Shown piece after piece: positions 1-64,000 of a stretch of 64,000 bases of DNA. The notes beneath the pieces are model-generated. The model did no database searches. It saw only the letters and a program-made list of their open reading frames with translations, and was not told the DNA's origin. The translations under genes and the position numbers were made by a program. The DNA comes from Bacillota bacterium (GTDB lineage: Bacteria; Bacillota; Sulfobacillia; DUSP01; DYEP01), in contig JBFMAL010000008.1 of the NCBI GenBank assembly GCA_040755615.1, positions 4,693-68,692 of the forward strand, written 5' to 3'. Positions within the stretch are counted from its first letter, which is position 1. Each line of letters starts with the position of its first letter.

Positions 1-2
1 CC

Positions 3-1148
3 ATGGAAGTGCTGGCATCCGAAAACAGCTGGAGCGAAGTCTCGAGGGAAAGGCAGAGGATACTTGTCAATCACGGTATACGCTCCGTGCTGCTCAAAGC
101 ATACATCCTCGCCTCCGTCATCGTACTGTCCGCCGGCGCATACTCCCTGTACTTCAAGCGCAGGTGGCTCAACCGCCTGGGTCCCACCCTGGTTTCGCTG
201 GCGCTGGTACCGCTATTTATGCTTGTCGCCGGTGCTCTGCGCATCGGTTCCCCCGCAGCCGCGCTGGCCATGTCGTTTGGCATGGCTGTCCTTGTGGCCT
301 GGGCCACATCTCTGGTAGTGCGCGGCCGATGGGTCGAGTGCTTTTTTGTGGTGGGCGGTCTCACCCAGACGGTGCTGATACTTCAGGTGTTATCGGGGGG
401 GCACTTGCTCGGAGATACGCCGCTTGGGTATTCAACCATCGGCGCGGCGCGGTTTTATGGTATAGGAAACGAGTACATGGGCGTGTTGCTCGGCGGCACA
501 ATTGTGGCCGTATCCACGGCTAGAGATCTGTTTGGCCGTTGGGGGCCAGTGCGTTGGCTGACTGCAGCACAGATGGCCATGACCGTGCTGGTAACGGGGA
601 TGCCAGGGCTCGGCGCCAACTTCGGGGGCGGCCTGAGCGCTGCCATTGCCTGGGGGTACCTTGAGACAAGACACGCGAAAAAGCGGATCGGTATCCACGC
701 CGCGCTGGCGCTTTGTGCGGCGCTTGGCTTGTCGGTGGCGGTACTAATGGTACTTCTTGACTTCTACGAAGGTACCCAGACGATGTCGCACATTGGTGGT
801 TCTATGATTACGCTGTTCTTGAAGGGGCCGGCGGTGGCGCTTCAGACCATCGCAAGGAAGATTGACATGAACATCAGGCTGATCAGGTACACGCTGTGGA
901 CAAGGGCACTACTCACCGCCGTGGGGTCATATGCCCTGCTTGTACACAGACCTGCTGGTATCTACAGGGCAGTCGCTGCGAAATACCATTATACGGCTTC
1001 AGGACTCGCAGGTGTGGCAGTGGCAGCCTTTGCGTCATTCGTTCTTAACGATTCGGGAGTGGTTGCGGCAGCCACAACCATGATCATAGGCTCCGCGGCA
1101 GCCATCACTTTAAGCCTCAAAGAGTGGGAAGAGCAAGCAGTTTCTTGA
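3..1148 (+). CDS. Polytopic integral membrane protein of unknown function; the ORF runs to the window edge, so the N-terminus may be truncated
   Basis: 381-aa ORF with many hydrophobic helices (e.g. LVSLALVPLFMLVAGAL, MAMTVLVTGMPGLGANFGG). It starts at nt 3 with no upstream context. I do not recognise a family. Confidence 0.5.
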   Translation: MEVLASENSWSEVSRERQRILVNHGIRSVLLKAYILASVIVLSAGAYSLYFKRRWLNRLGPTLVSLALVPLFMLVAGALRIGSPAAALAMSFGMAVLVAWATSLVVRGRWVECFFVVGGLTQTVLILQVLSGGHLLGDTPLGYSTIGAARFYGIGNEYMGVLLGGTIVAVSTARDLFGRWGPVRWLTAAQMAMTVLVTGMPGLGANFGGGLSAAIAWGYLETRHAKKRIGIHAALALCAALGLSVAVLMVLLDFYEGTQTMSHIGGSMITLFLKGPAVALQTIARKIDMNIRLIRYTLWTRALLTAVGSYALLVHRPAGIYRAVAAKYHYTASGLAGVAVAAFASFVLNDSGVVAAATTMIIGSAAAITLSLKEWEEQAVS

Positions 1149-1168
1149 TTGACGAAATCCGTTTTTCC

Positions 1169-1196
1169 TTGACAACAGGCCGGAATCTGTTACAAT
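1169..1196 (+). promoter_or_regulatory. Sigma-A-type promoter upstream of speH (-35 TTGACA, 16-nt spacer, -10 TACAAT)
   Basis: TTGACA at 1169-1174 and TACAAT at 1191-1196. A GGGGG Shine-Dalgarno sequence follows before the ATG at 1268. Confidence 0.5.
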
Positions 1197-1267
1197 TTTA
1201 TTGTCCCAGATGAAGTCGAAAGGGAGGTCGTGAGACCGCAAAAACATAAAAGGGGGTTGATAATGAA

Positions 1268-1648
1268 ATGAACAGCGCTTTGGGCCGTCATGTGCTCGCA
1301 GAGGTTTACGGGTGCAAACCGCACGTACTGGACAATGTCGAGTCTGTCGAAAAGATCATGATAGACGCAGCGCTGGCAGCTGGGGCGGAAATAAGGGAAG
1401 TCGCATTTCACAAATTCAGCCCTCAGGGTGTAAGCGGAGTAGTGGTAATATCTGAATCCCATCTTGCGGTACACACATGGCCGGAGCTGGGGTACGCGGC
1501 AGTGGATGTTTTCACGTGCGGCGAGAAGGTAGACCCCTGGGTAGCATGCAATCACATCGTGAAGGAGTTTGACGCTACCAACGTGACGGCTTCGGAGATG
1601 AAGAGAGGCATCATGCAACCCCAGGCAAAGACTGCGCTGGCAGGATAA
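1268..1648 (+). CDS. speH: S-adenosylmethionine decarboxylase proenzyme, class 1B (pyruvoyl-dependent)
   Basis: 126 aa. Carries the diagnostic self-processing motif VVISESHLAVHTWPE (Ser to pyruvoyl) typical of bacterial and archaeal SpeH/SpeD. Confidence 0.9.
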   Translation: MNSALGRHVLAEVYGCKPHVLDNVESVEKIMIDAALAAGAEIREVAFHKFSPQGVSGVVVISESHLAVHTWPELGYAAVDVFTCGEKVDPWVACNHIVKEFDATNVTASEMKRGIMQPQAKTALAG

Positions 1649-1710
1649 TCCAAACGGAGGGTGATTTTTATCAGTCGACAGAAAACCAAAAAGGAGAAGT
1701 CAGACACGTA

Positions 1711-1761
1711 AAGCCCTACGGTGAGCGTCTTTTAGGACTAAACCGTAGGGCTTAAGTTTTT
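1711..1761 (+). terminator. Rho-independent terminator after speH
   Basis: Perfect 12-bp inverted repeat AAGCCCTACGGT (1711-1722) / ACCGTAGGGCTT (1742-1753) with a 19-nt loop, followed by AAGTTTTT. Confidence 0.7.
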
Positions 1762-1828
1762 GGCAAAGAAGGGATCTTTAGGATTTGGGAGAAGAGATAT
1801 TTCTGTCTAGATCAAAAGGAGTGATACT

Positions 1829-2896
1829 GTGGACGAGTTGCTGAGTATGCTGAAGGAACTTACCGAGTGTTCGGGAGTCCCGGGACATGAGGCAGAGGTA
1901 CGCCAGGTGATCAGAAAACACGTGGCTCCGTACGCAGAGATTACCCAGGACAGGCTGGGCAGCATCATTTGCATGAAGAAGGGCGCGTCAGAAGAGCCCA
2001 GGATCATGCTCGCGGGGCACATGGACGAGATCGGTTTTATGGTCACCCACATCTCCAAAGAAGGCTACCTCAAATTCCAGCAGCTGGGCGGCTGGTGGGA
2101 CCAGGTGCTCATGTCCCAGCGGGTAGTCGTGAAGACCAAGAAAGGTGATGTGCTTGGGGTCATAGGGTCAAAACCGCCTCACCTGATGGACGCTGAAGAG
2201 CGGCGCAAGCTTGTAGAGAAGAAGGACATGTACATCGATGTGGGCGCATCCAGCAGGGAAGAGGCCCAGCAGTTTGGAATACGCCCGGGCGATCCCGTGA
2301 TACCGGCGAGCAACTTCAGCGTGATGACCAATCCAAAGTACCTGCTAGCGAAAGCATGGGATGACAGGGTTGGGTGCGCACTTTTCATCGAGGTGATAAA
2401 GAGACTTGGCCAGGATCATCCAAATACAGTGTATGGCGTGGGATCGGTCCAGGAGGAGGTGGGCCTTCGGGGGGCAGTGACCAGTTCTTTCGTGGTGCAG
2501 CCTCACGTCGGTTTTGCGCTTGAGGTCTCAATCGCCAACGACACTCCTGGAGTCGGCGAGCACGAGGGACAGGGCAAACTCGGGGGAGGTCCAGCGATCG
2601 TGGTATACGATGCCAGTCTGGTACCTAACGCGCGACTGAGGGACCTGGTGATTGACACGGCGCAGGAAGAGGGCATCAGCGTCCAGTTCGGCAGCCTGTC
2701 AGGCGGGGGAACCGACGCGGGCCGGATCCATCTTACCTCAGCGGGAGTACCGAGTCTCGTCATCGGAGTGCCCACAAGATACATTCACTCACACCAGGGG
2801 ATAATACACTTGGACGATTTCGAGAATACCGTGCGGCTGATGGTGGCTACAATAAATAAGCTTGATAGAAAGACCGTGGAATGGCTGGTGGAGTAG
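1829..2896 (+). CDS. M42 family metallopeptidase (glutamyl aminopeptidase / FrvX / YsdC-like)
   Basis: 355 aa. N-terminal LLxxLxxxxGVSGxE and HMDEIGFMV motifs plus overall M42 architecture. GTG start at 1829 preceded by AAAGGAG. Confidence 0.85.
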   Translation: MDELLSMLKELTECSGVPGHEAEVRQVIRKHVAPYAEITQDRLGSIICMKKGASEEPRIMLAGHMDEIGFMVTHISKEGYLKFQQLGGWWDQVLMSQRVVVKTKKGDVLGVIGSKPPHLMDAEERRKLVEKKDMYIDVGASSREEAQQFGIRPGDPVIPASNFSVMTNPKYLLAKAWDDRVGCALFIEVIKRLGQDHPNTVYGVGSVQEEVGLRGAVTSSFVVQPHVGFALEVSIANDTPGVGEHEGQGKLGGGPAIVVYDASLVPNARLRDLVIDTAQEEGISVQFGSLSGGGTDAGRIHLTSAGVPSLVIGVPTRYIHSHQGIIHLDDFENTVRLMVATINKLDRKTVEWLVE

Positions 2897-2900
2897 ATTG

Positions 2901-3347
2901 ATGGAGAAAAGCTTTGTAATGATAAAGCCCGACGGAGTACAGCGGGGACTGGTGGGGGAAATTATCGGCCGTCTTGAGCGCTGCGGCCTGAAACTGCACG
3001 CGCTCAGGCTCCTTCAAATCGACCGCCAGCTGGCCGCGGAGCACTACAGACAGCACGAAGGCAAGGCCTTTTACGAGCCGCTGCTTTCGTATATAACATC
3101 AGGCCCCGTTGTGGCGATGGTATGGGGCGGCCCTCGGGCGGTTGCGCTTGTCAGAAAGCTCACCGGAGCCACCGATCCACAAAAGGCGGAACCGGGTACT
3201 ATACGCGGGGACCTGGCGCTCGATATAGGCAAGAACATCATTCACGCATCAGATTCAGTGGAAGCCGCAGAGCGAGAGATCTCTCTGTTCTTCAACAAAG
3301 ACGAAGTGCTGGAACACGACAGAGCCGTTGACCCCTGGGTATACTGA
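2901..3347 (+). CDS. ndk: Nucleoside diphosphate kinase
   Basis: MEKSFVMIKPDGVQRGLVGEIIGRLE...NIIHASDS active-site region. ATG at 2901 preceded by GGTGGAG. The upstream in-frame extension from 2862 is an ORF-finder artefact. Confidence 0.9.
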   Translation: MEKSFVMIKPDGVQRGLVGEIIGRLERCGLKLHALRLLQIDRQLAAEHYRQHEGKAFYEPLLSYITSGPVVAMVWGGPRAVALVRKLTGATDPQKAEPGTIRGDLALDIGKNIIHASDSVEAAEREISLFFNKDEVLEHDRAVDPWVY

Positions 3348-3363
3348 CAGAGCGTTTGCCTCG

Positions 3364-3406
3364 GCAGGCGCCCGCTTGATGCCGGCGTCTGCTTCTCGTT
3401 TGTTTG
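3364..3406 (+). terminator. Probable intrinsic terminator after ndk
   Basis: 9-bp stem GCAGGCGCC (3364-3372) / GGCGTCTGC (3384-3392) with one G-U pair and an 11-nt loop, then a TTCTCGTTTGTTTG tract. Confidence 0.5.
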
Positions 3407-3469
3407 AAAGCATGCGCAGGGGCCGTAAAGTATCAACATGAAGTGCATGCGAAGGCAGGAGGACCAGGG

Positions 3470-4276
3470 ATGACAGTGCGTCTCCTCGGTGCTGCGATGG
3501 GACTGGCGGTGGCGCTGCTTGTGTACGCTGCTTTCATCGAGCCAAACTGGCTTCGGGTGGTCAGTTTAAACCTTCCTGTTCAAGGGCTCGGCCGTGCATT
3601 TGACGGGTTCCGGTTGGTGTTCCTGTCAGACCTTCACGGCCGGGCATCTGTGGCGGGAAGGCCCATCTCTGAGCTGGTTTCTTCGCTGCGGCCCGACCTC
3701 GTGGTAATCGGTGGAGACGTCGTTGCAAGACGCACCGGAGGAGTGGCACCCCGCTGGCTGTCGCTTCTTGCGTCGGAGGTACCAACGGTCGCGGTACCGG
3801 GAAACCATGACCATCGCCACGGGGATGCTCTAGCTGGTCTTTCCCGGACCGTCAGGGTACTGAAAAACACGTCCATGCGGCTTCAGAGGAACGGCTCCTC
3901 CCTCTGGCTGGTGGGGTGCGACGACGAAAAGTCGGGAATGGCAGACCCCGCCGCCGCTCTCGGCGGAACCGGCCGTCCGGTTATCCTCATTTCCCACTCA
4001 CCTGACGTGGTACTTCATCCGTCCGTGCAGGCCGTCAGCGCGGTGCTCGCGGGGCACACACACGGTGGCCAGGTATGCCTGCCGTTTTTCGGCCCGGTGT
4101 TGACCAACAGCGTGCTGCCAAGGCGTACCGCCCGGGGATGCAGCGTCGTGAGGGGGGTCAGGCTGGTTGTGACAGCAGGTATCGGTGCGAGTTATCTGCC
4201 CTTCAGGTTCTTGTGCCGGCCCGAGTTATGGCTTATCGTACTCCGGGCGGAGAGGAAAAGACCGGAGAGCCGGTGA
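3470..4276 (+). CDS. Calcineurin-like metallophosphoesterase (YkuE-like), with N-terminal TM/signal segment
   Basis: Motifs SDLHG, GGDVV, GNHDH and GHTHGGQV. ATG at 3470 follows a strong AGGAGG. The upstream extension from 3404 is unlikely. Confidence 0.8.
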   Translation: MTVRLLGAAMGLAVALLVYAAFIEPNWLRVVSLNLPVQGLGRAFDGFRLVFLSDLHGRASVAGRPISELVSSLRPDLVVIGGDVVARRTGGVAPRWLSLLASEVPTVAVPGNHDHRHGDALAGLSRTVRVLKNTSMRLQRNGSSLWLVGCDDEKSGMADPAAALGGTGRPVILISHSPDVVLHPSVQAVSAVLAGHTHGGQVCLPFFGPVLTNSVLPRRTARGCSVVRGVRLVVTAGIGASYLPFRFLCRPELWLIVLRAERKRPESR

Positions 4277-4326
4277 AGATACAATCAAGGCTGGAAAGAG
4301 TTGTGACTGATTTGGAGGCTGAAGCG

Positions 4327-5115
4327 ATGATACTGGTAGGAACGGCAGGATTTTCCTATGCTGACTGGCGGGGGGTGTTCTACCCCGAGGCAATAAAGGC
4401 AGGGGATATGCTCGCGTTTTACTGCAGGTACTTTCCATGCCTTGAGATAGACTTCACCTATTACCAGCTGCCTGCGAGAAAGACTATAGAGGGACTCCTC
4501 AGAAAAGCACCTGACGACTTCTCCTTCATCATAAAGGCGAACAGGAAGATGACTCATGAGATAGGCGATCCCTCTTCGGTGGAAGAGGCGTTTGGGGCGT
4601 TCACGTACGCGATACAGCCGCTCCTTGAAGCAGGGAAGCTTGGAGGAGTGCTCTACCAATTCCCATTTGCCTTCCGTCCAACCCCTGCTAACGTCAGCTA
4701 CCTGAAGGGACTGCAGGAGCGTATGCCCGGGGCTGCTGTGATAGTGGAGTACAGGAATGCTTCCTGGTACGCACCCTGGGTGTTCTCCATGATGAAGGAG
4801 GCGCAGCTTGCATTCTGCGCGGTTGACGAGCCGGAGATCAAAGGTCTGATGCCCCGCGTCGTTCAGGCGACTGCAACTCCCGGCTATGTGCGGTTTCACG
4901 GACGGAACAAGGAGAAATGGTACAACCACAAGAACGTTTCCGAGCGCTACGACTATCTTTACTCACGCGAGGAGCTCATGGAGTGGGTCGGCAGGATCAG
5001 GGAGCTGGACCGCGAAGTTGGTCTGACTTACGTCATATTCAACAACTGCCACCACGGCTCGGCTCCGAGGAACGCGCTGGATATGCAGTTGCTTCTGGAG
5101 GCTGGCACATCCTGA
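4327..5115 (+). CDS. DUF72 (UPF0759 / YecE-like) protein
   Basis: MILVGTAGFSYADWRGVFYP...YYQLP N-terminus is typical of DUF72. ATG at 4327 after TGGAGG. The ORF extension back to 4075 overlaps the previous gene and is rejected. Confidence 0.8.
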   Translation: MILVGTAGFSYADWRGVFYPEAIKAGDMLAFYCRYFPCLEIDFTYYQLPARKTIEGLLRKAPDDFSFIIKANRKMTHEIGDPSSVEEAFGAFTYAIQPLLEAGKLGGVLYQFPFAFRPTPANVSYLKGLQERMPGAAVIVEYRNASWYAPWVFSMMKEAQLAFCAVDEPEIKGLMPRVVQATATPGYVRFHGRNKEKWYNHKNVSERYDYLYSREELMEWVGRIRELDREVGLTYVIFNNCHHGSAPRNALDMQLLLEAGTS

Positions 5116-5529
5116 AGAGATTGCTCTGATAGGTCTTTTACTCCCTGCAGCGGGGTGTAACACGGCACCCCGGCGCGCTGGAGGAAATGGTACCCGAGGC
5201 GCTCTCGCTTGGTTAGGTACCGATAGATTGATTTCAGTACGGACGAAGGAAGACACCCACAACGTGGTTGATACCTCGGCGTTCGCCCTCACGCTTTGCG
5301 GCGGGGAGGCGGCTGATAAGACCTGTGCGGAAGGGAACTGCCGTGGTGTCCACACGGCGCCTTCGACCTCGAACATGGTGAAGACCTTTACTCCCGGCTA
5401 CATGGCATGTATGATTGTGATGTGGAGGAGATACACTCCCGTCATCGTTCTTTCTGATCTGCGCGGGCTACTCTCTGCGCAAGCATCACAACTTATGTCT
5501 TTGAGGGAAAGGCGGAAAATCACGCGACG
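5116..5529 (+). promoter_or_regulatory. Unusually long (414 nt), GC-rich, structured non-coding leader upstream of the MFS-mtnP-ahcY-mtaD-HAD operon; candidate cis-regulatory RNA
   Basis: No credible ORF on either strand; the only frames overlap flanking genes. Several hairpins: CGGGGTG/CACCCCG at about 5149-5172, GCCGTG/CACGGC near 5335, and a long-range CCGAGGCG / CCTCGGCG pairing near 5195 and 5280. An UGGUACC core resembles a T-box. The family assignment is unresolved. Confidence 0.3.
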
Positions 5530-6816
5530 ATGTCCAATCGGATGGCAGGCAGCGAGCTCCCAGGCACGGTCGCCAGACGAAACTACTACCTCCTCATACT
5601 GGACGGCATTTTCTTCTACATCGGTCAGGCGTTCTGGGAACCGACCTCAGTGGTCCCGGCCTTTGTGGCGGCTGTCACGGGCTCGGAGCTGATGGTAGGT
5701 CTTGTGAGCACGGTGAGGTACGGCCTGTGGCTCGGACCACAATTGCTTGTCGCGCATTATGTTGAGAGACTCCCGTATAAAAAGGGCGTGGCGCTGGCCG
5801 CGGTGGCTGTGAACAGGCTAGCGATCCTTTTGATCGCGGTATCCACTTACGTACTCTGGCCCAACACGCAGCTTCTCACAGTTGTATTCTTCGCTCTTTA
5901 CATCATCGTCTGGCTTGGGGAAGGGATCACTTCTGTCCCTTGGACCGACATACTGGGCAGAGCGACCGACCCCCGCCGGCGCGGCGCGCTCATCGGTACC
6001 ATGCAGTGTATCGGCGGCCTCGGGGCGTTTGCTTCAGGGATGATCGTTGCGCGCATCCTGTCAAGCGACGCACTGGTGTTTCCGAACAACTATGCGCTAC
6101 TGTTTCTGATCGCTGCCATCATCACGAGCTTCTGTGCGGTTGCATTTTTCTTCGTGGTCGAGCCTCCGAGCAGGGCGTTGAAACGGCGGGAACCGATGAT
6201 GACGTACGTGCGGAGCGTACCCGGCCTCCTGACCGGAAACGCCCTGTACAGGGATGCGGTGATCACCCGAGTCATGGGAGCATCCATCTTTTTGTCCATG
6301 CCTTTTTATGCGGTGCACGCGAGAAACCTTGGCGTCTCAGCAGCGTACCTCGGTGCGTTCGTATCTGCGCAGATGCTAGGCAGCACTGTAGGGGGTCCCA
6401 TCCTGGGCAGAATAAGCGATACGAAAGGTAACAGACTGGTGATCCTTATTACGTTGAGCTGCACGATGCTCGCGCCCGTCCTTTGCCTGCTCGCGACCTT
6501 CATTGGCGGGCCCTTACGGGTGGTGCTGTTTCTGTTCGTCTTTGCCTGCCTCGGCATTTTCGGGTCAGGCTCCTGGATGGGTTTTGTGAACTACATCATT
6601 GACTGCACCCCTGAGGACCGGCGACCCACTTACCTTGGAGCGGTCAACACAATTATTGCGCCGACCACGTTGCTGCCCGTTGTGGGAGGCGTTATCGTAC
6701 GCCGGTTTGGCTATGTATCGCTGTTTGCTATAACCGCTGCGCTTTTGTTTGCCGCAGTCCTCTGGGGTAGAAGGCTCAAAGAACCAAGGCATATCGAAAG
6801 GGGGATCCCCATATGA
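5530..6816 (+). CDS. MFS transporter (12-TM major facilitator)
   Basis: 428 aa of alternating hydrophobic helices with an MFS-like DGIFFYIGQAFWEP loop. The stop overlaps the mtnP start (ATGA). Confidence 0.8.
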   Translation: MSNRMAGSELPGTVARRNYYLLILDGIFFYIGQAFWEPTSVVPAFVAAVTGSELMVGLVSTVRYGLWLGPQLLVAHYVERLPYKKGVALAAVAVNRLAILLIAVSTYVLWPNTQLLTVVFFALYIIVWLGEGITSVPWTDILGRATDPRRRGALIGTMQCIGGLGAFASGMIVARILSSDALVFPNNYALLFLIAAIITSFCAVAFFFVVEPPSRALKRREPMMTYVRSVPGLLTGNALYRDAVITRVMGASIFLSMPFYAVHARNLGVSAAYLGAFVSAQMLGSTVGGPILGRISDTKGNRLVILITLSCTMLAPVLCLLATFIGGPLRVVLFLFVFACLGIFGSGSWMGFVNYIIDCTPEDRRPTYLGAVNTIIAPTTLLPVVGGVIVRRFGYVSLFAITAALLFAAVLWGRRLKEPRHIERGIPI

Positions 6817-7613
6817 TCGCGATAATCGGCGGAACGGGTGTCTATGACGCCAGGCTGCTTGACGACGTCAGGGAGCGCGTGATCAAGACCCCGTTTGGCG
6901 AAACGCGCGTAAAGACAGGCGTGTACCACGGCAAGGAATGCGCGTTTCTCGCCCGACATGGCTATGCACACACAGTCCCACCGCACTTGGTCAACTACCG
7001 TGCGAATATCTGGGCGCTGGCAAGTCTTGATGTGGAAGCGGTGTTTGCCACTGCTGCGGTGGGTTCGCTCAACCTGGACATGCCTCCAGGCTGCTTCGTC
7101 GTGGTCGACCAGTTCATAGACATGACATCGGGCAGACCCTCCACCTTCTTCGAAGGGGGCGAAACGGGCGTAGTCCATACGGACTTCACCGAGCCGTACT
7201 GCCCCTCGCTACGCGCGCTCTTGGCACGGAGCCTCGACGAACTCGGCATTCGGTACCACGAGGGGGGGACCTACGTATGCACTAATGGTCCACGATTTGA
7301 AACACCTGCGGAAATACGCGCGTACCGTATCCTGGGAGCAGATCTTGTAGGCATGACAAACGTGCCTGAAGTAGTACTGGCGCGGGAAGCGGGGCTATGC
7401 TATGGGCTTGTCGCCATGGTCACAAACTATGCGGCAGGCATTTCAACGGAACCCCTCACTCATGAGGAAGTGCTCGATGTAATGAACGAAAACCAGTCAG
7501 CGCTCCAAAGGCTTCTCGCCGAGTGCGTGAAGCATTTCCCGTCTGAAAAGGGGTGCATCTGCAGGCTTTCGGGCGTACATTTCCGAAATATCTGGCTTTG
7601 CGAAAGGAAGTGA
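6813..7613 (+). CDS. mtnP: S-methyl-5'-thioadenosine (or 5'-methylthioinosine) phosphorylase, PNP/MTAP family
   Basis: MIAIIGGTGVY...HGYAHTVPPHLVNYRANIWAL...TNGPRFETPAEIRAYRILGADLVGMTNVPEVVLAREAG are hallmark MTAP motifs. Confidence 0.85.
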   Translation: MIAIIGGTGVYDARLLDDVRERVIKTPFGETRVKTGVYHGKECAFLARHGYAHTVPPHLVNYRANIWALASLDVEAVFATAAVGSLNLDMPPGCFVVVDQFIDMTSGRPSTFFEGGETGVVHTDFTEPYCPSLRALLARSLDELGIRYHEGGTYVCTNGPRFETPAEIRAYRILGADLVGMTNVPEVVLAREAGLCYGLVAMVTNYAAGISTEPLTHEEVLDVMNENQSALQRLLAECVKHFPSEKGCICRLSGVHFRNIWLCERK

Positions 7614-8872
7614 AAGCGGTGAGCAGGATCAGAGAGGGAGTGGACCCCACCGCGGGGCTGATGAAGCTCGGATGGGCGAAGGCGCACATGCCGGTGCTGT
7701 CCATCCTCGGAGAAGAATTCGCCCGAGAGAAAGTGCTGGACGGGCTGACCGTAGGCATATGCCTCCACCTTGAAGCGAAGACCGCGTGCCTCGCGCTGGC
7801 GCTCCGGGACGCGGGCGCACAGGTGGGTATATGCGGCAGCAACCCACTGTCAACCCAGGATGACGTGGCTGCGGCCCTGGCTGCAAGCGGCGTTGAGGTG
7901 TTCGCGTGGCATAACCCTGACAGGGCCCAGTACCAGGCGTTCATTCACGATGTGCTTAATTTAGCGCCGGATATCGTCGTGGACGACGGGGGGGATCTGG
8001 TGAGCACCATCCACAGAGAGAGGCGTGAGCTTATAGGAAAGGTGATTGGCGGTTGCGAGGAGACCACCACCGGCCTTCGGCGCCTCCGGGCCATGGAAAA
8101 GCGGGGCGAGCTTGCATTTCCCATGGTCGCGGTGAATGACGCAAACACCAAGTTCCTGTTTGACAATAGATACGGCACCGGGCAATCCGTATGGGACGGC
8201 ATTATGCGCACCACAAACCTTGTGGTGGCGGGAAAAACTGTGGTGGTCGCAGGCTATGGTTGGTGCGGAAAGGGCGTGGCCAACAGGGCACGAGGTCTCG
8301 GGGCGCGTGTGATCATCACCGAGGTTGACCCTGTGAAAGCTGCCGAAGCTTACATGGAGGGTTTTCTCCCCATGCATTCTCTTGAGGCAGCGGAGGTGGG
8401 TGATATCTTCATCACCGTCACGGGCTGCGCGAACGTGTTCTCAGAACCACATTTCTCCCGGATGAAGAACGGTGCCCTGCTTGCCAACGCCGGGCATTTC
8501 AACGTGGAGATCGACCTTTCGTCCCTAGACCGCATTGCCGAGGCCCGGTGCCGGGTCAGGCCTAACGTCGACGAGTACACCCTGCCCGACGGCAGGCGGC
8601 TCTACGTGCTCGCCGAGGGGCGGCTGGTCAATCTTGCCTCAGGAGATGGCCACCCGGTAGAGATCATGGACCTGAGTTTTGCAGTTCAGATGTTGTCTGT
8701 CGCTTACCTGGCAACGGAAGGAAGGTACATGGCGCCGCGGGTGCTGCCTGTTCCCGAGTGGGTGGACCAACGCGTGGCTTCGGCTTTTCTGAAGGCGCGT
8801 TCGATCCGGATAGATACGCTAACCACGGAGCAGAAACAGTACTATGACAGTGCGGGAGGCGAGGATGAATGA
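7610..8872 (+). CDS. ahcY: Adenosylhomocysteinase-family hydrolase (SAH hydrolase, or possibly S-inosylhomocysteine hydrolase)
   Basis: 420 aa. ...ETTTGLRRL..., NDANTKFLFDNRYGTGQS, and NAD-binding VVVAGYGWCGKGVANRARGLGARVIITEVDP. GTG start at 7610 after AAGGAAG; it overlaps the mtnP stop. Confidence 0.9.
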   Translation: MKAVSRIREGVDPTAGLMKLGWAKAHMPVLSILGEEFAREKVLDGLTVGICLHLEAKTACLALALRDAGAQVGICGSNPLSTQDDVAAALAASGVEVFAWHNPDRAQYQAFIHDVLNLAPDIVVDDGGDLVSTIHRERRELIGKVIGGCEETTTGLRRLRAMEKRGELAFPMVAVNDANTKFLFDNRYGTGQSVWDGIMRTTNLVVAGKTVVVAGYGWCGKGVANRARGLGARVIITEVDPVKAAEAYMEGFLPMHSLEAAEVGDIFITVTGCANVFSEPHFSRMKNGALLANAGHFNVEIDLSSLDRIAEARCRVRPNVDEYTLPDGRRLYVLAEGRLVNLASGDGHPVEIMDLSFAVQMLSVAYLATEGRYMAPRVLPVPEWVDQRVASAFLKARSIRIDTLTTEQKQYYDSAGGEDE

Positions 8873-10149
8873 AAACAGCCATTACGGGGGGCACGCTCAT
8901 CACGCAGGACCCCCGCACCGGGGTTGTAGACGGGGGCACGGTGATCATCGAAGACGGCACTATTACCGAGGTGTTGCCAGAAGGCTCTGTATTTTCGGCC
9001 GACGTGACAATTGACGCAAGCGGATGCGCGGTGATACCCGGGTTTATAAACGCGCATACCCACGCCGCCATGACTCTTTTCCGGGGCTACGCCGACGATC
9101 TGCCGCTTTTTGCCTGGCTCCGCGAACGGATCTGGCCTGTGGAGGCGCGCCTTAGTGCCGAGCATGTTTACCACGGCACGCGGCTTGCCATAGCGGAAAT
9201 GCTACTTTCGGGGATCACCTGCTTTGCTGATATGTATTTTGAAATGGACGCCGTAGCGCAGGCTGTGCGCGAGTCGGGCATCAGAGCGGTGCTGGCGAGG
9301 GGCATGATCGCGGACAGCGCGAGCAGTTCCATGGCTGAGGCTATAGAGTTATTCCTGAAGTATCATGGCAAACACCGCATCCAGGTAATGCTGGGTCCGC
9401 ACGCGCCCTACACCTGTCCTCCGGACTTTTTGGTTGAGGTGGCAAAGGAGGCTTTGAGTCTTGGTGCCCGTGTACATATTCACCTCGCTGAGACTGCGGC
9501 GGAAGTAGAGGAGATGAAGGAGAAGTATGGGCGGCGGCCGGCAGAGATCCTGGTAGACTCGGGCCTCACGCAAGCTGGACTTCTGTGTGCACACTGCGTC
9601 CACGTGGACAAGGAGGAAATCCGGGTGCTGGCGGAGGCGGGGGCGGGCATCGCGCTTTGCCCTGTGAGCAACGCCAAACTGGCAGCAGGATTTCCCCCGG
9701 TGACCGCCTGGCTGGGCTCCGGCACCGGGGTGGGCCTTGGTACCGATGGGGCCGGTTCAGCAGGCAGGCTTGACCTTTTTGACGCTATGCGGGCTGCATC
9801 CTTCGGCGAAAAGCTAGCGTCAATGGACCCGCGAAGGGCCAGTGCGGCAGAATTGTTGACTGCGGCCACCTCTGGGGGCGCGAGGGCGCTCGGTATCGAC
9901 CACATCGCGGGCTCCATCACCACAGGAAAGATCGCGGACTTGGTGGTAGTGGACCTTGATACCCCATGGACCCAGCCCGTACATGACCCGGTGTCCACGC
10001 TGGTGTATGCAGCGACGGCAGAAAACGTAAGGCACGTGTTCGTGGAGGGTCAGCAGCTTGTGAAAGACAGGGCGCTCACCTACGCAGACGTAGAGGACAT
10101 CTTGGAAAGTGCAAAAAGTGCGGCCTGTTCGCTGTTTTACAGTAGGTGA
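8869..10149 (+). CDS. mtaD: 5-methylthioadenosine / S-adenosylhomocysteine deaminase (amidohydrolase superfamily)
   Basis: GFINAHTHAAMTLFRGYADDLPLFAWL with an HxH metal site, ...HLAE..., ...GLGTDGAGS.... It is ATGA-coupled to ahcY. Confidence 0.85.
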   Translation: MKTAITGGTLITQDPRTGVVDGGTVIIEDGTITEVLPEGSVFSADVTIDASGCAVIPGFINAHTHAAMTLFRGYADDLPLFAWLRERIWPVEARLSAEHVYHGTRLAIAEMLLSGITCFADMYFEMDAVAQAVRESGIRAVLARGMIADSASSSMAEAIELFLKYHGKHRIQVMLGPHAPYTCPPDFLVEVAKEALSLGARVHIHLAETAAEVEEMKEKYGRRPAEILVDSGLTQAGLLCAHCVHVDKEEIRVLAEAGAGIALCPVSNAKLAAGFPPVTAWLGSGTGVGLGTDGAGSAGRLDLFDAMRAASFGEKLASMDPRRASAAELLTAATSGGARALGIDHIAGSITTGKIADLVVVDLDTPWTQPVHDPVSTLVYAATAENVRHVFVEGQQLVKDRALTYADVEDILESAKSAACSLFYSR

Positions 10150-10154
10150 CCCTT

Positions 10155-10820
10155 ATGTTCGACCCGGTGATCTTTGACATGGACGGTACGCTGGTGGACT
10201 CGTTCGAAGCTATTCTGTTGGCATTCAATCATGCCATGGAAAAGATGGGACGACCCAAAGTCACGCACGACGAACTGCTGCCCGTGATCGGGGTTGCGCT
10301 GAAGGACATCTTCAGGCTTTACCTGCCCGAAGAGCGCGTAGGCGAGGCTGTGGATCATTACAGAACATACCAGGCCGGCATCATCCTGCAGCGCACACGC
10401 GTCCTGGATGGTGTGTTGCTGACTCTTCAGGAGCTCTTCAAGATGGGCGTGACCATGGGCGTAGTGACGAATAAGCCGGTTGATGTTGCACTGAGAGTAC
10501 TGGACCACGTGAAGCTCGGGAGGTTCTTTGGAGCTGTGGTAGGCGTGGATGAGGTGAGCCGACCCAAGCCAGACCCCGAAGGGCTGTACCTTTGTCTGAG
10601 CCGTCTCGGCAAGACTGCAGCGCAATGCCTTTACGTGGGCGACTCCCACATCGACATGGACACGGCGCTGGCCGCGGGCGTGGAATTCCGGCTCGTACCC
10701 ACAGGAGCCGTGGGTGCAGACGATCTCAGGCGCCGCGCTAAGCAGCGGGTGATTTCGGGGCTCCCCGAGCTCTTAGAGTGTTACTGCCGCAACGATAACG
10801 ACTGCAGCGACCAGCGCTAA
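10155..10820 (+). CDS. HAD-IA family hydrolase (phosphoglycolate phosphatase-like)
   Basis: MFDPVIFDMDGTLVDS (DxDGT motif I) and VVTNK (motif II). A GTG at 10146 is an alternative start. The 3' end overlaps the convergent DUF401 gene by about 48 nt. Confidence 0.8.
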   Translation: MFDPVIFDMDGTLVDSFEAILLAFNHAMEKMGRPKVTHDELLPVIGVALKDIFRLYLPEERVGEAVDHYRTYQAGIILQRTRVLDGVLLTLQELFKMGVTMGVVTNKPVDVALRVLDHVKLGRFFGAVVGVDEVSRPKPDPEGLYLCLSRLGKTAAQCLYVGDSHIDMDTALAAGVEFRLVPTGAVGADDLRRRAKQRVISGLPELLECYCRNDNDCSDQR

Positions 10821-11969
10821 CAACGAGGGAAGGTATTTCAGGAACACCTTCCACGGGCGTACACCGAAATACTGGCAAGTGAGCAGCTGGCATAAGTGGA
10901 TCGGAGATGTCATGTAAGATATGAAGGACGCCGAGTACGCGAGCATAGCGTAGGTCGCTGGTGCACTCTTGGCGAACGGAATGAGGATGGGAAAGGAGAC
11001 TGCCACGGTAACGGAAACGGAGCCGGTGATGAACCCCAGAAGCAGCGGTATGAGGAAAAACAAAAGAGACTTGCTGACTCCAGAGTCGATCAGCGCGCCG
11101 ATCAGGGAACCGACCGCTTGTGCCTCCTGTACCATGCCCCTGAAGATCATGATGGCCAGCATCGAAAGTGATGTCCACCAGTCAACGAAACCGAGCGCGC
11201 TGCGGGTCGAGACCTGTTTACGCGCCTGGATAAGCGCCACAGCTGCTCCCATGCCTAGGCTCAGGGGCAAGGTGGTAGACAGCGCACCGAAAGTAGCAAG
11301 CGCTACCAGGATGGGCGCTGCGCTGGACACAAAGGAGCGCGCAGCGTCCCTGAAGGGCGCAAAGCGCTCACTGTCCGGGTTCTTGCTGCCGCCAAGGAGA
11401 GTAAAATACGCGGTGATAATTGCCGCCAGCGCCGCGGGCATATTCATCAGTACGAGCCTGTAGAGGTCCAACTCCCAGAGCCGGGAGGCAAGAATCAGCC
11501 CCGGCATAAACGGAAACACCAAAAAACAGGCGTGCCTGAAGACCAGGTTCGCGGCGGATTTGGTCTCCGGGTCAAGACTCATCTTGTCTCCGAGCGCATC
11601 TACCATGGGAGCCGAGAGCGCAGCGCCCCCGAGCACGGGCATGGTACCGATAAGCGCAGGCGTAAGCATGATGGCCGCCCTATTGCTCCTCACCATGTCC
11701 CGGAGGGAGTTGACCATTGAATCAAGCCGGCCAGTTTTCTTCATACAGTTCCCGATTAAACTAATGAACACAACAGACAAAGCCAGCTCCCATGTGGTGT
11801 AGGAGGTGAAAGCGCTGCTTGTGACATTGAGCAACCTCGCTGCACTATAGCGGGATGCAAGAGCGATGATAGAAGCGCCCGCGAGCATTGCAGAGCCCAT
11901 GTGTACCTTCCTAGTGACAAGTACGATGATGACGACAAATGCAAAAGCCACGCCCAGCGCTTCAGTCAT
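10773..11969 (-). CDS. DUF401-like polytopic membrane protein
   Basis: About 399 aa starting MTEALGVAFAFVVIIVLV, after a GGAGAAGAGGTG RBS (reverse complement of 11972-11990). The longer ORF to 12497 overlaps the divergent phosphatase gene and is rejected. Confidence 0.7.
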   Translation of the reverse strand: MTEALGVAFAFVVIIVLVTRKVHMGSAMLAGASIIALASRYSAARLLNVTSSAFTSYTTWELALSVVFISLIGNCMKKTGRLDSMVNSLRDMVRSNRAAIMLTPALIGTMPVLGGAALSAPMVDALGDKMSLDPETKSAANLVFRHACFLVFPFMPGLILASRLWELDLYRLVLMNMPAALAAIITAYFTLLGGSKNPDSERFAPFRDAARSFVSSAAPILVALATFGALSTTLPLSLGMGAAVALIQARKQVSTRSALGFVDWWTSLSMLAIMIFRGMVQEAQAVGSLIGALIDSGVSKSLLFFLIPLLLGFITGSVSVTVAVSFPILIPFAKSAPATYAMLAYSASFISYMTSPIHLCQLLTCQYFGVRPWKVFLKYLPSLLALVAAVVIVAAVTL

Positions 11970-12048
11970 TTCTGCACCTCTTCTCCTTGGCAGATACAAT
12001 TTCGACCATATGACGGTTTTTCCTTTTGGACACATGACAAAGGAGGTG

Positions 12049-12657
12049 ATGCACTTGGGGCTGATCCATATCGTAAGGCACGGCGAAACGTCGTACAACA
12101 GGCAGGGCCGCTTCCAGGGCCAGCTGGATGTGCCGCTGTCAGCAGAAGGGCTACGCCAGGCGGAGAAGCTGGCGCAGCGTCTCGCGCCCGACCGAATTGA
12201 TACCGTGTTTTCGAGCGACCTGATGAGAGCGCGCGTCACCGCTATCCGCATTGCCGAGGCAACGGGCGCCAAGATCATCACCGACCCCCGTCTCCGCGAA
12301 CTTGATGTATCGAGGTGGTCCGGGCTTACCCTGCATGAGGTGCAAGAGCAATTCCCGCAGGACCTGGTTGAGTGGAAACGGAAACCGCTCGATATCAGTC
12401 CGCACGGGGGAGAGACCATCGTGGGCATGGCGGAGAGAATCCGGGCATTCATCGCTGAGCACTCCTGGGAAGGAAATGCCACATACGTTATCGTCACGCA
12501 TGGTCATGCCATTAAGGTGCTCCTCTGTCTCATACTGGGCATGGATCTATCACTCAAAGACCGGTTCTGGGCGGACAACGCTTCGCTCACCACAGTGTGG
12601 GTAAATGACGGCACTGCCCGGCTCATGCTGCTCAATGACACGTGTCACCTCGCGTAG
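12049..12657 (+). CDS. Histidine phosphatase family protein (phosphoglycerate mutase-like; CobC / GpmB-like)
   Basis: LIHIVRHGETSYNRQGRFQGQLDVPLS carries the RHGE catalytic motif; ...VTHGHAI.... ATG at 12049 after AGGAGGTG. Confidence 0.8.
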   Translation: MHLGLIHIVRHGETSYNRQGRFQGQLDVPLSAEGLRQAEKLAQRLAPDRIDTVFSSDLMRARVTAIRIAEATGAKIITDPRLRELDVSRWSGLTLHEVQEQFPQDLVEWKRKPLDISPHGGETIVGMAERIRAFIAEHSWEGNATYVIVTHGHAIKVLLCLILGMDLSLKDRFWADNASLTTVWVNDGTARLMLLNDTCHLA

Positions 12658-12684
12658 AATACGATTTTTGTGAGGTGATGAAGC

Positions 12685-13116
12685 ATGCTCAGGATGGGAG
12701 TTGTGCTTGCGCTGGTGCTTTGCACCGTATTGCTTCAGGCTGTGCTGTTTTCCGCGCTCTATCTTGCTTGGGCCCAGCGTGTGGTTGACGTCGCCCTGGT
12801 TATTGACATCTTTTTGCAACGTGAATCAGTTTGGCTCATCGGGATATCCGCTGCCGGGGGTATGTTATTAGCAACTCTTTTGAGCCGGGTGCTCCCGGTA
12901 CACTTTGTCACGGGGTTTACGGGAGGGACCGTGAGTTCGCTTCTCGCCACTTTGTACCTCGCACGCTCTGCGATGCCCGGAAGACCCCTCCCCGAGACAG
13001 TCCTCCGGCTGTATCCGGACCTGGCGGTGGCAATCTTCCCGTGCGCCGTATCTGTCGCCTTGTTCAACTTCCTTTTTCACCTGAAGGCAGGTACGGGAAA
13101 AGGTTGGGAAGAATAG
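12685..13116 (+). CDS. Small hypothetical membrane protein (4 predicted TM helices)
   Basis: 143-aa hydrophobic ORF in the gap between the phosphatase gene and dinG. I do not recognise a family. Confidence 0.45.
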   Translation: MLRMGVVLALVLCTVLLQAVLFSALYLAWAQRVVDVALVIDIFLQRESVWLIGISAAGGMLLATLLSRVLPVHFVTGFTGGTVSSLLATLYLARSAMPGRPLPETVLRLYPDLAVAIFPCAVSVALFNFLFHLKAGTGKGWEE

Positions 13117-13158
13117 ATGTAAAGACGCGTCACACCGTATGACAAAGGTGGTAGATTC

Positions 13159-15912
13159 TTGCAAAGGCTTAACCGATTTGTTGCTTTGGACGTGGAGACG
13201 ACCGGGCTGTCGCCGGAGGGTGATCAGATCATCCAGGTTGGAGCAGTGCGCTTCGAACACGGGGAGAGCGTGGACGAGATGGTACTCCTTGTGAACCCCG
13301 GCGGCGGACTGTCTCAGGCGGTCGTCACCCTGACCGGCATCACCCGAAAGATGCTTGAGGGCGCGCCGAGCGCTGCACGCGCCAAAGCCGCGCTCCGCGA
13401 ATTCATCGGCGCCGACCCGATTGTGGCTCATAACGTTGACTTTCACATCGGTTTCCTAGTGCGGGTCGACCCGTGGTTTGCTGGGGTGACTGCGGTAGAT
13501 ATGATTGACTTCGCCCGAGTGGCCATACCGGACCTGGCGAGCTATAGCCTTCAGTCCATTTCTGGCACGCTGGGTATAAGTCAGCCCCGCTCCCACGACG
13601 CTCTCGAGCACGCACGGGCGTGCGGCCTGGCATTTCTTCGTCTTGTCGATGTACTCCTGACGTGTGAAGCCGGGATGCTTCAGGGTGCGGGACATCTGCT
13701 TGAGTCAGGCGGATTGGCTGCAGGAAGGCTGCTAGTTGAGCTCGCGCAGGAGGCCAGGGGGCGTCCGCAGCCTGACCGTGAGGCGAACCCCGAACCGTTA
13801 AAGCCCCTGGATAACCCCGCGGAAGTGGACCCGAAAGAGTGTATGGCGCTGCTTCAGGCAGGCGGTCCGCTAGCAGCCGAGATTCCATGTTTTGAGGTGC
13901 GCCCGGGACAACTAGCTATGGCGCGGCTCATCTGCCAGGCCTTCAGGGAACAGCGCCACCTCATGGTGGAGGCGGGTACCGGTACCGGGAAGTCCCTGGC
14001 GTACCTGGTACCCAGCGTACTTCACGCTGTGGCCACAGGAGAGAGAGTGGTGATCGCCACTCACACGCTGAACCTTCAGGAGCAGCTATTCAATAAGGAC
14101 ATCCCGCTGCTCAGTCAAGTCACGGCGAAGGAGTTCCGGGTGGCGTGCATTAAGGGAAGAAACAACTACCTTTGCCGGAGGAAGTGGGCAAGCGCTGTGA
14201 CGGAAGCTGCACTCGTGCGCGACAAGGACCGGGCAAGGCTGCTTGCATGGCTGTTCTCCTGGGGGTCGCGCACAAAGACCGGCGAGCGGCAGGAGATAAA
14301 CCTCCCCGCGTCGGCTGACGACCTCTGGCAGGAGCTGGCCTCTGATACCTCCAGCTGCGCGGGCGCCAGGTGCCTGGCCAGGAAATCATGTTTTGTGGGC
14401 GCTGCCCGAGCTCAGGCCGCAGCTTCCCATCTCGTGATCACCAATCATTCGCTGCTCTTCTCTGACTTCAAAACGGACAACCAGGTGCTCCCGAGATACA
14501 GCAGGCTGGTGGTGGATGAAGCCCACCACCTCGAGGAGGCTGCGACCAGGCACCTCGGTACGGAACTGGACTTTTATCATATCGCCAGTACACTGTCGGC
14601 CGACGGCTATTTGCTCTCGCTAAAGGGGCGAATATCAGGAAGCCGCGCGTTTTCCTCGAAAGTGAAGGCAGCCCTGCTGGAGGCGATAGACAGCAGCCAG
14701 AAAGCCGCCCGGTCTGCTGTGACGGCGCTTACTGACCTCGGCTCAGCGCTTGTCAGCATCTGTTTCGGCGACCGGCAGGAGGACGTACGTACCCGGAGGA
14801 TCTTGCCTGACACCTTCGCAAAGATGCCAAAAGACGCAGATGTGGCGCTGGAGAACACAGGTTACTGGCTTAATAAACTCTTTCAAGAAATGGAGGAAGG
14901 CGCGCTCGCGATCGAAGACACCGACGACACGGATGCCGGATGTATACAGGCGGAAATGACAAACTTGGCCCAAGAGCTCTCAGAGTGGTGCCGACTCCTG
15001 CCCGAGCTGATCACCGCCCAAGACCCTGCCAGCGTGTACTGGGCTGACTGGTACCCTGCACGGGGCGCTCTTGGCATACACCTGCACGCCGCCCCGGTCG
15101 AAGTAGGCCCGCTGTTGCGCCAGCTTTTATTCGACAACTTGAAGACCGTGATCCTAACATCTGCGACCCTCAGCGTGGAAGGACGGTTTTCCTACGCCGC
15201 CTCAAGGCTTGGTCTTGAGGATTGTGAACGCTTTGATTTTCACCAGGTGCCAAGCAACTTCTCTTACAAGGAACAGGCGCTTCTTCTGGTCGTCGATGAT
15301 CTGCCAGACCCTAACTTGACGAGGGAGTTCTCTGACGCTGTGGCGGCTTTCTTGCTGAACCTCGGCAGGGCCCTAAAAGGAAGGACCCTGGTGCTGTTCA
15401 CCTCGCACCGGATGCTGAAGGACGTGGCGCAAAAGATTCGCCTCGACTATACCGGGCTTGGCATAGAACTGCTTGCGCAGGGAGTAGACGGGGCGCGCCG
15501 CCATCTCACCGAGCAGTTCAGGGCCAACTCCTGCTCGATCCTGTTCGGGTCCGCCTCATTCTGGGAAGGAGTGGACCTGCCAGGCGAGGAACTGGTATGT
15601 GTTGTGCTGGTTCGTCTGCCTTTCTGGCCGCCTGATGTACCGGTGGTACAGGCGAGGATGGAAGCCATCGCGGGGCGCGGAGGCGACCCTTTCCGGGAGT
15701 ACTCGCTCCCTGAGGCGGTCATCCGGTTCAAGCAGGGATTCGGGCGCCTCATCCGTACCGCCTCGGACAGAGGTGCAGTGGTCGTACTTGACCCCAGGAT
15801 GACGAGGGCGAGGTACAGCCGCGTGTTTGTCTCCTCCCTCCCTGGGCCGATGTGCGTTCGGGTGTCTGCCCGGCAGAGCATTCCCACGCTTCTTGAGTGG
15901 CTAAGGAGTTGA
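13159..15912 (+). CDS. dinG: DinG-family ATP-dependent DNA helicase with N-terminal DnaQ-like 3'-5' exonuclease domain
   Basis: N-terminal exonuclease motif FVALDVETTGL.... Helicase motifs AGTGTGKSLAYL and ...VVDEAHHLEEAA... (DEAH), and a C-terminal helicase domain. TTG start at 13159 after AAAGGTGG. Confidence 0.9.
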   Translation: MQRLNRFVALDVETTGLSPEGDQIIQVGAVRFEHGESVDEMVLLVNPGGGLSQAVVTLTGITRKMLEGAPSAARAKAALREFIGADPIVAHNVDFHIGFLVRVDPWFAGVTAVDMIDFARVAIPDLASYSLQSISGTLGISQPRSHDALEHARACGLAFLRLVDVLLTCEAGMLQGAGHLLESGGLAAGRLLVELAQEARGRPQPDREANPEPLKPLDNPAEVDPKECMALLQAGGPLAAEIPCFEVRPGQLAMARLICQAFREQRHLMVEAGTGTGKSLAYLVPSVLHAVATGERVVIATHTLNLQEQLFNKDIPLLSQVTAKEFRVACIKGRNNYLCRRKWASAVTEAALVRDKDRARLLAWLFSWGSRTKTGERQEINLPASADDLWQELASDTSSCAGARCLARKSCFVGAARAQAAASHLVITNHSLLFSDFKTDNQVLPRYSRLVVDEAHHLEEAATRHLGTELDFYHIASTLSADGYLLSLKGRISGSRAFSSKVKAALLEAIDSSQKAARSAVTALTDLGSALVSICFGDRQEDVRTRRILPDTFAKMPKDADVALENTGYWLNKLFQEMEEGALAIEDTDDTDAGCIQAEMTNLAQELSEWCRLLPELITAQDPASVYWADWYPARGALGIHLHAAPVEVGPLLRQLLFDNLKTVILTSATLSVEGRFSYAASRLGLEDCERFDFHQVPSNFSYKEQALLLVVDDLPDPNLTREFSDAVAAFLLNLGRALKGRTLVLFTSHRMLKDVAQKIRLDYTGLGIELLAQGVDGARRHLTEQFRANSCSILFGSASFWEGVDLPGEELVCVVLVRLPFWPPDVPVVQARMEAIAGRGGDPFREYSLPEAVIRFKQGFGRLIRTASDRGAVVVLDPRMTRARYSRVFVSSLPGPMCVRVSARQSIPTLLEWLRS

Positions 15913-15918
15913 CGAAAA

Positions 15919-16701
15919 ATGATGGTGCTTTTGACGAATGACGACGGCTATCAGGCGGATGGTCTGAGGGCGCTTACAGAGGCCTTTACCGCGGCAGAAG
16001 ACTTCTCTCCGTACGTGGTGGCGCCTGACAGGGAGCGCAGCGCCACGAGCCACGCTATCACCATGCACAAGCCCCTCATAGTAAATGAACACTGCAAGGA
16101 GGGCTGCGCTACCTGGGTGGTTTCGGGCACGCCGGCCGACTGCGTCAAGCTGGCCGTGGAAGCGCTGCTGCCTGAAAAACCCGCCCTCGTCATATCTGGC
16201 ATCAACCGGGGCGCCAACCTCGGAAACGATATCCTTTACTCAGGGACGGTTTCCGCGGCCATTGAAGGTACGCTGCTTTCCATACCCTCCGTCGCCATAT
16301 CGCTCTGTTCGCGCGACGCTGGGGATTTCAGTGTGGCGGCTGCATTCGGAGTAAGGCTTGCCAGGCTGGTCGTGGCCAACGGGCTGCCGCCATCCACGCT
16401 CCTGAATGTGAATGTGCCGGGTATCCCGGCAGACCGGATAAAGGGTGTGAGGGTCACTTTTCTGGGCACGCGCAGGTACCAGAACGTGTTCGACCGTAGG
16501 GTTGACCCAAGGGGAAGAGTGTACTACTGGATGGCGGGAGACGCGTGCGATGAAGAAGAGAGCGAGGACACAGACGTAACAGCAACGCTGTGCGGGTATA
16601 TATCCTTAACACCCGTGAAGATCGATCTCACTGCGCGCGATTTCATGGAAGAACTAAGACACTGGAATCTGAATCCGAATGAAGGGGTAAAAGATGGCTA
16701 A
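15919..16701 (+). CDS. surE: 5'/3'-nucleotidase SurE
   Basis: MMVLLTNDDGYQADGLRAL...SGINRGANLGNDILYSGTV are the canonical SurE motifs. Confidence 0.9.
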   Translation: MMVLLTNDDGYQADGLRALTEAFTAAEDFSPYVVAPDRERSATSHAITMHKPLIVNEHCKEGCATWVVSGTPADCVKLAVEALLPEKPALVISGINRGANLGNDILYSGTVSAAIEGTLLSIPSVAISLCSRDAGDFSVAAAFGVRLARLVVANGLPPSTLLNVNVPGIPADRIKGVRVTFLGTRRYQNVFDRRVDPRGRVYYWMAGDACDEEESEDTDVTATLCGYISLTPVKIDLTARDFMEELRHWNLNPNEGVKDG

Positions 16702-17758
16702 AGCCGCACTTTTGTACGACGAGCGTTTCCATCTGCACGAGACTGGGGCGCATCCGGAAAACCCGGTTCGGTTGAAAAGGACGATCGAATTGTTTCGGAG
16801 CCGCGGTGTGATGGACCTCCTCGAACGACCCGAGATCAGCCCTGCAGGTGAGGAATTGCTTGAGATGGTACATACAAGGCCGTACATAAACCAGGTACAA
16901 CGCTTCGCCATGGCCGGCGGAGGGTTCATGGGGATCGATACGATCATCAGCCCGCAGTCGTACGAGGTGGCGTGCCTGGCAGCGGGCGCGTGCCATACAG
17001 CAGTGGATTTGGTGCTGGACGGGGCTGCAGCTAACGCATTTTGTCTGGTACGACCGCCCGGTCACCACGCGGACTCAGCGCGCGGTTCGGGGTTCTGCAT
17101 ATTCAATAACGTAGCGCTGGCGGCACGGTACGCATTAAGCAAGCGCGGGCTGACAAGGGTGCTGATCCTGGACTGGGACGTACACCATGGCAACGGCACT
17201 GAAGTCATCTTCTACCAGGATCCCCGCGTCTTATACTTTTCAATCCATCAGAGTCCGGCCTATCCTGGGACAGGTTGGGTATCCGACCGGGGCGTTGGAG
17301 CAGGTGAGGGATTCAATGTGAACGTACCGCTCCCATATGGCGTAGGCGACGAAGGCTATATATATGTCATGAAGAAGCTGTTCTTGCCCATAGCTCTTGA
17401 GTTTGGGCCCCAGTTGATCCTCGTGTCCGCGGGGCAGGATAGCCACTTCGCGGATTATCTGGGCGGTATGGAGGTAACGAGCGCGGGGTTTTCGGCGATA
17501 ACAGAGGTGGTACTGGAGGTCGCTGGGTGCAGGTGCCCCGGCAGAGTGGTCGCTGTGCTTGAAGGCGGGTACAATCCTGAGGCGCTCGCCACGAGCAACT
17601 TGGCGATCGTGAACGCGATGGGCGGGCTGGATCTAGACGTGGCGGACGTCTTTCCTCCTCCATCCGTTCCACTCAGCGACGAGGTGGCGAAGAGGGCTGA
17701 AGAGGTCGCCATGGCTCAGGCGGGCTACTGGGGGTGCATGAAGCGGTTCAGGAAATAG
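16694..17758 (+). CDS. Histone deacetylase-family (arginase/deacetylase fold) protein, AcuC / HDAC class I/II-like
   Basis: ...CLVRPPGHHADSARGSGFCIFNNVA...DWDVHHGNGTE...GGYN carry the HDAC zinc-site motifs. The start overlaps the surE stop. Confidence 0.85.
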   Translation: MAKAALLYDERFHLHETGAHPENPVRLKRTIELFRSRGVMDLLERPEISPAGEELLEMVHTRPYINQVQRFAMAGGGFMGIDTIISPQSYEVACLAAGACHTAVDLVLDGAAANAFCLVRPPGHHADSARGSGFCIFNNVALAARYALSKRGLTRVLILDWDVHHGNGTEVIFYQDPRVLYFSIHQSPAYPGTGWVSDRGVGAGEGFNVNVPLPYGVGDEGYIYVMKKLFLPIALEFGPQLILVSAGQDSHFADYLGGMEVTSAGFSAITEVVLEVAGCRCPGRVVAVLEGGYNPEALATSNLAIVNAMGGLDLDVADVFPPPSVPLSDEVAKRAEEVAMAQAGYWGCMKRFRK

Positions 17759-17903
17759 TCGAACAGAAGAGAACTTGCTGGTTTGAGCACAGCCTGCAGC
17801 GGCCGTGGACAGTCGCGTCGCTTCGCCATGCCGAGTCATAATGCCCCCCTCGACGAATAGATTTAGTACCGGAGAGAAACAGCGCCTGGAGGTGAATTGC
17901 GTC

Positions 17904-18305
17904 GTGAAGACTGCGAGGTGGCGGGGCAGGGACTCAAGTCCTGATCGTTCATTCGCACTGTCGGGCGTTGTGTCAGGTACGGTGCTTGCCATCGGGTTGA
18001 CCCTGATATTCGCCGTGGTCCTTTCCCTGATCCTGACGTTCAGTTCAGTAACAGAGAAGCATCTTCCGCTGATCGCAAACGCCGGGGGGCTGATCAGCGT
18101 TGCGGTAGGCGGGGCGTACGCCGCGAGGCGTTCAGAGTCCAGGGGCTGGCTGCACGGCGGAATCACCGGGGTAATGTTTATCATCGTCACATTGATAGTC
18201 GGGTCTGTACTCTTCCCTGGACTTGCCCTGGCGCTGGCCGTGCGCCGGGCCGCGGTGGCATTCGCAGTCGGCGCCATAGGGGGGGTTGTGGGAGTAAACA
18301 TCTAG
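17904..18305 (+). CDS. Small membrane protein (TIGR04086 / YrzE-like)
   Basis: About 134 aa with 4 TM helices and a Gly/Ala-rich C-terminus (AVGAIGGVVGVNI). GTG start at 17904 after GGAGGTG. The start is uncertain. Confidence 0.45.
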   Translation: MKTARWRGRDSSPDRSFALSGVVSGTVLAIGLTLIFAVVLSLILTFSSVTEKHLPLIANAGGLISVAVGGAYAARRSESRGWLHGGITGVMFIIVTLIVGSVLFPGLALALAVRRAAVAFAVGAIGGVVGVNI

Positions 18306-18317
18306 AGGTGGTTACGC

Positions 18318-19085
18318 ATGAAGGTAGGTTTGGCCCTCGGAGGCGGTGCGGCAAGAGGTCTTGCCCACATCGGTGTACTCTCAGTACTTGAACGTTACAG
18401 GGTGCCCATTGACTGCGTGGCCGGCACCAGCGCAGGCGCGATTGTCGGGGCACTTTTTGCATCTGGGGTGCCGCTCTCCAGGATCTTCGAAGAGGCGGTG
18501 AAGACACGCTGGCGCGACCTTGTCCGGCTGGCCATGCACAAAGATGGCTTGATAAAGCCGATCGGACTGGAAAAGCACCTCACTGAGCTCATGTCAGCGT
18601 TGGAATTTGCCGACCTCCGGACCCCGTTCGCCGCAGTTGCTACAGACGTGACGACCGGACAAGAGGTAGTGCTCGACAGCGGCAATGTCGCAAGGGCTGT
18701 TCTGGCTTCCGCCGCGGTACCAGGCATTTTTACACCTGTGCGAATAGAGGACAGGCTCCTTGTGGACGGGGGAGTGGTGAACAACGTACCCGCCAGCGTG
18801 GTGCGGCGTATGGGAGCAGACTTGGTGATCGCGGTGGACGTAAACCACCACGAGCTGACCAGAAAAGAGCCTTCTAATATCTTTCACATCATTGTCAACT
18901 CTATCCACATCATGCAGCGGGCCAACGCACAGAAAGAGCTGGCGTACGCAGATCTCGTGATCCAGCCGGACCTGCAGGGCATGGGCCTTATGGACCTTGA
19001 GCGCTGCCGGGAGTTCGTCGGCAAGGGTGCAGTGGCAACGGCCGCGATGATCCCTGAGATACTCAGACGGCTTGAACGCCTGTGA
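18318..19085 (+). CDS. Patatin-like phospholipase (YlbK / RssA-like)
   Basis: GLALGGGAARGLAHIGV (oxyanion GGGxRG), AGTSAGA (GxSxG nucleophile), and ...VDGG... (Asp of the catalytic dyad). Confidence 0.85.
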   Translation: MKVGLALGGGAARGLAHIGVLSVLERYRVPIDCVAGTSAGAIVGALFASGVPLSRIFEEAVKTRWRDLVRLAMHKDGLIKPIGLEKHLTELMSALEFADLRTPFAAVATDVTTGQEVVLDSGNVARAVLASAAVPGIFTPVRIEDRLLVDGGVVNNVPASVVRRMGADLVIAVDVNHHELTRKEPSNIFHIIVNSIHIMQRANAQKELAYADLVIQPDLQGMGLMDLERCREFVGKGAVATAAMIPEILRRLERL

Positions 19086-19139
19086 ATAACATCGCTGCTT
19101 CAGGAAAACCTAAGGGAAAATGGAACCCGGAGGTTTTCC

Positions 19140-20225
19140 ATGAAACAACTCCTACTGGCGTTCATCCTATTTTTTGTACTCTCAACTTCGGCAAGCGCGT
19201 CAGTGGTTCTCGGACCCGGTTCGCGTGGTGACGGCGTGCGCGAACTTCAGTCCTGGCTAAAGGACTGCGGGTTTTACTCAGGCACGGTCGATGGCATATT
19301 TGGACCGAGGACGCAGCAGGCGGTAAAGGAGTTTCAAAAAAGCGCGGGTGTTGCAGTGGATGGGTTGGTCGGGGAGGAGACCATGCGCGCGCTCAACGAG
19401 CGCTTAAAACGCGACCTGGTTCAAAGAGGAGTTTACGTAGTGAAAAAGGGAGAGACCCTCGCGAGCATTGCAGTGAAACTGGGGATCGACATGGACGCGC
19501 TCGCCCGTGTGAATAACCTAGTAAACCCTAACCGTATTCTCGCCGGTCAAGCATTAATACTGCCTGGTAATGAGCAGACGACCGACGAGCACATCCAACA
19601 AACTCCACCGGAGCCCGCCGCAGAGCCCAAGGTAGCGGGATCAAAGACCATCGGCATGGTCGCACTCACATTTAACGACGGGCCCTATGCTTCCACGACC
19701 GCGCGTATTCTTGACATCCTGAAGGCGCATGGTGTGCCCGCGACCTTTTTTGTAGTGGGAAAGAACCTCCAGGAGCTGCCCCAGATCGGAGAAAGAATTG
19801 TTAAAGAAGGGCATGGCATCGCCAATCACACTTGGTCGCACCGCCCCTGGGAAAGACTCGGTATAAACGAGATAAGGAAGGAAATACGGGAAGGGGCACG
19901 AGCCATTGAGCAAATTACCGGTATTAATACACGACTATTCCGTCCGCCGTTTGACCTGCCGCCACCAGGAATGGTAGAATTCTTGAAATCTGAAGGCGTG
20001 CAGATTGTCTTGTGGTCAAACGTGGCGGTGAGGGATTACCCCGCGCCGCAAAACCCCGATTATTTCGTAACCAAGCTTGTAGAGTCATGTTTAAATGGCT
20101 CTGTAATCATGCTTCATGATGGCCTTGAGTCTACCGTTTCCATGCTGGATGCCATACTTTCGGGACTATCAGAAAAAGGTCTGCGCGTTGTGAGGCTTGA
20201 GACAGTTCTGTCGCTCGCGGATTAG
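19140..20225 (+). CDS. Secreted polysaccharide (peptidoglycan) deacetylase with N-terminal peptidoglycan-binding and LysM domains
   Basis: Signal peptide. PG_binding_1-like GDGVRELQSWLKDCGFYSGTVDGIFGPRTQQAVKEFQ. LysM YVVKKGETLASIAVKLGIDMDALARVNNL. NodB motifs LTFNDGP and HTWSH. Confidence 0.85.
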   Translation: MKQLLLAFILFFVLSTSASASVVLGPGSRGDGVRELQSWLKDCGFYSGTVDGIFGPRTQQAVKEFQKSAGVAVDGLVGEETMRALNERLKRDLVQRGVYVVKKGETLASIAVKLGIDMDALARVNNLVNPNRILAGQALILPGNEQTTDEHIQQTPPEPAAEPKVAGSKTIGMVALTFNDGPYASTTARILDILKAHGVPATFFVVGKNLQELPQIGERIVKEGHGIANHTWSHRPWERLGINEIRKEIREGARAIEQITGINTRLFRPPFDLPPPGMVEFLKSEGVQIVLWSNVAVRDYPAPQNPDYFVTKLVESCLNGSVIMLHDGLESTVSMLDAILSGLSEKGLRVVRLETVLSLAD

Positions 20226-20267
20226 CCCCGAAGGATTTGACGCCGCCAACATGATCTTATGTATACG

Positions 20268-20295
20268 ATGAGCCGTGCTGTAGTACGGCTCATCA
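20268..20295. terminator. Bidirectional hairpin terminator between the convergent deacetylase and SASP genes
   Basis: Perfect 10-bp stem GATGAGCCGT / ACGGCTCATC with an 8-nt loop. A U-rich tract follows on the + strand (ATCTGGGTTT). Confidence 0.55.
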
Positions 20296-20310
20296 TCTGG
20301 GTTTAGTATA

Positions 20311-20547
20311 CTACTGAATAGGGTTGGCGTTCGCGAGAGCCCTCTCCGCATAGCGGATCATGACCTTTACCATGTTACCGCCAATGCGTCCCCCGATACG
20401 TCCACATTCCCTCGAAGTCATATCAGGCCAGCCTAAAGTCTCTATTTTCTGTCTCAACCCGAGTTCATCGGCAATTTCATATTTGAAAGAATCCAATACT
20501 TGCCTTGGCAACAGCTTTTTTGTTGGACTGAATTGAGCCATGAGCAA
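20311..20547 (-). CDS. ssp: Alpha/beta-type small acid-soluble spore protein
   Basis: 78 aa. KYEIADELGL... and ...GGRIGGNMVKVMIRYAERAL match the two conserved alpha/beta-SASP boxes. RBS GGAGGTGA. Confidence 0.85.
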   Translation of the reverse strand: MLMAQFSPTKKLLPRQVLDSFKYEIADELGLRQKIETLGWPDMTSRECGRIGGRIGGNMVKVMIRYAERALANANPIQ

Positions 20548-20735
20548 GTCACCTCCTCGAGTATATTGTAGCTTTTGGCGCGTTTGTGTATGTTAGTAGT
20601 ATTTGAATGTACTGGTCGTGTAAATTAAAGGCGTAATTCCAAGCTTTAAAACCTCAAAGTAGTTGTGCTAAAATGAATGCTGGCAGCCAGAGATTTGATA
20701 ATGCCGCCAGCAAAGATTTGCCGGGAGGCGTAATT

Positions 20736-20930
20736 ATGCCAATTTATGAGTTTCGTTGCACAAATTGTCACGAGAAATTTGAATTGCTGTGTAAACACGG
20801 TGAACAGATTGTGTGTCCAAATTGTGATAGCCGGGAAGTCGTGAAGATGTTCTCCACGTTTTCCTCTCCCTCCGTGCGCACCTCCTCATGCAGCAGCTGT
20901 AAGTCGAGTTCGTGCTCAGACTGTAAGTAA
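20736..20930 (+). CDS. FmdB-family zinc-ribbon protein with Ser/Cys-rich C-terminal tail
   Basis: MPIYEFRCTNCHEKFELLCKHGEQIVCPNCDS (CxxC...CxxC) followed by SSCSSCKSSSCSDCK. RBS GGGAGG. The upstream extension to 20673 is rejected. Confidence 0.75.
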   Translation: MPIYEFRCTNCHEKFELLCKHGEQIVCPNCDSREVVKMFSTFSSPSVRTSSCSSCKSSSCSDCK

Positions 20931-21026
20931 CTCCCACAGGGCACCGCCCTAGCAGACGTGCAGGTACTTGCGGGTTTCTGTAGAAAAGGGTAATGGGTAC
21001 AAAAAGGGTGAAGTGAGGGATTACTA

Positions 21027-21341
21027 GTGAGGATCGAGCGACACCCTATTCTGACCTTCAGCAAGGGCCCCAAGGTTCAATTCTACTTCGAAGGTGAGCC
21101 ACTGGAAGGATACGAAGGAGAACCCATCGCAGCTGCGCTCCACGCTGCAGGAATCAGATGTCTTCGTCATAGCCCGGTCAGGAACAGGCCTCGGGGCTTC
21201 TTTTGTGCTATTGGCAATTGTTCCTCCTGTCTCATGGTGGTTGACGGGATCCCCAACGTCAGGGTATGCGTTGAGAAGCTCCGCCCGGGCATGGACGTGC
21301 GGCGCCAGAAGGGGAAAGGTGATCTGCATGTTTCGGACTGA
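21027..21341 (+). CDS. [2Fe-2S]-binding small subunit (HcnA / sarcosine-oxidase-alpha N-terminal-like) of a multi-subunit FAD dehydrogenase
   Basis: 104 aa. ...PRGFFCAIGNCSSCLMVVDGIPNVRVC... is typical of HcnA / OoxB-N 2Fe-2S domains. GTG start. The 3' end overlaps the next gene by 14 nt. Confidence 0.8.
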   Translation: MRIERHPILTFSKGPKVQFYFEGEPLEGYEGEPIAAALHAAGIRCLRHSPVRNRPRGFFCAIGNCSSCLMVVDGIPNVRVCVEKLRPGMDVRRQKGKGDLHVSD

Positions 21342-22419
21342 ACTGGCCGTGGTCGGAGCAGGTCCGGCAGGCCTTTCAGCAGCGCTCGCCGCTGCCGAGT
21401 GCGGCGTCGCGACGCTGATTGTAGACAACGGCAGCACCCCCGGCGGCCAACTTGTAAAGCAGACGCACAAGTTTTTCGGGTCAAAGGCCGAGCACGCAGG
21501 CACCAGGGGGATAGATATCGCACGCCAGCTTGCCGATGAACTGCAAAGAAGCCCGGAAGTGGAGTACTGGCGTGAAAGTACGGCGCTCGGCTACTACGAG
21601 GACAGAGTATTGCTGGTTGAACTCGAAGGCCGCGCGCTCCCGGTGCGCTGCGACGCGTTGGTGGTCGCCACAGGCGCAGCGGAACGTCATGTGGTATTTC
21701 CTGGCAATGATTTGCCTGGCATCTACGGGGCCGGAGCGGTGCAAACGCTCATGAACGTCCACGGCGTAAAGCCCGGCGAGCGCGTGCTTATGGTGGGCGC
21801 CGGGAACATCGGTCTCATCGTGTCGTACCAGCTGTTACAGGCCGGCGTTCAAGTGGCGGCCGTGGTGGAGGCGGCCCGGTCCATTGGCGGCTACGCGGTC
21901 CACGCATCCAAACTTCGCCGCCTGTCTGTCCCCATTCTCACATCTCACACCGTAAAAGAAGCGCACGGGCATGAGCAGCTCGAACGCGCGACTGTATGGC
22001 GGGTTGACGAGACGTTTACCGGTGTGCCGGGGACTGAAATCGAGTTCGACGTTGACGTGATCTGCCTTGCGGTGGGGCTCTCACCGGTTACAGACCTGCT
22101 GTGGCAGATTGGGTGCAAGATGAAATATGTCCCGGAACTCGGCGGACACGTACCGCTCAGAAATGAGAACATGCAGACGACTCGGAGCGAGGTGTTCGTA
22201 GCGGGAGATGCATCAGGCGTGGAGGAGGGCTCCTCCGCAATGGTAACGGGCAGGCTGGCAGGCTATGCAGCAGCCGCTCACCTCGGCAAATGCCCCGACT
22301 TTGAAAGCAGAAAGAGAGAGTGCCAGCGCGCGCTGGATGCGCTCAGGGCAGGTCCTTCCGGACAGAAGGTGCGTACCGGACTCTCGACCGTCGTCTGGAG
22401 GGAGGCAGTCACGTGTTGA
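21328..22419 (+). CDS. FAD/NAD(P)-binding oxidoreductase subunit (HcnB / proline-dehydrogenase-complex alpha-like)
   Basis: 363 aa. Two Rossmann GxGxxG motifs (AVVGAGPAGLSAA and LMVGAGNIGL) plus ...FVAGDASG.... Pyridine-nucleotide-disulfide oxidoreductase fold. Confidence 0.85.
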   Translation: MFRTELAVVGAGPAGLSAALAAAECGVATLIVDNGSTPGGQLVKQTHKFFGSKAEHAGTRGIDIARQLADELQRSPEVEYWRESTALGYYEDRVLLVELEGRALPVRCDALVVATGAAERHVVFPGNDLPGIYGAGAVQTLMNVHGVKPGERVLMVGAGNIGLIVSYQLLQAGVQVAAVVEAARSIGGYAVHASKLRRLSVPILTSHTVKEAHGHEQLERATVWRVDETFTGVPGTEIEFDVDVICLAVGLSPVTDLLWQIGCKMKYVPELGGHVPLRNENMQTTRSEVFVAGDASGVEEGSSAMVTGRLAGYAAAAHLGKCPDFESRKRECQRALDALRAGPSGQKVRTGLSTVVWREAVTC

Positions 22420-22907
22420 AGAGTACAGGTATCCCCGAGAGAGAGCAGCTGGACGCGGTGACTCCCCCCGCGTCCCGCAGGAGCAAAGGACCTGTGGCGG
22501 TGTTTGAATGCTTCGAACGTATACCCTGCGATCCGTGCTATCACGCATGCAAGCATGGGGCGGTCAAGGAGTTTTCAGACATCTGTGATGTGCCGGAAGT
22601 GGACTTTGAGCGCTGCACCGGGTGCGGGCTGTGCGTGGTGGCATGCCCTGGCCTTGCCATATTCATCCTGGACGAAACCCCTTCCGATCACGCTGTGGTC
22701 GGGATACCTTACGAAATGCTCCCCGTGCCGGAACCAGGACAGGAGGTCACGCTGCTTGACCGCGAAGGCCGTGACCTGGGAAAGGGACAGGTGAAGCAGG
22801 TAAGCCGGCCGGGCGTGGGAAGCGGAACGCTGCTGGTGAGGCTTAAGATACCGAAGGAGACGGTAGGAGACGTGAGGAGTTTTAGGCTGGAGCGGGGTAT
22901 GTCATGA
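22413..22907 (+). CDS. Ferredoxin-like Fe-S subunit (4Fe-4S CxxCxxCxxxCP)
   Basis: About 164 aa. CDPCYHACKHGAV and CTGCGLCVVACPGLAI. GTG at 22413 after GGAGGGAGG. It overlaps the upstream stop. Confidence 0.7.
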   Translation: MLKSTGIPEREQLDAVTPPASRRSKGPVAVFECFERIPCDPCYHACKHGAVKEFSDICDVPEVDFERCTGCGLCVVACPGLAIFILDETPSDHAVVGIPYEMLPVPEPGQEVTLLDREGRDLGKGQVKQVSRPGVGSGTLLVRLKIPKETVGDVRSFRLERGMS

Positions 22908-23179
22908 GCAATGATGCGATCATTTGCAGGTGCGAGGACATTCTGCTCTCGGACATAAGGCGGCTTCTGGACGCAGGGCTCACTACGTTGGACGAGATCA
23001 AGAAGTTCTCAAGGTGCGGTATGGGACCCTGCCAGGGCAGGACATGCAGGTCGCTGTTGCTTGGGGAGATCGCGAGGTACCGGGGGATTCGCGTTCACGA
23101 CCTTGAGCCAGGGCGCTTTAGACCACCGGCGAAGTCCGTTCCAATCAGCGCTTTCCTCGAAGGCGGGGAGGAGCCGTGA
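22904..23179 (+). CDS. BFD-like [2Fe-2S]-binding small subunit
   Basis: 91 aa. ICRCEDILLSDIRRLLDAGLTTLDEIKKFSRCGMGPCQGRTC is the BFD-like [2Fe-2S] domain signature (CxC...CxxxxC). ATGA overlaps on both sides. Confidence 0.75.
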   Translation: MSNDAIICRCEDILLSDIRRLLDAGLTTLDEIKKFSRCGMGPCQGRTCRSLLLGEIARYRGIRVHDLEPGRFRPPAKSVPISAFLEGGEEP

Positions 23180-24321
23180 CGCGCGCAGATATAGTAATAG
23201 TTGGCGGCGGGATAGTGGGGTGCTCCATCGCGTATCACCTGGCGCAACGTGGCATGCGCCGCGTCGTGGTGCTTGAGCGCTCACACATTGCTTCAGGGGC
23301 TACCGGACGTTGCGGCGCCGGTGTACGGATGCAGTGGGGCACAAAGCCCAACTGCCTCGTGATGAAAGAAAGCATACGCATGCTTGAATGCTTGGAGCAG
23401 GAACTCTGCTATCCTCATGGAATAGCTTTCAAGCAAAAGGGATACCTGTTTTTGGCCCACTCCGAAGCCCAGCTGGTGCAGTTTCAGAAAAACGTCCAGC
23501 TTCAAAACAGCCTTGGCATTCCGTCAGAGATCGTGGGCCCGAGGGAGATGAAACGCATCGCCCCGCTTCTTGATACCACAGGGATCGTGGGGGGCAGCTA
23601 CTGTTCAAAAGATGGACATTGCGACCCGTTCCACACCACCCGCGCCTACGCACTAGCTGCGATGAGGCTCGGGGTGACGATACTTCAGCACACCGAACTG
23701 CAGTCGGTCACGAAGAGACCCGAGGGCACGTTCAGGTTGAGCACAAGCGCAGGAGAGATGGAAGCGCCTGTGCTGGTCAACGCTGCCGGGGCTTGGTCAG
23801 GCCATGTAGGAAGGATGCTCGGTGTCGAGCTACCGGTGTACTCGGAGCGTCACCAGATACTCGTGACCGAGCAAGTCGAGCGGGTACTGGACCCGATGAT
23901 CATCTCGCTTCACGAAGGGCTGTACTGCCAGCAGACCCCGGATGGCAGTTTTATAATGGGGCTCGGCGATCCAAACGAGCCCAAGGGCATTGATCACGGG
24001 CACACGTGGCAGTTTCTCTTCGCAATATCAAGAAAGATCGCCCGGCTCTTGCCAGGCATCGCTGGAGTACGCATACTCAGGCAGTGGTCCGGTCTATACA
24101 ACATGTCTCCCGATCGCCAAGCGATTCTTGGAGCCGTGGACGATGTCCCCGGGTTCTACGTGGCTTGCGGGTTCAGCGGGCACGGCTTCATGATGGCTCC
24201 GGCCATATCCGAATCGATGGCAGATATCATTCTCGGGGGCACGCCGAGGGTGCCGATAGACGTGTACGGTCTTGACCGGTTCAAGAATGGAAATCTGTTT
24301 TATGAACCGTCGGTGGTCTAA
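23176..24321 (+). CDS. FAD-dependent amine/amino-acid dehydrogenase subunit (DAO family; HcnC / SoxB / proline-dehydrogenase-complex beta-like)
   Basis: 381 aa. N-terminal DIVIVGGGIVGCSIAYHLAQRG dinucleotide fold; GxGxxG...GATGR...; C-terminal ...GFSGHGFMMAPA... typical of DAO-family flavoproteins. Confidence 0.85.
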   Translation: MTRADIVIVGGGIVGCSIAYHLAQRGMRRVVVLERSHIASGATGRCGAGVRMQWGTKPNCLVMKESIRMLECLEQELCYPHGIAFKQKGYLFLAHSEAQLVQFQKNVQLQNSLGIPSEIVGPREMKRIAPLLDTTGIVGGSYCSKDGHCDPFHTTRAYALAAMRLGVTILQHTELQSVTKRPEGTFRLSTSAGEMEAPVLVNAAGAWSGHVGRMLGVELPVYSERHQILVTEQVERVLDPMIISLHEGLYCQQTPDGSFIMGLGDPNEPKGIDHGHTWQFLFAISRKIARLLPGIAGVRILRQWSGLYNMSPDRQAILGAVDDVPGFYVACGFSGHGFMMAPAISESMADIILGGTPRVPIDVYGLDRFKNGNLFYEPSVV

Positions 24322-24332
24322 TAATCACGGAG

Positions 24333-24758
24333 GTGAAGACGTTGAGACTTTCAAAAAGGGACGAACTCTGTTCGGGCTGCAGGAGCTGCATCTTGGTCTG
24401 CTCAATGGAGAACTTCCTGAAGGCAGACCCCACGCTCGCTGCACTCCGGATAAAGGGGCATTTTCCCGTTCCCGGGAAATATGAGGTGGTGCTTTGCGAC
24501 CAATGCGGGGAGTGCGAAAAAGCCTGCCCCACCGGAGCCATTTATGCCGACGGCGAAGCGTATCGCGTCAAGCCCGAAGAGTGCATTGCGTGCATGGCGT
24601 GCATCGAGGCCTGCCCGAAAGGCGCCATCTGGTTTAACCAGGCGCTGGGCGCTCCGGTAAAATGCGTGCTGTGCGGCGAGTGCGTGCGCTATTGCCCGCG
24701 ACAGGCCATCGTGGACGAGACCGGAGAAGTCAAGTGGGGAGGTGAACAGGCATGCTAG
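24333..24758 (+). CDS. Polyferredoxin (three to four 4Fe-4S clusters), partner of the downstream AOR
   Basis: CSGCRSCILVC, CDQCGECEKACP, CIACMACIEACP and CVLCGECVRYCP. Start is GTG at 24333 or TTG at 24342 (after GGAGGTG). Confidence 0.8.
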   Translation: MKTLRLSKRDELCSGCRSCILVCSMENFLKADPTLAALRIKGHFPVPGKYEVVLCDQCGECEKACPTGAIYADGEAYRVKPEECIACMACIEACPKGAIWFNQALGAPVKCVLCGECVRYCPRQAIVDETGEVKWGGEQAC

Positions 24759-26584
24759 GAGGGTACATGGGCAAGGGGCTACGCGTGAACCTTACATCGC
24801 GAAAGAGCTCCACGTTTGATATCCCCGAGGACTGGGCAAGGCGGTTCCTCGGCGGCCGCGGTTTCGCAGCTAAGATCCTTTATGACCAGCTGGATGCAGG
24901 CACCGACCCGCTCTCACCTGAGAACAAACTGGTAGTGGCCACAGGACCGCTCTCGGGGCTCTTCCTCCCGGGGAGCGGTAAGCTGACGTTTGCCTGCAAG
25001 TCTCCCGCAACAGGCGGGTACGCCGATGCCAACGTAGGCGGACATCTGGGGCCTGAGATCAAGTATGCCGGGTATGACGTGATCGTAGTTGAAGGAAAGG
25101 CGGCCGCTCCCTCGGTGCTGGTCATCGAGGACGACCGCGTGTCCATACGCGACGGCTCCCGCTACTGGGGGCTCGGTGCCATCGAAACAGAAAAGGCGTT
25201 GAAAGATGACCTCGGCGAGGCGTTCCAGTGCGCAGTCATAGGCCCCGCCGGCGAAAACCTTGTGAAGTATGCGTGCATATCGCATGACTTCGGCAGGCAA
25301 GCCGGCCGCTGCGGTGTGGGCGCGGTAATGGGCAGCAAGAACCTGAAAGCTATCGCAGTTTCTGGCACGCGGGCCATCCCGCTGGCCAAGCCGAAAGAAG
25401 CGCTGGAGAAGGGCAAACAGATGTACCTGTCGTGCTTCTCCAAGCCCGGGTTTTACGAGTGGACTCCCTACGGCACCGCGGGGGTGACCGACTGGGTGAA
25501 CGAGGTGGGCAGTTTCCCCACCAAGAACTTTTACACCGGCTACTTCGAGCACCACAAGCAAATCAACGGCCAGGCACTCAAAGAGCGGATCCTGGTCACC
25601 GATAAGGGTTGCTTTGGCTGTCCAATACCTTGCGGCAAGTACTCCCGCACGCGGTGGCAGGGCAAAGAGGTCATGGTCGAGGGTCCGGAGTACGAGACCA
25701 TCGCGATGCTGGGCGGTAACTGCTGCCTTAAGACTATTGAGGATGTGGCGTACGCCAACTACGCATGTGACGAGCTGGGCCTTGACACCATCTCTGCGGG
25801 CAATGTACTGGCCTTCGCCATGGAGTGTTATGAGAAAGGATTGCTCACCAGGGAAGAGGTGGGCCGAGAGATCAGATTCGGAGACCTTGAAAGCGTGGTA
25901 TTTCTGCTGTCGGAGATCGCAGCTCGCCGCGGCGTAGGCGCACTGCTTGCAGAAGGCGTGAAGGTCGCTGCCGAACGCATCGGACAGGGGTCTGAGCGAT
26001 TTGCTATCCATGTGAAGGGACTTGAAGTCTCAGGTTACGAGCCGAGGTACGCGCCTGCTATGCTGCTTGCGTACATGACCGCTGATGTAGGTGCCCACCA
26101 CAACAGGGCGTGGGCGATCACCTACGACGTAGCGGTGGGTAGAGACTCGCTTGAGGGAAAGGCGGAGAAGGTTATAGAGCTTCAGCACATAAGGCCGCTG
26201 TTTGACGCGCTCGGGCTCTGCCGCCTGCAGTGGGTGGAAATAGGATTCGAGCTGCATCACTACGGTGAGATCTTCCCGCTGGTCACGGGCATAGACTACG
26301 GTTGGGAAGACCTGATCCGTGCTTCCGAACGCATATGGAACCTGACGCGCCTGTTTAATATCAAGCATATCGCAGGTTTCGGTCGGAAGTATGACAGCGC
26401 TCCTCCGCGGTTCCTCGAGGAGCCTATGCCCTCAGGGCCAGTAGAAGGTAAACTCACTGGCGCAAAGAGCGCCGAACAGCTGCTGGACCGCTACTACCAG
26501 CTCAGGGGATGGAGCCCGGACGGCATACCTACGAAGCAAACGCTGGCTGAGCTAGACCTTATTGAGGAAGGCGCAGCATATTAA
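24752..26584 (+). CDS. aor: Tungsten-type aldehyde:ferredoxin oxidoreductase (AOR family)
   Basis: About 605 aa. AOR N-terminal ...GKGLRVNLT.... 4Fe-4S ligation motif DKGCFGCPIPCGK. Overall similarity to the AOR/FOR/GAPOR family. ATG at 24767 (after GGAGGG) is an alternative start. Confidence 0.9.
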   Translation: MLGGYMGKGLRVNLTSRKSSTFDIPEDWARRFLGGRGFAAKILYDQLDAGTDPLSPENKLVVATGPLSGLFLPGSGKLTFACKSPATGGYADANVGGHLGPEIKYAGYDVIVVEGKAAAPSVLVIEDDRVSIRDGSRYWGLGAIETEKALKDDLGEAFQCAVIGPAGENLVKYACISHDFGRQAGRCGVGAVMGSKNLKAIAVSGTRAIPLAKPKEALEKGKQMYLSCFSKPGFYEWTPYGTAGVTDWVNEVGSFPTKNFYTGYFEHHKQINGQALKERILVTDKGCFGCPIPCGKYSRTRWQGKEVMVEGPEYETIAMLGGNCCLKTIEDVAYANYACDELGLDTISAGNVLAFAMECYEKGLLTREEVGREIRFGDLESVVFLLSEIAARRGVGALLAEGVKVAAERIGQGSERFAIHVKGLEVSGYEPRYAPAMLLAYMTADVGAHHNRAWAITYDVAVGRDSLEGKAEKVIELQHIRPLFDALGLCRLQWVEIGFELHHYGEIFPLVTGIDYGWEDLIRASERIWNLTRLFNIKHIAGFGRKYDSAPPRFLEEPMPSGPVEGKLTGAKSAEQLLDRYYQLRGWSPDGIPTKQTLAELDLIEEGAAY

Positions 26585-26649
26585 CCGACTGGAGGGCCGG
26601 GGCCCCCAGAGGGTCCCGGCACGGCCCGCACAGGCCATGAGGTGAGATA

Positions 26650-26883
26650 ATGGACTACGTAAGCTTTACCATACACGGACACGCGCGGGAATACTTCCCG
26701 TCCAAAGAGCGATTCAGGCACAAGGTGACCGGTGAGACTACTGTGAGAAAGGTGCTTGAACATCTTGGTGTGAACCCGCTTCTCGTCATGTACGTCGTGA
26801 AAAACGGAAAGCGGGTCTCGCTTGACGATCCCATCACCGGAGGAGACGAAGTGGTGCTCATCACTCCGGCAGCAGGTGGTTGA
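26650..26883 (+). CDS. MoaD/ThiS-family ubiquitin-like sulfur-carrier protein (C-terminal Gly-Gly)
   Basis: 77 aa ending ...VVLITPAAGG. Small beta-grasp-sized ORF immediately after the AOR. RBS GAGGTGAGA. Confidence 0.75.
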   Translation: MDYVSFTIHGHAREYFPSKERFRHKVTGETTVRKVLEHLGVNPLLVMYVVKNGKRVSLDDPITGGDEVVLITPAAGG

Positions 26884-27136
26884 AGTCCGTGCGAGTATGT
26901 GACTGGCGGTAAAGAGGGTACATGGCATATCGCCCCTTCTTACGACCACAGACCCTTCACTCCTTGCGGGCTTGGTATCGCCGCTTTCGCCGTGAGTAAG
27001 GTGGCGACCGGACCGCTTTCACTTCACCCAGCCGGCAGTTGCTTCACGGAGAGGGTGTTCCACCGTCTGGATGTTCTCTCACTTGCGGCGTGAGCAAGAG
27101 GTCCGCAACTTGATTCAGGCAAGGAGACGATGCAAT

Positions 27137-28030
27137 TTGGAGCTTTCAAAGATTACTGAAGGAGTCTACGCCGTGCTGGGAAGCACGACTGTGGCGGGTG
27201 TCGTCTGTAACCCTGACAGAGAGGCGTTGCTTGTGGATACGGGCCTTGACGAGTCGGCGGCAAGAAAGCTCACCAGGATACTGGGTGAGGCAGGCATGGT
27301 GATACGGTGGATCTTCAACACTCACGCCCATGCCGACCATTTTGGCGGAAACCGTTTCATCGTGGAGCGCACAGGGGCGAAGGTGTACGCCCCGGCGCTT
27401 GAAGCTGGGGTGATCCAGTGTCCTGTGCTTGAACCGATGTACCTCTACGGCGGGGCCATGCCCCCACGAAACTTGCGGAACAAGTTTCTTGAGGCCGAAG
27501 CCTCGACAGTCACTGAGGTGGCATACCGTGGGCCGATGCGCATCGGGGGAATCGAACTTGAGGTCGTGCCGCTTCCGGGACACAGTATAAATCAGATGGG
27601 CTTGGCCCTGAAAGGAGTGTTATTCTGCGGTGACGCATTCCTCAGCGAAAGTACCATGGCCAAGCACGGCGTGCCTTTCAACGTGGACATCCAGGCGCAC
27701 CTTCGCACGCTAGATTTTCTCGCAGGGCAGGACATCACGCTGGTATGCGCACACGGCAGCATTTACAGGGACCCAAAGAGTATTATCGCTGCGAACCGGC
27801 AACGCGTGTATGAAACGGCAGACGCAGTGCTTCAGTTGCTCGAAAGCCCGTGCAAGACGGATGAGATCATGCGGCTCACCTGTGAGAAGTTCGGCGTCTC
27901 GATACAGGCGCCCAGCCAGTACTACCTGATGAAATGCGCAGTATCTGCCATCCTGACCTACCTTTTTAACCAGGGGCAGCTCTCGATGGCGGTTGAGCAG
28001 GGGACGCTGCTATGGCATAGGAAGACTTAG
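27137..28030 (+). CDS. MBL-fold metallo-hydrolase
   Basis: ...IFNTHAHADHFGGN... (HxHxDH), later ...PGHS.... Start assigned to TTG at 27137 after AAGGAGA. The start is uncertain. Confidence 0.7.
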   Translation: MELSKITEGVYAVLGSTTVAGVVCNPDREALLVDTGLDESAARKLTRILGEAGMVIRWIFNTHAHADHFGGNRFIVERTGAKVYAPALEAGVIQCPVLEPMYLYGGAMPPRNLRNKFLEAEASTVTEVAYRGPMRIGGIELEVVPLPGHSINQMGLALKGVLFCGDAFLSESTMAKHGVPFNVDIQAHLRTLDFLAGQDITLVCAHGSIYRDPKSIIAANRQRVYETADAVLQLLESPCKTDEIMRLTCEKFGVSIQAPSQYYLMKCAVSAILTYLFNQGQLSMAVEQGTLLWHRKT

Positions 28031-28054
28031 CCTATTACCGGGAGCTGATCGATT

Positions 28055-29038
28055 GTGAAAGTAGTTGTAACCGAGCACGTATTCACAGACCTCAACATCA
28101 CTGAAGAAGTGCTTGCGCCGACTGGGGCTGAGCTGGTGTTTGTGCCCGATCCGACTCCGGCCGTCGTGCTGTCGCATGCCAAAGACGCTGATGCACTGCT
28201 TGTATGCTGGACGCCCATAGGCAGGGAAATCATCTCAGGCCTTGAAAGGTGCCGTGCCATTGTCCGATTTGGCATTGGCGTCAACAACATTGATATTGCT
28301 TCTGCCACGTCCGCCGGCATTATCGTAGCGAATGTGCCGGATTACTGCATTGACGAGGTGTCCGACCACGCGCTGGCGCTTCTTTTATGCGCTGCCAGAA
28401 AGGTCATACCCATGGACAGGAGCGTCCGCAGCGGTACCTGGGACCACAGGCTGTTTTCGCCAGTTTTTAGGTTCCGGGGCAAGCGAGCGGGGCTTCTGGG
28501 CTTCGGCCGGATACCGAGGTGCCTTGCTGGGAAACTCAAGGCACTAGGCATGCAAGTAGTCGCATTCGACCCTTATGTAAAGTCCGAGGACGCCGCAGAT
28601 GCAGGGGTCTCTCTGGTTGGACTTGAAGAGCTGCTCCGTACCTCCGATTACGTCTCAATTCATGCCCCAGCCACGCCGGAGACGCGGCACATCATCAACG
28701 GAGCCACGCTGCGGATGATGAAACCCACGGCGATACTCGTTAACACAGCGCGGGGAGACCTCGTAGACCAGGTGGCGCTGGCAAAAGCACTGAAAGAAGG
28801 GGTAATAGCGGCAGCTGCGCTGGATGTGTTGTGGGACGAAGGCATAAGCCCGGATGACCCGCTGCTTGCATGTGACAACCTGATACTCACGCCTCACGCC
28901 GCGTTTTATTCTGAAGAATCGTCCGCGGAGCTCCAAAGAAAAGGTGCCGAGCAGGCGCGCATGGCACTTGAAGGTAAAGTCCCCGTCTATACGCTGAATA
29001 AGGAGATCGCGGAACGCTGGCTGAAGCGCTGGGGTTGA
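28055..29038 (+). CDS. D-isomer-specific 2-hydroxyacid dehydrogenase (NAD-binding; PGDH / CtBP-like)
   Basis: 327 aa. ...AGLLGFGRIPRCLAGKLKALGMQVVAFDP is the NAD Rossmann segment. ...NTARGDLVD... and ...LTPHAAFYSEES are the catalytic Arg/Glu/His region. Confidence 0.85.
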   Translation: MKVVVTEHVFTDLNITEEVLAPTGAELVFVPDPTPAVVLSHAKDADALLVCWTPIGREIISGLERCRAIVRFGIGVNNIDIASATSAGIIVANVPDYCIDEVSDHALALLLCAARKVIPMDRSVRSGTWDHRLFSPVFRFRGKRAGLLGFGRIPRCLAGKLKALGMQVVAFDPYVKSEDAADAGVSLVGLEELLRTSDYVSIHAPATPETRHIINGATLRMMKPTAILVNTARGDLVDQVALAKALKEGVIAAAALDVLWDEGISPDDPLLACDNLILTPHAAFYSEESSAELQRKGAEQARMALEGKVPVYTLNKEIAERWLKRWG

Positions 29039-29083
29039 CGTCCAGCGTTTATCTCCAAGAAACAAGAATGCGAGGTGATTACC

Positions 29084-29464
29084 ATGTACATCACCCATCT
29101 GTCAAGTATCCCAGAGGAAAGCCTGAAACCCGGCGAAAACCCAGCGGTCGCCCCCGGTACGGTCCGGTGGCTGATCGCGGAGACTGACGGAGCGCCCACG
29201 TTTGAGATGAGGTGCTTCACGCTGAGGTCATGCGGCACCACCCCCTGGCACAGTCACCCGTGGGAGCACGAAGTGTTCGTCTTGTCCGGCAAAGGCTACA
29301 TCAGGAGCGAAGTGGGCGAGCAAGAGCTCCGTCACGGCCATGCCGTGCTGGTAAGTCCCAGCGAGTGGCACCAGTTCAGGGCGGGTGAAGAGGGGGAGTT
29401 CACCTTCATCTGCATAGTTCCAAAAGGCACGCGGGCCTGCTCCCTGGATCCGGGCAAGCGCTAG
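29084..29464 (+). CDS. Cupin-domain protein
   Basis: About 126 aa. ...WHSHPWEHEVFVLSGKGYI...GHAVLVSPSEWHQF is the cupin two-His motif pair. ATG at 29084 after GAGGTGA. Confidence 0.7.
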   Translation: MYITHLSSIPEESLKPGENPAVAPGTVRWLIAETDGAPTFEMRCFTLRSCGTTPWHSHPWEHEVFVLSGKGYIRSEVGEQELRHGHAVLVSPSEWHQFRAGEEGEFTFICIVPKGTRACSLDPGKR

Positions 29465-29644
29465 GCCGGACCGCCTTCGCAGGTTGTCCGCAAAGACAAA
29501 TCGGTGTCTGCAAAGTTGGCACAGATAACAAAGGATATAGATGGCGGGCGATAGAAGTCTGATACGATTTGAGCCGGAGGGAGGAAATCCGTTGGGGTAG
29601 ACAGCGAGTATGGCAGGCTGCTTCACGTTGCGTTATGCGAGCCT

Positions 29645-30433
29645 TTGCACTTTCGTATTGAAACCGCGATCAATGAGATCCAGAAGAAATTCTTGGAATC
29701 CGAAAAGCCTGACGCCATACGGGCGGCTTCTGAGCACTCTGCGTTCTCCAGTCACCTTGAGGAGCTCGGCGTGAAGGTGGTTCGGATACCCCCCGCAAAA
29801 GCCCATCCATATCAGGTGAACACGAGAGACATAGGCGTGTCGGGGCCAGACGGCGTGGTGCTGGGCAAGTTCAGGTTCGATATAAGGCGGGGTGAAATAG
29901 ACATTTCTGAGCGCGCTCTATCTCAGGCAAACGTGCGCATCGTGGGCCGAACGACGCGCTGCTTCGAGGGCGGGGACTTTGTGTACATAGGTCCTGGTAA
30001 GGCCGCGCTTGGCGTGGGGGTCAGGACAGACCCGGATGTTGTAGAAGAACTTACCCGCCTACTTCAAGTTGACATTGTGACAGTGTCTTTTGCTGAAGAA
30101 TTCCTTCATCTTGACATGGTGTTTAACTGTGTCGCCCCGGGCATCTGTGTGCGCTGCCCTGATGCTCTGCCCGGCGACTTCCTTTCCTACATTGATTCGC
30201 TCGGATTCGATTCCATTGAAGTGACAAAGGAGGACGTGTTTAACCACGCATGTAACCTCCTTGCACTCGCTCCCTTTCACGTGGTCGCACCGAGGGAACA
30301 CCCGTATGTGACAAAAGCTCTGCGCGCTCGCGGGGTCCGCGTGGACGTGATCGACCTCACCGAAATCACAAAAAGCGGTGGAGGGCCTCGCTGCATATCT
30401 TTCCCGATCGCCCGGGAACCGTGTAGCACGTGA
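29645..30433 (+). CDS. Pentein-fold amidinohydrolase resembling N(G),N(G)-dimethylarginine dimethylaminohydrolase (DDAH) / amidinotransferase family
   Basis: FEGGDFVYIGPG...GVRTD, LHLDMVFN and C-terminal KSGGGPRCISFPI (catalytic Cys) align with DDAH motifs. The reading frame is open upstream to 29573 (..VDSEYGRLLHVALCEP.., conserved N-terminal region) with no canonical start codon; the annotated TTG start is probably too short. Confidence 0.7.
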   Translation: MHFRIETAINEIQKKFLESEKPDAIRAASEHSAFSSHLEELGVKVVRIPPAKAHPYQVNTRDIGVSGPDGVVLGKFRFDIRRGEIDISERALSQANVRIVGRTTRCFEGGDFVYIGPGKAALGVGVRTDPDVVEELTRLLQVDIVTVSFAEEFLHLDMVFNCVAPGICVRCPDALPGDFLSYIDSLGFDSIEVTKEDVFNHACNLLALAPFHVVAPREHPYVTKALRARGVRVDVIDLTEITKSGGGPRCISFPIAREPCST

Positions 30434-30599
30434 GTTTACGGCCAAGGTATTCTCTGGCCGCATGACTTTGTCGAAATAGGATACGCACCGCGCCGCTAAC
30501 CCTGCTTGATTAGCGGTACGGAGGGGGTGGGACAGTACACGGACATCTAGGTGACAGCGTCTCTTTTCCGGTTTGGAAAAACTCAATGGAGGTGGTCCA

Positions 30600-31958
30600 A
30601 TGAACAAAGGTAAAGGCGGTTATAAGGTCGAGCCGGCTCGCTTTTGGAAGTTCTTGATCCCGTCCGTTATCGGTATTCTCATCTATATCGTACCCCTTCC
30701 ATGGAAAGGCGCCTTCAGCATCGTCGTAGGCATGATGGCGGACACGCTAGAAAAGACTTTCTCCAATGTAGTCCCTTACTTCATTACGACTGTGATCTGC
30801 CTGTCAGCCCTTATTGCGCTTTTTACTCGCCTGGCAAAACCCAAGGCGATCCTAGACAATGCCTACCTGAACAAGCTGTTCAACACAACGCCGTTCTGGC
30901 TCACTTTCAGGTGCGTAGGCGCGGTGTTCGCGGTCATGACATTGTTTAAGATCGGACCGGAGTTTATCTGGCACGCCAATACGGGCGGCCTCATGCTTCA
31001 TGTACTCTTACAGGTACTTACGTTCTGGTTCCTAGCTGCAGGCTTCTTCCTCCCGCTGCTCACGGACTTCGGAGCCATGGACTATGTGGGCACGCTGCTC
31101 CGGCCCGCATTCCGACCCCTGTTTACCATCCCGGGGAGGTCGGCCATCGATGCAACGGCGTCCTTCATCGGCAGCGCGCCCATCGGCGTGGTGATCACCA
31201 ACCGCCAGTACGTGGGCGGGTTTTATACCCTGAGAGAAGCGGCTGTCATCGCGACGTGCTTCTCAATCGTATCGCTACCCTTTAACCTGGTTGTGGCAGG
31301 ATTCCTCGATCTTATGCACCTATTCCCTAAGTGGTACCTGACGGTCATCATCGTCACCGTGGTGAACGCCATAGTCCTCCCGAGGATCTACCCCCTCAAC
31401 AAGAAGCCAGATTCATACCACCCAGTCACAGGAAAACGCGTTGAGGAGGAGATCCCTGCGGGCCTCTCTATGAACGCGTGGGCTCTGCAGAACGCAATGA
31501 AGAGGGCTGACGAGGTAGAGTCCTGGATGCACGTACCGAGAGAAGGCACAAAGATCGTGCTCGACGTGTGGTTCGGAGTGGAGCCCTTGGTCATGGCCTG
31601 GGGTACCATCGCCCTAGTCATCGCTGAGTTTACCCCGTTCTTCAACTGGATCTCTACGCCGTTTGCCTATTACTTACAGCTCTTGCAGGTACCTGAAGCG
31701 GTGGCAGCTGCACCGGCAGCTCTTGTAGGTTTTGCCGACATGTTCCTCCCTGCCATCCTTATCAAGGGGCTGCCAGAGCTGACCAGGTTCATCCTAGGCG
31801 TGCTGTCTATCACCCAGCTGATCTACATGACGGAAGTAGGCGCCATCCTGCTTCAGTCTGATATGAAGATCTCGTTGTGGGACCTTGTCGTCATATTCCT
31901 CGAGAGAACCATACTATCGCTGCCCCTCATCACTCTCGCAGCGGCTATACTGCTTTGA
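30600..31958 (+). CDS. YjiH/YjiG-type nucleoside-recognition (Gate) domain membrane protein, putative substrate permease
   Basis: About 452 aa, polytopic. Architecture matches the YjiH family (two Gate domains), which is often adjacent to amidohydrolase genes. ATG at 30600 after GGAGGTGG. Confidence 0.7.
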   Translation: MNKGKGGYKVEPARFWKFLIPSVIGILIYIVPLPWKGAFSIVVGMMADTLEKTFSNVVPYFITTVICLSALIALFTRLAKPKAILDNAYLNKLFNTTPFWLTFRCVGAVFAVMTLFKIGPEFIWHANTGGLMLHVLLQVLTFWFLAAGFFLPLLTDFGAMDYVGTLLRPAFRPLFTIPGRSAIDATASFIGSAPIGVVITNRQYVGGFYTLREAAVIATCFSIVSLPFNLVVAGFLDLMHLFPKWYLTVIIVTVVNAIVLPRIYPLNKKPDSYHPVTGKRVEEEIPAGLSMNAWALQNAMKRADEVESWMHVPREGTKIVLDVWFGVEPLVMAWGTIALVIAEFTPFFNWISTPFAYYLQLLQVPEAVAAAPAALVGFADMFLPAILIKGLPELTRFILGVLSITQLIYMTEVGAILLQSDMKISLWDLVVIFLERTILSLPLITLAAAILL

Positions 31959-31986
31959 AAACCAAACCTGCTAGCTAATAGAGAAC

Positions 31987-32016
31987 AAAAGCTCCCGGAA
32001 CACGGGGGCTTTTGTC
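31987..32016 (+). terminator. Rho-independent terminator after the permease gene
   Basis: AAAGCTCCCG-GAACA-CGGGGGCTTT hairpin followed by TTTTGT. Confidence 0.55.
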
Positions 32017-32315
32017 GCTTAGAATTCAGAGGCAAGTTAGTGCAATGTAAAAGGTACGAACCGCGTGACTTTCGGTGCACGTGCGCTCGCACGCAGCCGT
32101 GCACTCACCTCACGCGTGCCCACTCTTGATTACGAGAATAGAGAAAGGTGCGCATCACGTTGAAAGGATGCCTGCAAGCTCTGGCAGGCTCTTGTTGTGT
32201 CAATCCACGGTCATGAGAGAAACAAGCCGCGCCCGGGAACGACGCAGCCCGCGTTCACATGGAGGAACACAACGCTATTTGAAGAAGTTATCATAATAGG
32301 AGGGAGGGAGACCGT

Positions 32316-34043
32316 GTGTCCATCAGTGTGCAAGAAGCCATGCTGCTTGAGCCTTTTCGTCGAGCTCGGTTGATTGCAGGGCAGGGCGGATTGGACCGGC
32401 TGATCAGGTCTGTCACAGTTATGGATACGCCCGATATAGCCAACTGGCTGAAGGGTAACGAGCTGCTCCTCAGCAACATATTTGTCATCCGCGATGATCC
32501 CAAGGCGCAGGTCGCCCTTATCAAAGAGATCGTCAACAAGGGTGCTGCGGCGCTCGGTATAAAGCTGAAGCGGTTCGTTGACAGCATCCCACAGGAAATG
32601 ATTGAACTAGCAGACGAGCTCTGTCTTCCCATTATTGAAATGCCTGTAGACGTCGCGTGGATCGACGTAATCACACCAGTGCTTGGCGAGGTCTTGAACA
32701 GGCAGCTCACCGCGCTCGAGCGGTCAGAAGAGATCCACCGCAGGTTTACGTCAACAGTGTTAAAGGGCGGAGGGCTATCCGCCATTGCGGACAACCTGGC
32801 CGAACTGATCAGGTTTTCGGTGACAATTACTGACGCGGCGTTCACTGTGTTGGCGGAAGCTGGCGCAGGCGCGGCCGTACCGGGCGGGTTCGTGCCTCTT
32901 GGTGATTTGGTAAGACATCTTGAAGAAGCTACCGAAGTGAAGACACCGCTAGGCCACAGCTTCTTCAGGGTAAGACTGAATGGCGTCGATTGTCTGTGCT
33001 GTCCGGTAAAGGCAGAGCAGGACCTCTACGGCTACCTGCTAGTGTGGTTGCCCGCAGAGGCGGAGGTGACCGAACGAGACACAGTGGCCATAGAGCACGG
33101 GCTCACCGTCACCGCACTGGAGATGGTGAAACGCCAGGCCGTCTCCGAAGTGGCGCGGAGATTTCAGAACAACTTCATCCTTGATCTTCTCACAGGCAAC
33201 ATGGAGTCGCGCGAGACAGTCATAGGTAGGGGTAAATCGTTCGGCTGGAATCTTGAGGTCCCATACTGGCTTATGATACTTGACATTGACGAGTTTGAGC
33301 GATTCTACCTGAATCAGACCAGAGCTGACGATCACCGGGCACAGAGAGTCCGGGAACAATTCGTGAACAGCGTAAGACGGGCGCTGGTGGATGAAGGGTT
33401 TGGCGAAGAGGCTATGACAATGGATCTGAGCGACAGCGTCACGGTGCTGCTGCCGAAGAAAGATGAACGATGTGACTGCAAAAGTATTGCCTCACGGATC
33501 AAAGACCGCGTGACCCGGGACATGAAGGAAGTCACCGTCTCAGCAGGGATAGGTCGCTTTTACCCGGATATCATGGACTTGAAGCGCTCTTACCGGGAAG
33601 CTAAGCAGGCGCTGACCCTGGGGCGTGCGGTTTGGGGGAGAAACTCAGTGATCCACTTCGATGACCTTGGTGCATACCGCGTGCTTTGCTCCATAACCGA
33701 CCGGGAAGAGTTGCTGGCGTTTCATCACGAGACCATCGTGCCGCTACTTCAATATGACGAGAAAACAGACAGCGACCTCATACGAACGCTCGAAACCTAC
33801 TTCAGCTGCCAAGAGAATATCAAGGCGACGGCGCAGAAGATGTTCATCCACCCGAACACCGTGCGCTACAGGCTGAACAGAATCTCGGACCTGGTGGGCC
33901 TTTCGCTGGAAAGGAGCGAGGATCGGCTGAATCTCCAGATCGGGCTGAAGGTGCACCGCCTGCTCGGCGGCAAACCCCGTGCCTTGTCACAGTTCACTAA
34001 CCAGGACGGGGAATCTTTGGCGAAAAGCACAAAGGAAGCTTGA
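32316..34043 (+). CDS. PucR/CdaR-family transcriptional regulator (C-terminal PucR HTH)
   Basis: 575 aa. C-terminal ...TLETYFSCQENIKATAQKMFIHPNTVRYRLNRISDL is the PucR_C HTH signature. GTG start after GGAGGGAGGGAG. Confidence 0.85.
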   Translation: MSISVQEAMLLEPFRRARLIAGQGGLDRLIRSVTVMDTPDIANWLKGNELLLSNIFVIRDDPKAQVALIKEIVNKGAAALGIKLKRFVDSIPQEMIELADELCLPIIEMPVDVAWIDVITPVLGEVLNRQLTALERSEEIHRRFTSTVLKGGGLSAIADNLAELIRFSVTITDAAFTVLAEAGAGAAVPGGFVPLGDLVRHLEEATEVKTPLGHSFFRVRLNGVDCLCCPVKAEQDLYGYLLVWLPAEAEVTERDTVAIEHGLTVTALEMVKRQAVSEVARRFQNNFILDLLTGNMESRETVIGRGKSFGWNLEVPYWLMILDIDEFERFYLNQTRADDHRAQRVREQFVNSVRRALVDEGFGEEAMTMDLSDSVTVLLPKKDERCDCKSIASRIKDRVTRDMKEVTVSAGIGRFYPDIMDLKRSYREAKQALTLGRAVWGRNSVIHFDDLGAYRVLCSITDREELLAFHHETIVPLLQYDEKTDSDLIRTLETYFSCQENIKATAQKMFIHPNTVRYRLNRISDLVGLSLERSEDRLNLQIGLKVHRLLGGKPRALSQFTNQDGESLAKSTKEA

Positions 34044-34102
34044 CTGCAGTCCGAGAAAATCACGATAGCTTCTTTTTTTCTTTGCAGAACTGGGGGTTGG
34101 AT

Positions 34103-35278
34103 TTGTTGAACTGGGACAAGTACATTTCGAAGGCTAGCGCCGGGCTTTTGGAATTCGGTATAAGGAAGATATTTGAGGCCGCGCAGAAGCTCGAAGCGCA
34201 GGGCTCGCGCATCATCCACCTTGAACTCGGAAGGCCGGACTTTGATACGCCGTGCCACATAAAGAACGCTGCCATCTCAGCGCTGGAGGCAGGTGAGGTA
34301 CACTACACTTCCAATTGGGGCTTGCCCGCCCTGAGGGAGGCCGTCGCATCGTATATCCATCGCAAGACAGGCGTCAGCTACAACCCGCACACCGAGACCC
34401 TCGTGACCGTCGGTGGCAGCGAAGCGGTGTTTCTTGCCTTTGCCGCCCTGCTAGACCCGGGGGATGAAGTGCTGGTGGGCGTTCCCGCGTATCCCACCTA
34501 CCTGAACGTACCTCAATTTTTCGGAGCACGCGTGGTGTTGTTTGAGTGCCCGGAGCAGCTGGATTTCGCGCCCGACCCCGATGACATAAGGAGGAAGGTT
34601 TCAGGAAGGACTAAACTCCTGGTGCTCAACACCCCGAACAACCCGACGGGCAGCGTGTATCCATCCGATATCCTCCAGGAAGTGTGCCGCATCGCGTGTG
34701 AGAACGACCTCATCGTGCTGTCAGACGAGATATACTGCGAGTTGGTTTACGAAGGCGCGCATATTTCGCCCGCAGTCTTTCCCGGCATGAAACAGCGCAC
34801 GCTTATATTAAACGGGCTGTCAAAGACCTATTCAATGACGGGCTGGCGCGTGGGGTACGCTGTGGGGCCTGCCGAGATCCTTACGCCTATGTATAAGGTG
34901 CACCAGTATAACACCGCGTGCGCGCCGTCGTTCTGCCAGATCGGCGCAGTAACCGCGCTTACCTCCGACCAGAGCTGCGTGGATGTTATGCGCGGCGAGT
35001 TCAGGCGCAGGCGGGACTTGATCACGTCCTACCTCAATCAGGTCAAAGGTTTCACCGCCCGCACACCGCAGGGAGCGTTCTATGCCTTTCCCAGGATCTC
35101 GGTCCCTGGTATGAGCGATGTGGAGGTCGCCTTCTATCTCCTTGAGAAGGCGGGAGTGGCTCTCGTGCCGGGGAGCTTCTTTGGTACTCCCGGATTTCTG
35201 AGGCTGTCATATGCCAGTTCTACTGAAAACCTAAAGAGCGCGGGCGAGCGGATCATCGAAGCGATGGCCGCACTGTAG
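34103..35278 (+). CDS. PLP-dependent aminotransferase, class I (aspartate aminotransferase-like)
   Basis: ...LELGRPDFDTP..., ...NTPNNPTG..., ...LSKTYSMTGWRVGY (PLP-Lys), ...PGSFFG...LRLSY. The start is uncertain (TTG 34097 / 34103 / 34106). Confidence 0.85.
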   Translation: MLNWDKYISKASAGLLEFGIRKIFEAAQKLEAQGSRIIHLELGRPDFDTPCHIKNAAISALEAGEVHYTSNWGLPALREAVASYIHRKTGVSYNPHTETLVTVGGSEAVFLAFAALLDPGDEVLVGVPAYPTYLNVPQFFGARVVLFECPEQLDFAPDPDDIRRKVSGRTKLLVLNTPNNPTGSVYPSDILQEVCRIACENDLIVLSDEIYCELVYEGAHISPAVFPGMKQRTLILNGLSKTYSMTGWRVGYAVGPAEILTPMYKVHQYNTACAPSFCQIGAVTALTSDQSCVDVMRGEFRRRRDLITSYLNQVKGFTARTPQGAFYAFPRISVPGMSDVEVAFYLLEKAGVALVPGSFFGTPGFLRLSYASSTENLKSAGERIIEAMAAL

Positions 35279-35399
35279 AGCGCTTCGCAAACCCTGGACG
35301 TTCCGTCTTGTAATTGAGACATGCTGTAAGCAGCCTTTGAGTTCTCCGTTAGGGCGCGTCCATTTTCGCAGATATGAGACGCACGCATAAGAAACGCCA

Positions 35400-35434
35400 G
35401 CATCGGGCAGCTAACGCCTGATGCTTCCTTTTTG
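35400..35434 (+). terminator. Intrinsic terminator after the aminotransferase gene
   Basis: GCATCGGGC / GCCTGATGC stem (9 bp, one G-U) with a 7-nt loop, followed by TTCCTTTTTG. Confidence 0.55.
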
Positions 35435-35490
35435 GTACGGAACGTGCACGTGTGACCCAGTATGAGGCTATATGCGGGGGAGTGTGATCC

Positions 35491-36366
35491 ATGACTCGAA
35501 AACCGATCAAGGTGTCGCTGATACAGGTGCGTTGCACGGACGATACGGTGCATAATCTCGAACGGACCATCCAGTTGGTGAGGCAGGCTTCGCAGGACGG
35601 CGCCCACATCATATGCCTTCAGGAGTTGTTCCAAACACTGTACTTCCCGCAACGGGTTGAGGTGGACAAATACCGCCTGGCTGAGCCCGTTCCCGGCCCG
35701 ACCACCGAGCGTATGCGCGCCCTGGCGGAAGAACTGGGTGTCGTGCTGCTGGTTCCGTTGTACGAATACGCAATGGCCGGCGTGTACTTCAACACCTGCG
35801 TGGTAGTAGATGCCGATGGAAAGGTGCTTGGTAAGATGCGCAAATGTCACATACCTGAAGGACCACAGTACTTCGAAAAATACTACTTCACCCCAGGTGA
35901 TCTGGGCTATCCCGTGTTCCATACCCGGTACGGGCGTATCGGCGTTGGCATCTGCTGGGATGAGTGGTTCCCCGAAGTAGCGCGGATCCTCACTTTGAAA
36001 GGTGCAGAAATCGTGTTTTATCCGTCGGCCATAGGCTCTGAACCTGACCGCCCGGGCTTTGACTCCCGCGAACCCTGGGAGACAGTCATGCGCGGACATG
36101 CCATAGCCAACGGCATCTATGTGGCTGCCGTCAACAGGGTGGGAACTGAGGCGGGGATGAGTTTTTACGGTGGAAGCTTCATCGCCGACCCGCTAGGCAA
36201 CGTGCTCGCCCGCGGCTCCACTACCGACGAGTGCATCGTCAGCGCCGAGGTAGACCTCAGCTGCATCCGCGAGACCAGGGACCTGTTTCAGTTCCTGAGA
36301 GACCGAAGGGTAGACACTTACCGGGATATCTTGAGGATTATGGGAGCGTGTGGAGTGGACAGCTGA
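35491..36366 (+). CDS. Carbon-nitrogen hydrolase family amidase (N-carbamoylputrescine amidase AguB-like)
   Basis: 291 aa. ...ICLQELF (catalytic Glu), ...RKCH (Lys), ...GVGICWDEWFPE (Cys). Strong resemblance to N-carbamoylputrescine amidohydrolases. Confidence 0.85.
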   Translation: MTRKPIKVSLIQVRCTDDTVHNLERTIQLVRQASQDGAHIICLQELFQTLYFPQRVEVDKYRLAEPVPGPTTERMRALAEELGVVLLVPLYEYAMAGVYFNTCVVVDADGKVLGKMRKCHIPEGPQYFEKYYFTPGDLGYPVFHTRYGRIGVGICWDEWFPEVARILTLKGAEIVFYPSAIGSEPDRPGFDSREPWETVMRGHAIANGIYVAAVNRVGTEAGMSFYGGSFIADPLGNVLARGSTTDECIVSAEVDLSCIRETRDLFQFLRDRRVDTYRDILRIMGACGVDS

Positions 36367-36806
36367 CCGCGGCCATGGTAGTGGGGTCCCTCGTTTCGAC
36401 CCGACCAGTCTCCACGCTGTCGCCAACGCAGGCATTGCCGGCGAATACACGAGCCACATCATCACTTGAACATCTTTACGTTGTAATGAACGTAGAACAA
36501 TGCTGCTGGCAGTCTTTGGCAACTTCACGCTTATCTGCGTCACCGTCTCACAACTTTCAAGACCGCATGAGCGTACACATGAGTTGTTTGCGGAACTCGA
36601 CTGAAGGCCCGTCTGACTGAAGAAGCGGCACTTCTGGATCAGGCCGTCCGCGCTGTGACCCACCGCAAGCGGGACAGTATGAAAAGACATGCTCTCCCTT
36701 GTTTTTTCTTGCAGGGAACCGGCTCCACCTGTCGAATGCATACGCCGAAGGTACGCATCAGCTGCCTTCAAGGTGTGCAGGCTTTGGAGCAGGTAGGTGG
36801 TATTAG

Positions 36807-38078
36807 ATGATCGCTGAAGTCATCACGGTTGGTACGGAGCTCTTGCTGGGTCAAATAATAAATACGAACGCGAAGTGGATAAGCGAGCGGCTGGCGGAGA
36901 TCGGCGTAGATGTTTACTACCACGTGACAGCAGGAGACAACAAAGCACGACTTCGAGCGGCGCTTGAGGCAGCGATGCGGCGGGCCGACTGCGTCCTGGT
37001 CACGGGTGGTCTTGGCCCCACTGCTGATGACATTACCCGGGAGACGGTAGCCGAGTTGCTCGGTAGGGAACTACGCGAGGACGCGCGTATCCTGGCAAGC
37101 ATCGAGCGGCGCTTTTCCGCGCGCGGTAGAGTGATGACCTCGAATAACAGGAAACAGGCACGGCTGGTCGAAGGCGCGAGGGCGATAGAGAATCCAAACG
37201 GCACCGCGCCCGGGCAGATCATAGAGCACGGGGGGCGCAGCATCGTGCTCTTGCCGGGGCCGCCCTCCGAACTTCAGCCTATGTTCACCCGATCCGTCAT
37301 GCCATACCTGTGCGAGCGGATGGGGGAAGGCGCAGTCATTGTTTCTCGCGTGGTGAGGATCTGCGGTCCCGGAGAATCCGCAGTGGAAGAGATGGTAAAG
37401 GACTTGCTCGCTGGAGAAAACCCGACAGTAGCGCCGTATGCGTCTCTGGGAGAGGTACAGCTCAGAGTGACAGCGAAGGCCCGCGACAGGGATGCGGCGT
37501 CCCTGATGATCGAAGGTACAGTACGTGAGATCTGCCGTCGTTTGGGCGGGGACGTCTACGGTTTTGACAACGAGGACCTGGTGTCGCTGTGCAGCCGGTT
37601 GCTCACTGAGAGGGGTCTTACGCTTGCGATAGCAGAATCGTGTACGGGAGGCCTTCTGGCATCGAGGCTCACGTCGGTCGCCGGCGCCTCGTCCTTCTTT
37701 TTCGGGTGCGTAGTCGCCTACGATAACAGCGCGAAAAGGGACATACTGGGTGTACCCGAATCTGTGATCGAGACTTTCGGGGCGGTTAGTGCTGAGTGCG
37801 CCGTGCTAATGGCAAAACAGGCACGTTCCCGGCTAATGACAGACATCGGCATCGCCATCACAGGCATCTCCGGACCTGACGGGGGTACGGCTGAGAAGCC
37901 CGTAGGCACCACGTTTATCGCGCTCTGTGCGCCGGAGGGTACGCTAGTGGTGAAGGAGCGGTTTCTCGGGCAACGTAACCAAAACCGGGAATGGGCGGTA
38001 GTTCGCGCTCTGGACACGTTGCGCAGACACCTGACACTGCAGGAGATCCCCGGCCAATTGTCGAACGTGTGGCAGTGA
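36807..38078 (+). CDS. cinA: Competence/damage-inducible protein CinA (MocF-like N-domain plus C-terminal NMN deamidase PncC domain)
   Basis: MIAEVITVGTELLLGQIINTNAKWISERL...VTGGLGPTADDITRE... Classic cinA-recA neighbourhood. Confidence 0.9.
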   Translation: MIAEVITVGTELLLGQIINTNAKWISERLAEIGVDVYYHVTAGDNKARLRAALEAAMRRADCVLVTGGLGPTADDITRETVAELLGRELREDARILASIERRFSARGRVMTSNNRKQARLVEGARAIENPNGTAPGQIIEHGGRSIVLLPGPPSELQPMFTRSVMPYLCERMGEGAVIVSRVVRICGPGESAVEEMVKDLLAGENPTVAPYASLGEVQLRVTAKARDRDAASLMIEGTVREICRRLGGDVYGFDNEDLVSLCSRLLTERGLTLAIAESCTGGLLASRLTSVAGASSFFFGCVVAYDNSAKRDILGVPESVIETFGAVSAECAVLMAKQARSRLMTDIGIAITGISGPDGGTAEKPVGTTFIALCAPEGTLVVKERFLGQRNQNREWAVVRALDTLRRHLTLQEIPGQLSNVWQ

Positions 38079-38134
38079 CGGGACAGGCTTTTGGGAACGG
38101 AAGGGAGTGTCGCCAACTGGCTGCAGGGAGAGTG

Positions 38135-38689
38135 ATGCGGCTCTTTGTCGCCTGTGCATTGAGCGAGGAAGCCAGGGAAAAGGTGGGCGAGGTTATCGTG
38201 AGCCTTTCCCGCTCGGGGGCGGATTTCCGATGGGTACCACCCGAAAACCTTCACCTTACGCTGAAATTCCTCGGAGATGTGAAAGCCGCAGACGTAGCGG
38301 CTGTAACCGATGCGGTCCGGAACGCGGTACATGGTAAGCGTCCATTCAGGGTCACGCTTGGCAACGTATCGGTATTTCCCTCTCCCGCAAACCCGCGTGT
38401 CATCTGGGTGGGCGTCACGGAGGGAACGGAGGCGCTGCGCTCGCTCGCAGGCGCAGTGGACAGCGCGCTGTCGCAGCTCGGGTTCCCACGGGAGGCGCGC
38501 CCGTTTACCGGTCACATCACTATTGGCCGCAGGCGGACACATGTCGAACCTGGTGCCATGCGGGACAGACTCCCCTTAGAGGTGCCCGGTATAAGTTCAT
38601 TTGTAATATCTTCAGTGGAGGTCATGAGAAGCGTCCTCGGACCGGGTGCTCCCACCTACTCCGTGATCTCCAGCGCGAAGCTTGAGTGA
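38135..38689 (+). CDS. thpR: RNA 2',3'-cyclic phosphodiesterase (2H phosphoesterase, ThpR / LigT)
   Basis: Two H-x-T/S-x motifs (HLTLKFLG and HITIGRR). ATG at 38135 after GGGAGAGTG. The upstream extension from 37991 is rejected. Confidence 0.85.
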   Translation: MRLFVACALSEEAREKVGEVIVSLSRSGADFRWVPPENLHLTLKFLGDVKAADVAAVTDAVRNAVHGKRPFRVTLGNVSVFPSPANPRVIWVGVTEGTEALRSLAGAVDSALSQLGFPREARPFTGHITIGRRRTHVEPGAMRDRLPLEVPGISSFVISSVEVMRSVLGPGAPTYSVISSAKLE

Positions 38690-38749
38690 GATGAGCAGCA
38701 GTGCTATACTAGTTCTGTCAGCATTTACCAGCAAGGAGGGAGGACCGGA

Positions 38750-39781
38750 TTGGACAGAGACAAAGCGCTTGAAGCAGCCCTTGCTCAGATAGAAAAGCAA
38801 TTCGGCAAGGGCTCGGTAATGAAATACGGGCAGGAACCTCAAAAGCTTAACATAGAGGTGATCTCCACAGGCGCCCTCACGCTTGACCTGGCGCTGGGCA
38901 TTGGCGGAGTGCCGAGAGGGAGAGTCGTTGAGATCTTCGGCCCGGAGGCATCGGGAAAGACCACGGTCGCGCTGCACGTCATCGCAGAAGCGCAGCGAGC
39001 GGGCGGAATCGCCGCCTTCATCGATGCGGAGCATGCGCTTGACCCGGCGTATGCAAGGAATTTGGGCGTGGATATCGAAAACCTTCTCATATCTCAGCCT
39101 GACACCGGAGAACAGGCGCTGGAGATCGCGGAAGCGCTGGTCCGGAGCGGTGCTGTGGACGTTATCGTGGTGGATTCTGTAGCAGCACTGGTCCCCCGCG
39201 CGGAAATCGAAGGCGAGATGGGCGATATGCACGTGGGTCTTCAGGCAAGGCTCATGTCGCAGGCGCTGCGAAAGCTCACCGGCGCCATCAGCAAGTCGCG
39301 TACCACAGCGATATTCATTAACCAGATCAGGGAAAAAGTCGGTGTCATGTTCGGCAACCCGGAGGTCACCCCCGGTGGACGTGCACTGAAGTTCTACGCG
39401 ACGGTACGAATGGACGTTCGGAAGATCGAAACTTTAAAGCAGGGAGCTGATGTAATAGGAAGCCGTACGAGGGTAAAGGTGGTAAAGAATAAGATGGCAC
39501 CTCCTTTCAGGCAGGCCGAGTTCGACATTATATACGGTCAGGGAATTTCAAGAGAGGGGTGCATTCTTGAACTGGGTATTGACCAGGGCCTGATCCAGAG
39601 AAGCGGGACATGGTATTCGTTCGGGGACGTACGCCTCGGACAGGGCAGGGAAAACGCGCGGGAGTTCTTGCGACAGAACCAGGACATTACGGCGGAAATA
39701 GAGTCCCGTATCAGGCAGGCTCAATCCATGGGCGCGCTTAAGCCGAAGTCAGCGACGGATTCTGCCGTGGAAGACAGTTGA
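38750..39781 (+). CDS. recA: Recombinase RecA
   Basis: ALDPAL...[25 protein letters not shown] (Walker A), ...IVVDSVAAL..., L2 loop ...[30 protein letters not shown] start after AGGAGGGAGG. Confidence 0.95.
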
Positions 39782-40242
39782 AGAATAAGGAAACGGGCCC
39801 GCTGTCGCTGGCTCTGGGTTACCTCGCGCGCCGTAGAAGGACTGCCGCGGAAGTCCGCGATTTGCTTCGCAGATCCGGGTTCAAGCAGTCCGAAATCGAA
39901 GAGACACTGTCATATCTCGAGAATATGCGATACGTGGACGACGTGGACTATGCCAGGGCGTTTATCGAGGACAGAGAAACACGTGCGCCCTGCGGCAGGG
40001 CCAGGCTGTACTACCTCCTGGCTGAAAAGGGTATCGATCGCGCCCTCGTGGACCGGGTCCTGTCCGAACTCGAATACGAGGAGCTTGGCGCCGCGTTGCG
40101 TGCAGCCCGGAACCGTCCCGAGTGGCAGTCTGCCTCTGAGAGGCAACGACAGAGGCTATACAGGTTCTTGTTGGGCAGGGGGTTTTCTCACTCAGTCATA
40201 ATGAAGGTCATAAATAGCAAAGAAGACGACCAGCAAGATTAA
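39778..40242 (+). CDS. recX: Regulatory protein RecX
   Basis: 154 aa; ...[27 protein letters not shown]... shows RecX three-helix repeats. TTG start overlaps the recA stop. Confidence 0.85.
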
Positions 40243-40253
40243 GTCTATCATCG

Positions 40254-40283
40254 CTTGACACGTTTTTACAGGAAAGTTACAAT
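40254..40283 (+). promoter_or_regulatory. Consensus sigma-A promoter for rny (TTGACA, 17 nt, TACAAT)
   Basis: TTGACAcgtttttacaggaaagtTACAAT at 40254-40283, about 190 nt upstream of rny. Confidence 0.55.
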
Positions 40284-40471
40284 ATTATCTGACTTGCTGT
40301 TCCGGGACTTGGATGGATACTATGCCTTAACAGGTTGCCATAGATCGGGTCTTGAAAGCGTTGATCAAACCGGCTGTGCGTGACCGTTCTGACCAAAAAT
40401 CAGAACACCATTTGTGCATGGTAATGGAGACAGGCCGAGTCCCCCGGCCTTGTTTTAGTTTTGGGAAACAC

Positions 40472-42031
40472 ATGAGCGGGGAGGTGAGCCATATTACCGT
40501 TACACAGGTTTTCGTACTGGTTTTGGCAAGCGCTGCCGCGGTCGCCGTGGGATACATGGTCCGCAAGTATATAGCAGAAGCGAAGATTGCTTCGGCCGAA
40601 GAAGCAGCTAAGAAGATCATAGAAGATGCGCGGAAAGAGGCTGAGGCAAAGAAACGCGAGGCCCTTGTTGAAGCCAAGGAAGAAGTACACAGACTGCGCA
40701 ATGACTTAGAAAGAGAGAGCAGAGAGCGCCGCAACGAACTGCAGCGGATAGAGCGTCGACTCATCCAGAAGGAAGAAGTGCTCGACAGGAAGACTGAATC
40801 CCTTGAGAAAAAGGAGGAGTACCTCCAGCGGCAGGAGCGAACCCTTGAGCGCTACAGGGAGGAGATCGAAGCACTCAGAGCAAGGCAACTTCAGGAATTG
40901 GAGCGCGTGTCGGGGCTCACGTCTGAGGAAGCCAAGAAGATCCTCTTAAGCCAGGTAGAAGAGGAAATCAAGCATGAGGCCGCAATGCTTATCCGCGAGG
41001 TTGAGCAAAACGCAAGAGACCAGGCGGAGAAGAAAGCGCGCGAGATCATATCCCTGGCTATCCAAAAGTGTGCTGCGGATCATGTTACAGAGACTACTGT
41101 TTCTGTTGTGGAGCTGCCCAACGATGAGATGAAGGGAAGGATCATCGGCCGGGAGGGCAGGAACATCCGGACTCTTGAGACCCTAACAGGGATCGACTTG
41201 ATCATCGACGATACGCCCGAGGCGGTGATCCTGTCCGGCTTCGATCCTATAAGGAGAGAAGTCGCAAGGCTGGCGCTGGAGCGTCTCGTTGCTGACGGGA
41301 GAATCCACCCGGCACGCATTGAAGAGATGGTAGAAAAGGCCCAGAAGGACGTGGAAAATATCATCCGCGAAGAAGGAGAGCAGGCGTCTTTCGAGACGGG
41401 CGTACACGGTCTCCACCCTGAACTCATCAAGATGCTGGGCCGGCTCAGATTCAGGACCAGTTACGGTCAGAACGTGCTTAAACATTCTATCGAGGTGGCG
41501 CATCTTGCGGGTGCCATGGCTGCAGAGCTGGGAGTGGACGTGGCAGTGGCAAAGCGCGGCGGGCTACTGCACGACATCGGTAAAGCAGTTGATCATGAGG
41601 TAGAGGGGCCCCACGTGGCTATCGGTATCAACCTACTCAAGAAGTACCGCGAAAGCCAGGAAGTCGTGTGGGCCATGGAAGCGCACCACGGGGACGTGGA
41701 GCCCAAGTCCGTTGAGGCCGTGCTAGTAGCGGCCGCTGACGCCGTGTCAGCGGCGCGCCCCGGGGCTCGGCGCGAGACCCTCGAAGCCTATATCAAGAGG
41801 CTAGAAAAGCTTGAAGAAATAGCAGATTCCTTCGACGGTGTGGAGAAAGCGTATGCGATACAGGCAGGGCGCGAGATCCGCATCATGGTGAAACCGGAGA
41901 AGATCGATGACCTTGCGGCAATTCGCCTGGCACGCGAGATCGTGAGGAAGATCGAGGAAGAACTCGAATATCCCGGACAGATAAAGGTAACGGTCATACG
42001 CGAGACGCGGGCAGTTGAGTATGCCAAGTAA
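40472..42031 (+). CDS. rny: Ribonuclease Y (N-terminal TM, coiled coil, KH and HD domains)
   Basis: Near-identical blocks to B. subtilis Rny: ...[51 protein letters not shown]...LLHDIGKA...[12 protein letters not shown]. The start is either ATG 40472 or GTG 40484. Confidence 0.9.
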
Positions 42032-42037
42032 TACGTC

Positions 42038-42066
42038 AGGGGCCGCTGGATGCGGCCCTTCTTCGC
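42038..42066 (+). terminator. Hairpin (possible terminator or attenuator) downstream of rny
   Basis: AGGGGCCGC-TGGAT-GCGGCCCTT (9-bp stem) followed by a weak T tract (CTTCGCTC). Confidence 0.35.
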
Positions 42067-42126
42067 TCATGGCATTGCCGGGAGGAAATGCTCTGGGGCA
42101 GGGCAGCCAAAGGGAGGGCGAGCAAA

Positions 42127-42642
42127 GTGAAAAGTCATGCTCAGCAAGCAAATTCGAGAGGTGCAGAACTCTTGGTTTCCATCCTTGTGCGCTATCCGGA
42201 ACTAGGTACACTGACCATCGACCCGGAGACAGCCTCGCTCCGGCTGACGGTCCTTGTTGCACGGGCGCTCAGCGAAAGCGAGCAGCGCGAGCTTTCTGCA
42301 CGCATCATTGAGTCGCTCGACGCTTTGTTCACTCTCACCCAGGTGACTCCGCTGAAAAAGGAAGTATTGGTTGTGGCCGAGAGGTCTGTCACTGCCATTT
42401 CTGTAACACGGGACATCACGTCCATCTCGAGGGAAGAGATCGCCCTCATCGTCGGGCTTTTGCGAGAGCTGTTTCCGAACCATCTGCTTGTTGACAGAAC
42501 TCAGGAGACGCTCGTTGACGAGGAGCTTGAGCTCCAGGAAGACTACATCGAGGAGATGCTGGAGAACTTAAGAGCGGAGTCGGTCCCGACCAACCTCTAC
42601 GCCTTCAGAGAGGGTGGTCGCGTGCTGGTCTTCAACAAATAG
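42127..42642 (+). CDS. Hypothetical protein (about 171 aa, acidic C-terminus) inserted between rny and ymdB
   Basis: In-frame GTG at 42127 after AAGGGAGGG. I do not recognise a family. It occupies the rny-ymdB junction, which is contiguous in Bacillus. Confidence 0.5.
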   Translation: MKSHAQQANSRGAELLVSILVRYPELGTLTIDPETASLRLTVLVARALSESEQRELSARIIESLDALFTLTQVTPLKKEVLVVAERSVTAISVTRDITSISREEIALIVGLLRELFPNHLLVDRTQETLVDEELELQEDYIEEMLENLRAESVPTNLYAFREGGRVLVFNK

Positions 42643-42672
42643 ATCCCGCTCTTTCAGTAAAGGATGGTGCGT

Positions 42673-43467
42673 GTGAGAGTTCTGGCGCTGGGTGACATCG
42701 TGGGCAGGCCCGGGCGGACCATGGTTTCGGATCACATAGGGGATCTCCTATCTCAGTATAGGCCCGACTTCGTGCTCGCCAACGGTGAGAACGCCGCCTC
42801 CGGCATGGGGATTACAAGGGACACTGCAGATGAGTTGTTCTCCTGCGGCATCGACGTACTCACTATGGGAAACCACGTTTGGGACAAGAAAGAGGTATTC
42901 GACTTCATCGATGATGAGCCGAGAATTCTGCGCCCACTCAACTACCCGGAAGGCGCGCCCGGCAGGGGTTTTGGCGTTTTCAAGGCCGCAGGCAGTCTCC
43001 AGGTCGGCGTCATCTCCCTGGCAGGGCGCGTCTTCTCCCCGGCTCATCTTGACTGCCCGTTTCGCCTGGCGGATAAGGCCGTCGCTGTATTGTCCCAGGA
43101 CACCCCAATCATCATCCTTGATTTCCACGCGGAAGCTACATCCGAGAAGATCGCAATGGCGTGGTACCTGGATGGTCGAGTCTCAGCGGTGCTGGGTACG
43201 CATACGCATGTCCAGACTGCTGACGAACAGGTACTACCATCCGGCACCGGGTACATAACGGATCTTGGCATGACCGGCCCCTCCCACTCTGTGATCGGAG
43301 TAAAAACAGACCTCGTGCTCCGGCATTTTCTCACACAGCTGCCCACTCGGTTCGAAGTGGCAAAAGGTCCCCGGATCCTCTGCGGTGTTGTTGTTGATAT
43401 TGACGAAATGACTGGCAAATGCCGCCACCTTTCCCGAATCTTTCTATCAGATAATGCTGTTTGCTAA
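42673..43467 (+). CDS. ymdB: YmdB-type 2',3'-cyclic-nucleotide 2'-phosphodiesterase (TIGR00282 metallophosphoesterase)
   Basis: VRVLALGDIVGRPGR..., ...ANGENAASGMGIT..., ...DFHAEATSEK..., ...GTHTHVQTADEQVL... parallel B. subtilis YmdB. Start is GTG 42673 (or ATG 42664). Confidence 0.85.
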   Translation: MRVLALGDIVGRPGRTMVSDHIGDLLSQYRPDFVLANGENAASGMGITRDTADELFSCGIDVLTMGNHVWDKKEVFDFIDDEPRILRPLNYPEGAPGRGFGVFKAAGSLQVGVISLAGRVFSPAHLDCPFRLADKAVAVLSQDTPIIILDFHAEATSEKIAMAWYLDGRVSAVLGTHTHVQTADEQVLPSGTGYITDLGMTGPSHSVIGVKTDLVLRHFLTQLPTRFEVAKGPRILCGVVVDIDEMTGKCRHLSRIFLSDNAVC

Positions 43468-43563
43468 AATTAACTTGCCAAATTACACCACGAAAGATAC
43501 AATAATATCACAGGTTTCGCTCAATCACCCGCACATCCTATACACTTTGAGGGGGTAGTTGAC

Positions 43564-43824
43564 ATGGACGTTCTCAAGGTTTCATCAAAGTCCAATCCGA
43601 ATTCGGTCGCGGGGGCGTTGGCAGGAGCGATAAGGGAGAGGGGAAGCGCGGAAATTCAGGCAATCGGAGCGGGAGCTGTAAACCAGGCGGTCAAGGCGGT
43701 GGCCATCGCAAGGGGCTTTGTAGCTCCTGCAGGAATTGATCTGATCTGCATCCCCGCTTTCACCGACATTGAAATCAACGGCGAGGAGCGCACTGCCATA
43801 AAGTTTATAGTCGAACCAAAATAG
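43564..43824 (+). CDS. spoVS: Stage V sporulation protein S
   Basis: 86 aa; MDVLKVSSKSNPNSVAGALAGAIRERGSAEIQAIGAGAVNQAVKAVAIARGF is highly conserved SpoVS sequence. Confidence 0.9.
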   Translation: MDVLKVSSKSNPNSVAGALAGAIRERGSAEIQAIGAGAVNQAVKAVAIARGFVAPAGIDLICIPAFTDIEINGEERTAIKFIVEPK

Positions 43825-43898
43825 CCTTATTGGAAACCTGTCCTCCCCCATGAGGGCGGGTTCTTCATCTATTTCCGGGTAGAATAAGGATTGATACA

Positions 43899-44744
43899 GT
43901 GCTGGCAGACCTACATATCCACACCCGAGCTTCAGACGGTACACTCTCTCCGGCGGAGGTCGTCAGGACGGCTGCGTCTCGCGGGCTCCAGGCCATCGCC
44001 ATCGCTGACCACGACACGATTGCAGGCATCGAAGAGGCCATGGCCGAATCCCTTCGCCGGAACGTGCTGGTGATTCCCGCAGTAGAGATCAGCACCACAA
44101 TGGAAGACGAGGACGTCCACATCCTCGGTTACTACGTACCCACCGGTCCGTCTCCCCTTGAGCAGTTTCTCCAGCGCATGCGAGCCGAACGGCAGGTTCG
44201 TATGCGCAGGATGATCGAGCGCCTCAGGTCCCTGGGCATCTTCGTCTCGGAGCACGCCCTCATAAGACACTTGGCGGATGGATCCTTAGGCAGGCCGCAC
44301 CTTGCCAGAGTTTTAGTGGCACACGGAGTGGTCGCATCAGAAAAGGAGGCGTTCGACCGATATCTGAAAGAGGGCAGACCCGCCTATGTCCCGAGGGCGA
44401 AGGTCACGCCGCTCCAAGCGGTGAAGGTATTGCGCGCATCAGGCGCAGTTCCGGTTCTTGCGCATCCAAGCACGGGCAGCGCCAGGTTACTCTCCTGGCT
44501 CTCCGCCAATGGCCTTCTGGGGGTAGAGGTCAACCACCCGGAGCTCACTAGCTCAGAGTCCGCCAGGTACCTGAGTGAGGCGCGGTGCCTGAACCTGGTG
44601 GCGACCGGCGGCTCAGACTGCCACGATGATGCTACCCCTGGGAGGAGGATAGGGGAAGTGCTGGCACCGCGGGATGCGGTGACGAAGCTTGAGGCATTCC
44701 ACATGCACGTGAGATCACATATCGGAGGGGACAGCGCGATATAA
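43899..44744 (+). CDS. PHP-domain metal-dependent phosphoesterase (TrpH / YciV-like)
   Basis: VLADLHIHTRASDGTLSP...AIADHDT...VLAHP...GGSDCHDD are PHP His/Asp motifs. GTG start. Confidence 0.8.
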   Translation: MLADLHIHTRASDGTLSPAEVVRTAASRGLQAIAIADHDTIAGIEEAMAESLRRNVLVIPAVEISTTMEDEDVHILGYYVPTGPSPLEQFLQRMRAERQVRMRRMIERLRSLGIFVSEHALIRHLADGSLGRPHLARVLVAHGVVASEKEAFDRYLKEGRPAYVPRAKVTPLQAVKVLRASGAVPVLAHPSTGSARLLSWLSANGLLGVEVNHPELTSSESARYLSEARCLNLVATGGSDCHDDATPGRRIGEVLAPRDAVTKLEAFHMHVRSHIGGDSAI

Positions 44745-44791
44745 TAATCAAGGAACCGACCGCGGAAGCTTCGAAAGGAGTATGACTCACG

Positions 44792-45037
44792 GTGCAGTAT
44801 GACATTCCGTGTCTGGAAAAGAAAATCAAGTCTCTCGAGGATACGGTGAGATGCCTGAGGCTGAGCAGGCGCGTGCTGCTAAACCTCCTTGCAGCCAGAG
44901 AAAGGGAACGCGCCGCTTTAATCGCGGAGCTTCAGAGGAGAAACCTGGAGCTCAAGAAAGAGAACCTCCGATACGCCAGACGGATGGTAGAGCAGAACAC
45001 CCGCATTTGCAAGCTGACAGAAAATCAAAACGGTTAA
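44792..45037 (+). CDS. Small coiled-coil hypothetical protein (81 aa)
   Basis: GTG start about 11 nt after AAGGAG. Heptad-rich (LEKKIKSLEDTV...LIAELQRRNLELKKENLRY). No recognisable family. Confidence 0.4.
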   Translation: MQYDIPCLEKKIKSLEDTVRCLRLSRRVLLNLLAARERERAALIAELQRRNLELKKENLRYARRMVEQNTRICKLTENQNG

Positions 45038-45071
45038 AAAAGAGGGGAGACCGGCTGACCAGTCTCCCCTC
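45032..45071. terminator. Bidirectional rho-independent terminator between convergent genes
   Basis: Perfect 10-bp stem GAGGGGAGAC / GTCTCCCCTC (45042-45051 / 45062-45071) with a 10-nt loop. It is flanked upstream by AAAAAA, which gives a T tract for the minus-strand ACD operon. Confidence 0.65.
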
Positions 45072-45095
45072 ACGCATTGTGCGTCGTGCGTCGCC

Positions 45096-46160
45096 CTATT
45101 CCAAGGCCCTCAGGATATCTCTCCACGCACAGTGCCTCTCGATGTTCTCCTTCGCCAGCTGGATCCCGTGCGCATCCTCAGGCTTAATCTTGCGGGATAC
45201 CTGGTGCAGCCGCTCTATGGTCGTATAGGTGTCGTAATGCACCAGGATGACCGGGACCTGCTTTTCGGAGGCGCGAGAGAGCACCTTGACGTCCGGGTAC
45301 AGCCCGCCGGTGAGGATGAGCACCGAGGTGCTAGTCTCAAGCGCTGCGAGCAGCAAGTCTGATCGGTCGCCCCCGGTGATAATGGCCTTGTTGGGTGCCC
45401 TGCGCAGGTACTGCATGGCGCTCTCGAGCGTCATTGCGCCTACGAGGAGTTCCTCTACCAGGAGATCCAGGTTGTCTGCTGCGGTTAGGAGCTCACCTCC
45501 GAGTACCTCATAGTACTCCCTTACTGTGGGAGCGGCGATCTCGAGCCTTTTTGGAATCACCCCGTACACAGGAAATCCCTTTGATTCAAGAAGCGGTTTG
45601 TAGATGCCTCTCACCTTGTCAAGGAGCGCTCTCGGCACGTTGTTGAACACGGTGCCCAGCACCCTTACGCCCCGATAACTCATGTATTGGGAAAAGAGGA
45701 TCGCCCTGTCCAAGCTAAAGTCGTTATCAGGGTGATTAACCACCAGCGTACTTGCGCCGATGGCGACAGCTATTGAAGACGCGTCCAGATCGATGCTCGC
45801 CATCACGTGGGGAAAGTGCGTGCCCTCCACGATCACGACGTCGCGGTCTGCGGCTATCTGGCGATATGCGTCTACGATTCGTGCAAGGTTGTCTTCTGTG
45901 CGCTCATACCTTGTGAGGTACTGGGGTCCTGTATAAAAGAGCACGGATTTCATCGCCGATTCCTGCTTTAGGACGTGGGTCATGAGTCTGACGTCATCAT
46001 CTTCGCGATGTTCCGTGGAAGCGAGAGCTCCGATTGGTTTGAAATACCCTACCTTCAGGCCCGCCTCCTGGAACTTCAGGGCAAGCCCGACGCAGACCGC
46101 GGTCTTTCCGCTGCCAAATCTGCCTGAAACCAGAATGCTTTTCATCCTCCAACACCTCAC
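45096..46160 (-). CDS. DRTGG / phosphotransacetylase-N-terminal-domain family protein with BioD-like P-loop domain
   Basis: 354 aa. ...ILVSGRFGSGKTAVCVGLA... (P-loop) and C-terminal ...AIITGGDRSDLLLAAL... (DRTGG). The start overlaps the ACD stop (ATGA). Confidence 0.8.
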   Translation of the reverse strand: MRCWRMKSILVSGRFGSGKTAVCVGLALKFQEAGLKVGYFKPIGALASTEHREDDDVRLMTHVLKQESAMKSVLFYTGPQYLTRYERTEDNLARIVDAYRQIAADRDVVIVEGTHFPHVMASIDLDASSIAVAIGASTLVVNHPDNDFSLDRAILFSQYMSYRGVRVLGTVFNNVPRALLDKVRGIYKPLLESKGFPVYGVIPKRLEIAAPTVREYYEVLGGELLTAADNLDLLVEELLVGAMTLESAMQYLRRAPNKAIITGGDRSDLLLAALETSTSVLILTGGLYPDVKVLSRASEKQVPVILVHYDTYTTIERLHQVSRKIKPEDAHGIQLAKENIERHCAWRDILRALE

Positions 46161-48256
46161 GATATTGTGATTTTGATATCCAAGGCGGATACACCCTTTT
46201 CGTACGCGAAGATCGGGTTGATATCCATCTCGGTGATCTCTGGAAAGTCGGTTACAAGCTGGCCCACGCGGCCAATCACGTCAATCAGAGCTTCTACGTC
46301 CGCCGGCTGTTCCCCTCTGAAGCCGCGCAGCAGCATAGAAGCTTTGGTTTCGGATATCATGCTCTCCATTTCTCTTCTGCTTAGCCCTGACGCCAGCCTG
46401 AACGAGACGTCTTTAAGCAGATTCACGTATATGCCCCCGAGCCCGAACGCGATAAGCGGGCCGAACTGCACGTCTTTCGTCATCCCCACAATGAGCTCGC
46501 GGCCTTTGGGCATCATCTTCTGCACCTCAACTCCGTGGACGCTGGTACCCGGCAGGAACCGGTGCACGTTCTCCATTATCTCAATGAATCCCTGTCTTAC
46601 CGCCCCGGGGTTGTCAAGGCCCACTTTAACGCCGCCCACGTCTGTTTTGTGAAGGATCTTGGGCGAAGCAACTTTCAGCACTACCGGGAAGCCGAGTAGC
46701 TCGGCGATGTAGGCAGCTTCATCAGCCCTCGTGGCCAGCAGGGACGGAGCGGCAGGAATGTTATACGCGCGGGCGACGCGGACGGTCTCGGTACCAAGTA
46801 GTACCAGCCTGCCTTCTTCCTTGACTTCATGAAATAGCTCTGCAACAGCCTCCCTGTTCACATCATTGTACCTGACAGGTTCTTCTACGATGCGCTCTGC
46901 CAGCCTGCCCTGGTCCACGAGACCCCTGATTGCGGAAACAGCCGGCTCGGGGAAGGGGTAGCAGGGGACGTTCCGGGCGAAAAGAATCTTTGTAGCTTCC
47001 TCTACGTCTGCCCCGCCCATGAAAGACGCCACCACGGGCTTTTCGGGGAATTTGTCGCGCGCCCGGGCGATGACCTCGGCGGTGACCTCCGGTTGCACCA
47101 CCGCGGTGGGAGTGAGTAGTACGATGACGCTGTGGACGTTGTCGTCGCGCAGTACTGTCTCAAGGGCGCTTTCGTAACGGTCGGGTGCCGCGTCACCTAT
47201 GACGTCTACCGGGTTGTAAACGTTGGCAGTCTTGGGCAGGGTTGATCTCAGGTGATCTATGGTGCCCTTGTCAAACCTGGACATTTCAAGACCCAGCTTT
47301 TCCACGCGGTCCGTAGTGATGATGCCGGGTCCGCCTGAATTAGTCACGATGGCAACCCTCGGGCCCTTTGCCGCGGGCTGCATGGCGAAAGCGATAGCAA
47401 GGTCGAACAGCTCAGTCATGGTCTTTGCGCGGATCACCCCGCATTGCCTGAAGGCCACGTCGTAGGCCAGGTCACTACCGGCGAGCGCGCCGGTATGAGA
47501 CGAGGCGGCGAGCGCACCTGCCTGCGTGGTTCCCGCCTTCAGTACAATAATGGGCGTCTTTACCGACGCCTTGCGGGCTACTTCTATGAACTGCCTCCCG
47601 TCGGTCACGTCTTCAAGGTAACAGGCGATGACCTTGGTGTTCGGATCATCTGCCGCGTGGGCGATGAGGTCCGCCTCGTTGAGGTCGGCCTTGTTGCCCA
47701 GGCTGATGAACTGAGAGAAACCAATGCCCTTAGTCAGCGACCAATCCAGTATCGCCACACACAGGGCACCGCTTTGCGAGATGAAAGCGATATGGCCTTG
47801 GAGCGGGGACCTCTTGGCGAAAGTTGCATTGATAGGCGTGTGGGAGTCCATCATGCCTAGGCAGTTAGGGCCAAGCATCCGCATGCCGTACGATTTGCAG
47901 ATCTCAACCAGGGACTTCTCCAACCTGAGCCCTTCAGTACCCACTTCCTTGAAACCGGCGGTAATGGTGATCAGCGCTTTGACCCCGATCTCGCCGCACT
48001 GCCGGGCCACCTCACACACATACGCCGTTGGTACCGAAATCACTGCCATCTCAACAGGTTTCCCGATATGGAGCACACTGGGATAACACTTGTATCCGGA
48101 GATTTCCTTTTCCCTCGGGTTGATTGGATAGATCTCGCCGTTGTACCCGCTGTTAATCACGTTGGTTATGATTGCGTTTCCGATCTTCTCCGGGGATTTG
48201 GACGCCCCAATCACAGCCACGCTTTTTGGGTTGAACAGCGCTGTCAGATCAGCCAT
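46157..48256 (-). CDS. acd: Acetate--CoA ligase (ADP-forming), fused alpha/beta (NDP-forming acyl-CoA synthetase)
   Basis: 699 aa. N-terminal CoA-binding ...SVAVIGASKSPEKIGNAI..., ...FISQSGAL... (phospho-His loop region), C-terminal ATP-grasp. RBS GAAGGTGA. Confidence 0.9.
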   Translation of the reverse strand: MADLTALFNPKSVAVIGASKSPEKIGNAIITNVINSGYNGEIYPINPREKEISGYKCYPSVLHIGKPVEMAVISVPTAYVCEVARQCGEIGVKALITITAGFKEVGTEGLRLEKSLVEICKSYGMRMLGPNCLGMMDSHTPINATFAKRSPLQGHIAFISQSGALCVAILDWSLTKGIGFSQFISLGNKADLNEADLIAHAADDPNTKVIACYLEDVTDGRQFIEVARKASVKTPIIVLKAGTTQAGALAASSHTGALAGSDLAYDVAFRQCGVIRAKTMTELFDLAIAFAMQPAAKGPRVAIVTNSGGPGIITTDRVEKLGLEMSRFDKGTIDHLRSTLPKTANVYNPVDVIGDAAPDRYESALETVLRDDNVHSVIVLLTPTAVVQPEVTAEVIARARDKFPEKPVVASFMGGADVEEATKILFARNVPCYPFPEPAVSAIRGLVDQGRLAERIVEEPVRYNDVNREAVAELFHEVKEEGRLVLLGTETVRVARAYNIPAAPSLLATRADEAAYIAELLGFPVVLKVASPKILHKTDVGGVKVGLDNPGAVRQGFIEIMENVHRFLPGTSVHGVEVQKMMPKGRELIVGMTKDVQFGPLIAFGLGGIYVNLLKDVSFRLASGLSRREMESMISETKASMLLRGFRGEQPADVEALIDVIGRVGQLVTDFPEITEMDINPIFAYEKGVSALDIKITIS

Positions 48257-48542
48257 GTCCTGAGGTCACCTTCTTTTTGTGAATATAGAGATGCAGGGGG
48301 CCGTTCATCAGGGTGCGAAAGCCTCCCCCCCTCTGACGGTCCCCCTGATTGTCCCACAATAGTCTATCACGATTCGGTGTGTGAGTAAACAGTTTTACGA
48401 GGACCACACTTCTGTTTATACCTCGTCTATACCCTATCCAACCTTCCCGGGGGGGTATTCGAACTGGGAACAAACAGGAAAGCAGGGAAATGGTGTAGAA
48501 GAATAAAAGTAAGACTCAAAAGGAAGAAGGGGGGGACCCGGT

Positions 48543-48983
48543 ATGAACGTTTCCCTCGCAGAAGCGTGTTCGGCGAGCGGTCTGCACCCTCGGCTGGTTG
48601 GAGAGATCGTTCGAGAATACGGTCAGGAACTAGGAGTGTCGGAGTCCGAAGAAGGGGACCTTCACCTTCCAGAAGACTCTGTGCCGCTCCTTAAATCCAT
48701 ACACCTTTGGCAAGCCGAAGGCCTGGGAGTGGAAGAGATAAGGCAACGGTTGAAGGCGCCAGGCCGGCCTCCGGTCGAGTTCCAGGATAACGAATTGTAC
48801 AACCGCCTTTTAGATCTCGTGACGCGGCTTGAGAAGACCGAAAAGCAGCGGGCCGAGGACAGGGACAGACTGTTGACCGCACTAATCAGGACACAGCAGG
48901 AAGTGCAGCAGCTCAGGTACCAACTGGTGGGGATGACAACTCGGGCTGACCGGAAAAGAAAGAGGTTTCTGGGGATATTCTAA
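48543..48983 (+). CDS. MerR-like HTH protein with C-terminal coiled coil (no effector domain)
   Basis: 146 aa. The N-terminus (VSLAEACSASGLHPRLVGEIVREYG...LLKSIHLWQAEGLGVEEIRQRL) resembles the MerR HTH plus wing. RBS GAAGGGGGGG. Divergent from the ACD operon. Confidence 0.5.
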   Translation: MNVSLAEACSASGLHPRLVGEIVREYGQELGVSESEEGDLHLPEDSVPLLKSIHLWQAEGLGVEEIRQRLKAPGRPPVEFQDNELYNRLLDLVTRLEKTEKQRAEDRDRLLTALIRTQQEVQQLRYQLVGMTTRADRKRKRFLGIF

Positions 48984-49024
48984 GTGAGGACAGATGATCG
49001 GTACACCTGGACGGTGGTGCAGAC

Positions 49025-50176
49025 GTGTTACATTACCTGGATAACAGCGCGACCACCAGGCTCCTGCCCGAGGTGGCGGACGCCGTGTGTCGTACGCTGA
49101 AAGAAACGTTCGGCAACCCCTCATCGCTTCACCCGCCTGGGGTGAGCGCGCGCGCACTCATTGATGAAGCCCGGGAGAAGATCGCTTCAGCGCTCTGCGT
49201 GAACGCTGAGGAAATCGTGTTTACGTCAGGTGGGACCGAGTCAAACAACACCGCTATATTCGGTGTTGCGCGGCTCTATGCAAAGCGCGGCAGGCACATT
49301 GTGACTTCCGCTATCGAGCATCCCTCGGTTCTCGAGCCGCTTTCCAGGCTCGCCGCCGAAGGTTTTGAGGTGGAGCACGTACCGCCGCTGCAGGACGGCT
49401 CTGTTCCGGCGGATGAGGTGTTGACCCGGGTCAGGAAGGACACAGTGCTTGTAACGATGATGCACGTGAATAATGAGGTAGGCTCTGTGTTACCGATCGA
49501 TGCGGTAGGCCGGGGACTACGCGAGTTTTCGCCGCGGCCCGTATTTCACGTGGACGCAGTGCAGTCCTTCGGGAAGTATCGCATAGAGCCCGAGGGATTC
49601 GGAATAGACCTCCTCAGCGCAAGCGGGCACAAGATCCACGGCCCGAAGGGTACGGGTTTTCTGTATGTGCGAAGGGGCCTGGAGATCCCACCATATATGC
49701 TCGGAGGGGGCCAAGAGCGCGGCTTTCGCTCGGGTACAGAGAACGTGCACGGGATTGTGGGAATGGCGGAAGCCATATCCGCGCTTGAGAAGGCGAATTT
49801 TTGGGGCCGCGTCAAGCCCCTGAGATGCCGTATCGAAGAAGGTGCAATGCGCATCCCGGGCTGTTCCGTCATAGGTCCGAAGGAAGAGGGGCTGTACGCG
49901 CCGCATATCCTGTCGCTGCGGGTAGAAGGCGTGCGCGGCGAGGTGCTAGTGCGTTTCCTGGGCGCCGAAGGCGTGTGTGTGTCTTCAGGCTCGGCATGTC
50001 ACGGCCACCGGGGCGGGCCAAGCCCGGTGCTCGCTGCGCTCGGTATGAAATCCAAAGAGGCAGAGCAGGTAATCCGAGTCAGCCTTTCTGTTGACAACGA
50101 CGAGTCTGATGCAGACGCGTTTCTGTCTTCGCTTGAGAAGGCGGTGTCGCACTTTAGGCGGGTGTTTCGATCGTGA
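49025..50176 (+). CDS. iscS: Cysteine desulfurase (class V aminotransferase; NifS / IscS / NifZ-like)
   Basis: ...YLDNSATT..., ...SASGHKIHGPKGTGFLYV (PLP-Lys), ...SSGSACHG (catalytic Cys loop). GTG start. Confidence 0.9.
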   Translation: MLHYLDNSATTRLLPEVADAVCRTLKETFGNPSSLHPPGVSARALIDEAREKIASALCVNAEEIVFTSGGTESNNTAIFGVARLYAKRGRHIVTSAIEHPSVLEPLSRLAAEGFEVEHVPPLQDGSVPADEVLTRVRKDTVLVTMMHVNNEVGSVLPIDAVGRGLREFSPRPVFHVDAVQSFGKYRIEPEGFGIDLLSASGHKIHGPKGTGFLYVRRGLEIPPYMLGGGQERGFRSGTENVHGIVGMAEAISALEKANFWGRVKPLRCRIEEGAMRIPGCSVIGPKEEGLYAPHILSLRVEGVRGEVLVRFLGAEGVCVSSGSACHGHRGGPSPVLAALGMKSKEAEQVIRVSLSVDNDESDADAFLSSLEKAVSHFRRVFRS

Positions 50177-50178
50177 AC

Positions 50179-51366
50179 ATGAAGCTTGTAGTCATCAGGT
50201 ACGGCGAGATCGGCCTCAAAGGTAAAAACCGATCATTTTTTGAACGTATCTTGAGGAAGCAAATACAGCGCGTGCTGAAGCCTGAAGAAGAGGTACACCA
50301 CGACTTCGGCCGGTTCTACGTGTATACCGATGACCCGCTCGATGCAGCGGTGCGCCTCAGAGAGGTGTTCGGCACAGTCACACTGAGCCCGGGCATAAGC
50401 GTGGAGCTGGACATACGGGAGCTCGAGGAAGCGGCAGCGAGAGTGCTCGGCGGCGCGCTGGCCGAAGATCCCGGCATAAAGACGTTCAAAGTAGAGACGC
50501 GGCGGAGCAACAAGGCCTTCCCCCATACCTCGCCCGAGATCAGCCGCAGGCTGGGCGCCTTCTTGCTCGGACGCTTTCCATCAATGAGAGTCGACGTTCA
50601 CAATCCCGACATCACGGTGGGAGTGGAGGTAAGACAAAGAGGGCTGGTTTTCGGTCAGGTCATCCCGGGCCCCGGAGGACTCCCGGTGGGCAGCGCCGGC
50701 AGAGCGGGACTGCTTCTCTCCGGAGGCATAGACAGCCCCGTCGCCGGATACCTGGCCATGAAAAGAGGCGTCATGCTTGACTGCATACATTTTCATACCT
50801 TCCCCTATACCAGCGAGCGTTCAGTTGACAAGGTTCGGAAACTCAGCACAGAGCTGGCGAGATGGGGCGATCTAAACCTGCACCTCTTCAGCCTCACTGC
50901 CGTGGTTGAGGCGATAAAGGAAAGCTGCCCCGAGAAACTTACCATCACTATCATGCGCAGGTTCATGCTGCGCATCGCGGAGGCGTTCTGCCGCCAGGGG
51001 AGAGGGCTGGCGCTTGTTACGGGGGAGAGCCTGGGTCAGGTAGCGAGCCAAACGCTGGAAAGCCTATACTGCATAGAGCATGCAGTGTCTGTCCCGGTGC
51101 TGCGTCCCCTGATCGGCTTTGACAAGACGGAAATCGTAGCAATGGCCAGGCGCATGGGCACATATGAGTTGTCGGTAGAGCCTTTTGATGACTGCTGTAG
51201 CCTGTTCGTGCCTCGTAACCCGTCAACTCAGCCCAGACTTGAGCAGGTGATATGTGCCGAAGACGCCCTGGACGTTCAGGGCCTAGTTGATGCTGCTCTC
51301 GGCACTAGGGAGTCCTGGTCATACTACCGCAGAGGTCAGGGTGTCGAGTCCACCCGTTGGCAGTGA
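50179..51366 (+). CDS. thiI: tRNA 4-thiouridine(8) synthase ThiI
   Basis: MKLVVIRYGEIGLKGKNR..., PP-loop LLLSGGIDSPVAGY, THUMP region. GTG at 50173 is an alternative start. Confidence 0.85.
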   Translation: MKLVVIRYGEIGLKGKNRSFFERILRKQIQRVLKPEEEVHHDFGRFYVYTDDPLDAAVRLREVFGTVTLSPGISVELDIRELEEAAARVLGGALAEDPGIKTFKVETRRSNKAFPHTSPEISRRLGAFLLGRFPSMRVDVHNPDITVGVEVRQRGLVFGQVIPGPGGLPVGSAGRAGLLLSGGIDSPVAGYLAMKRGVMLDCIHFHTFPYTSERSVDKVRKLSTELARWGDLNLHLFSLTAVVEAIKESCPEKLTITIMRRFMLRIAEAFCRQGRGLALVTGESLGQVASQTLESLYCIEHAVSVPVLRPLIGFDKTEIVAMARRMGTYELSVEPFDDCCSLFVPRNPSTQPRLEQVICAEDALDVQGLVDAALGTRESWSYYRRGQGVESTRWQ

Positions 51367-51468
51367 ATTGCCTGACATTTCCCCCCCATGCAGTGTCGGG
51401 TCGCGGGATTGTTCTGTACCGTTATTCAAAGGTGTGATAGGTAACCCGCCGAAAGAAGAGGGTGTCGT

Positions 51469-52368
51469 TTGTCCGTGTATGTAATTGAAATTCTCGTGCC
51501 CGTCATTTTCATTATTCTACTAGGATATGTCGCCAACTTTTTTCTGAAAATGGACGTATCAGCCCCGTCGCGCCTCACGCTTTACATCCTCCTGCCAGCG
51601 CTGGTGTTTAACTCGCTTTATACCTCAGCGACAACAAGTGCTGAGTTCATTATGCTCTTTTGCTTCCTGGCGCTGTTTACCGCGCTGATGGTAGGATTGA
51701 TAACTGCTGTGGGCGCCGTGTTCGCTCTGGATAGGAAGGACAGGAGCGCGCTGGTACTCGCTTCCACCTTCGGGAACACGGGGTACCTCGGCTCGCCCAT
51801 TATCCTCTTTGCTTTGGGTCAGCAGGGTTTCGAGCGTGCCCTACTTTACATGGTGTGCCAGCAATTTTTCATGTTTACAGTGGGAGTGTTTTACGCGGCG
51901 AGCAGCAAGAACAGCGTACGCCGATCTCTCCTTGGCGTGCTGCGCATGCCTTCGCTTTACGCTGCAGTGCTTGCTTACTTGCTGCGGTCCGCCGGGCTTT
52001 CCATCCCCCCTGTACTCTACAAGGGGATAAGTATGATGGCAGGAGCCGCGCTTCCGGTCATGCTGCTGATTATGGGCATGCAGTTTCACGCACTTTCCGC
52101 CGGCTTTTCCAAAAAGACGATGGCATTGGGCACAGCAATGAAGCTGGTGATTGCACCACTACTCGCGTACGGGCTGGTCTTCTTGCTACCTGTGGAGAGA
52201 GAACTTTCCTCCGTCCTGGTGCTCCAAACCGCAATGCCCACAGCTATGAATATTGCATTGGTTTCCATGGAGTATGACGCAGCGCCTGATGTGGTGTGCG
52301 GTACCGCCATGCTTTCAACCGTGCTCTGCCCGTTGACTCTCAGCATACTCCTGTGGCTCCTGCTTTGA
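51469..52368 (+). CDS. AEC-family transporter (auxin efflux carrier / malate permease-like)
   Basis: 299 aa, about 10 TM helices, with typical AEC N-terminus (...IFIILLGYVANFF...). TTG start (or GTG 51475). Confidence 0.75.
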   Translation: MSVYVIEILVPVIFIILLGYVANFFLKMDVSAPSRLTLYILLPALVFNSLYTSATTSAEFIMLFCFLALFTALMVGLITAVGAVFALDRKDRSALVLASTFGNTGYLGSPIILFALGQQGFERALLYMVCQQFFMFTVGVFYAASSKNSVRRSLLGVLRMPSLYAAVLAYLLRSAGLSIPPVLYKGISMMAGAALPVMLLIMGMQFHALSAGFSKKTMALGTAMKLVIAPLLAYGLVFLLPVERELSSVLVLQTAMPTAMNIALVSMEYDAAPDVVCGTAMLSTVLCPLTLSILLWLLL

Positions 52369-52511
52369 TAGTACAGACTGGCCATCATGCGGGTAATCAA
52401 CTGCTGGGTAAAGAATACTCAGATCAAGAGCATTATGGTATCATATCTGCATTGAACCCAGCGAATGGGCAAGCTGGCTGGTGGCTGAAGACAATTGCAA
52501 AACCACACTAA

Positions 52512-53846
52512 TTGGCGGGGGAGTTTTTGTCCTTGTATTACCTAATCGAGACGTTTGGTTGTCAGATGAATGCTCATGACTCCGAAGTGCTGGCGGGGCT
52601 GCTTGAAGAGATGGGCTATCGCCCGGCGAAGGCCCGCGAGGAAGCAGACTTGATATTGCTGAACACCTGTTGCGTAAGAGAGAGCGCCGAAAACAAGGTG
52701 TGGGGGAGGCTTGGCGTGCTCAAACGCTTAAAAAGAGAAAACCCAGGGTTGATAATCGGAGTATGCGGGTGTATGGCACAGGAGGAAGGGACAGCAGAAC
52801 GCATAAGGCGCCGTTATCCCCACGTGGACCTGGTTTTCGGTACCCACAACGTGCACCGTCTCCCAGATCTCATACGGGAGGCAAGAGAAAGCAATGCACT
52901 GGTGGTCGAGGTATTAGAGTCGGAGGGCGGGATCGTAGAACACCTGCCTGCAAAGCGTGCGCCGGGGCTCAGTGCATGGGTGACGGTTATGTACGGCTGC
53001 AACAACTTCTGTTCGTACTGCATTGTGCCCTATGTTAGAGGCAGGCAGCGAAGCAGAGAACCCCGTTCCGTCATTGACGAAGTCTCGTCCCTTTTTGCTG
53101 AAGGTTACAAGGAAGTTACGCTCCTTGGTCAGAACGTCAATGCTTACGGGCGTGACCTTGCAGAGGAGTATGACTTCGCCGATCTCCTATCCGAGCTTGA
53201 CAGACTTGACCACGCGGGCAGGATCAGGTACATGACTTCGCACCCACGGGATTTCTCAGACAAGCTGATAGACGTGCTGAGCAAAACAAAGCACGTATGC
53301 GAACACATCCACCTCCCCGTTCAGGCGGGATCTGACCGGATTCTTTCGCTAATGAACCGGGGATATACCAGAGATGGATATCTTGCGCTTGTACAACGCA
53401 TCAGGAAAGCTATTCCTAACGCTTCCATAACCACCGATATCATTGTCGGATTCCCGGGAGAGTCGGAGTCTGAGTTTGAAGAGACGCTGGACCTGGTCAA
53501 GCAAGTGAGGTTTGATGCCGCTTTTACCTTCGTCTACTCACCTAGAAGAGGTACACGCGCGGCAGCCATGGAAAACCAGGTTCCAGCGGACGAGAAACAA
53601 CGCCGCATAACAGCACTGGTGGAGCTCCAAAACCGGATAACAAAAGAAGTGAATAACGCGATGATAGGCAGGATAGAGGAAGTACTAGTCGAGGGTCCCT
53701 CGGAGAAGGAACCAGAGAAGCTATCCGGCAGAACCCGGGGCAACAAGGTGGTCATTATCGATTCAAAGCAACATCCCGGCGCGCTCGTCAACGTCCGGAT
53801 CACGGACGGCGGTACTTACTACCTGAAGGGTGAAATACTGCGCTGA
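52512..53846 (+). CDS. miaB: tRNA-2-methylthio-N6-dimethylallyladenosine synthase (radical SAM methylthiotransferase MiaB)
   Basis: ...YLIETFGCQMNAHDSE..., radical-SAM CNNFCSYC, C-terminal TRAM domain. TTG start. Confidence 0.9.
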   Translation: MAGEFLSLYYLIETFGCQMNAHDSEVLAGLLEEMGYRPAKAREEADLILLNTCCVRESAENKVWGRLGVLKRLKRENPGLIIGVCGCMAQEEGTAERIRRRYPHVDLVFGTHNVHRLPDLIREARESNALVVEVLESEGGIVEHLPAKRAPGLSAWVTVMYGCNNFCSYCIVPYVRGRQRSREPRSVIDEVSSLFAEGYKEVTLLGQNVNAYGRDLAEEYDFADLLSELDRLDHAGRIRYMTSHPRDFSDKLIDVLSKTKHVCEHIHLPVQAGSDRILSLMNRGYTRDGYLALVQRIRKAIPNASITTDIIVGFPGESESEFEETLDLVKQVRFDAAFTFVYSPRRGTRAAAMENQVPADEKQRRITALVELQNRITKEVNNAMIGRIEEVLVEGPSEKEPEKLSGRTRGNKVVIIDSKQHPGALVNVRITDGGTYYLKGEILR

Positions 53847-53897
53847 GGACCCGCGTGTCTGCCTGGAAAACCGTGTTCCTAAGGAGTGGAATCTTCT

Positions 53898-56486
53898 GTG
53901 ACCACACCCATGCTGTCTCAGTACCACCAGATCAAAAGAGAACATCCCGACAAGATCCTCATGTTTAGGCTGGGCGACTTCTACGAGATGTTCTACGATG
54001 ATGCAGTGATCGCAGCTCGGGAGCTGGATATCGTTCTTACCTCAAGACCCACAGGCAATGATACCCGGATTCCCATGGCAGGTGTGCCCTACCACGCAGT
54101 AGACACGTACTTATCTAAACTACTGGATAAGGGCTACAGGATCGCCCTGTGTGACCAAGTCGAGGATGCTCGACAGGCCAAGGGCCTTGTAAAACGGGCA
54201 GTCACCCGGGTCGTCACGCCGGGCACGGTGATAGACTCTGCACTGCTTGATGACAAACGCAACAACTACATTGGCTGCGTGGTAGAATCAGAGGGCTCTA
54301 TTGGAATTGCGCTGGCTGACGCCTCGACGGGTGAGTTTTTCGCGGGCGAGATCCATGGTAAGAACAGCCGGGAGACGGCCATTGAGGAGCTGAGCAGATA
54401 TGCTCCGAGCGAGTGCCTGATCCCGCGGTCGCACGAAGGACGGGACTTCCATCTACTTCTCGCCCGGAACGTGGCGACCATCACGCCCTGGGAAGAGTGG
54501 GCATACGATACAGAGGCCGCATACAAAAGCTTGTGTGAACATTTCAAAGTTAACTCGCTGCGTGGCTTTGACCTCGAAGAACTGAAGCTTGGTACCAAAG
54601 CGGCGGGGGCGCTGCTTACGTACCTCTCAAAGACACAGATGACTGAGCTTCAACACATCACCTCGATAAGAAGGCTTCACTTCGGAACTGGCCTCATTAT
54701 CGACAGCTCTACCCGGCGAAACCTGGAGCTTTTAAAGAGGGCCAGCGACGGTTCTACAAAGGGGTCTCTCATTTGGGTTCTGGACGTCACACAGACTTCC
54801 ATGGGTTCAAGACTCTTGAAGAAGTGGTTACTGAACCCCCTCACCGACCCCGATAGGATCAATGAGAGGCTTGATGCGGTAGAGGTACTGTCCTGTGACC
54901 CGGTGATGCGTGGTGAATTGAGGGAGTGCTTGAGACAGACGTACGATATTGAACGAATAGTGGGAAAACTCTCCTACGGCACGGCAAACGCCCGCGATCT
55001 TTTGTGTTTGGCGACGTCACTTTCGTTGCTGCCCCGCATAAAACAGACTGTGCTCAAAGCACGTGCGCCATTACTCGTTCAACTGGCCACTTCCATGCCT
55101 GACACACAACAACTAGCAGCGCTCATCCTGGCTGCCATCACAGACGATCCCCCCGCAACTGTTACGGACGGTGGCATCATCAGGGATGGCTTTCATCAGG
55201 AGATAGACGCGCTGCGAAGTGCAAGCGAGTCAGGAAAGGACTGGATCGCGCAGCTTGAAGTATCGGAGCGCGAAAGAACCCAGATCAGGTCATTAAGAGT
55301 TGGCTACAACAAAGTATTTGGGTACTACATTGAGGTCACCAAGCCCAATCTGCATCTTGTGCCCCCGGACTACATCAGAAGACAGACTTTAGCCAACGCT
55401 GAACGTTTTGTCACAGAGAAGCTGAAAGAATATGAAGAGAAGGTGCTCGGAGCGGAATCGCGCCTTTGCGAGCTGGAGTACGAGGTGTTCTGCAAGCTGC
55501 GGGAGGAGGTATGCAGCCACATACCCAAGTTCCAGGCTGTCGCGATGGCTGTGGCTGAGCTTGACGTGCTGTCCACCTTTGCTGAAATCGCAGTAAAGTA
55601 CAATTACAAGAGGCCGGAAGTGGACAGAAGCGATGTGATAGAGATCAGGGGTGGGCGACACCCCGTGGTTGAACGCCTATTGGGCGAAGGAGAGTACGTA
55701 CCCAATGATACGTTCATGAACTCTTCCGACTCACGCCTTCTCCTCATCACCGGGCCAAACATGGCAGGTAAATCCACGTACTGCCGACAGGTAGCGTTAA
55801 TCACACTGATGGCACAGACCGGTAGTTTTGTCCCAGCAGATGCGGCACGCATCGGCGTGGTGGACCGGATCTTCACGCGGGTGGGAGCGCACGACGACCT
55901 GTCGATGGGTCAGAGTACGTTTATGGTAGAAATGACGGAGCTGTCCAACATCCTGAGGAACGCCACAGACAAGAGTCTCATCGTCCTTGATGAGATCGGA
56001 AGAGGCACGAGCACGTATGACGGTCTGGCCATAGCCTGGGCTGTAACTGAATACATTCTTGACTCCATCGGTGCGAAAACGCTGTTTGCCACTCATTACC
56101 GGGAACTGGTATCGATCGAAGACACGCATGAAGGAGTCCGCAATCATTCGGTAGCTATTGAAAAGAGAGGAGATGAGCTGATCTTTCTCCGCAAGATGGT
56201 GAAAGGGCCAGCAGACGGAAGTTATGGGATCGACGTAGCACGTCTGGCAGGCCTGCCGCCCAGCGTGGTTGACCGCGCATTCGGCATTCTAGAAGTATTG
56301 GAACGTGCTGATAGAGGAAAGCCTGAGCGGCGGCCAAAGAGGTGCCAGATGACCCAGCTCACGTTCCTCCAGGTTCAGGAACATCCCATTATTGAAGAAC
56401 TGAGGAGCATTAACGTAATGAACATCACTCCGGTAGAGGCCATTAACATTTTGTATGACCTGCAACAGAAGGCAAGGAGAAAATAG
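53898..56486 (+). CDS. mutS: DNA mismatch repair protein MutS
   Basis: ...TPMLSQYHQIKREHPDKILMFRLGDFYEMF..., Walker A ITGPNMAGKSTY, ...LVLDEIGRGTSTYDG.... GTG at 53898 after AAGGAGTGG. Confidence 0.9.
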   Translation: MTTPMLSQYHQIKREHPDKILMFRLGDFYEMFYDDAVIAARELDIVLTSRPTGNDTRIPMAGVPYHAVDTYLSKLLDKGYRIALCDQVEDARQAKGLVKRAVTRVVTPGTVIDSALLDDKRNNYIGCVVESEGSIGIALADASTGEFFAGEIHGKNSRETAIEELSRYAPSECLIPRSHEGRDFHLLLARNVATITPWEEWAYDTEAAYKSLCEHFKVNSLRGFDLEELKLGTKAAGALLTYLSKTQMTELQHITSIRRLHFGTGLIIDSSTRRNLELLKRASDGSTKGSLIWVLDVTQTSMGSRLLKKWLLNPLTDPDRINERLDAVEVLSCDPVMRGELRECLRQTYDIERIVGKLSYGTANARDLLCLATSLSLLPRIKQTVLKARAPLLVQLATSMPDTQQLAALILAAITDDPPATVTDGGIIRDGFHQEIDALRSASESGKDWIAQLEVSERERTQIRSLRVGYNKVFGYYIEVTKPNLHLVPPDYIRRQTLANAERFVTEKLKEYEEKVLGAESRLCELEYEVFCKLREEVCSHIPKFQAVAMAVAELDVLSTFAEIAVKYNYKRPEVDRSDVIEIRGGRHPVVERLLGEGEYVPNDTFMNSSDSRLLLITGPNMAGKSTYCRQVALITLMAQTGSFVPADAARIGVVDRIFTRVGAHDDLSMGQSTFMVEMTELSNILRNATDKSLIVLDEIGRGTSTYDGLAIAWAVTEYILDSIGAKTLFATHYRELVSIEDTHEGVRNHSVAIEKRGDELIFLRKMVKGPADGSYGIDVARLAGLPPSVVDRAFGILEVLERADRGKPERRPKRCQMTQLTFLQVQEHPIIEELRSINVMNITPVEAINILYDLQQKARRK

Positions 56487-56531
56487 GTTTCCATCGACCC
56501 AGGGGTTATTCATCCATCGCACAAGGAGGGA

Positions 56532-58214
56532 ATGCGCTGCACTGCAGCGCCGAGATCGGTGGCTATTCGAATCTTGGACCCTGAGACAGTAAACAAGATC
56601 GCTGCGGGGGAAGTGGTGGAAAGACCCTCCTCCGTTGTGAAAGAGTTAGTCGAAAATTCCATAGACGCCGGAGCGCGCAGGATCGTTATCGACATTGAGG
56701 ACGGCGGGAAAAAGATGATCAAGGTCGCCGATGACGGTTGCGGGATGTCACCTGAAGACGCTCAACTTGCACTGAAACCTCACGCAACCAGTAAGATCTC
56801 TTCCGTCGAAGACCTCTGGAACGTTCAGACTATGGGGTTCCGGGGAGAGGCGCTCCCAAGTATCGCAGCAATATCGAAATTTCGGTTGCTCACTTCAGAT
56901 GGTACGCAGGGGACCGAAATCAGGCTGTCCGCAGGTAAGGACCTGATCGTACAGCCATCGGGAGCGCCCAGGGGCACCACTGTTTGGGTGCAAGATATGT
57001 TCTACAATGTTCCTGCCAGATATAAGTTTCTCAAATCGTCCTCACGTGAGACACAAGCGATTTCCGACGTGGTTGCACGCCTGGCTGCAGCACATCCACA
57101 CATCTATTTCCACCTGCGTTCAGGAGGAAGGACAATTCTTGAAGCGGGTGGGACAGGCGATCTCCGGCACGTCATGGCGCAGGTGTTCGGCAACGAGTTC
57201 GCCGCTGATGCGATTGACCTGTACTTCTCGCTGGAAACTGTAACCGTCAGCGGTCTTCTGGCAGCTCCTCCGCACGGCCGTCCGTCAAGATCGGGGCAGT
57301 TTTTCTCTGTAAACCGGCGACCTGTACGTTCATTGCTGCTTACATGGGTGACGGATGATGCCACACGTGGTCGGTACATGCCCGGCAAACACCCGGTACT
57401 GATAGTGAACGTCTCATGCTCTGAAGGCATTGACGTGAACGTTCATCCTACCAAGGCTGAAGTGCGGTTTGCCAGGGAAGATATAGTGAGAAGAGCGCTG
57501 TTTCACGCTTACGAAGCTGCGTTCCTGCCAAGGGCGGACTACCCCGTCCCTGCACAAGCCAAAGAAACAGATCTGGATGAGTGGCCGCAGGCAGATGATA
57601 CCATCGCGCAGCTGGTAATGGAACACCCTGCCACCGGCCAGAGAGCATTCCCGGAGCTCAGGTTCCTGGCGCAAACGCATGGAAGTTACCTCTTGGCGGA
57701 AGCTTGTGACGGGATATACATCATTGATCAGCACGCTGCCCACGAACGGGTGTTTTACGAGGAAGTGGAATCAACCACATACCCAAGCCAGTTGCTGGCT
57801 GTTCCCGTTACGGTCTCGCTTGACGCAAACTCCGCAGCGGCATTCGACGAGCATAGACATACCCTTGAGGAACTGGGCTTCGATGCCGAGCCCTTTGGTC
57901 CACGATCGGTGATAGTACGCGCTGTACCAGGGGAGCTTGCTGTATCGTTCACCGAAAGGGTATTCACCGACCTACTCGAACATCTCGTCCATGCCGACTC
58001 AGGTTCTGGGCTTTCCGCCCTGAACGAGGCGAGGAAAGCCCTGGCAGCGTGCCACGCATCGGTACGAGCCTCTCGGGGGCTTTCAGACATGGAATGCGTG
58101 GCGCTCATCGAAAGACTGCGAGGTTGTCGTGAGCCGTTTTTTTGCCCCCACGGCAGGCCCACTTTTCTTAAGATAAGTCTTCACAGACTACGTAAGGATT
58201 TCCTCCGGACGTAA
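56532..58214 (+). CDS. mutL: DNA mismatch repair protein MutL
   Basis: ...IRILDPETVNKIAAGEVVERPSSVVKELVENSIDAG... (GHKL ATPase). The start is uncertain: ATG 56532 lies 2-3 nt after AAGGAGGG, and GTG 56559 is the alternative. Confidence 0.85.
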   Translation: MRCTAAPRSVAIRILDPETVNKIAAGEVVERPSSVVKELVENSIDAGARRIVIDIEDGGKKMIKVADDGCGMSPEDAQLALKPHATSKISSVEDLWNVQTMGFRGEALPSIAAISKFRLLTSDGTQGTEIRLSAGKDLIVQPSGAPRGTTVWVQDMFYNVPARYKFLKSSSRETQAISDVVARLAAAHPHIYFHLRSGGRTILEAGGTGDLRHVMAQVFGNEFAADAIDLYFSLETVTVSGLLAAPPHGRPSRSGQFFSVNRRPVRSLLLTWVTDDATRGRYMPGKHPVLIVNVSCSEGIDVNVHPTKAEVRFAREDIVRRALFHAYEAAFLPRADYPVPAQAKETDLDEWPQADDTIAQLVMEHPATGQRAFPELRFLAQTHGSYLLAEACDGIYIIDQHAAHERVFYEEVESTTYPSQLLAVPVTVSLDANSAAAFDEHRHTLEELGFDAEPFGPRSVIVRAVPGELAVSFTERVFTDLLEHLVHADSGSGLSALNEARKALAACHASVRASRGLSDMECVALIERLRGCREPFFCPHGRPTFLKISLHRLRKDFLRT

Positions 58215-58230
58215 GGAGGGATAGGTCGCG

Positions 58231-59169
58231 ATGCCCCAGCCCGTTTTAGTTATAGTTGGCCCGACAGCTGTGGGCAAAACAGAAATCTCCGTCGATGTGG
58301 CGCTCGAAGTAGGGGGCGAAATCTTAAGTGCCGATTCCATGCAGGTGTACCAGGGTATGAATATCGGTACGGCCAAACCTACCCCGGCTGAGCGAAAGGG
58401 CGTCCCGCACCACCTGATCGATATTGTTCCTCCTGACGTGAAGTTCAGCGTGGCAGAATACCAGCGTCTTGCGTGGGATACCATCCGCGATGTAGCCTCC
58501 AGGGGATACCTACCTATCCTGACCGGTGGCACAGGGCTGTATGTGGACTCAGTGATACGCGGTTATACGTTTGTAGACCTTGAGACGGACTGGGAACTGA
58601 GACGAGCGTTATTACGACAGATAGAAAGCGAAGGTAGCCAAGCTATGCACCGGAGGCTGGCAGAAGTGGACCCCCTGACCGCACAGCGCGTGCACCCCAA
58701 CGACGTAAGGCGCATTGTTCGCGCACTGGAGGTGTACATGTCCACCGGCAAACCGCTTTCTGATCTGAGCGGCAGGGGGAGCGGTCCATCTCTTGACTGT
58801 CTTGTGATTGGACTGACAAGACCAAGGGACGTACTGTACAAGCGGATCGATGAGAGAGTAGACCGGATGCTAATAAACGGGCTGATCGAAGAGACCATGG
58901 GCCTCCTTAGGTCAGGGTATTCACCTGACCTGTTTTCCATGAACAGCCTGGGCTACCGGGAAAGCGTGATGTACCTGCGGGGGTTGGCCACACTTTCAGA
59001 AACACGCAGAATCCTCGCTCGTAATACCAGACACTATGCCAGACGCCAGTACACCTGGTTTCGCAAGAACAAAGGTATAATTTGGATAAATTTGGGGCAC
59101 TCTACTGGCACGCAGGCGGTAGTGGAAGATATTGTTAGAAGGGTAGAAGGAAAATGGCCCAGAGTGTAG
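58231..59169 (+). CDS. miaA: tRNA dimethylallyltransferase MiaA
   Basis: ...VIVGPTAVGKTE... (P-loop), ...LSADSMQVYQGMNIGTAKP.... RBS GGAGGGATAGG. Confidence 0.9.
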   Translation: MPQPVLVIVGPTAVGKTEISVDVALEVGGEILSADSMQVYQGMNIGTAKPTPAERKGVPHHLIDIVPPDVKFSVAEYQRLAWDTIRDVASRGYLPILTGGTGLYVDSVIRGYTFVDLETDWELRRALLRQIESEGSQAMHRRLAEVDPLTAQRVHPNDVRRIVRALEVYMSTGKPLSDLSGRGSGPSLDCLVIGLTRPRDVLYKRIDERVDRMLINGLIEETMGLLRSGYSPDLFSMNSLGYRESVMYLRGLATLSETRRILARNTRHYARRQYTWFRKNKGIIWINLGHSTGTQAVVEDIVRRVEGKWPRV

Positions 59170-59208
59170 AAGTCTTTGGCGAAATAGAAAACCGGAGGGA
59201 GATGCTGG

Positions 59209-59457
59209 GTGACCAAGTCTTCTGTTAATCTTCAAGATCATTTTTTGAACCAGCTCAGGAGAGAAAACGTTCAGGCGGTGATCTACCTTATAAATGGTTT
59301 TCAACTTCGGGGATCAGTGCGGGCTTTTGACAACTTCACCGTAGCCCTGGACAGTGACGGAAAGCAAGTACTCGTCTACAAACACGCCATATCCAGCATC
59401 TATCCTGCACGGCCGGTGAGTTTAGTCGCAGATGCGGCAAAGCGGGAAGAGGAGTAA
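59209..59457 (+). CDS. hfq: RNA chaperone Hfq
   Basis: ...[40 protein letters not shown]... (Sm1/Sm2 motifs). GTG start after GGAGGGAG. Confidence 0.9.
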
Positions 59458-59463
59458 GAGAAG

Positions 59464-59504
59464 AAGACCGGTACTGAGACCTAGTCCCGGTCTTTCTTGT
59501 TTTC
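59464..59504. terminator. Hairpin terminator after hfq (overlaps the stop of the convergent minus-strand gene)
   Basis: AAGACCGG / CCGGTCTT stem with a 15-nt loop, then TCTTGTTTTC. Confidence 0.55.
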
Positions 59505-60821
59505 TAGGAGGATTTCTACGATTTCCTGTGCAGCCTTTTCTACACTCATTTTTCGGGCCATAACACGACGGAGGCACGCTTCTATCTTGTCTTTAGCTAT
59601 CAATTGACGATAAGCCTCAAAGCGGGTTACAGGCCTGACCGGAATCGACGCCAGGGATTCAAGGTAACTAAGCTCCTCTTGGGGCAGAACGGCTCCGCTT
59701 TTCCAGTCTACCATGGCCCGGGCTGGCACAACCATGAGCTGCCTGGCTATTATTGGCACGGTATGCTCGGCCAGGCTCCGTGCCACCTCAACGGCCAATC
59801 TTGACCTGTCTGCTCGTTCTCCCGGAGTGACAAACGCGAACACCGCATTTACCGTGGACAGGTAAGGCGACCCTTCGCGCGTGGGCAATGGAAGGATTAC
59901 TGGGTCAACGTCACGGGCCAACGCCTTTCCAAGCCGGGAAAGCCGGTCCCGCCAGTAGCGGAGAAATCCTGCACCTGCTGGACCGTATAGCCCTACTTCC
60001 CCTTCCCAGAATGCATAAAGCAGTTCGCTTTGTTGTGTTGCCCCGGTATTGCTGACGACGCTGAGCGGCATGTAAAGCTGTTTGTCGGAACATTCAAGAA
60101 GAGTCGTTCCTTCTGCCAGGCAGAGCGCAACAAGGAGCGATACGGGGTCTGAAATGCCAACCGCTATCCGCTTTTCCTTCATCGCCGTACAGGCCTCCGC
60201 GAACTCCTCAGGAGACCAGCCTTGGTCCCGCACTCGTTGCACATCGATACCCGCACGCTCAAGCAACACCCGGTTTCCTACGAAAAAGGCTGGCTCTATC
60301 CATCTCGGAAAGCCCCACGTTTGTCCATCTTGTTGAAGGGCGGTCATCCCTCTTAACGATGAGTTCTCCTTGTATTGCTCTGGCAGGAACAGGTCTACCG
60401 GGAGCAGGCGTTCATCTCCAAGGCACATCCAGGCAGGGCCTGAAATGATGTCTCTCGGTGTGCCAAGGTCCAGCTCTTTCCACACCGAAACCCAGGGATC
60501 GGCTATGGGAAGGGGCACAAATTGAAGGTCGAACACTGGCTGTTGTTGCTGTTCTGCGAGCACCACGTATGTCAGCATCCTGTCGTAACCATAAGCGCCG
60601 CCGAATAAGAGTGGCCAGTAGGTGTCTTGATACTCCAGGGTATAGAGCGTATCGCCAAGCGGCACCCATGGGTGTACCTCGACGTGCCTGTGTTCGTAGT
60701 ATTTACGGAAGTAAAAGGACCGGAGCTGTTCAACCACAGTGCTGCAGGCACCGGACCAGACGCAAGCAATGATGAGTAGTGCTATGGGTGCAGAAGCAAG
60801 CCATCTTACCCATGTCTTCAT
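59481..60821 (-). CDS. Hypothetical secreted protein / putative lipoprotein (about 446 aa)
   Basis: ATG at 60821 after GGAGGA. N-terminal MKTWVRWLASAPIALLIIAC resembles a signal peptide with a lipobox-like LIIAC. No recognisable family. Second gene of the minus-strand pair with the L,D-transpeptidase. Confidence 0.55.
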   Translation of the reverse strand: MKTWVRWLASAPIALLIIACVWSGACSTVVEQLRSFYFRKYYEHRHVEVHPWVPLGDTLYTLEYQDTYWPLLFGGAYGYDRMLTYVVLAEQQQQPVFDLQFVPLPIADPWVSVWKELDLGTPRDIISGPAWMCLGDERLLPVDLFLPEQYKENSSLRGMTALQQDGQTWGFPRWIEPAFFVGNRVLLERAGIDVQRVRDQGWSPEEFAEACTAMKEKRIAVGISDPVSLLVALCLAEGTTLLECSDKQLYMPLSVVSNTGATQQSELLYAFWEGEVGLYGPAGAGFLRYWRDRLSRLGKALARDVDPVILPLPTREGSPYLSTVNAVFAFVTPGERADRSRLAVEVARSLAEHTVPIIARQLMVVPARAMVDWKSGAVLPQEELSYLESLASIPVRPVTRFEAYRQLIAKDKIEACLRRVMARKMSVEKAAQEIVEILLENKKDRD

Positions 60822-60843
60822 GCGTAAGTCCTCCTCTGCCTCA

Positions 60844-61797
60844 TCATTTGATGCCAAGGAGCAGCAGCTCGTCAAGGTCTACGACACCAGTGGGCCGGAT
60901 GCCATAGTACGCTTGCATTTCCCGGATAGCCTGCTCCAACTGGGCGCCAAAGCGGCCGTCTAGTGGACCCCCGTCGAAACCAACCTGTCTAATCTTATAT
61001 TGCACGTACTGCACGTCTACGCCTACATGTCCCCTCCGGAGGATCCGTGATACGGTAGCTCTGATTTCCCGCCCTATGATCGTAATGCGAGTGCCAACAG
61101 GTACCCACTCGAACAACTCTATAACGTGATGATTAAACATTCGTATGCAGCCTGCGCTTGCATGTGAACCGATTGATGACGGGCGGTTTGTACCGTGGAC
61201 GCCATAGGTACCCCAGGGAATATTCAGGCCCATCCACCTGGCTCCGAAAGGGCCCCCGGGGTTATAGCGCTTGTTCACAATGGTAAACTCGCCCACAGGG
61301 GTAGGCGTCGAGAATTTCCCAATGGCTACGGGGTACGTCTTGAACACCTTATCGCCATCATAGACGGTCAGCCGGAGACGTCTCACGTCCACTTCCAGAC
61401 GTACTGGGCCTTTGGGGCGGCCGGGGGGAGGCACATCCTGTTGGCCCTGTGCTTCTTCTGCCCACAATAAATCCCACGTACCCTGGTCTACTATGCCGGT
61501 CTCAGGCAGCCCCCTCACTGATTGAAAACGTCGGACGCTCAGTTCAGTCTGAATGCCGAAAACGCCATCGATAGGCCCGTCGAAAAGTCCAAGTTCGTTC
61601 AGTCGAACCTGAACTTCGCGTACATCCTCACCTACCATAAACGGTATCGTATAGCATAGTTCCCTTTGTTCTTCACAGGTCGGGAGCCCCCAGAGATCAA
61701 CTGATAGCGTGGAAGGAACACTCTCCGCAAAGGCAGTACATACCAGCTGCAAACACATGACCAAAACGAGAAAGAAGTAAACACGGACCGAACGCAT
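60844..61797 (-). CDS. L,D-transpeptidase (YkuD domain) with peptidoglycan-binding domains
   Basis: Signal peptide. Catalytic motif HGTNRPSSIGSHASAGCIRM. PG_binding_1-like repeats (...LNELGLFDGPIDGVFGIQT..., ...VGFDGGPLDGRFGAQLEQAIREMQ). Confidence 0.8.
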   Translation of the reverse strand: MRSVRVYFFLVLVMCLQLVCTAFAESVPSTLSVDLWGLPTCEEQRELCYTIPFMVGEDVREVQVRLNELGLFDGPIDGVFGIQTELSVRRFQSVRGLPETGIVDQGTWDLLWAEEAQGQQDVPPPGRPKGPVRLEVDVRRLRLTVYDGDKVFKTYPVAIGKFSTPTPVGEFTIVNKRYNPGGPFGARWMGLNIPWGTYGVHGTNRPSSIGSHASAGCIRMFNHHVIELFEWVPVGTRITIIGREIRATVSRILRRGHVGVDVQYVQYKIRQVGFDGGPLDGRFGAQLEQAIREMQAYYGIRPTGVVDLDELLLLGIK

Positions 61798-62098
61798 GGC
61801 GCCATCCCCCCGAAGTGGTTCGCTCTGTAAGATATTACTGCCCAAACAGCGTCGTCATGCCAACCTGTGAACCTCGCCGGTTATAGGAGGCGGCTCTCCA
61901 TGATAGGCGCTGCGTATCAAAGAGAAGTCGAAGTCAAACCGTTTCTGCATGTAATAGATTGCTTACCTCTATAAGGATGATCTTTCATATTTCATGTCGA
62001 ATTGAGGTTTTTGTGGGGTACTCAATCATCCGCGAGCAGAACATTGTCTGCTGTTTTGCGTCCCCTGGGATTCACAGTAGAAAAGGGAGTGACACTTC

Positions 62099-63928
62099 TT
62101 GGTTAGAGTAGAGTTCTTGCCGTCCGGTAGGACTGCTGTCGTTCCTTCTGGAACCACAATCCTGCAGGCAGCCATTGCAGCAGGTCTGCGCGTTGAAAGC
62201 GCCTGTGGAGGACGAGGCACGTGCGGAAAATGCAAGGTGAAACTTGTGGGAAATAGCCAGGTTCCTCCTGCACCCGCTGAAACAAAGCTGCTCAGCCCAG
62301 ACCAGCTGGACTCAGGCTGGGCGCTGGCGTGTCTGCGCGTTGTTACAGAAGACACGGTGGTAGAAATCGATGAACAAAGGGATGTACTAGACAGGAAGGT
62401 AGGAATGGCCGGGCTACTAAACCTTGAGACAATCGCGCCTAGCGTAAAGAAATACCACGTAGTCCTACCGCAGCCCAGCGTGGAAGACCAGACACCGGAC
62501 TGGGAACGCCTGACTGCAGCGCTGCCTGATCCCCGCCTCCGGTTTAACCGGACAGTTGTATCCAATTTGCCCGGAATCCTTCGTTCCGGCAATTTCGTTG
62601 TGACCGCTGTGGTGGATGGGGACGAGCTGGTCGCTGTGGAACCAGGCAACACGCAAGACAGATCTTTCGGCCTTGCAATAGATATCGGTACAACAACGGT
62701 CGTGGCCTACCTCACAGATCTTGTCACAGGCAAGGTTGTAGCCAGGGGAGCTGTGACCAATCCGCAAAATGTCTTTGGTGCTGACGTGATCGCCAGGATT
62801 ACTTACGCCTCAGGGGGACCCACAAAGTTACAGCAGTTACAGGAGAAGGTAGTATCCGGCATCAATTCTGTCATTGCCGGTCTTTGCCGGGAGGCACAGG
62901 TAAGCACGAAAGAGATTTATCAGGCAGTAGTAGTAGGCAATACTACGATGAGCCACCTCTTTCTCGGGATTGACCCAACCAACCTGGCACCAGCCCCGTT
63001 TGTACCCGCTTTTGGGCAAATGGTGGAAGTTCAAGCTCAGGAGCTGGGGCTTGAAATGGTACGTTCGGGTAGAGTCGTGGTGCTCCCCAACGTGGCAGGT
63101 TATGTGGGTTCAGACACTGTGGGCGTGATGCTTGCAGCTGCAGCAGACCGCCTTCCCGGGGTTAGCTTGATGGTGGATATAGGGACGAACGGCGAGATCG
63201 TACTGGCAGGGAAGGGAAGGATCCTTACCTGCTCCACTGCGGCCGGGCCAGCCTTTGAGGGTGCGGAGATCAGGTGTGGCATGCGAGCAGCGGAGGGAGC
63301 AATTGAAGGTGTTCGTATCCATGACGATGTAGAGTTGGAGGTCATTGGGGGCAAAAGACCAGTTGGTATCTGCGGGTCCGGACTGATCGACGCAATCGCG
63401 GAGATGTTAAGGACGGGTATCGTCGTCCCCACAGGGCGCTTGGCGGGCCCGGATGCTGGTGATGACCTGCCCCCTCTCGTGAGGAGACGCCTCCGCAAGA
63501 CTGAGCAGGGAAGTGAGTTCGTCCTGGCCTGGGCAGAAGATTCGGCCACAGGCGAGGATATTGTACTGACCCAGAAAGACATCAGGGAGTTGCAATTAGC
63601 CAAAGGCGCGATCAAGGCGGGAACTCACGTACTGCTCCAGGATTTGGGCGTAGAAGTAAAAGATATTGACCGGGTGCTCTTGGCCGGAGCTTTCGGAAAC
63701 TACATAAAGAAAGAGAGCGCAGTAGCTATCGGACTACTACCAGAAGTACCTCTTGATACCATCGTGTCCATTGGCAATGCTGCCGGTGACGGCGCAAGGC
63801 TCGCGCTGCTCTCCGCCGCTGAACGGGCACGGGCGGCAATGCTTGCGCGCAAGGCCGAGCATGTAGAGCTTTCAGGTCGAGAGGAATTTCAAAACGAATT
63901 TGTTAATGCGTTGTCCTTTACAAAGTGA
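62099..63928 (+). CDS. Corrinoid activation/regeneration protein RACo-like (N-terminal 2Fe-2S ferredoxin plus ASKHA-fold ATPase domain, DUF4445)
   Basis: N-terminal plant-type ferredoxin CGGRGTCGKCKV...LAC, followed by the ASKHA domain (...AIDIGTTTVVAYL..., ...DIGTNGEIVL...). TTG start. Confidence 0.85.
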   Translation: MVRVEFLPSGRTAVVPSGTTILQAAIAAGLRVESACGGRGTCGKCKVKLVGNSQVPPAPAETKLLSPDQLDSGWALACLRVVTEDTVVEIDEQRDVLDRKVGMAGLLNLETIAPSVKKYHVVLPQPSVEDQTPDWERLTAALPDPRLRFNRTVVSNLPGILRSGNFVVTAVVDGDELVAVEPGNTQDRSFGLAIDIGTTTVVAYLTDLVTGKVVARGAVTNPQNVFGADVIARITYASGGPTKLQQLQEKVVSGINSVIAGLCREAQVSTKEIYQAVVVGNTTMSHLFLGIDPTNLAPAPFVPAFGQMVEVQAQELGLEMVRSGRVVVLPNVAGYVGSDTVGVMLAAAADRLPGVSLMVDIGTNGEIVLAGKGRILTCSTAAGPAFEGAEIRCGMRAAEGAIEGVRIHDDVELEVIGGKRPVGICGSGLIDAIAEMLRTGIVVPTGRLAGPDAGDDLPPLVRRRLRKTEQGSEFVLAWAEDSATGEDIVLTQKDIRELQLAKGAIKAGTHVLLQDLGVEVKDIDRVLLAGAFGNYIKKESAVAIGLLPEVPLDTIVSIGNAAGDGARLALLSAAERARAAMLARKAEHVELSGREEFQNEFVNALSFTK

Positions 63929-63943
63929 CTTTTATGGTATGTA

Positions 63944-63975
63944 TTGACGTATATACAACGACATGCTAGTATTTA
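63944..63975 (+). promoter_or_regulatory. Possible sigma-A promoter for a gene beyond the window end
   Basis: TTGACG, 17 nt, TAGTAT. Confidence 0.3.
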
Positions 63976-64000
63976 CCTGTATAACCTCTAGAAACAGGTG

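Follow-up and report, generated by a model that had tools for sequence, protein, structure and literature searches.

We have analyzed a tightly packed cluster of five genes on the + strand of a 64-kb window (the whole stretch of DNA considered here) from a member of the Bacillota, and we believe, with a probability of about 0.7, that this operon codes for a deaminase-first route of disposal or salvage of the adenosyl by-products of S-adenosylmethionine. An MtaD-like amidohydrolase would hydrolytically deaminate the SAH left by methyltransferases, the MTA formed in polyamine synthesis and the 5'-deoxyadenosine of radical-SAM enzymes, giving S-inosylhomocysteine (SIH), 5'-methylthioinosine (MTI) and 5'-deoxyinosine. 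The NAD-dependent AhcY would convert SIH to homocysteine and inosine, recognizing hypoxanthine at N1-H by Glu55 and at O6 by Lys57. An MTAP-family phosphorylase, reading the 6-oxopurine through Glu163 and Asn205, would then release hypoxanthine by phosphorolysis, leaving ribose-1-P from inosine, methylthioribose-1-P from MTI and 5-deoxyribose-1-P from 5'-deoxyinosine. In most relatives a co-operonic MtnA and class II aldolase would take these sugar phosphates into the DHAP shunt; in the genome studied here the genes for these two steps are not nearby, neither mtnA nor a class II aldolase being found within the 64-kb window. The substrate preferences of all the enzymes, and the flux through the route, are what we infer.

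The gene content and order, like the residue states and the operon conservation described below, are direct observations. All five open reading frames were present on the + strand at the coordinates claimed in a preliminary description of this DNA: an MFS transporter (5530-6816, 428 aa, Pfam MFS_1), an MTAP-family nucleoside phosphorylase (6813-7613, 266 aa, PNP_UDP_1), AhcY (AdoHcyase and AdoHcyase_NAD; 7610-8872 with a GTG start and 420 aa, or 7661-8872 with ATG and 403 aa), a zinc amidohydrolase of the MtaD/DadD/Tm0936 type (8869-10149, 426 aa, Amidohydro_1) and a HAD-IA phosphatase (10146 or 10155 to 10820, 221-224 aa, HAD_2). This gene order is far above chance expectation. Translational coupling by ATGA had also been claimed, and genuine ATGA overlaps are found at the MFS/phosphorylase (6813-6816) and AhcY/MtaD (8869-8872) junctions, but the phosphorylase and AhcY genes overlap by GTGA, and only if AhcY starts at GTG 7610 as in the Logan call; the NCBI call, ATG 7661, leaves a gap of 47 nt. 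At the MtaD/HAD junction the start at 10146 gives a GTGA overlap and ATG 10155, which is the start (221 aa) in both NCBI and Logan calls, a gap of 5 nt.

The deaminase-first reading, put forward in the same description, is supported by the purine-recognition residues of AhcY and of the phosphorylase, both of which fall on the 6-oxo (hypoxanthine) side. Residues 53-57 of AhcY are HLEAK (His53-Leu-Glu55-Ala-Lys57 in the 420-aa numbering), a HxExK fingerprint that aligned without gaps with HLEMK of PfuSAHH and HLEAK of both TmSAHH and MmaSIHH. Koeppl et al. (2024; PMC10978960) linked HxExK experimentally to a preference for SIH and HxTxE(Q) to a preference for SAH, and PfuSAHH, TmSAHH and MmaSIHH were all experimentally SIH-preferring (PMC10978960). 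These three, from Pyrococcus, Thermotoga and Methanococcus, are also the nearest solved relatives of the window AhcY (481, 479 and 461 bits, respectively), the match to mammalian SAHH being of about 305 bits; on NF004005 the score was 622 bits. We predict from these comparisons an archaeal-type short form, a hydrolase with preference for SIH. HxExK enzymes retain SAH turnover (PMC10978960), so that the earlier wording "MTI- and SIH-specific" goes too far in its last word, although the residues of both enzymes do favour the hypoxanthine forms. Besides, mouse and Pseudomonas SAHHs of the HxTxE(Q) type show some SIH turnover, and hence further specificity residues must contribute beyond the fingerprint (Koeppl et al., PMC10978960).

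The phosphorylase scored 301 bits on TIGR01694 (MTAP) and 267.5 on NF006599 (MTI phosphorylase, cut-off of 223 bits), thus exceeding both curated cut-offs; its passing of the MTAP model, and not of the MTI one alone, is a point against our reading. Its pocket has Glu163, Asn205 and Ala207 where all solved MTAPs have Ser178, Asp220 and Asp222 (human MTAP numbering). The segment around Glu163 matched true PNPs more closely than MTAPs and aligned ungapped on bovine PNP 190-224, with Glu163 at PNP Glu201; Asn205 coincides with PNP Asn243. The Glu/Asn/Ala states were common to 80/80 related loci, and Thermococcus homologues, which are among the closest relatives, have the same Glu/Asn pocket. PaMTIP, at 186 bits, was more distant than the archaeal MTAPs (243 bits). 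Some NCBI records of the relatives carry the name "S-methyl-5'-thioinosine phosphorylase". The predicted product is an MTAP-family enzyme of trimeric-PNP fold whose PNP-like pocket would accept inosine, MTI and 5'-deoxyinosine, indicating a 6-oxopurine and making no discrimination of the 5' substituent.

The enzyme could instead be a strict inosine/guanosine PNP, which would count against the deaminase-first reading in its full form: only the SAH branch would operate, the phosphorylase clearing SIH-derived inosine, with neither MTI nor 5'-deoxyinosine as a substrate. Pyrococcus furiosus PfPNP is reportedly such a strict PNP in an MTAP scaffold. Glu163, Asn205 and His217 (the latter at the position of PNP His257, the 5'-OH ligand) fit this idea, as do the UniRef name of the clade, "Probable 6-oxopurine nucleoside phosphorylase", and a window operon without mtnA or an aldolase for MTR-1-P or 5-deoxyribose-1-P. 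However, His217 does not discriminate, because it is also found in a canonical TDYD copy at one related locus (L020), and 48/80 loci have mtnA immediately downstream of a phosphorylase of this clade with identical residues. Furthermore, 13 loci with enough flank have the arrangement mtnP-mtnA(-aldolase)-mtaD and no ahcY, so that SIH-derived inosine cannot be the purpose of the phosphorylase there; these operons tie the clade to the production of MTR-1-P or 5-deoxyribose-1-P from deaminated nucleosides. The homologue of Methanocaldococcus jannaschii is reported to act on MTI, 5'-deoxyinosine and other purine nucleosides (summarized in PMC6302742). Altogether we consider a route limited to SAH unlikely.

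Under the deaminase-first reading the amidohydrolase (E 9e-73 on Amidohydro_1) is predicted to act on SAH, MTA and 5'-deoxyadenosine. It stayed below the cut-off of every NCBIfam equivalog model, so we infer this substrate range from its neighbours. The best solved relatives, with E values from 1e-89 to 1e-66, include the Chromobacterium MTA/SAH deaminase 4F0R, Tm0936 of Thermotoga (1P1M, E 2e-66) and 4GBD of P. aeruginosa (E 6e-83), an entry titled only "Putative uncharacterized protein" that we take to be the structure of PA3170. The catalytic residues are intact, and His63, His65, Trp83, Glu92, His178, His205 and Glu208 were invariant in 56 operon-linked homologues.

Operon conservation was examined in the 80 best matches to the window phosphorylase, which form one clade and are not an independent test of association; 58 of them had enough flank for neighbour counts. 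Among these 58, mtaD was found in 48 and ahcY in 38, and HLEAK was present in 43 of the 45 neighbouring AhcY proteins of the whole set. Most loci also contain mtnA and many the class II aldolase, as in mtnP-mtnA-ahcY-aldolase-mtaD (15 loci) and mtnP-mtnA-ahcY-mtaD (10 loci). The repetition of the order phosphorylase-ahcY-mtaD in dozens of genomes suggests a deaminase-first operon hard-wired in many anaerobic Firmicutes. HLEAK-type AhcY was found across Clostridia and Negativicutes, including the mesophilic Sporomusa, Propionispira and Pelotomaculum. Since current reviews confine HxExK enzymes to Thermotoga and Euryarchaeota, it is this wide occurrence in Bacillota that makes the result useful. 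The arrangement had been called rarely documented in Firmicutes; it is actually common in Bacillota genomes, although our literature search found no paper describing it there and no assay for any enzyme of the Bacillota clade.

The same comparison bears on the canonical annotation, by which an ordinary MTA phosphorylase and SAH hydrolase would work on adenine compounds and the amidohydrolase would be parallel or unrelated (for example, an adenosine, aminofutalosine or 8-oxoguanine deaminase). NCBI does name the two proteins S-methyl-5'-thioadenosine phosphorylase and adenosylhomocysteinase, both above the corresponding NCBIfam cut-offs, and the SAH activity kept by HxExK enzymes and the deaminase scores below equivalog cut-offs would agree with it. 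Yet neither of the two aspartates by which MTAP reads adenine is kept, and at N1 and N7/O6 the phosphorylase has the ligands of 6-oxopurine PNPs. AhcY carries the motif that experiments have associated with SIH preference, and phosphorylase, ahcY and mtaD are co-inherited in a single order across dozens of genomes. The only locus with the adenine-type versions, a second phosphorylase copy in L020 with canonical FST/TDYD adjoining an SAH-type AhcY (HVTTE), has no deaminase nearby. The canonical roles thus appear quite improbable.

The two outer genes behaved differently. The MFS protein (E 6e-29 on MFS_1) had only 23 homologues, with no salvage genes in the three neighbourhoods inspected (P0126, P0122 and P0132), and was absent from all 80 related loci. 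The HAD protein, a HAD-IA phosphatase of the Gph/PpaX-like group (E 3.5e-41 on HAD_2), scored about 125 bits on each of PpaX and PGP_bact, under their cut-offs; among solved structures it came nearest to uncharacterised HADs and to phosphoglycolate phosphatases, and a homologue was nearby in 1/80 loci (L004). Transporter and phosphatase had been taken as support for the salvage route, a role they lose by being missing from the related operons; they are lineage-specific additions without comparative support. If they are counted as co-transcribed with the enzymes, one might think of a purine nucleoside uptake and salvage operon, with an MFS importer, an adenosine deaminase, a PNP, a HAD nucleotidase and AhcY as passenger, and genes for a nucleoside diphosphate kinase and a SurE nucleotidase are found in the neighbourhood. 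This is very unlikely: beyond the absence of MFS and HAD genes from all related operons but one, the MFS homologues elsewhere lie in unrelated contexts, the conserved partners are AhcY and the DHAP-shunt genes, and the closest solved relatives of the deaminase are MTA/SAH deaminases.

Deaminase-first routes are already known from methanogens and Thermotoga, and the Bacillota operon would be a further bacterial case. The DadD-SIHH-MTIP route of M. jannaschii uses the same three enzyme families and the same deaminate-then-cleave logic; it comprises a 5'-deoxyadenosine/SAH/MTA deaminase, an S-inosyl-L-homocysteine hydrolase (EC 3.13.1.9) and a promiscuous methylthioinosine phosphorylase. The archaeal SIHH shares the HxExK fingerprint with the window AhcY, but here the host is bacterial and the three genes are in one translationally coupled operon. 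Besides, the products of the Bacillota relatives would feed the isomerase and aldolase of the DHAP shunt, whereas 6-deoxy-5-ketofructose-1-P synthesis is proposed in the archaeon (PMC6079011). Thermotoga maritima, the only bacterium with a documented SIH route (PMC10978960) and regarded in reviews as an archaeal-type exception, has counterparts of the deaminase (Tm0936, MTA/SAH deaminase) and of AhcY (TM0172, SIH-preferring SAHH). The HLEAK motif of TmSAHH is identical to ours, but in Clostridia and Negativicutes the enzyme type is widespread and shares an operon with an MTAP-family phosphorylase. To our knowledge, the Pseudomonas deaminase and PaMTIP genes are not clustered with ahcY. NF006599, passed by the window phosphorylase, was built for PaMTIP (PA3004, PDB 3OZB), which in P. 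aeruginosa acts after MTA deamination by PA3170 (PMC6302742); the Pseudomonas SAHH prefers SAH (PMC10978960), unlike the prediction for the window AhcY. Finally, the DHAP shunt or 5-deoxyribose salvage clusters (phosphorylase or kinase, MtnA-like isomerase and class II aldolase; Beaudoin et al., 2018, PMC6079011) contain the trio seen in most of the operon relatives, the window lacking isomerase and aldolase. In the papers on this shunt 5'-deoxyadenosine or MTA is taken to undergo phosphorolysis directly, with co-operonic deaminase and AhcY unmentioned.

Upstream of the MFS gene there is a non-coding leader of 414 nt (5116..5529, + strand). No riboswitch or other RNA family matched it in Rfam at gathering score, and positions 5050-5600 gave nothing even at E<=5. 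The fold z-score of the leader was -0.78, and it contains one promoter-like site (5387-5415), a count not above that of shuffled sequences. About 4 kb upstream of the operon lies a gene for SAM decarboxylase, a source of MTA. An identical contig is also public under GCA_049320785.1, as "MAG: Bacillota bacterium".

On the forward strand between 5530 and 10820, five genes encode, by Pfam and NCBIfam family, an MFS transporter (5530-6816), an MTAP-family phosphorylase (mtnP, 6813-7613), an AhcY homologue (from GTG 7610 or ATG 7661 to 8872), an MtaD-like amidohydrolase (8869-10149) and a HAD-IA phosphatase (from GTG 10146 or ATG 10155 to 10820). The junction sequences contain unambiguous ATGA overlaps between MFS and phosphorylase and between AhcY and deaminase. 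The phosphorylase/AhcY and deaminase/HAD junctions are GTGA overlaps, and only with the GTG starts. For the identical contig (GCA_049320785.1), public gene calls differ in the start of AhcY (403 aa vs 420 aa), and both begin HAD 5 nt past the deaminase stop. Translational coupling through ATGA, as proposed in the preliminary description for the three enzymes, was found at the AhcY/deaminase junction, but between phosphorylase and AhcY the overlap is GTGA and exists only if GTG 7610 is the start. Whichever starts apply, the spacing of the five genes is that of a single operon. We considered a SAM or SAH riboswitch in the leader of 414 nt and rejected it, as Rfam gave nothing there, either at gathering score or at E<=5, and the fold was not unusual. 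Promoter and terminator scans returned sites no more numerous than in shuffles.

The phosphorylase scored 301 bits against TIGR01694 (MTAP, cut-off 275) and 267.5 bits against NF006599 (MTI phosphorylase, cut-off 223); because the MTAP model was passed too, the second match alone does not discriminate. We have therefore relied on residues for the purine assignment, reading them from PNP and MTAP alignments together with the NCBIfam score; PaMTIP (3OZB) is not among the five alignments shown. The MTAP alignment is in register at Thr8/Thr18, Arg48-His49/Arg60-His61 and Phe162/Phe177, and the phosphate and ribose residues are kept (Thr8, Arg48, His49, Met181 and Thr182, equivalent to human MTAP Thr18, Arg60, His61, Met196 and Thr197). 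Adenine is read in human MTAP by Ser178, Asp220 and Asp222. Ser178 and the TDYD motif that holds both aspartates are present in all five solved MTAPs displayed. In the alignment to these proteins, the adenine-reading set of canonical MTAP (EC 2.4.2.28) is absent from the window phosphorylase, which has Glu163, Asn205 and Ala207 at the three positions. A segment of 36 residues around Glu163 matched trimeric PNPs (E 1e-10 to 1e-8) better than MTAPs (1e-7 to 3e-4). It lies ungapped on bovine PNP 190-224, placing Phe162/Glu163 on Phe200/Glu201 and Met181 on Met219, and Asn205 aligns to PNP residue 243. In trimeric PNPs, 6-oxopurines are classically bound by Glu201 and Asn243. With Glu163 and Asn205 at these positions, the pocket is PNP-like within an MTAP scaffold, as is reportedly the case in the MTI phosphorylase of P. 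aeruginosa. The earlier suspicion that this MTAP homologue might not be adenine-specific is thus borne out at the level of its purine-contacting residues. Close relatives are already named 'Probable 6-oxopurine nucleoside phosphorylase' in UniRef and, in a few NCBI records, 'S-methyl-5'-thioinosine phosphorylase'. The pocket would read a 6-oxopurine; it does not tell the 5' group (hydroxyl, methylthio or hydrogen). His217, which coincides with PNP His257, was tried as a discriminator of this group and dropped because it is also present in a canonical TDYD copy found in one related locus (L020, described below).

A similar situation was found in the AhcY homologue. The protein has the AdoHcyase fold with its NAD-binding domain (PF05221 and PF00670) and reached 622 bits against NF004005 (cut-off 275). 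Its best solved relatives are PfuSAHH (481 bits), TmSAHH (479) and MmaSIHH (461), with mammalian SAHH at about 305. The architecture is of the archaeal type, defined by the lack of a 40-residue insertion and a short C-terminus: at 403-420 aa, it aligns almost end to end with the Tm and Pfu enzymes (404-421 aa) and has no large insertion. Residues 53-57 are HLEAK, ungapped on HLEMK of Pfu and HLEAK of both Tm and Mma, the nucleobase fingerprint HxExK replacing HxTxE(Q). Koeppl et al. (2024) assayed 18 SAHHs and found that enzymes with HxExK preferred SIH and those with HxTxE(Q) preferred SAH (PMC10978960). The SIH-preferring HxExK enzymes were those of M. jannaschii, M. infernus, M. maripaludis, P. 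furiosus, T. kodakarensis and T. maritima, and in crystal structures the Glu of the motif contacts N1 of hypoxanthine and the Lys contacts O6 (PMC10978960). A predicted SAH deaminase is also encoded in the same genome, by the MtaD-like gene that overlaps the AhcY stop codon. Residues specifying the 6-amino group were not found in AhcY; what we see is the opposite, and the enzyme is predicted to be a SIH-preferring hydrolase, in line with what had been proposed.

The best solved relatives of the deaminase (E 1e-89 to 1e-66) include the Chromobacterium MTA/SAH deaminase 4F0R, Tm0936 and 4GBD, which we take to be P. aeruginosa PA3170; 8-oxoguanine deaminase and atrazine chlorohydrolase score below them. 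The metal and catalytic set is intact (His63/His65, His178, His205/Glu208 and Asp293 of the GTDG motif), and all of these except Asp293, which was outside the tabulation, are invariant in 56 operon-linked homologues. Trp83, Glu92 and Arg144 correspond, by a constant offset, to Trp75, Glu84 and Arg136 of Tm0936. No NCBIfam equivalog cut-off was reached, the best scores being 429 vs 609, 423 vs 540 and, for the 5'-deoxyadenosine deaminase model, 333 vs 522. Membership of the MtaD/DadD/Tm0936 group therefore rests on solved relatives and context, and it is the context that suggests a substrate range of SAH, MTA and 5'-deoxyadenosine.

With the substrate preferences that we infer for the three enzymes, the operon would work as a deaminase-first route. 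The deaminase would convert SAH, MTA and 5'-deoxyadenosine to SIH, MTI and 5'-deoxyinosine; SIH would be split into homocysteine and inosine by the AhcY homologue; and inosine, MTI and 5'-deoxyinosine would be cleaved by the phosphorylase to hypoxanthine and the sugar-1-phosphates. Such an order may be advantageous, since irreversible deamination would pull the unfavourable hydrolysis of SAH forward and three by-products would be funnelled into one purine product.

With each species represented by one genome, a scan yielded 80 loci whose phosphorylases are the closest relatives of that in the window. They form one clade because they were picked by similarity to the window phosphorylase, and the counts are not an unbiased test of association. 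The loci come from Clostridia (Moorella, Desulfotomaculum and allies, Pelotomaculum, Desulforudis, Ammonifex, Thermincola, Syntrophomonas, Dethiobacter and Thermaerobacter), Negativicutes (Sporomusa, Propionispira and Selenomonadaceae), Dictyoglomota and Thermococcus. Glu-Thr/Ser together with TN[FYMWL][AG] was present in the phosphorylases of all 80. Gene order was counted in those 58 loci that extend 5.5 kb or more downstream, where mtaD was found in 48 and ahcY in 38. The arrangement mtnP-mtnA-ahcY-aldolase-mtaD appeared in 15 of the 58, mtnP-mtnA-ahcY-mtaD in 10, mtnP-mtnA(-aldolase)-mtaD with no ahcY in 13, and mtnP-ahcY-mtaD, the core found in the window, in 5. Among the AhcY genes neighbouring the phosphorylase in all 80 loci, 43 of 45 had HLEAK, and for 39 of these 43 mtaD lay within the fetched stretch. 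One of the two exceptions (L072) is a distant HMTIQ protein with 34% identity. The other belongs to the Bacillota MAG locus L020 (8001-13951), where both phosphorylase types are found in one cluster: a TNYA/Glu phosphorylase accompanied by mtnA and aldolase, then an AhcY with the SAH-type HVTTE, then a second phosphorylase with canonical FST/TDYD, and no deaminase within 8 kb. This locus is an informative natural contrast between the two enzyme types. In Moorella (L005 and L009) and in L006 the phosphorylase adjoins a HLEAK AhcY with mtnA upstream, and no mtaD was found within 8 kb, so that the Moorella deaminase is either encoded elsewhere or absent in the genus. In a relative of the three-gene type (L069), a 429-aa ORF (6624-7913) stands immediately upstream of the phosphorylase, its N-terminus resembling by eye a homocysteine-binding S-methyltransferase domain. 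If the resemblance holds, it would link homocysteine released by AhcY to its remethylation.

Over the 80 loci, mtnA was present in 48 and class II aldolase in 28. Beaudoin et al. (2018) described this pair for the DHAP shunt, or 5-deoxyribose salvage, and noted clusters of phosphorylase, isomerase and aldolase, with no mention of the deaminase and AhcY (PMC6079011). The operons with mtaD and mtnA but lacking ahcY are an argument that phosphorylases of this clade produce MTR-1-P or 5-deoxyribose-1-P out of deaminated nucleosides, and that their role is not only the clearance of inosine. Action on MTI and 5'-deoxyinosine beyond inosine is suggested indirectly, through the tie of the clade to mtnA. 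In the 64-kb window itself, tblastn with MtnA and aldolase of the relatives as queries gave no match, paralogues included, and the Pfam annotation of 40 other ORFs contained no mtnN, luxS, metK or hpt.

The deaminase-first route is known from M. jannaschii and T. maritima, and its MTA branch from P. aeruginosa (PMC10978960, PMC6302742), and the operon is not surprising in principle. Recent structural work (PMC10978960) and a review have limited HxExK hydrolases to T. maritima and some Euryarchaeota, interpreting them as an adaptation of extremophiles. This distribution is corrected here, since the HxExK type is found across Clostridia and Negativicutes in a conserved operon with the deaminase and a 6-oxopurine-type MTAP homologue, usually also with DHAP-shunt genes. 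The arrangement had been described as rarely documented in Firmicutes. In a full-text literature search we came across no relevant paper that names both mtaD and ahcY, which agrees with that description, but in the genomes the operon is widespread among anaerobic Bacillota; the demonstration of this spread, and of the link to the DHAP shunt, is what the comparison adds. If the predicted preferences are true, deamination first would be the default disposal of SAH, MTA and 5'-deoxyadenosine in many anaerobic Firmicutes, acetogens, sulfate reducers and syntrophs included. Thousands of database names such as 'MTA phosphorylase' and 'adenosylhomocysteinase' would need correcting, and a deaminase step would have to be added to the DHAP-shunt literature. 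Cultured carriers (Moorella, Desulfofundulus and Sporomusa) make these predictions directly testable.

The two outer genes of the operon had also been counted in favour of the salvage route, a use of them that the comparison does not bear out. The MFS family is small, and we rejected it as comparative evidence for a conserved pathway component: our search returned only 23 homologues, and the three whose surroundings were inspected lie in unrelated contexts. HAD was likewise rejected: of the 80 loci, a single one has it close to the operon, and its solved relatives are generic. Window (2862-4276 and 13159-16701), L010 (6952-14471) and L068 (6732-15932) have in common a backbone of ndk, a metallophosphoesterase, mtnP-ahcY-mtaD, an exonuclease/DinG-like helicase (917 aa) and surE. 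Since L010 and L068 are distant relatives, DUF72 and MFS on one side, and HAD, DUF401 and a histidine phosphatase on the other, look like insertions into this backbone. Another reading would be that HAD and an MFS exporter took the place of DHAP-shunt genes that the ancestral operon contained, MTR-1-P and 5-deoxyribose-1-P being dephosphorylated and exported instead of recycled, in a self-contained detoxification operon. There is precedent for the excretion of 5-deoxyribose and MTR (PMC6079011). The one observation on its side is the tight coupling of HAD and MFS in the window, and we consider this replacement quite improbable. Within the apparent insertions, HAD (+) and the convergent gene for the DUF401 membrane protein (-) share 48 nt at their 3' ends (10773-10820), and a 10-bp hairpin (10828-10852) is located directly past the HAD stop, within the DUF401 coding region.

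Further away, public gene calls place an AdoMet_dc gene (S-adenosylmethionine decarboxylase, 126 aa) at about 1268-1648 (+), some 4 kb upstream of the operon; the product of this enzyme is a substrate of polyamine synthesis, of which MTA is a by-product. Downstream (24752-26584, 29645-31958 and 32316-34043) are an aldehyde:ferredoxin oxidoreductase, a DDAH/arginine-deiminase-like gene, a 'nucleoside recognition' Gate-domain membrane protein and a PucR-type purine-catabolism regulator, which may be linked to the handling of aldehydes or purines. Finally, a RACo-type reductive activator of corrinoid proteins at 62099-63928 (+) hints at corrinoid-dependent methyl transfer of the acetogen or methylotroph kind in the host; if so, the host would produce or consume methyl groups in large amounts.

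Follow-up and report, generated by a model that had tools for sequence, protein, structure and literature searches.

Why would a bacterial operon place a multi-subunit flavin dehydrogenase directly ahead of a tungsten-type aldehyde:ferredoxin oxidoreductase (AOR)? The pairing occurs in the window analyzed here, a 64-kb stretch of Bacillota DNA taken as a whole, and a literature search found no paper on a five-gene flavoenzyme joined to an AOR, in line with the sequence-only reading of this DNA, which was aware of no characterized case. We propose, at about even confidence and from sequence comparison, that the operon is catabolic, its eight genes serving a two-step conversion of L-proline to L-glutamate in which the AOR would take glutamate semialdehyde/delta-1-pyrroline-5-carboxylate (P5C) to glutamate while reducing ferredoxin. 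The host of the operon is an uncultured spore-forming anaerobe. The features are as follows.

21027..21341, + strand: g1, small [2Fe-2S] subunit, HcnA-like (Pfam Fer2_4, 5e-28)
21328..22419, + strand: g2, FAD/NAD(P)-binding oxidoreductase subunit, alpha-subunit core (Pfam Pyr_redox_2, 9e-32)
22413..22907, + strand: g3, ferredoxin-like subunit with two [4Fe-4S] motifs, gamma-like (Pfam Fer4)
22904..23179, + strand: g4, BFD-like [2Fe-2S] / SO_alpha_A3 subunit, delta-like (Fer2_BFD 8e-10, SO_alpha_A3 9e-10)
23176..24321, + strand: g5, catalytic DAO-family flavoprotein, beta subunit (Pfam DAO 1e-79)
24333..24758, + strand: g6, AorA-like small AOR subunit with four [4Fe-4S] clusters (four-cluster Fer4; four CxxCxxCxxxC motifs)
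24767..26584, + strand: g7, tungsten-type AOR catalytic subunit, FOR clade (AFOR_N 1e-80, AFOR_C 1e-131)
26596..26620, + strand: GC-rich 10-bp hairpin in the g7-g8 spacer, no U-tract
26650..26883, + strand: g8, MoaD/ThiS-fold protein with C-terminal Gly-Gly (Pfam ThiS 3e-8)

An ORF and junction check of the window places all eight genes on the same (+) strand across 21027-26883, and Pfam confirms the domains that had been assigned to the eight proteins. The junctions match those read earlier exactly: g1 and g2 overlap by 14 nt, g2 and g3 by 7 nt, g3/g4 and g4/g5 by 4 nt each, and 11 nt separate g5 from g6. The start codon of g1 is GTG, preceded by GAGGGA. For g7, a start at 24752 would overlap g6 by 7 nt and one at 24767 would leave an 8-nt gap; the latter has the better AGGAGG site. 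The g7-g8 spacer is 65 nt long, and the 76 nt around it (26580-26655) fold at -31 kcal/mol, a z-score of just -1.4 relative to shuffled sequences. Its hairpin lacks a U-tract and is unconvincing as a terminator, and searches for terminator-like sites in the g5-g6 and g7-g8 spacers called none. Translational coupling, once claimed for all eight genes, holds strictly for g1-g5 and probably for g6-g7, but not across the 65-nt gap to g8; the genes are predicted to be co-transcribed.

Judged by sequence, g1-g5 is a bacterial form of the alpha-beta-gamma-delta L-proline dehydrogenase of archaea, as had been suggested, and the five-gene flavoenzyme is probably an L-proline dehydrogenase in activity. 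The best solved relative of g5 is the beta subunit of the Pyrococcus horikoshii enzyme (1y56_B, 6e-83, 282 bits); dimethylglycine and sarcosine enzymes in the PDB score at most 151 bits, and the SoxB family model gives 191 bits, under its cut-off of 529. The archaeal enzyme has one alpha subunit, whereas here alpha is split into g1 and g2. g1 aligns with SoxA profile positions 17-99 and is the counterpart of the N-terminal part of both SoxA and the archaeal alpha subunit; g2 covers positions 170-490 (162 bits; PDB matches to SoxA alpha and 1y56_A) and g4 positions 522-595. The cluster-binding cysteines are present in g1 (Cys60/65/68/81) and g4 (Cys8/10/38/43), while g3 carries Cx5CxxCxxxC and CxxCxxCxxxC motifs, has a C-terminal domain of ~80 aa, and is flanked by g2 and g4 in almost every locus. 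An alignment of g5 shows 79 invariant columns common to 29 homologues. In the tree the beta subunit of the window has a long branch, at 48-53% identity to all others, and its specificity could therefore have shifted.

Gene neighborhoods bear on the likely product. Our genome sample comprised 80 loci homologous to the five-gene cluster from many phyla, and the 62 with at least 2.5 kb of sequence 3' of g5 were used for downstream-slot counts. The g1-g5 order is kept in 78 of the 80 loci, which, with the recurrence of the eight-gene unit in relatives, argues that the arrangement is not due to chance. An L-glutamate-gamma-semialdehyde dehydrogenase adjoins the cluster in 27/80 loci, usually 7-160 nt 3' of g5 and in a few loci just 5' of g1; it stands immediately 3' of g5 in 19/62. 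These dehydrogenases belong to two unrelated families, TIGR01236 (780 bits, cut-off 614) and TIGR01237 (755-783 bits, cut-off 660). PrdR-like sigma-54 regulators lie near the cluster in 10 loci and Xaa-Pro dipeptidase-like genes in nine. From these neighbors and the affinity of the beta subunit to 1y56_B, we infer that the cluster makes P5C. Homologues of the semialdehyde dehydrogenase, PutA and MttB were sought throughout the 64-kb window and none was found.

Related operons carry an ordinary NAD-dependent glutamate-semialdehyde dehydrogenase where the window operon has a tungsten-type AOR. The pair of g6-like polyferredoxin and AOR occupies the slot 3' of g5 at L005, L007, L016, L018 (Acidaminobacter hydrogenoformans), L023 and L057 in the genome sample, and at L084, L085, L088, L097, L099, L128 and L134 in a sample gathered from the AOR side. 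No semialdehyde dehydrogenase was found near five-gene loci bearing this pair, and the two never occur together 3' of g5 (pooled samples, 0/14 with the pair versus 19/57 without, Fisher p = 0.015; unbiased genome sample alone, 0/5 versus 19/57, p = 0.31, not significant). Two AOR clades with 28-29% mutual identity have been recruited to this slot, at several distinct points of the beta-subunit tree. At L057, the pair separates g5 from a prolidase/peptidase/Opp block; sister loci have this block directly after g5. This comparison supports the earlier suggestion that the AOR stands in for an NAD-dependent P5C dehydrogenase. Relatives with AORs 94% and 70% identical retain all eight genes as a unit, although their downstream genes differ. 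The AOR pairing is a minority arrangement, at ~8% of homologous loci.

g6 had been taken for a polyferredoxin acting as a separate carrier; its PDB matches include AOR partner subunits (8c0z_C, 9mqx_E, 6x6u_B), identifying it instead as an AorA-type small subunit, and its counterpart lies immediately 5' of the AOR in 66/71 related loci. Between 13 and 20 related loci have a g8 homologue after the AOR. The reading of g8 as a Gly-Gly sulfur carrier stands on its ThiS domain and C-terminal GG, and it is presumed to serve synthesis of the AOR pyranopterin cofactor. AorD and AorE are described as MoaD-like, and such maturation factors are already known from aor operons (PMC6365974).

By sequence, g7 falls in the clade of the Pyrococcus formaldehyde:ferredoxin oxidoreductase (FOR), with P. 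furiosus FOR as its best PDB match (1b25, 492 bits; AOR 1aor, 451 bits). That this nearest characterized enzyme bears formaldehyde in its name counts against the two-step reading. g7 has the CxxCxxxC motif and distal Cys, and keeps the residues aligned to FOR Cys284/287/291/491, Glu308, Tyr416, His437, Arg481 and Arg492. The last two, to which Hu et al. in 1999 reportedly assigned a carboxylate-binding role, are conserved throughout the window's AOR clade; the second clade linked to the proline dehydrogenase has Arg and Lys at these positions, and P. furiosus AOR has Thr and a gap. Glutamate is 2-aminoglutarate. P. furiosus FOR has its lowest Km for a C5 dialdehyde and was crystallized with glutarate (PMC12096430), and this, together with the retained arginines, makes g7 look suited to an acidic C5 aldehyde.

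In the proposed route, g1-g5 would assemble into a heteromeric iron-sulfur flavoenzyme whose DAO-type beta subunit, g5, oxidizes proline to P5C; electrons would reach the FAD/NAD(P) module g2 by way of two [2Fe-2S] clusters (g1, g4) and two [4Fe-4S] clusters, both in g3. P5C would open spontaneously to glutamate-gamma-semialdehyde, which a two-subunit, putatively tungsten-dependent AOR (g7 catalytic, g6 small) would oxidize to glutamate in place of the NAD-dependent dehydrogenase of related operons, delivering low-potential electrons to ferredoxin; g8 would supply sulfur for the AOR cofactor. The operon suggests a ferredoxin-linked route from proline to glutamate. The stronger claim that it is driven entirely by ferredoxin goes beyond the evidence, given the NAD(P)/FAD fold of g2.

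The wider distribution of the AOR clade invites other explanations. Its members often lie within quaternary-amine demethylation loci (MttB-family methyltransferases, corrinoid protein, pterin methyltransferase, RACo, BCCT and OpuAC transporters), adjoin PutA, and in 10/60 loci directly precede a DAO-family flavoprotein scoring near-equally against proline dehydrogenase beta and dimethylglycine dehydrogenase. These associations make formaldehyde oxidation a rival: g1-g5, or a partner flavoenzyme, may be an oxidative N-demethylase of sarcosine, N-methylproline or dimethylglycine, with the FOR-clade AOR converting formaldehyde to formate and reducing ferredoxin. The GcvT-like folate domain is missing, since g1, g2 and g4 together match no more of the SoxA profile than positions 17-595, and an enzyme without the folate-binding domain found in true sarcosine oxidase would release free formaldehyde. 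L097 and L099 even unite a divergent five-gene cluster (beta 40-41% identical) with polyferredoxin-AOR, MttB and BCCT, and FOR is the closest solved relative of g7. We nevertheless consider this unlikely. In MttB-type demethylation the methyl group passes to corrinoid and formaldehyde is not a product; MttB and other methylamine genes are missing from the window; g5 is nearest to proline dehydrogenase and far under the SoxB cut-off; and the associations of the five-gene cluster are with glutamate-semialdehyde dehydrogenases, PrdR-like regulators and prolidase-like genes, not with one-carbon genes. A review also doubts formaldehyde as the native FOR substrate (PMC12096430).

The module of g6-g8 could instead be a self-contained, mobile, broad-spectrum aldehyde scavenger, read through from the proline dehydrogenase genes with no specific coupling. 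It is near-invariant across many unrelated contexts, and the five-gene cluster accompanies the window's AOR clade in only 7/80 loci (~90% lack it). Among relatives, L135 has the module alone between flanks syntenic with the window (SurE, deacetylase, DUF3792, patatin), L168 carries the two modules apart on one chromosome, and broad substrate ranges are characteristic of AOR-family enzymes (PMC12096430, PMC6365974). Where an AOR follows PutA, as in several loci, it would be redundant for semialdehyde oxidation, since PutA already has a semialdehyde dehydrogenase domain. Such a scavenger is rather improbable, however, given the repeated recruitment of two AOR clades to the exact semialdehyde dehydrogenase slot, the 11-nt g5-g6 gap with no terminator-like site called, and retention of the fused unit between genomes with beta subunits only ~50% identical. 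The clade's other recurring contexts also center on proline and P5C: besides proline-betaine-type genes, they include PutA and HypD (1217 bits, cut-off 1100), which are other P5C-forming enzymes on sequence grounds. Finally, the proposed pathway might run backward as an ATP-independent route to proline, used as an osmolyte or electron sink, the AOR reducing glutamate to its semialdehyde with reduced ferredoxin and the flavoenzyme reducing P5C to proline. Our own estimate of the mean redox potential of the two steps would permit this, but we regard it as very improbable: AOR-family enzymes can reduce acids to aldehydes, but only slowly and at low pH or very low potential (PMC6365974), no biosynthetic proline genes were found near the operon, and the neighbors in related loci are catabolic, comprising prolidase-like genes, peptide transporters, PrdR-like regulators and semialdehyde dehydrogenases.

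Eight consecutive genes on the forward strand (g1 to g8, 21027-26883) make up the operon, and the open reading frames and junctions that the sequence-only reading had claimed for them were borne out at identical positions. The genes and the features around them are as follows:

20673-20930, + strand: gene for a small Zn_ribbon_8 (FmdB-family) protein, 96 nt upstream of g1
21027-21341, + strand: g1, Fer2_4 protein
21328-22419, + strand: g2, Pyr_redox_2 protein
22413-22907, + strand: g3, two-cluster ferredoxin
22904-23179, + strand: g4, BFD-like protein
23176-24321, + strand: g5, DAO-family beta subunit
24333-24758, + strand: g6, polyferredoxin
24767-26584, + strand: g7, AOR
26596-26620: hairpin with a 10-bp GC-only stem and no U-tract, within the g7-g8 spacer
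26650-26883, + strand: g8, MoaD-like protein
27071-36366, + strand: block encoding an MBL-fold hydrolase, D-2-hydroxyacid dehydrogenase, cupin, DDAH/arginine-deiminase-family protein, Gate-domain transporter, PucR-family regulator, class I/II aminotransferase and AguB-like CN-hydrolase

The first five genes overlap in turn by 14, 7, 4 and 4 nt, 11 nt separate g5 from g6, and the g7-g8 spacer is 65 nt. Translation of g7 could begin at 24752, overlapping g6 by 7 nt, or more probably at 24767, because an AGGAGG site stands in front of the latter. The domains claimed for all eight products were each recovered with Pfam and NCBIfam. Cysteine patterns correspond to one [2Fe-2S] cluster each in g1 and g4, two [4Fe-4S] clusters in g3, four in g6, and one in g7 (CxxCxxxC plus Cys485); g8 ends in Gly-Gly. 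Promoter and terminator scans of 20200-28200 returned the counts expected of shuffled sequence and are uninformative on transcript boundaries. The sole promoter-like match of the region stands before the Zn_ribbon_8 gene, which may for that reason be the first gene of the transcript. The hairpin between g7 and g8 might be a processing or stability element; neither its region nor that after g8 folds significantly better than shuffled sequence. A small acid-soluble spore protein (SASP) gene just upstream identifies the source bacterium as a spore former.

The conserved unit is g1-g8. In the closest relative (L166, 94% AOR identity) the eight-gene set is identical and the downstream genes are the same, and in a second (L167, GCA_964417635.1, 70%) the eight genes persist together with the upstream synteny but different genes stand downstream, which rules out the 27071-36366 block as part of the operon. 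This block could represent an arginine or guanidino-compound route that converges on ornithine, proline or the semialdehyde. Its AguB-like CN-hydrolase scores 330 bits, under the cut-off of 410, and the proline regulator PutR of B. subtilis is a PucR-type protein.

The first five genes resemble the archaeal L-proline dehydrogenase (PDH). Among solved structures, g5 is most closely related to the Pyrococcus horikoshii beta subunit (1y56_B, 282 bits, 6e-83), compared with 151 bits for dimethylglycine dehydrogenase, 136 for SoxB and 101 for glycine oxidase; g2 matches 1y56_A weakly. Both g3 (164 aa, two [4Fe-4S] clusters) and g4 (91 aa) are encoded between the alpha pieces and beta. The sizes and order of g1-g5 match those that we take to characterize the archaeal alpha-beta-gamma-delta PDH, with alpha split into g1 and g2. 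Kawakami and colleagues reportedly described, in 2004 and 2005, the archaeal order alpha, gamma, delta, beta, with a ferredoxin-like subunit of ~19 kDa and a small subunit of ~8-10 kDa. Archaeal PDH is known as a heterotetrameric, dye-linked L-proline dehydrogenase/NADH dehydrogenase complex in Thermococcus profundus and P. horikoshii, and also in an alpha4beta4 form (PDB 1Y56). It has a DAO-family catalytic beta subunit, as g5 is, and its alpha subunit joins a beta-grasp N-domain to a nucleotide-binding (FAD/NADH or ATP) fold, as found here in two separate genes, g1 and g2, of a bacterial host. The N-domain of 1Y56 alpha has lost its cluster cysteines (PMC1949818), whereas g1 retains those of a [2Fe-2S] center.

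The same building blocks (Fer2_4, Pyr_redox_2 plus BFD-like, and DAO) are also found in HcnABC, opine dehydrogenase, D-hydroxyproline dehydrogenase and SoxABDG. Here, g1, g2 and g4 align to consecutive stretches of the SoxA profile (17-99, 170-490 and 522-595) and together span positions 17-595 of its 996. Relative to the HcnABC and SoxABDG types, the alpha pieces are separate genes and an extra two-cluster ferredoxin, g3, is interposed between g2 and g4. SoxABDG carries a folate-binding domain, SoxD and SoxG, whereas a domain search found no GcvT, SoxD or SoxG domain among the operon's products. A true sarcosine oxidase is ruled out by these absences and by the score of g5 against the SoxB model TIGR01373 (191 bits, cut-off 529). 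Likewise, HCN synthase is ruled out by the SoxA and SoxB profile scores and the structure matches of g5.

A genome scan with a beta-subunit alignment, limited to one genome per species, recovered 80 loci. The order g1-g2-g3-g4-g5 is kept in 78 of them, and five-gene loci occur in Bacillota, Thermotogota, Atribacterota, Izemoplasmatales, Synergistota and other groups. Variants include two tandem beta-subunit genes in a Synergistota MAG (L060, 4924-7218) and a g1 [2Fe-2S] gene relocated downstream of g5 in a Clostridiaceae MAG (L030, 8131-11508). Once the flanking open reading frames were clustered and the clusters annotated, the commonest neighbor proved to be L-glutamate-gamma-semialdehyde dehydrogenase (27/80 loci). 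It usually lies 7-160 nt downstream of g5, and a few loci have it just upstream of g1. Two unrelated families supply these dehydrogenases: TIGR01236 (14 loci; 780 bits, cut-off 614) and TIGR01237 (13 loci; 755-783 bits, cut-off 660). Further recurrent neighbors are a PrdR-like sigma-54 regulator (10/80), an Xaa-Pro dipeptidase-like M24 protein (9/80), other dipeptidases, and peptide or branched-chain amino-acid transporters. Such a neighborhood is what would be expected of an enzyme that converts proline to delta-1-pyrroline-5-carboxylate (P5C), and for the family as a whole it argues against specificity for sarcosine or opines. Based on this gene context, we propose that the g1-g5 family oxidizes L-proline to P5C.

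The remaining three genes form an AOR module. The sequence-only reading had called g6 a polyferredoxin; its matches to AOR-partner small subunits in solved structures (8c0z_C, which is AorA; 9mqx_E; and 6x6u_B, the WOR5 beta subunit) indicate the AOR's own small subunit rather than a free carrier. The g7 product has AFOR_N (1e-80) and AFOR_C (1e-131) domains in Pfam and the cysteines Cys282, Cys285, Cys289 and Cys485. It scores 492 bits against P. furiosus FOR (1b25), 451 against P. furiosus AOR (1aor), 276 against WOR5 and 217 against BamB. Residues aligned to the second-shell Glu308, Tyr416 and His437 of FOR and to its four cluster cysteines are kept in g7 and its clade, in which the equivalents of FOR Arg481 and Arg492 are invariant; P. 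furiosus AOR has Thr and a gap at these two positions. The bit scores and the FOR-type arginines point to a place for g7 in the FOR clade of the AOR/WOR family. We infer its tungsten active site and ferredoxin acceptor from family membership. Arg481 and Arg492 presumably hold the distal carboxylate of the substrate. Roy and colleagues are said to have suggested in 1999 a role for FOR in amino-acid metabolism. Glutamate semialdehyde would be expected to give glutamate, which is 2-aminoglutarate. A 2025 review reports that FOR prefers C4-C6 acid- or aldehyde-substituted aldehydes, has its lowest Km for glutaric dialdehyde and was crystallized with glutarate, that formaldehyde is perhaps not its native substrate, and that YdhV-type enzymes within the AOR/WOR family use Mo (PMC12096430). 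MoaD-like genes of aor operons have been described as probable factors for maturation of the W cofactor (PMC6365974), a role that g8 fits.

Compared with P. furiosus FOR (PDB 1B25, 1B4N), the best solved match of g7 with cluster cysteines, Glu308, Tyr416, His437, Arg481 and Arg492 in common, the module differs in composition: FOR is a homotetramer of one subunit, whereas g7 comes with genes for an AorA-like four-cluster subunit and a MoaD-like protein. AorABC with AorD/AorE (Aromatoleum aromaticum, Moorella thermoacetica) and the WOR5/ASOR alpha-beta enzymes likewise combine a small polyferredoxin subunit of four [4Fe-4S] clusters with a W large subunit, and the AorABC-type operon includes a MoaD-like maturation gene, as here. 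The module of the window differs in that no gene for an AorC-type FAD subunit is adjacent to g6/g7 (g2 matches no 8c0z chain at E <= 1e-8), and in that g7 is of the FOR clade, not the AOR-sensu-stricto clade, and stands in an amino-acid dehydrogenase operon.

Among the 80 beta-scan loci, six carry a polyferredoxin-AOR pair directly after g5, the slot that a semialdehyde dehydrogenase fills in other loci. In L005 and L023 the AOR is a g7 orthologue (55% identical). In L007, L016, L057 and the cultured Acidaminobacter hydrogenoformans DSM 2784 (L018) it is a different protein of ~720 aa that is just 28-29% identical to g7, finds its best solved matches among AOR-type rather than FOR-type structures, and belongs to a second, distant PDH-linked clade with Arg and Lys at the FOR 481/492 positions. 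Another locus, L011, has an AOR of the ~720-aa type upstream and a semialdehyde dehydrogenase downstream. The pair in L057 is an insertion that separates g5 from a prolidase/dipeptidase/signal-peptidase/PepD/Opp block, and in Sedimentibacter-like sister loci the same prolidase/Opp block abuts g5 with no AOR between. A neighbor-joining tree of beta subunits places the AOR-linked loci at several separate points, mixed in with loci that are linked to a dehydrogenase or to neither enzyme.

Mutual exclusion of the two enzymes is suggestive, since only the pooled count is significant. Of the 62 loci whose downstream sequence runs to at least 2.5 kb, 19 have a dehydrogenase directly downstream, five have an AOR and none has both; this genome sample alone gives 0/5 versus 19/57 (p = 0.31, not significant), and adding the AOR-linked loci of the second scan, described below, gives 0/14 versus 19/57 (p = 0.015). 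In linked loci, the divergence of beta correlates only weakly with that of the AOR (Spearman 0.34, computed on non-independent pairs), and this cannot distinguish an old linkage from repeated capture.

Standard bacterial proline catabolism (PutA, or PutB with PutC (RocA)) has the same inferred two-step chemistry from proline to glutamate, and the standard pairing is seen among kin of the operon, where the five-gene dehydrogenase stands with a TIGR01236 or TIGR01237 enzyme. The domains of PutA are homologous to neither enzyme of the window. The second standard step reduces NAD+ through an enzyme of the ALDH superfamily, whereas the one proposed here would reduce ferredoxin through a tungstopterin enzyme, with AOR as a non-homologous functional replacement and not a family member.

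The second scan, of metagenomes with an AOR alignment, recovered 80 loci at 47-68% identity. A polyferredoxin gene precedes the AOR in 66/71 of these, a MoaD-like gene follows in 13-20, and the five-gene cluster lies upstream in 7/80. A distant DAO-family gene stands directly after the AOR in 10/60; as a discriminator between proline and N-methyl substrates it proved ambiguous (1y56_B 118 versus dimethylglycine dehydrogenase 108 bits). PutA is directly upstream of the AOR in L116, L129, L131, L137 and L160 and downstream in L095, and L091 encodes a bona fide trans-4-hydroxy-L-proline dehydratase (HypD; 1217 bits, cut-off 1100) with its activase. Three unrelated P5C-forming enzymes, namely the five-gene complex, PutA and HypD, are thus found beside the AOR clade, and the theme common to its contexts is proline, hydroxyproline and their betaines.

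Eight loci (L091, L098, L121, L129, L131, L136, L137 and L160) place a FOR-like AOR and polyferredoxin in apparent quaternary-amine or proline-betaine loci, together with MttB-family methyltransferases (often two), a corrinoid protein, a pterin methyltransferase, RACo, BCCT and OpuAC transporters, an enolase-superfamily protein, PutA and a DAO-family gene. Such loci may represent an anaerobic route from betaine through proline to glutamate in which a tungsten enzyme is used.

There are many g7 homologues at 60-70% identity, several of which seem to share a contig with beta-subunit homologues. In Candidatus Fermentithermobacillus (L168), polyferredoxin, AOR and MoaD genes are separate from the five-gene cluster. 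A further relative (L135, 1-17800) retains the synteny that flanks the operon in the window (SurE, histone-deacetylase-family, DUF3792, patatin) and has a polyferredoxin-AOR pair (66% identical) followed by 2-hydroxyacid dehydrogenase and MoaD genes, but it lacks the five dehydrogenase genes, a deacetylase and the SASP gene, which points to gain or loss of the five-gene cluster at this chromosomal site. The window beta (23176-24321), placed in the tree as L001 with L166, has a long branch. Its identity to the other AOR-linked betas is only 48-53% throughout, against 54-70% between the window AOR and the AORs of those loci, and this difference suggests that the dehydrogenase evolved faster in the window's lineage.

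We propose that the AOR oxidizes glutamate semialdehyde, or P5C, and has displaced the NAD-dependent dehydrogenase. This proposal fits most of the facts, and we hold it with about even confidence. It accounts for the shared slot and the recruitment of two AOR clades, for loci such as L057 with their proline and peptide context, for pocket residues that resemble those of FOR, and for the lack of Aldedh-family, PutA and MttB homologues in the 64-kb window. Oxidation of formaldehyde released from N-methyl substrates, to which the name of FOR, the missing folate domain, the methylamine and DAO contexts, and the union of a divergent five-gene cluster, AOR, MttB and BCCT in L097 and L099 all lend weight, is unlikely: nothing in the window points to N-methyl substrates, and the neighbors of the five-gene family are proline genes, not one-carbon genes. 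The semialdehyde proposal has difficulties of its own, in that PutA-linked loci already possess a dehydrogenase domain, the pairing is infrequent, relatives carry the AOR module without the dehydrogenase, and the window beta has its long branch. That the AOR is instead a scavenger whose adjacency to the dehydrogenase is coincidental we consider rather improbable, as repeated capture into a single slot and the 11-nt junction are hard to square with coincidence; that the enzymes run in reverse, in a biosynthetic direction, would be very surprising.

A more elaborate version, which we regard as doubtful, has g6 wire the tungsten subunit into the iron-sulfur chain of PDH, with confurcation at g2. 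One complex would then perform the four-electron oxidation of proline to glutamate, and the very low-potential electrons of the semialdehyde would, directly or via ferredoxin, drive uphill transfer of the proline electrons to NAD(P)+ at g2, in a flavin-based electron confurcation resembling that of lactate dehydrogenase/Etf plus pyruvate:ferredoxin oxidoreductase in acetogens. Glutamate semialdehyde would then represent the class of physiological substrate long sought for the FOR clade.

Each part of the operon belongs to a known family, and the polyferredoxin-AOR-MoaD module is known. The function of the bacterial five-gene cluster appears to be undescribed, and so does its pairing with an AOR that would substitute for P5C dehydrogenase. 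To our knowledge, no archaeal PDH operon has been reported to include an AOR, and a full-text literature search turned up nothing on the function of the five-gene cluster and no paper that connects this dehydrogenase complex, proline or P5C to an AOR. Because a conserved operon puts a FOR-type enzyme in the slot of glutamate-semialdehyde dehydrogenase, the FOR branch gains a specific, testable candidate for its physiological substrate, P5C/glutamate semialdehyde. If the semialdehyde proposal is true, the operon encodes a tungsten- and ferredoxin-dependent variant of a highly conserved step of amino-acid catabolism, and it would explain how strict anaerobes oxidize proline with low-potential electrons saved for H2 formation or Rnf-type energy conservation. 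Tungsten dependence would join the factors that govern peptide and proline fermentation. In that case, a function would also be assigned to the five-gene cluster, which is found widely in Bacillota, Thermotogota, Atribacterota and further phyla and is as a rule mislabeled sarcosine oxidase; database names for its beta subunit are "sarcosine oxidase subunit beta" or "FAD-dependent oxidoreductase".

Finally, a sub-clade of PDH-linked AORs (L005, 8274-10136; L023, 11594-13447; L128, 3076-4929; L134, 7986-9839) carries CFACPMATGKxC instead of CxxCxxxC. The third cluster cysteine is replaced and the next Cys lies four residues later (CxxCx7C), so that the third ligand would sit at this later position and ligation of the [4Fe-4S] cluster may be altered.

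Follow-up and report, generated by a model that had tools for sequence, protein, structure and literature searches.

The locus raises the question of which compound is broken down by the products of 16 co-directional genes at positions 21027-36366 on the + strand of the window, i.e. the 64,000-nucleotide stretch of Bacillota DNA that was analysed, and whether these genes act as one system. A preliminary description had suggested a PucR-regulated island of unclear substrate, with a resemblance to the agmatine deiminase route and a possible role for methylated arginine or other guanidino or polyamine compounds. The coherent, PucR-associated nitrogen cluster stands, while the evidence points to arginine, citrulline, ornithine and proline as the compounds involved. 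Our preferred reading, which we hold tentatively and at slightly less than an even chance, is that an anaerobe here converts arginine or citrulline and proline to glutamate with non-standard parts, probably under PucR control.

Layout and conservation of the cluster

All genes listed in the preliminary description were recovered on the + strand at the positions given there, and four small Fe-S/MoaD genes that are present in the cluster were missing from its list. The genes fall into four transcription units, and two strong terminators lie among them. Terminators had been proposed at 31987 and 35400 and both were confirmed: the first lies 3' of the permease gene at 31989-32016 (+ strand; -22.3 kcal/mol, z -6.4, then UUUUG) and the second 3' of the aminotransferase gene at 35399-35435 (+ strand; hairpin to 35425, -17.7 kcal/mol, z -2.9, T-run), where it is kept in both closest relatives, L003 and L013. 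No convincing terminator was found 3' of either the MoaD gene or the CN hydrolase gene. Upstream of the MBL operon, a leader of ~250 nt (26884-27136, + strand) is conserved in the L003/L013 alignment and may form a stem; an Rfam search with this leader gave no match. Measured against NCBIfam equivalog models, every enzyme of the window stays below the cut-off.

The idea of a mobile island did not hold up. The GC content of the cluster (0.54-0.59) equals that of its flanks and gives no compositional sign of foreign origin, the neighbours are housekeeping genes, and dN/dS values of 0.04-0.15 for all genes against L003, an 89%-identical relative, reveal purifying selection. The proposed theme of polyamine and methyl-group metabolism is likewise unlinked to the cluster, as 11-20 kb, including dinG, surE and cell-wall genes, separate the latter from speH (1268-1648) and from the MTAP/SAH hydrolase/deaminase operon (6.8-10.1 kb). 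A synteny check across relatives had also been suggested, and the cluster proved fully syntenic in two of them, L003 and L013, which share the gene order across the whole 15 kb.

The layout would also suit several independent units that merely stand side by side: a proline-utilisation operon (complex and AOR), an operon for arginine uptake and deimination, PucR with a general aspartate aminotransferase, and a stand-alone AguB for putrescine synthesis. We consider this unlikely. The four transcription units with their two strong terminators agree with it, as does the outcome of the suggested search for PucR-binding sites, in which no operator motif common to the four upstream regions was found; against it, the order of the 15 kb has been kept at dS values of 0.25-0.64. 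The remaining evidence on this point comes from other genomes and is given below.

The dehydrogenase complex and its tungsten-type oxidoreductase

The first five genes of operon 1 encode a flavo-iron-sulfur complex. A [2Fe-2S] Fer2_4 protein (21027-21341; Pfam Fer2_4, 97 bits), the split N-terminal part of an alpha subunit, overlaps by 14 nt the gene for the FAD/NAD(P) Pyr_redox_2 alpha subunit (21328-22419), whose PDB matches include sarcosine oxidase alpha and 1Y56_A (PH1363). The Fer2_4 gene also heads the complex in L090, L091, L092, L094 and L106. These are followed by a gamma-like [4Fe-4S] ferredoxin-like subunit (22413-22907; Pfam Fer4), the position of which is constant in all homologous operons, a delta-like SO_alpha_A3/BFD-like [2Fe-2S] small subunit (22904-23179; PF17806, PF04324) and a DAO-family catalytic beta subunit, the predicted L-proline dehydrogenase (23176-24321). 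The latter matches the beta subunit of the Pyrococcus horikoshii L-proline dehydrogenase (1Y56_B), its best PDB match, over its full length with 282 bits, compared to 136 for SoxB, the sarcosine oxidase beta subunit. The same set of five also occurs in Desulforamulus reducens MI-1 and Desulfofundulus (DAO subunit 51-57% identical), where the very next gene encodes an Aldedh that passes the cut-off of the glutamate-semialdehyde dehydrogenase equivalog TIGR01237 (765 and 770 bits, cut-off 660). Judged by these matches, this bacterial complex is homologous to the heteromeric L-proline dehydrogenases of archaea.

The last three genes of operon 1 form an aldehyde:ferredoxin oxidoreductase (AOR) module, composed of a polyferredoxin resembling the electron-transfer subunit AorA (24342-24758; three Pfam Fer4 domains), a tungsten-type, FOR-like AOR (24752-26584; AFOR_N, AFOR_C) and an AorD-like ThiS/MoaD-like small accessory protein (26650-26883; Pfam ThiS). 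The best PDB match of the AOR is the Pyrococcus furiosus FOR (1B25, 495 bits), followed by AOR (1AOR, 452). The polyferredoxin-AOR pair is conserved in ~20 metagenome loci, a ThiS/MoaD-like gene also lies 3' of AOR in L093 and L097-L100, and the order of dehydrogenase complex, polyferredoxin and AOR recurs in L003 and L013 and in the metagenome loci L094 and L106. The module occupies the operon slot of the glutamate-semialdehyde (P5C) dehydrogenase, which it replaces.

A different use of these parts was the idea of the preliminary description, namely that the cluster would break down a methylated guanidino or N-methyl compound. Here, the pentein would be a DDAH or a deiminase of creatine or guanidinoacetate, and its product would lose the carbamoyl group through the CN hydrolase. 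The DAO complex would serve as a sarcosine- or methylamine-type dehydrogenase releasing formaldehyde for oxidation by the FOR-like AOR, and the aminotransferase together with the glyoxylate-reductase-like dehydrogenase would dispose of glycine as glycolate. We rate this scheme as quite improbable. It draws on the name of the best solved homologue of the AOR, formaldehyde:ferredoxin oxidoreductase, on the matches of the DAO and alpha subunits to heterotetrameric sarcosine oxidase with the SO_alpha_A3 domain, and on L106, where the AOR-linked complex adjoins genes for an MttB-family methyltransferase and a BCCT transporter; these neighbours are compatible with N-demethylation releasing formaldehyde and count against the arginine and proline reading. 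However, the DAO score against the L-proline dehydrogenase subunit is twice that against SoxB, the closest DAO homologues share their operons with an authentic glutamate-semialdehyde dehydrogenase, the L106 subunit shares only 37% identity with that of the window, and methyltransferase or C1 genes are absent from the window cluster. The label "FAD amine dehydrogenase" and the methylarginine substrate attached to it are accordingly weakened.

The pentein and its genomic neighbourhoods

The pentein gene (29592-30433, + strand; Pfam ADI, DDAH_eukar) was annotated with a start at 29645, with the coding sequence of the conserved N-terminal strand beginning at 29597; the true start probably lies at ~29592-29597, although no canonical start codon for this strand is present in the window gene. 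The protein keeps the TRD, R..E, EGGD, G.RT, HLD and GGPRC motifs of 405-aa arginine deiminases (ADIs) and lacks their helical inserts, with a length of ~280 aa compared to ~410, and is named "mini-ADI" because of this combination. A structure model (pLDDT 92.5) retrieved ArgZ/AgrE as the top Foldseek hits (TM 0.82-0.86, rmsd 2.2 A), followed by ADI and DDAH. Sequence identity to ArgZ/AgrE is 22%, and Asn71 of ArgZ aligns with the invariant D89 of the pentein; this ADI-type Asp leads to the prediction of a deiminase rather than a dihydrolase. The earlier label "DDAH-like" suits size and fold, whereas its motifs match arginine deiminase and the DDAH equivalog scores fall far short (77, cut-off 300). 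In view of ADI and DDAH structures, retention of the HLD aspartate presumably favours an unmethylated guanidinium, and together with the other ADI residues it opposes the methylarginine scheme. The pentein most likely represents an uncharacterised miniature arginine deiminase, predicted to convert L-arginine to citrulline and NH3, from a small family with 295 representatives in 1.84 billion proteins.

Neighbourhoods were counted in 76 genomes with the pentein. A 2HADH gene lies within 7 kb in 45 of them and a class I/II aminotransferase gene is found nearby in 43, RocB-family citrullinase in 40, PucR in 28 and OTC in seven, mostly Chloroflexia, while transporters also recur. RocB, aminotransferase and 2HADH occur together in 33/76 genomes, and pentein, aminotransferase and 2HADH are co-localised in 40/76, spanning at least three deep pentein clades. 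The M20 protein of the cassette is 30-53% identical to Bacillus RocB, for which hydrolysis of citrulline to ornithine has been demonstrated experimentally (PMC10404663). RocB and OTC as conserved partners are citrulline consumers, which again argues against methylarginine. The window carries a variant of this recurrent cassette, and the claim of a coherent nitrogen-catabolic cluster with PucR is upheld by its recurrence, including a transporter, in dozens of unrelated genomes.

The window versions of these components were compared individually. The D-isomer 2-hydroxyacid dehydrogenase (2HADH; 28055-29038; Pfam 2-Hacid_dh; PDB 6BII, 203 bits) is glyoxylate-reductase/PGDH-like, and its similarity to glyoxylate reductases would suit the glycine-disposal scheme. 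The Gate-domain permease (30600-31958) is predicted to import or exchange the substrate; the earlier label "YjiH-family" was not confirmed, Gate being its sole Pfam match. Homologues (45-49% identical) adjoin the pentein in 14 loci, which come from Bacillaceae, Halanaerobiales, Syntrophomonadaceae and Selenomonadaceae. The class I (AspAT-like) aminotransferase (34106-35278; Thermus thermophilus AspAT, 307 bits), located 62 nt 3' of pucR, has homologues with 41-44% identity next to the pentein in L005, L016, L020, L031 and L034. Across genomes, the neighbouring 2HADH and aminotransferase proteins are 30-47% identical to those of the window and are homologues, not proven orthologues. Lineage-specific components are an MBL-fold hydrolase (27137-28030; Lactamase_B, weak PDB matches only) and a small cupin (29084-29464; Cupin_2), whose homologues are confined to L003 and L013 within the 76 pentein loci.

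Several of these features bear on the possibility of independent units. The generic, AspAT-like nature of the aminotransferase favours it, as do the 575-aa PucR-family regulator of the window (32316-34043; PucR N-domain, GGDEF_2, HTH_30), which aligns only at its two ends with the shorter, 390-aa PucR types near the cassette in 28 other genomes, and the restriction of the proline-dehydrogenase-like complex near the pentein to three lineages (the window's, L020 and L050), with AOR in few. On the other side stand the co-localisation in 40 genomes, the repeated presence of PucR-family regulators with the cassette, and L020, where complex, aminotransferase, pentein and 2HADH form a single co-directional run. 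The pentein family may also act on other guanidino substrates, given L009, with an omega-aminotransferase and a methylmalonate-semialdehyde dehydrogenase, and L005, where three pentein paralogues stand beside a corrinoid methyltransferase set; the latter context also suits catabolism of a methylated compound.

The CN hydrolase (35491-36366, + strand) belongs to the N-carbamoyl-amine amidase clade, with PDB matches of 267 bits to 5H8I and 128 to Nit2. The label "AguB-like" is correct, with a score below the equivalog cut-off (TIGR03381, 329.7 vs 410 bits). The gene is absent without a remnant from L003 and L013, where citrulline would have no local consumer, and this indel is in line with independent units. 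Homologues lie near pentein and OTC in L028 and L029, and the gene is regarded as an accessory one and a candidate citrullinase (or AguB). An agmatine deiminase route is contradicted by its absence from the two closest relatives and by the pentein, which matched the ADI and DDAH models of Pfam and no agmatine deiminase model in the Pfam and NCBIfam scans.

A possible route to glutamate and its relation to known systems

In the arginine and proline reading, the Gate permease would import a guanidino amino acid, most likely L-arginine, which the mini-ADI would deiminate to citrulline and NH3. Citrulline would then be converted to ornithine, here by the AguB-like CN hydrolase and in other genomes by RocB or OTC, and the class I aminotransferase would take off the alpha-amino group. 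The predicted role of the 2HADH-family enzyme is to reduce the resulting 2-oxo acid or the cyclic imine delta1-pyrroline-2-carboxylate, yielding proline or a 2-hydroxy acid; to our knowledge, no pyrroline-2-carboxylate reductase belongs to this family, and the step would be without precedent in it. The five-subunit complex may then oxidise proline to P5C/glutamate-gamma-semialdehyde, and the FOR-like AOR with its polyferredoxin may oxidise the semialdehyde to glutamate in place of the NAD-dependent P5C dehydrogenase of relatives.

A further explanation shares the entry from arginine to citrulline or ornithine and departs where proline would connect the two halves. Aminotransferase and 2HADH would form a Stickland-like reductive branch that strips nitrogen and re-oxidises NADH, a 2-hydroxy acid (e.g. 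2-hydroxy-5-ureido-, 5-guanidino- or 5-amino-valerate) would be exported, and the path would bypass proline, leaving operon 1 to deal with exogenous proline only. We hold this to be somewhat unlikely. The pairing of an aminotransferase with a D-2-hydroxyacid dehydrogenase is the standard route from amino acids to 2-hydroxy acids (FldH and LdhA in clostridia, HicDH in lactic acid bacteria), an AEC/Mem_trans carrier ends the cassette in 25 genomes, and most cassettes lack the proline-dehydrogenase complex. Conversely, three separate lineages carry such a complex beside the cassette, an AEC gene is missing from the window cluster, and the cyanobacterial AgrE/PutA pathway from arginine via ornithine and proline to glutamate is a real precedent for this design. 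In addition, L-proline dehydrogenase genes are paired with pyrroline-2-carboxylate reductase in Thermococcus clusters (PMC4141209).

Among known systems, DDAH resembles the pentein in size and in the DDAH_eukar match and differs in its equivalog scores, and AguA/AguB share a CN hydrolase nearest to N-carbamoylputrescine amidase, which the closest relatives have not kept alongside their pentein. The classical ADI pathway (ArcA-ArcB-ArcC-ArcD) shares all catalytic and binding motifs, OTC beside the pentein in some genomes and an adjacent permease gene; in contrast, the helical domain is missing from the pentein, neither OTC nor carbamate kinase is encoded in the window, and its permease is a Gate-domain protein rather than ArcD. 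Cyanobacterial ArgZ/AgrE with PutA offers the nearest fold and a similar pathway design, with the pentein first, then proline and glutamate, whereas the ADI-type Asp and the absence of the fused ornithine cyclodeaminase domain set the window pentein apart. The Bacillus subtilis Roc (RocF/RocB, RocD, RocA; RocR-sigma54) and Put (PutB, PutC; PucR-type PutR) systems likewise lead arginine, citrulline, ornithine and proline to glutamate via P5C/glutamate semialdehyde, with a PucR-type regulator of amino-acid catabolism and a RocB-family citrullinase as found near the pentein elsewhere. Instead of arginase, RocB, class III ornithine aminotransferase, PutB-type proline dehydrogenase and NAD-dependent P5C dehydrogenase, the window would employ the mini-ADI, the CN hydrolase, class I aminotransferase plus 2HADH, the heteromeric flavo-Fe-S proline dehydrogenase and the tungsten AOR. 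The archaeal dye-linked L-proline dehydrogenases (P. horikoshii PDH 1Y56; T. profundus alpha-beta-gamma-delta) provide the best full-length match of the beta subunit and counterparts of the alpha (FAD/NAD), ferredoxin-like and small BFD-like subunits, while the window complex is bacterial, has its alpha subunit split into Fer2_4 and Pyr_redox_2 and is co-transcribed with the AOR module rather than free-standing. Finally, P. furiosus FOR/AOR and Aromatoleum AorABC share the AFOR_N/AFOR_C architecture, and bacterial Aor operons the polyferredoxin subunit and MoaD-like accessory gene; the window AOR differs in being encoded within the operon of an amino-acid dehydrogenase, in the place of P5C dehydrogenase, with glutamate semialdehyde as its predicted physiological substrate.

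Architecture, conservation and regulation of the cluster

The preliminary description was right about the cluster as such: 16 genes lie between 21027 and 36366, all on the plus strand, and intergenic gaps and terminators define four units among them. Unit A encodes Fer2_4, Pyr_redox_2, Fer4, SO_alpha_A3/BFD and DAO proteins, a polyferredoxin, an aldehyde:ferredoxin oxidoreductase (AOR) and a ThiS/MoaD protein, with overlaps of 4-14 nt and gaps of at most 65 nt. Unit B is preceded by a conserved 253-nt leader and contains an MBL gene, a D-2-hydroxyacid dehydrogenase (2HADH) gene and a cupin gene and, some 130-180 nt further on, the genes for a pentein and a Gate permease; a strong terminator closes the unit (31989-32016, -22.3 kcal/mol, z -6.4). 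The MBL and cupin proteins occur only in this lineage and have no informative relatives. Unit C consists of a PucR-family regulator and a class I aminotransferase, with a terminator at its 3' end (35399-35425), and unit D is a CN hydrolase gene alone, after which no clear terminator was found.

Both flanks are made up of housekeeping genes. Upstream lie speH-like, M42 peptidase, ndk, MTAP, SAH hydrolase, deaminase, dinG, surE, HDAC-like, patatin-like, peptidoglycan deacetylase and SASP genes; downstream are cinA, thpR, recA, recX, rny, ymdB and spoVS, then mutS, mutL, miaA and hfq. The speH-type gene (1268-1648) encodes a SAM decarboxylase proenzyme with an ISESH cleavage motif, and the operon at 6813-10149 combines MTAP and SAH hydrolase with an Amidohydro_1 protein resembling MTA/SAH deaminase; these genes are 11-20 kb from the cluster, with unrelated genes in between. 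The HDAC/acetylpolyamine-deacetylase-like gene occupies 16694-17758, and on a marine sediment contig (L093, 6690-11901) a 50% homologue of it and an adjacent membrane-protein gene stand directly before polyferredoxin, AOR and MoaD genes. At the other end of the window, 62099-63928 encodes a RACo-type corrinoid reductive activase.

The closest relatives of the window are found on a JGI metagenome contig (L003) and in a MAG labelled Symbiobacterium sp. Tomsk_54_12 (L013). With the exception of the CN hydrolase, both carry the same gene set in the same order between deacetylase/SASP and cinA-recA, at 82-97% amino-acid identity, and dN/dS against L003 is 0.04-0.15 for all genes (dS 0.25-0.64). The CN hydrolase is absent from both, where tblastn detected no remnant of it and where the preceding terminator and the following cinA upstream region are conserved. 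The GC content of the cluster equals that of its flanks, a domain scan found no integrase, transposase or other mobility genes, and a repeat search found no repeats bordering it. A mobile nature of the 'island' proposed earlier is not upheld by these observations, nor by the shared position and order in the two relatives; since the composition resembles that of the flanks and mobility genes and bordering repeats were not found, the word can be read only as 'cluster'.

The regulator belongs to the PucR family, with a PucR N-terminal domain at 121 bits, HTH_30 at 82 bits and an additional GGDEF_2 domain, and it reaches no equivalog cut-off (AdeR, CdaR, PmfR). It may plausibly control all four units; that the units are independent and merely adjacent also has an appreciable probability. 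In searches for a shared operator, the sequences upstream of pucR and of the CN hydrolase gene suggested a GTGCACGTG-like motif, which gave 34 matches against 21.7 expected; 2 of 100 shuffles reached this number, and the matches were not concentrated at promoters. A repeat search returned only chance-level pairs, and footprinting with L003 and L013 revealed conserved blocks with no common motif. A sigma-70 promoter scan yielded no enrichment (8 against 7.4 expected), and no sigma-54 -24/-12 element was seen by eye in the intergenic sequences. Rfam searches for riboswitches were negative, both at the gathering threshold across the window and at E <= 1 across 26600-32400. The leader before the MBL gene (26884-27136) is conserved in L003 and L013 and could form a long stem, with almost no covariation among only three close sequences.

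The proline dehydrogenase-like complex and the tungsten enzyme of unit A

Among solved structures, the DAO protein is best matched by chain B of 1Y56, which is the Pyrococcus horikoshii L-proline dehydrogenase beta subunit (282 bits over the full length, versus 136 bits to sarcosine oxidase beta). In its subunit make-up the complex is of the archaeal proline dehydrogenase (ProDH) type: the DAO beta subunit most resembles PH1364, and alpha and small Fe-S subunits with matching domains complete a set of five co-transcribed genes. Scores for the sarcosine oxidase subfamilies stay far below their cut-offs (soxA 162 against 1164, soxB 191 against 529), and the alpha subunit, at 363 aa, lacks a GCV_T domain, whereas that of SoxABDG has about 960 aa and a folate-binding domain.

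Anaerobic Firmicutes hold DAO homologues in abundance: more than 3000 matches reach E <= 1e-60, and those of the Desulfotomaculum group share 50-57% identity. Two genomes, Desulforamulus reducens MI-1 (L091) and a Desulfofundulus MAG (L090), carry the same five genes and, immediately downstream, one for an aldehyde dehydrogenase of 514-515 aa. This enzyme passes the TIGR01237 equivalog for L-glutamate gamma-semialdehyde dehydrogenase (P5CDH), with 765 and 770 bits (cut-off 660). In gene content, the five-gene complex plus P5CDH amounts to a split PutA. In the window, polyferredoxin, AOR and MoaD fill the terminal slot that P5CDH holds in these two genomes. The order complex, polyferredoxin, AOR recurs in L003 and L013 and on two unrelated metagenome contigs, L094 (AOR 64% identical) and L106 (52%). 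Additionally, the complex of Alkaliphilus hydrothermalis is followed by a ThiS/MoaD-like gene and a DUF362 Fe-S protein gene (L092, 10240-11798), and a Halobacteroidaceae MAG carries DUF362, AOR and ThiS genes near its pentein (L004, 13243-16961).

The AOR has the full-length domain content of a tungsten enzyme (AFOR_N 267 bits, AFOR_C 437 bits) and is closest to P. furiosus FOR (1B25, 495 bits), then to AOR (452 bits). FOR prefers C4-C6 semialdehydes and dialdehydes over formaldehyde. To our knowledge, its physiological substrate is unsettled, the natural substrates having been uncertain since the 1990s. We infer that unit A would convert proline via P5C/glutamate semialdehyde to glutamate, with the tungsten enzyme catalyzing the second step, and that the AOR would be a non-orthologous displacement of P5CDH. 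No paper linking proline dehydrogenase to an AOR emerged from a literature search.

The L106 contig supplies a different setting. Here, the DAO subunit is only 37% identical to that of the window, and genes for an MttB-family methyltransferase, a BCCT transporter and an OCD/mu-crystallin protein lie directly upstream of the operon of ProDH-like complex, polyferredoxin and AOR (1091-11893). This organism may combine betaine or N-methylproline catabolism with the AOR, and the arrangement also fits N-demethylation with release of formaldehyde. A pathway in which methylated guanidino compounds are degraded and formaldehyde is the aldehyde oxidized has an appreciable probability; the HLD aspartate retained in the pentein would speak against it.

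The pentein family, its predicted activity and its genomic partners

The pentein (29645-30433 as annotated) matches only the ADI (arginine deiminase) and DDAH_eukar models of Pfam and approaches no NCBIfam equivalog cut-off. It scores 66 bits against 489 for TIGR01078 (ADI), 77.5 against 300, 55 against 340 and 42 against 450 for the DDAH equivalogs NF045659, NF045660 and NF045658, and 50.5 against 450 for NF052232 (ArgZ/AgrE arginine dihydrolase). Homologues are rare, with one at 89% identity and then about 16 clusters at 35-42%; a profile search of 1.84 billion representatives found 295 at E <= 1e-30. In an alignment of five family members with four ADIs of 405-415 aa, the catalytic Cys (GGPRC), the His and Asp of HLD, the guanidinium-binding Asp (TRD), EGGD and the carboxylate-binding Arg residues are invariant, and the further ADI motifs R..E and G.G.RT are kept. 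The protein is shorter, with 262-289 aa against about 410 aa and a five-helix insertion domain in ADI; a helical insert of ~85 aa and a second insert of ~30 aa are missing from it.

The AlphaFold model is confident (pLDDT 92.5); of the solved structures, the N-terminal arginine dihydrolase domains of ArgZ and AgrE come closest to it in fold (TM 0.82-0.86, rmsd 2.2 A), followed by ADIs and then P. aeruginosa DDAH. The Asn found in ArgZ at position 71, where structure 6JUZ carries the N71S mutation that, by its PDB title, traps an intermediate, is replaced by Asp89, invariant in the pentein family. Because all ADI motifs are kept and Asp89 stands at the Asn71 position, the protein, termed mini-ADI, is predicted to be a deiminase that forms citrulline from L-arginine, and not a dihydrolase. 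Since the HLD aspartate is retained, it is presumably not a methylarginine hydrolase either, judging from the active sites of ADI and DDAH (dimethylargininase). Among domain fusions, P0325 and P0327 (protein representatives of 1190 and 1070 aa) join the pentein domain to TIR or NACHT and FGE-sulfatase-like domains, and many members of ~560-600 aa carry an unannotated ~300-aa N-terminal domain. The fusions were considered as a clue to the substrate and set aside as uninformative, the partners being unannotated or GNAT, TIR, NACHT and FGE-sulfatase domains.

The annotated TTG start (29645) would remove a core beta-strand (model residues 18-25), and the 18 codons before it encode the conserved N-terminus of the family. 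Compared with L003, these codons show five synonymous and two non-synonymous changes, so that the segment is under purifying selection, which suggests that it is translated; one change turns the annotated TTG into TTA in L003. No ATG, GTG or TTG lies in frame between the TGA at 29570-72 and 29645. A strong Shine-Dalgarno sequence, GGAGGGAGG, is located 7-8 nt before an out-of-frame TTG GGG TAG (29592-29600), and a -1 slip on G_GGG would produce an N-terminus, M-G-V-D-S-E-Y-G..., of the length usual in the family. Programmed frameshifting, non-canonical initiation and a truncated protein are the possibilities for this start. Expression by a -1 slip (UUG GGG UAG) after out-of-frame TTG initiation is a lesser possibility beside the two claims on the AOR and the pentein family that are joined below.

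Partners of the pentein were surveyed within 7 kb at 76 loci, one genome per species, by ORF clustering and tblastn. The most frequent are 2HADH (45/76), a class I/II aminotransferase (43/76) and a ~550-aa M20 protein of the RocB family (40/76), and all three are present in 33 of the 76 loci. A PucR-family regulator occurs at 28 loci, an AEC/Mem_trans carrier at 25, a polar-amino-acid ABC transporter at 24, a Gate permease 45-49% identical to that of the window at ten (14 with metagenome loci included) and ornithine carbamoyltransferase (OTC) at seven. The window regulator resembles the 390-aa cassette regulators at its two ends only. A lone gene of the AEC/Mem_trans family, whose members close the pentein cassette of 25 other genomes, is also present in the window between thiI and miaB (51469-52368). 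The loci belong to Butyrivibrio, Pseudobutyrivibrio, Roseburia, other Lachnospiraceae, Selenomonadaceae, Veillonellaceae, Clostridiaceae, Pseudogracilibacillus, Pontibacillus, Syntrophomonadaceae, Halanaerobiales, Tepidanaerobacteraceae and Chloroflexia. In a neighbour-joining tree, the association with aminotransferase and 2HADH appears in at least three deep pentein clades, and the clade of the window stands alone on a long branch.

The cassette M20 proteins are all 30-53% identical to Bacillus RocB, the Pontibacillus member reaching 53% over 97% of the length of 'Protein RocB'. RocB hydrolyses citrulline to ornithine, as shown genetically and in vitro (PMC10404663). RocB or OTC stands beside the pentein in 47 of the 76 loci; a domain scan of the window found no RocB gene (COG4187; M20, about 550 aa). 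Its CN hydrolase belongs to the N-carbamoyl-amine amidase clade, with 267 bits to N-carbamoylputrescine amidase versus 128 to Nit2. Given these counts and the clade of the CN hydrolase, citrulline consumers are the commonest partners of the pentein, which agrees with the arginine deiminase activity predicted from its motifs. The agmatine route (AguA/AguB) suggested earlier finds no such agreement: the pentein matches only ADI and DDAH_eukar models, and the CN hydrolase, absent from L003 and L013, scores 329.7 against the cut-off of 410.25 for TIGR03381 (AguB).

The ProDH-like complex adjoins the pentein cassette in two further lineages, L020 and L050 (Butyrivibrio sp. M55), and in L020 complex, aminotransferase, pentein and 2HADH form a single co-directional run. 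A GlpA-like DAO/BFD flavoprotein (~500 aa) is encoded between or beside complex and cassette in both (L020, 4663-8746; L050, 18915-20751); it is joined in L020 by a second Pyr_redox_2 protein and a ~125-aa putative DUF1667 protein, to which a ~125-aa ORF of L050 is similar.

Exceptions warn against a single function for all pentein loci. In L009, pentein, Gate and RocB-like genes accompany an omega-aminotransferase and methylmalonate-semialdehyde dehydrogenase, which looks like a beta-alanine route, and L014 and L028 carry a class III aminotransferase and an aldehyde dehydrogenase. L005 (GCA_963986545.1, 1-20846) contains three pentein paralogues, a Gate permease, a class I aminotransferase, Amidohydro_3 and a corrinoid methyltransferase set with two proteins of URO-D type and one that binds B12; genes for OTC, carbamate kinase, class III aminotransferase, DAO/BFD and DHDPS come next. 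Its content suggests a methylated guanidino substrate in this organism.

Pathway reading and comparison with known systems

The nitrogen catabolism anticipated in the preliminary description is supported in part, the best-supported reading being a system that leads from arginine/citrulline and from proline to glutamate. Here, arginine would pass through citrulline and ornithine to proline, the last step being catalyzed by a 2HADH-family pyrroline-2-carboxylate reductase. This proline link is the weakest step of the pathway; a literature search found no pyrroline-2-carboxylate reductase of the 2HADH family. Glyoxylate reductases and PGDH are the nearest relatives of the 2HADH, which scores well under their cut-offs. 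A 2-hydroxy acid as end product has an appreciable probability. The aminotransferase is AspAT-like, with 307 bits to T. thermophilus AspAT and 150 to KAT/glutamine transaminase K; a methionine-salvage reading (MtnE/MtnU, glutamine transaminase/omega-amidase) was rejected on these scores and on the low Nit2 score of the CN hydrolase.

The strongest form of the arginine/proline reading joins two claims, that the FOR-type AOR is a glutamate-gamma-semialdehyde:ferredoxin oxidoreductase, possibly joined in a supercomplex to a heteromeric proline dehydrogenase, and that the pentein founds a mini-ADI family defining an arginine-to-proline cassette; we regard both holding together as rather unlikely. 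If true, anaerobes would own a PutA equivalent whose second step reduces ferredoxin, and the FOR branch of the AOR family would gain a physiological aldehyde substrate. The pentein family, small at about 295 representative clusters and currently annotated only as 'arginine deiminase family protein', would likewise be assigned a function. Mini-ADIs would then mark out a cassette under PucR control (RocB, aminotransferase, 2HADH, transporter) that is widespread in gut, rumen and sediment bacteria, with a function in Butyrivibrio, Pseudobutyrivibrio, Roseburia, Selenomonas and others that bears on the turnover of arginine and citrulline in rumen and gut. If the pathway reading is wrong, the cluster would remain a clean case of non-orthologous displacement, AOR for P5CDH, missed by annotation pipelines.

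Arginine and proline catabolism are textbook pathways, of which the anaerobic versions are incompletely known. The cluster is a non-standard version of a known kind of pathway, its noteworthy parts being the mini-ADI cassette and the ProDH-AOR operon. Parallel designs are the Roc/Put system of B. subtilis and the cyanobacterial AgrE/PutA route, which leads from arginine via ornithine and proline to glutamate. A third parallel is provided by Thermococcus clusters that pair L-ProDH genes with pyrroline-2-carboxylate reductase (PMC4141209). In comparison to these three designs, the cluster is built from different parts: a mini-ADI, a CN hydrolase or RocB, a class I aminotransferase together with a putative 2HADH-family reductase, a heteromeric ProDH and a tungsten AOR.
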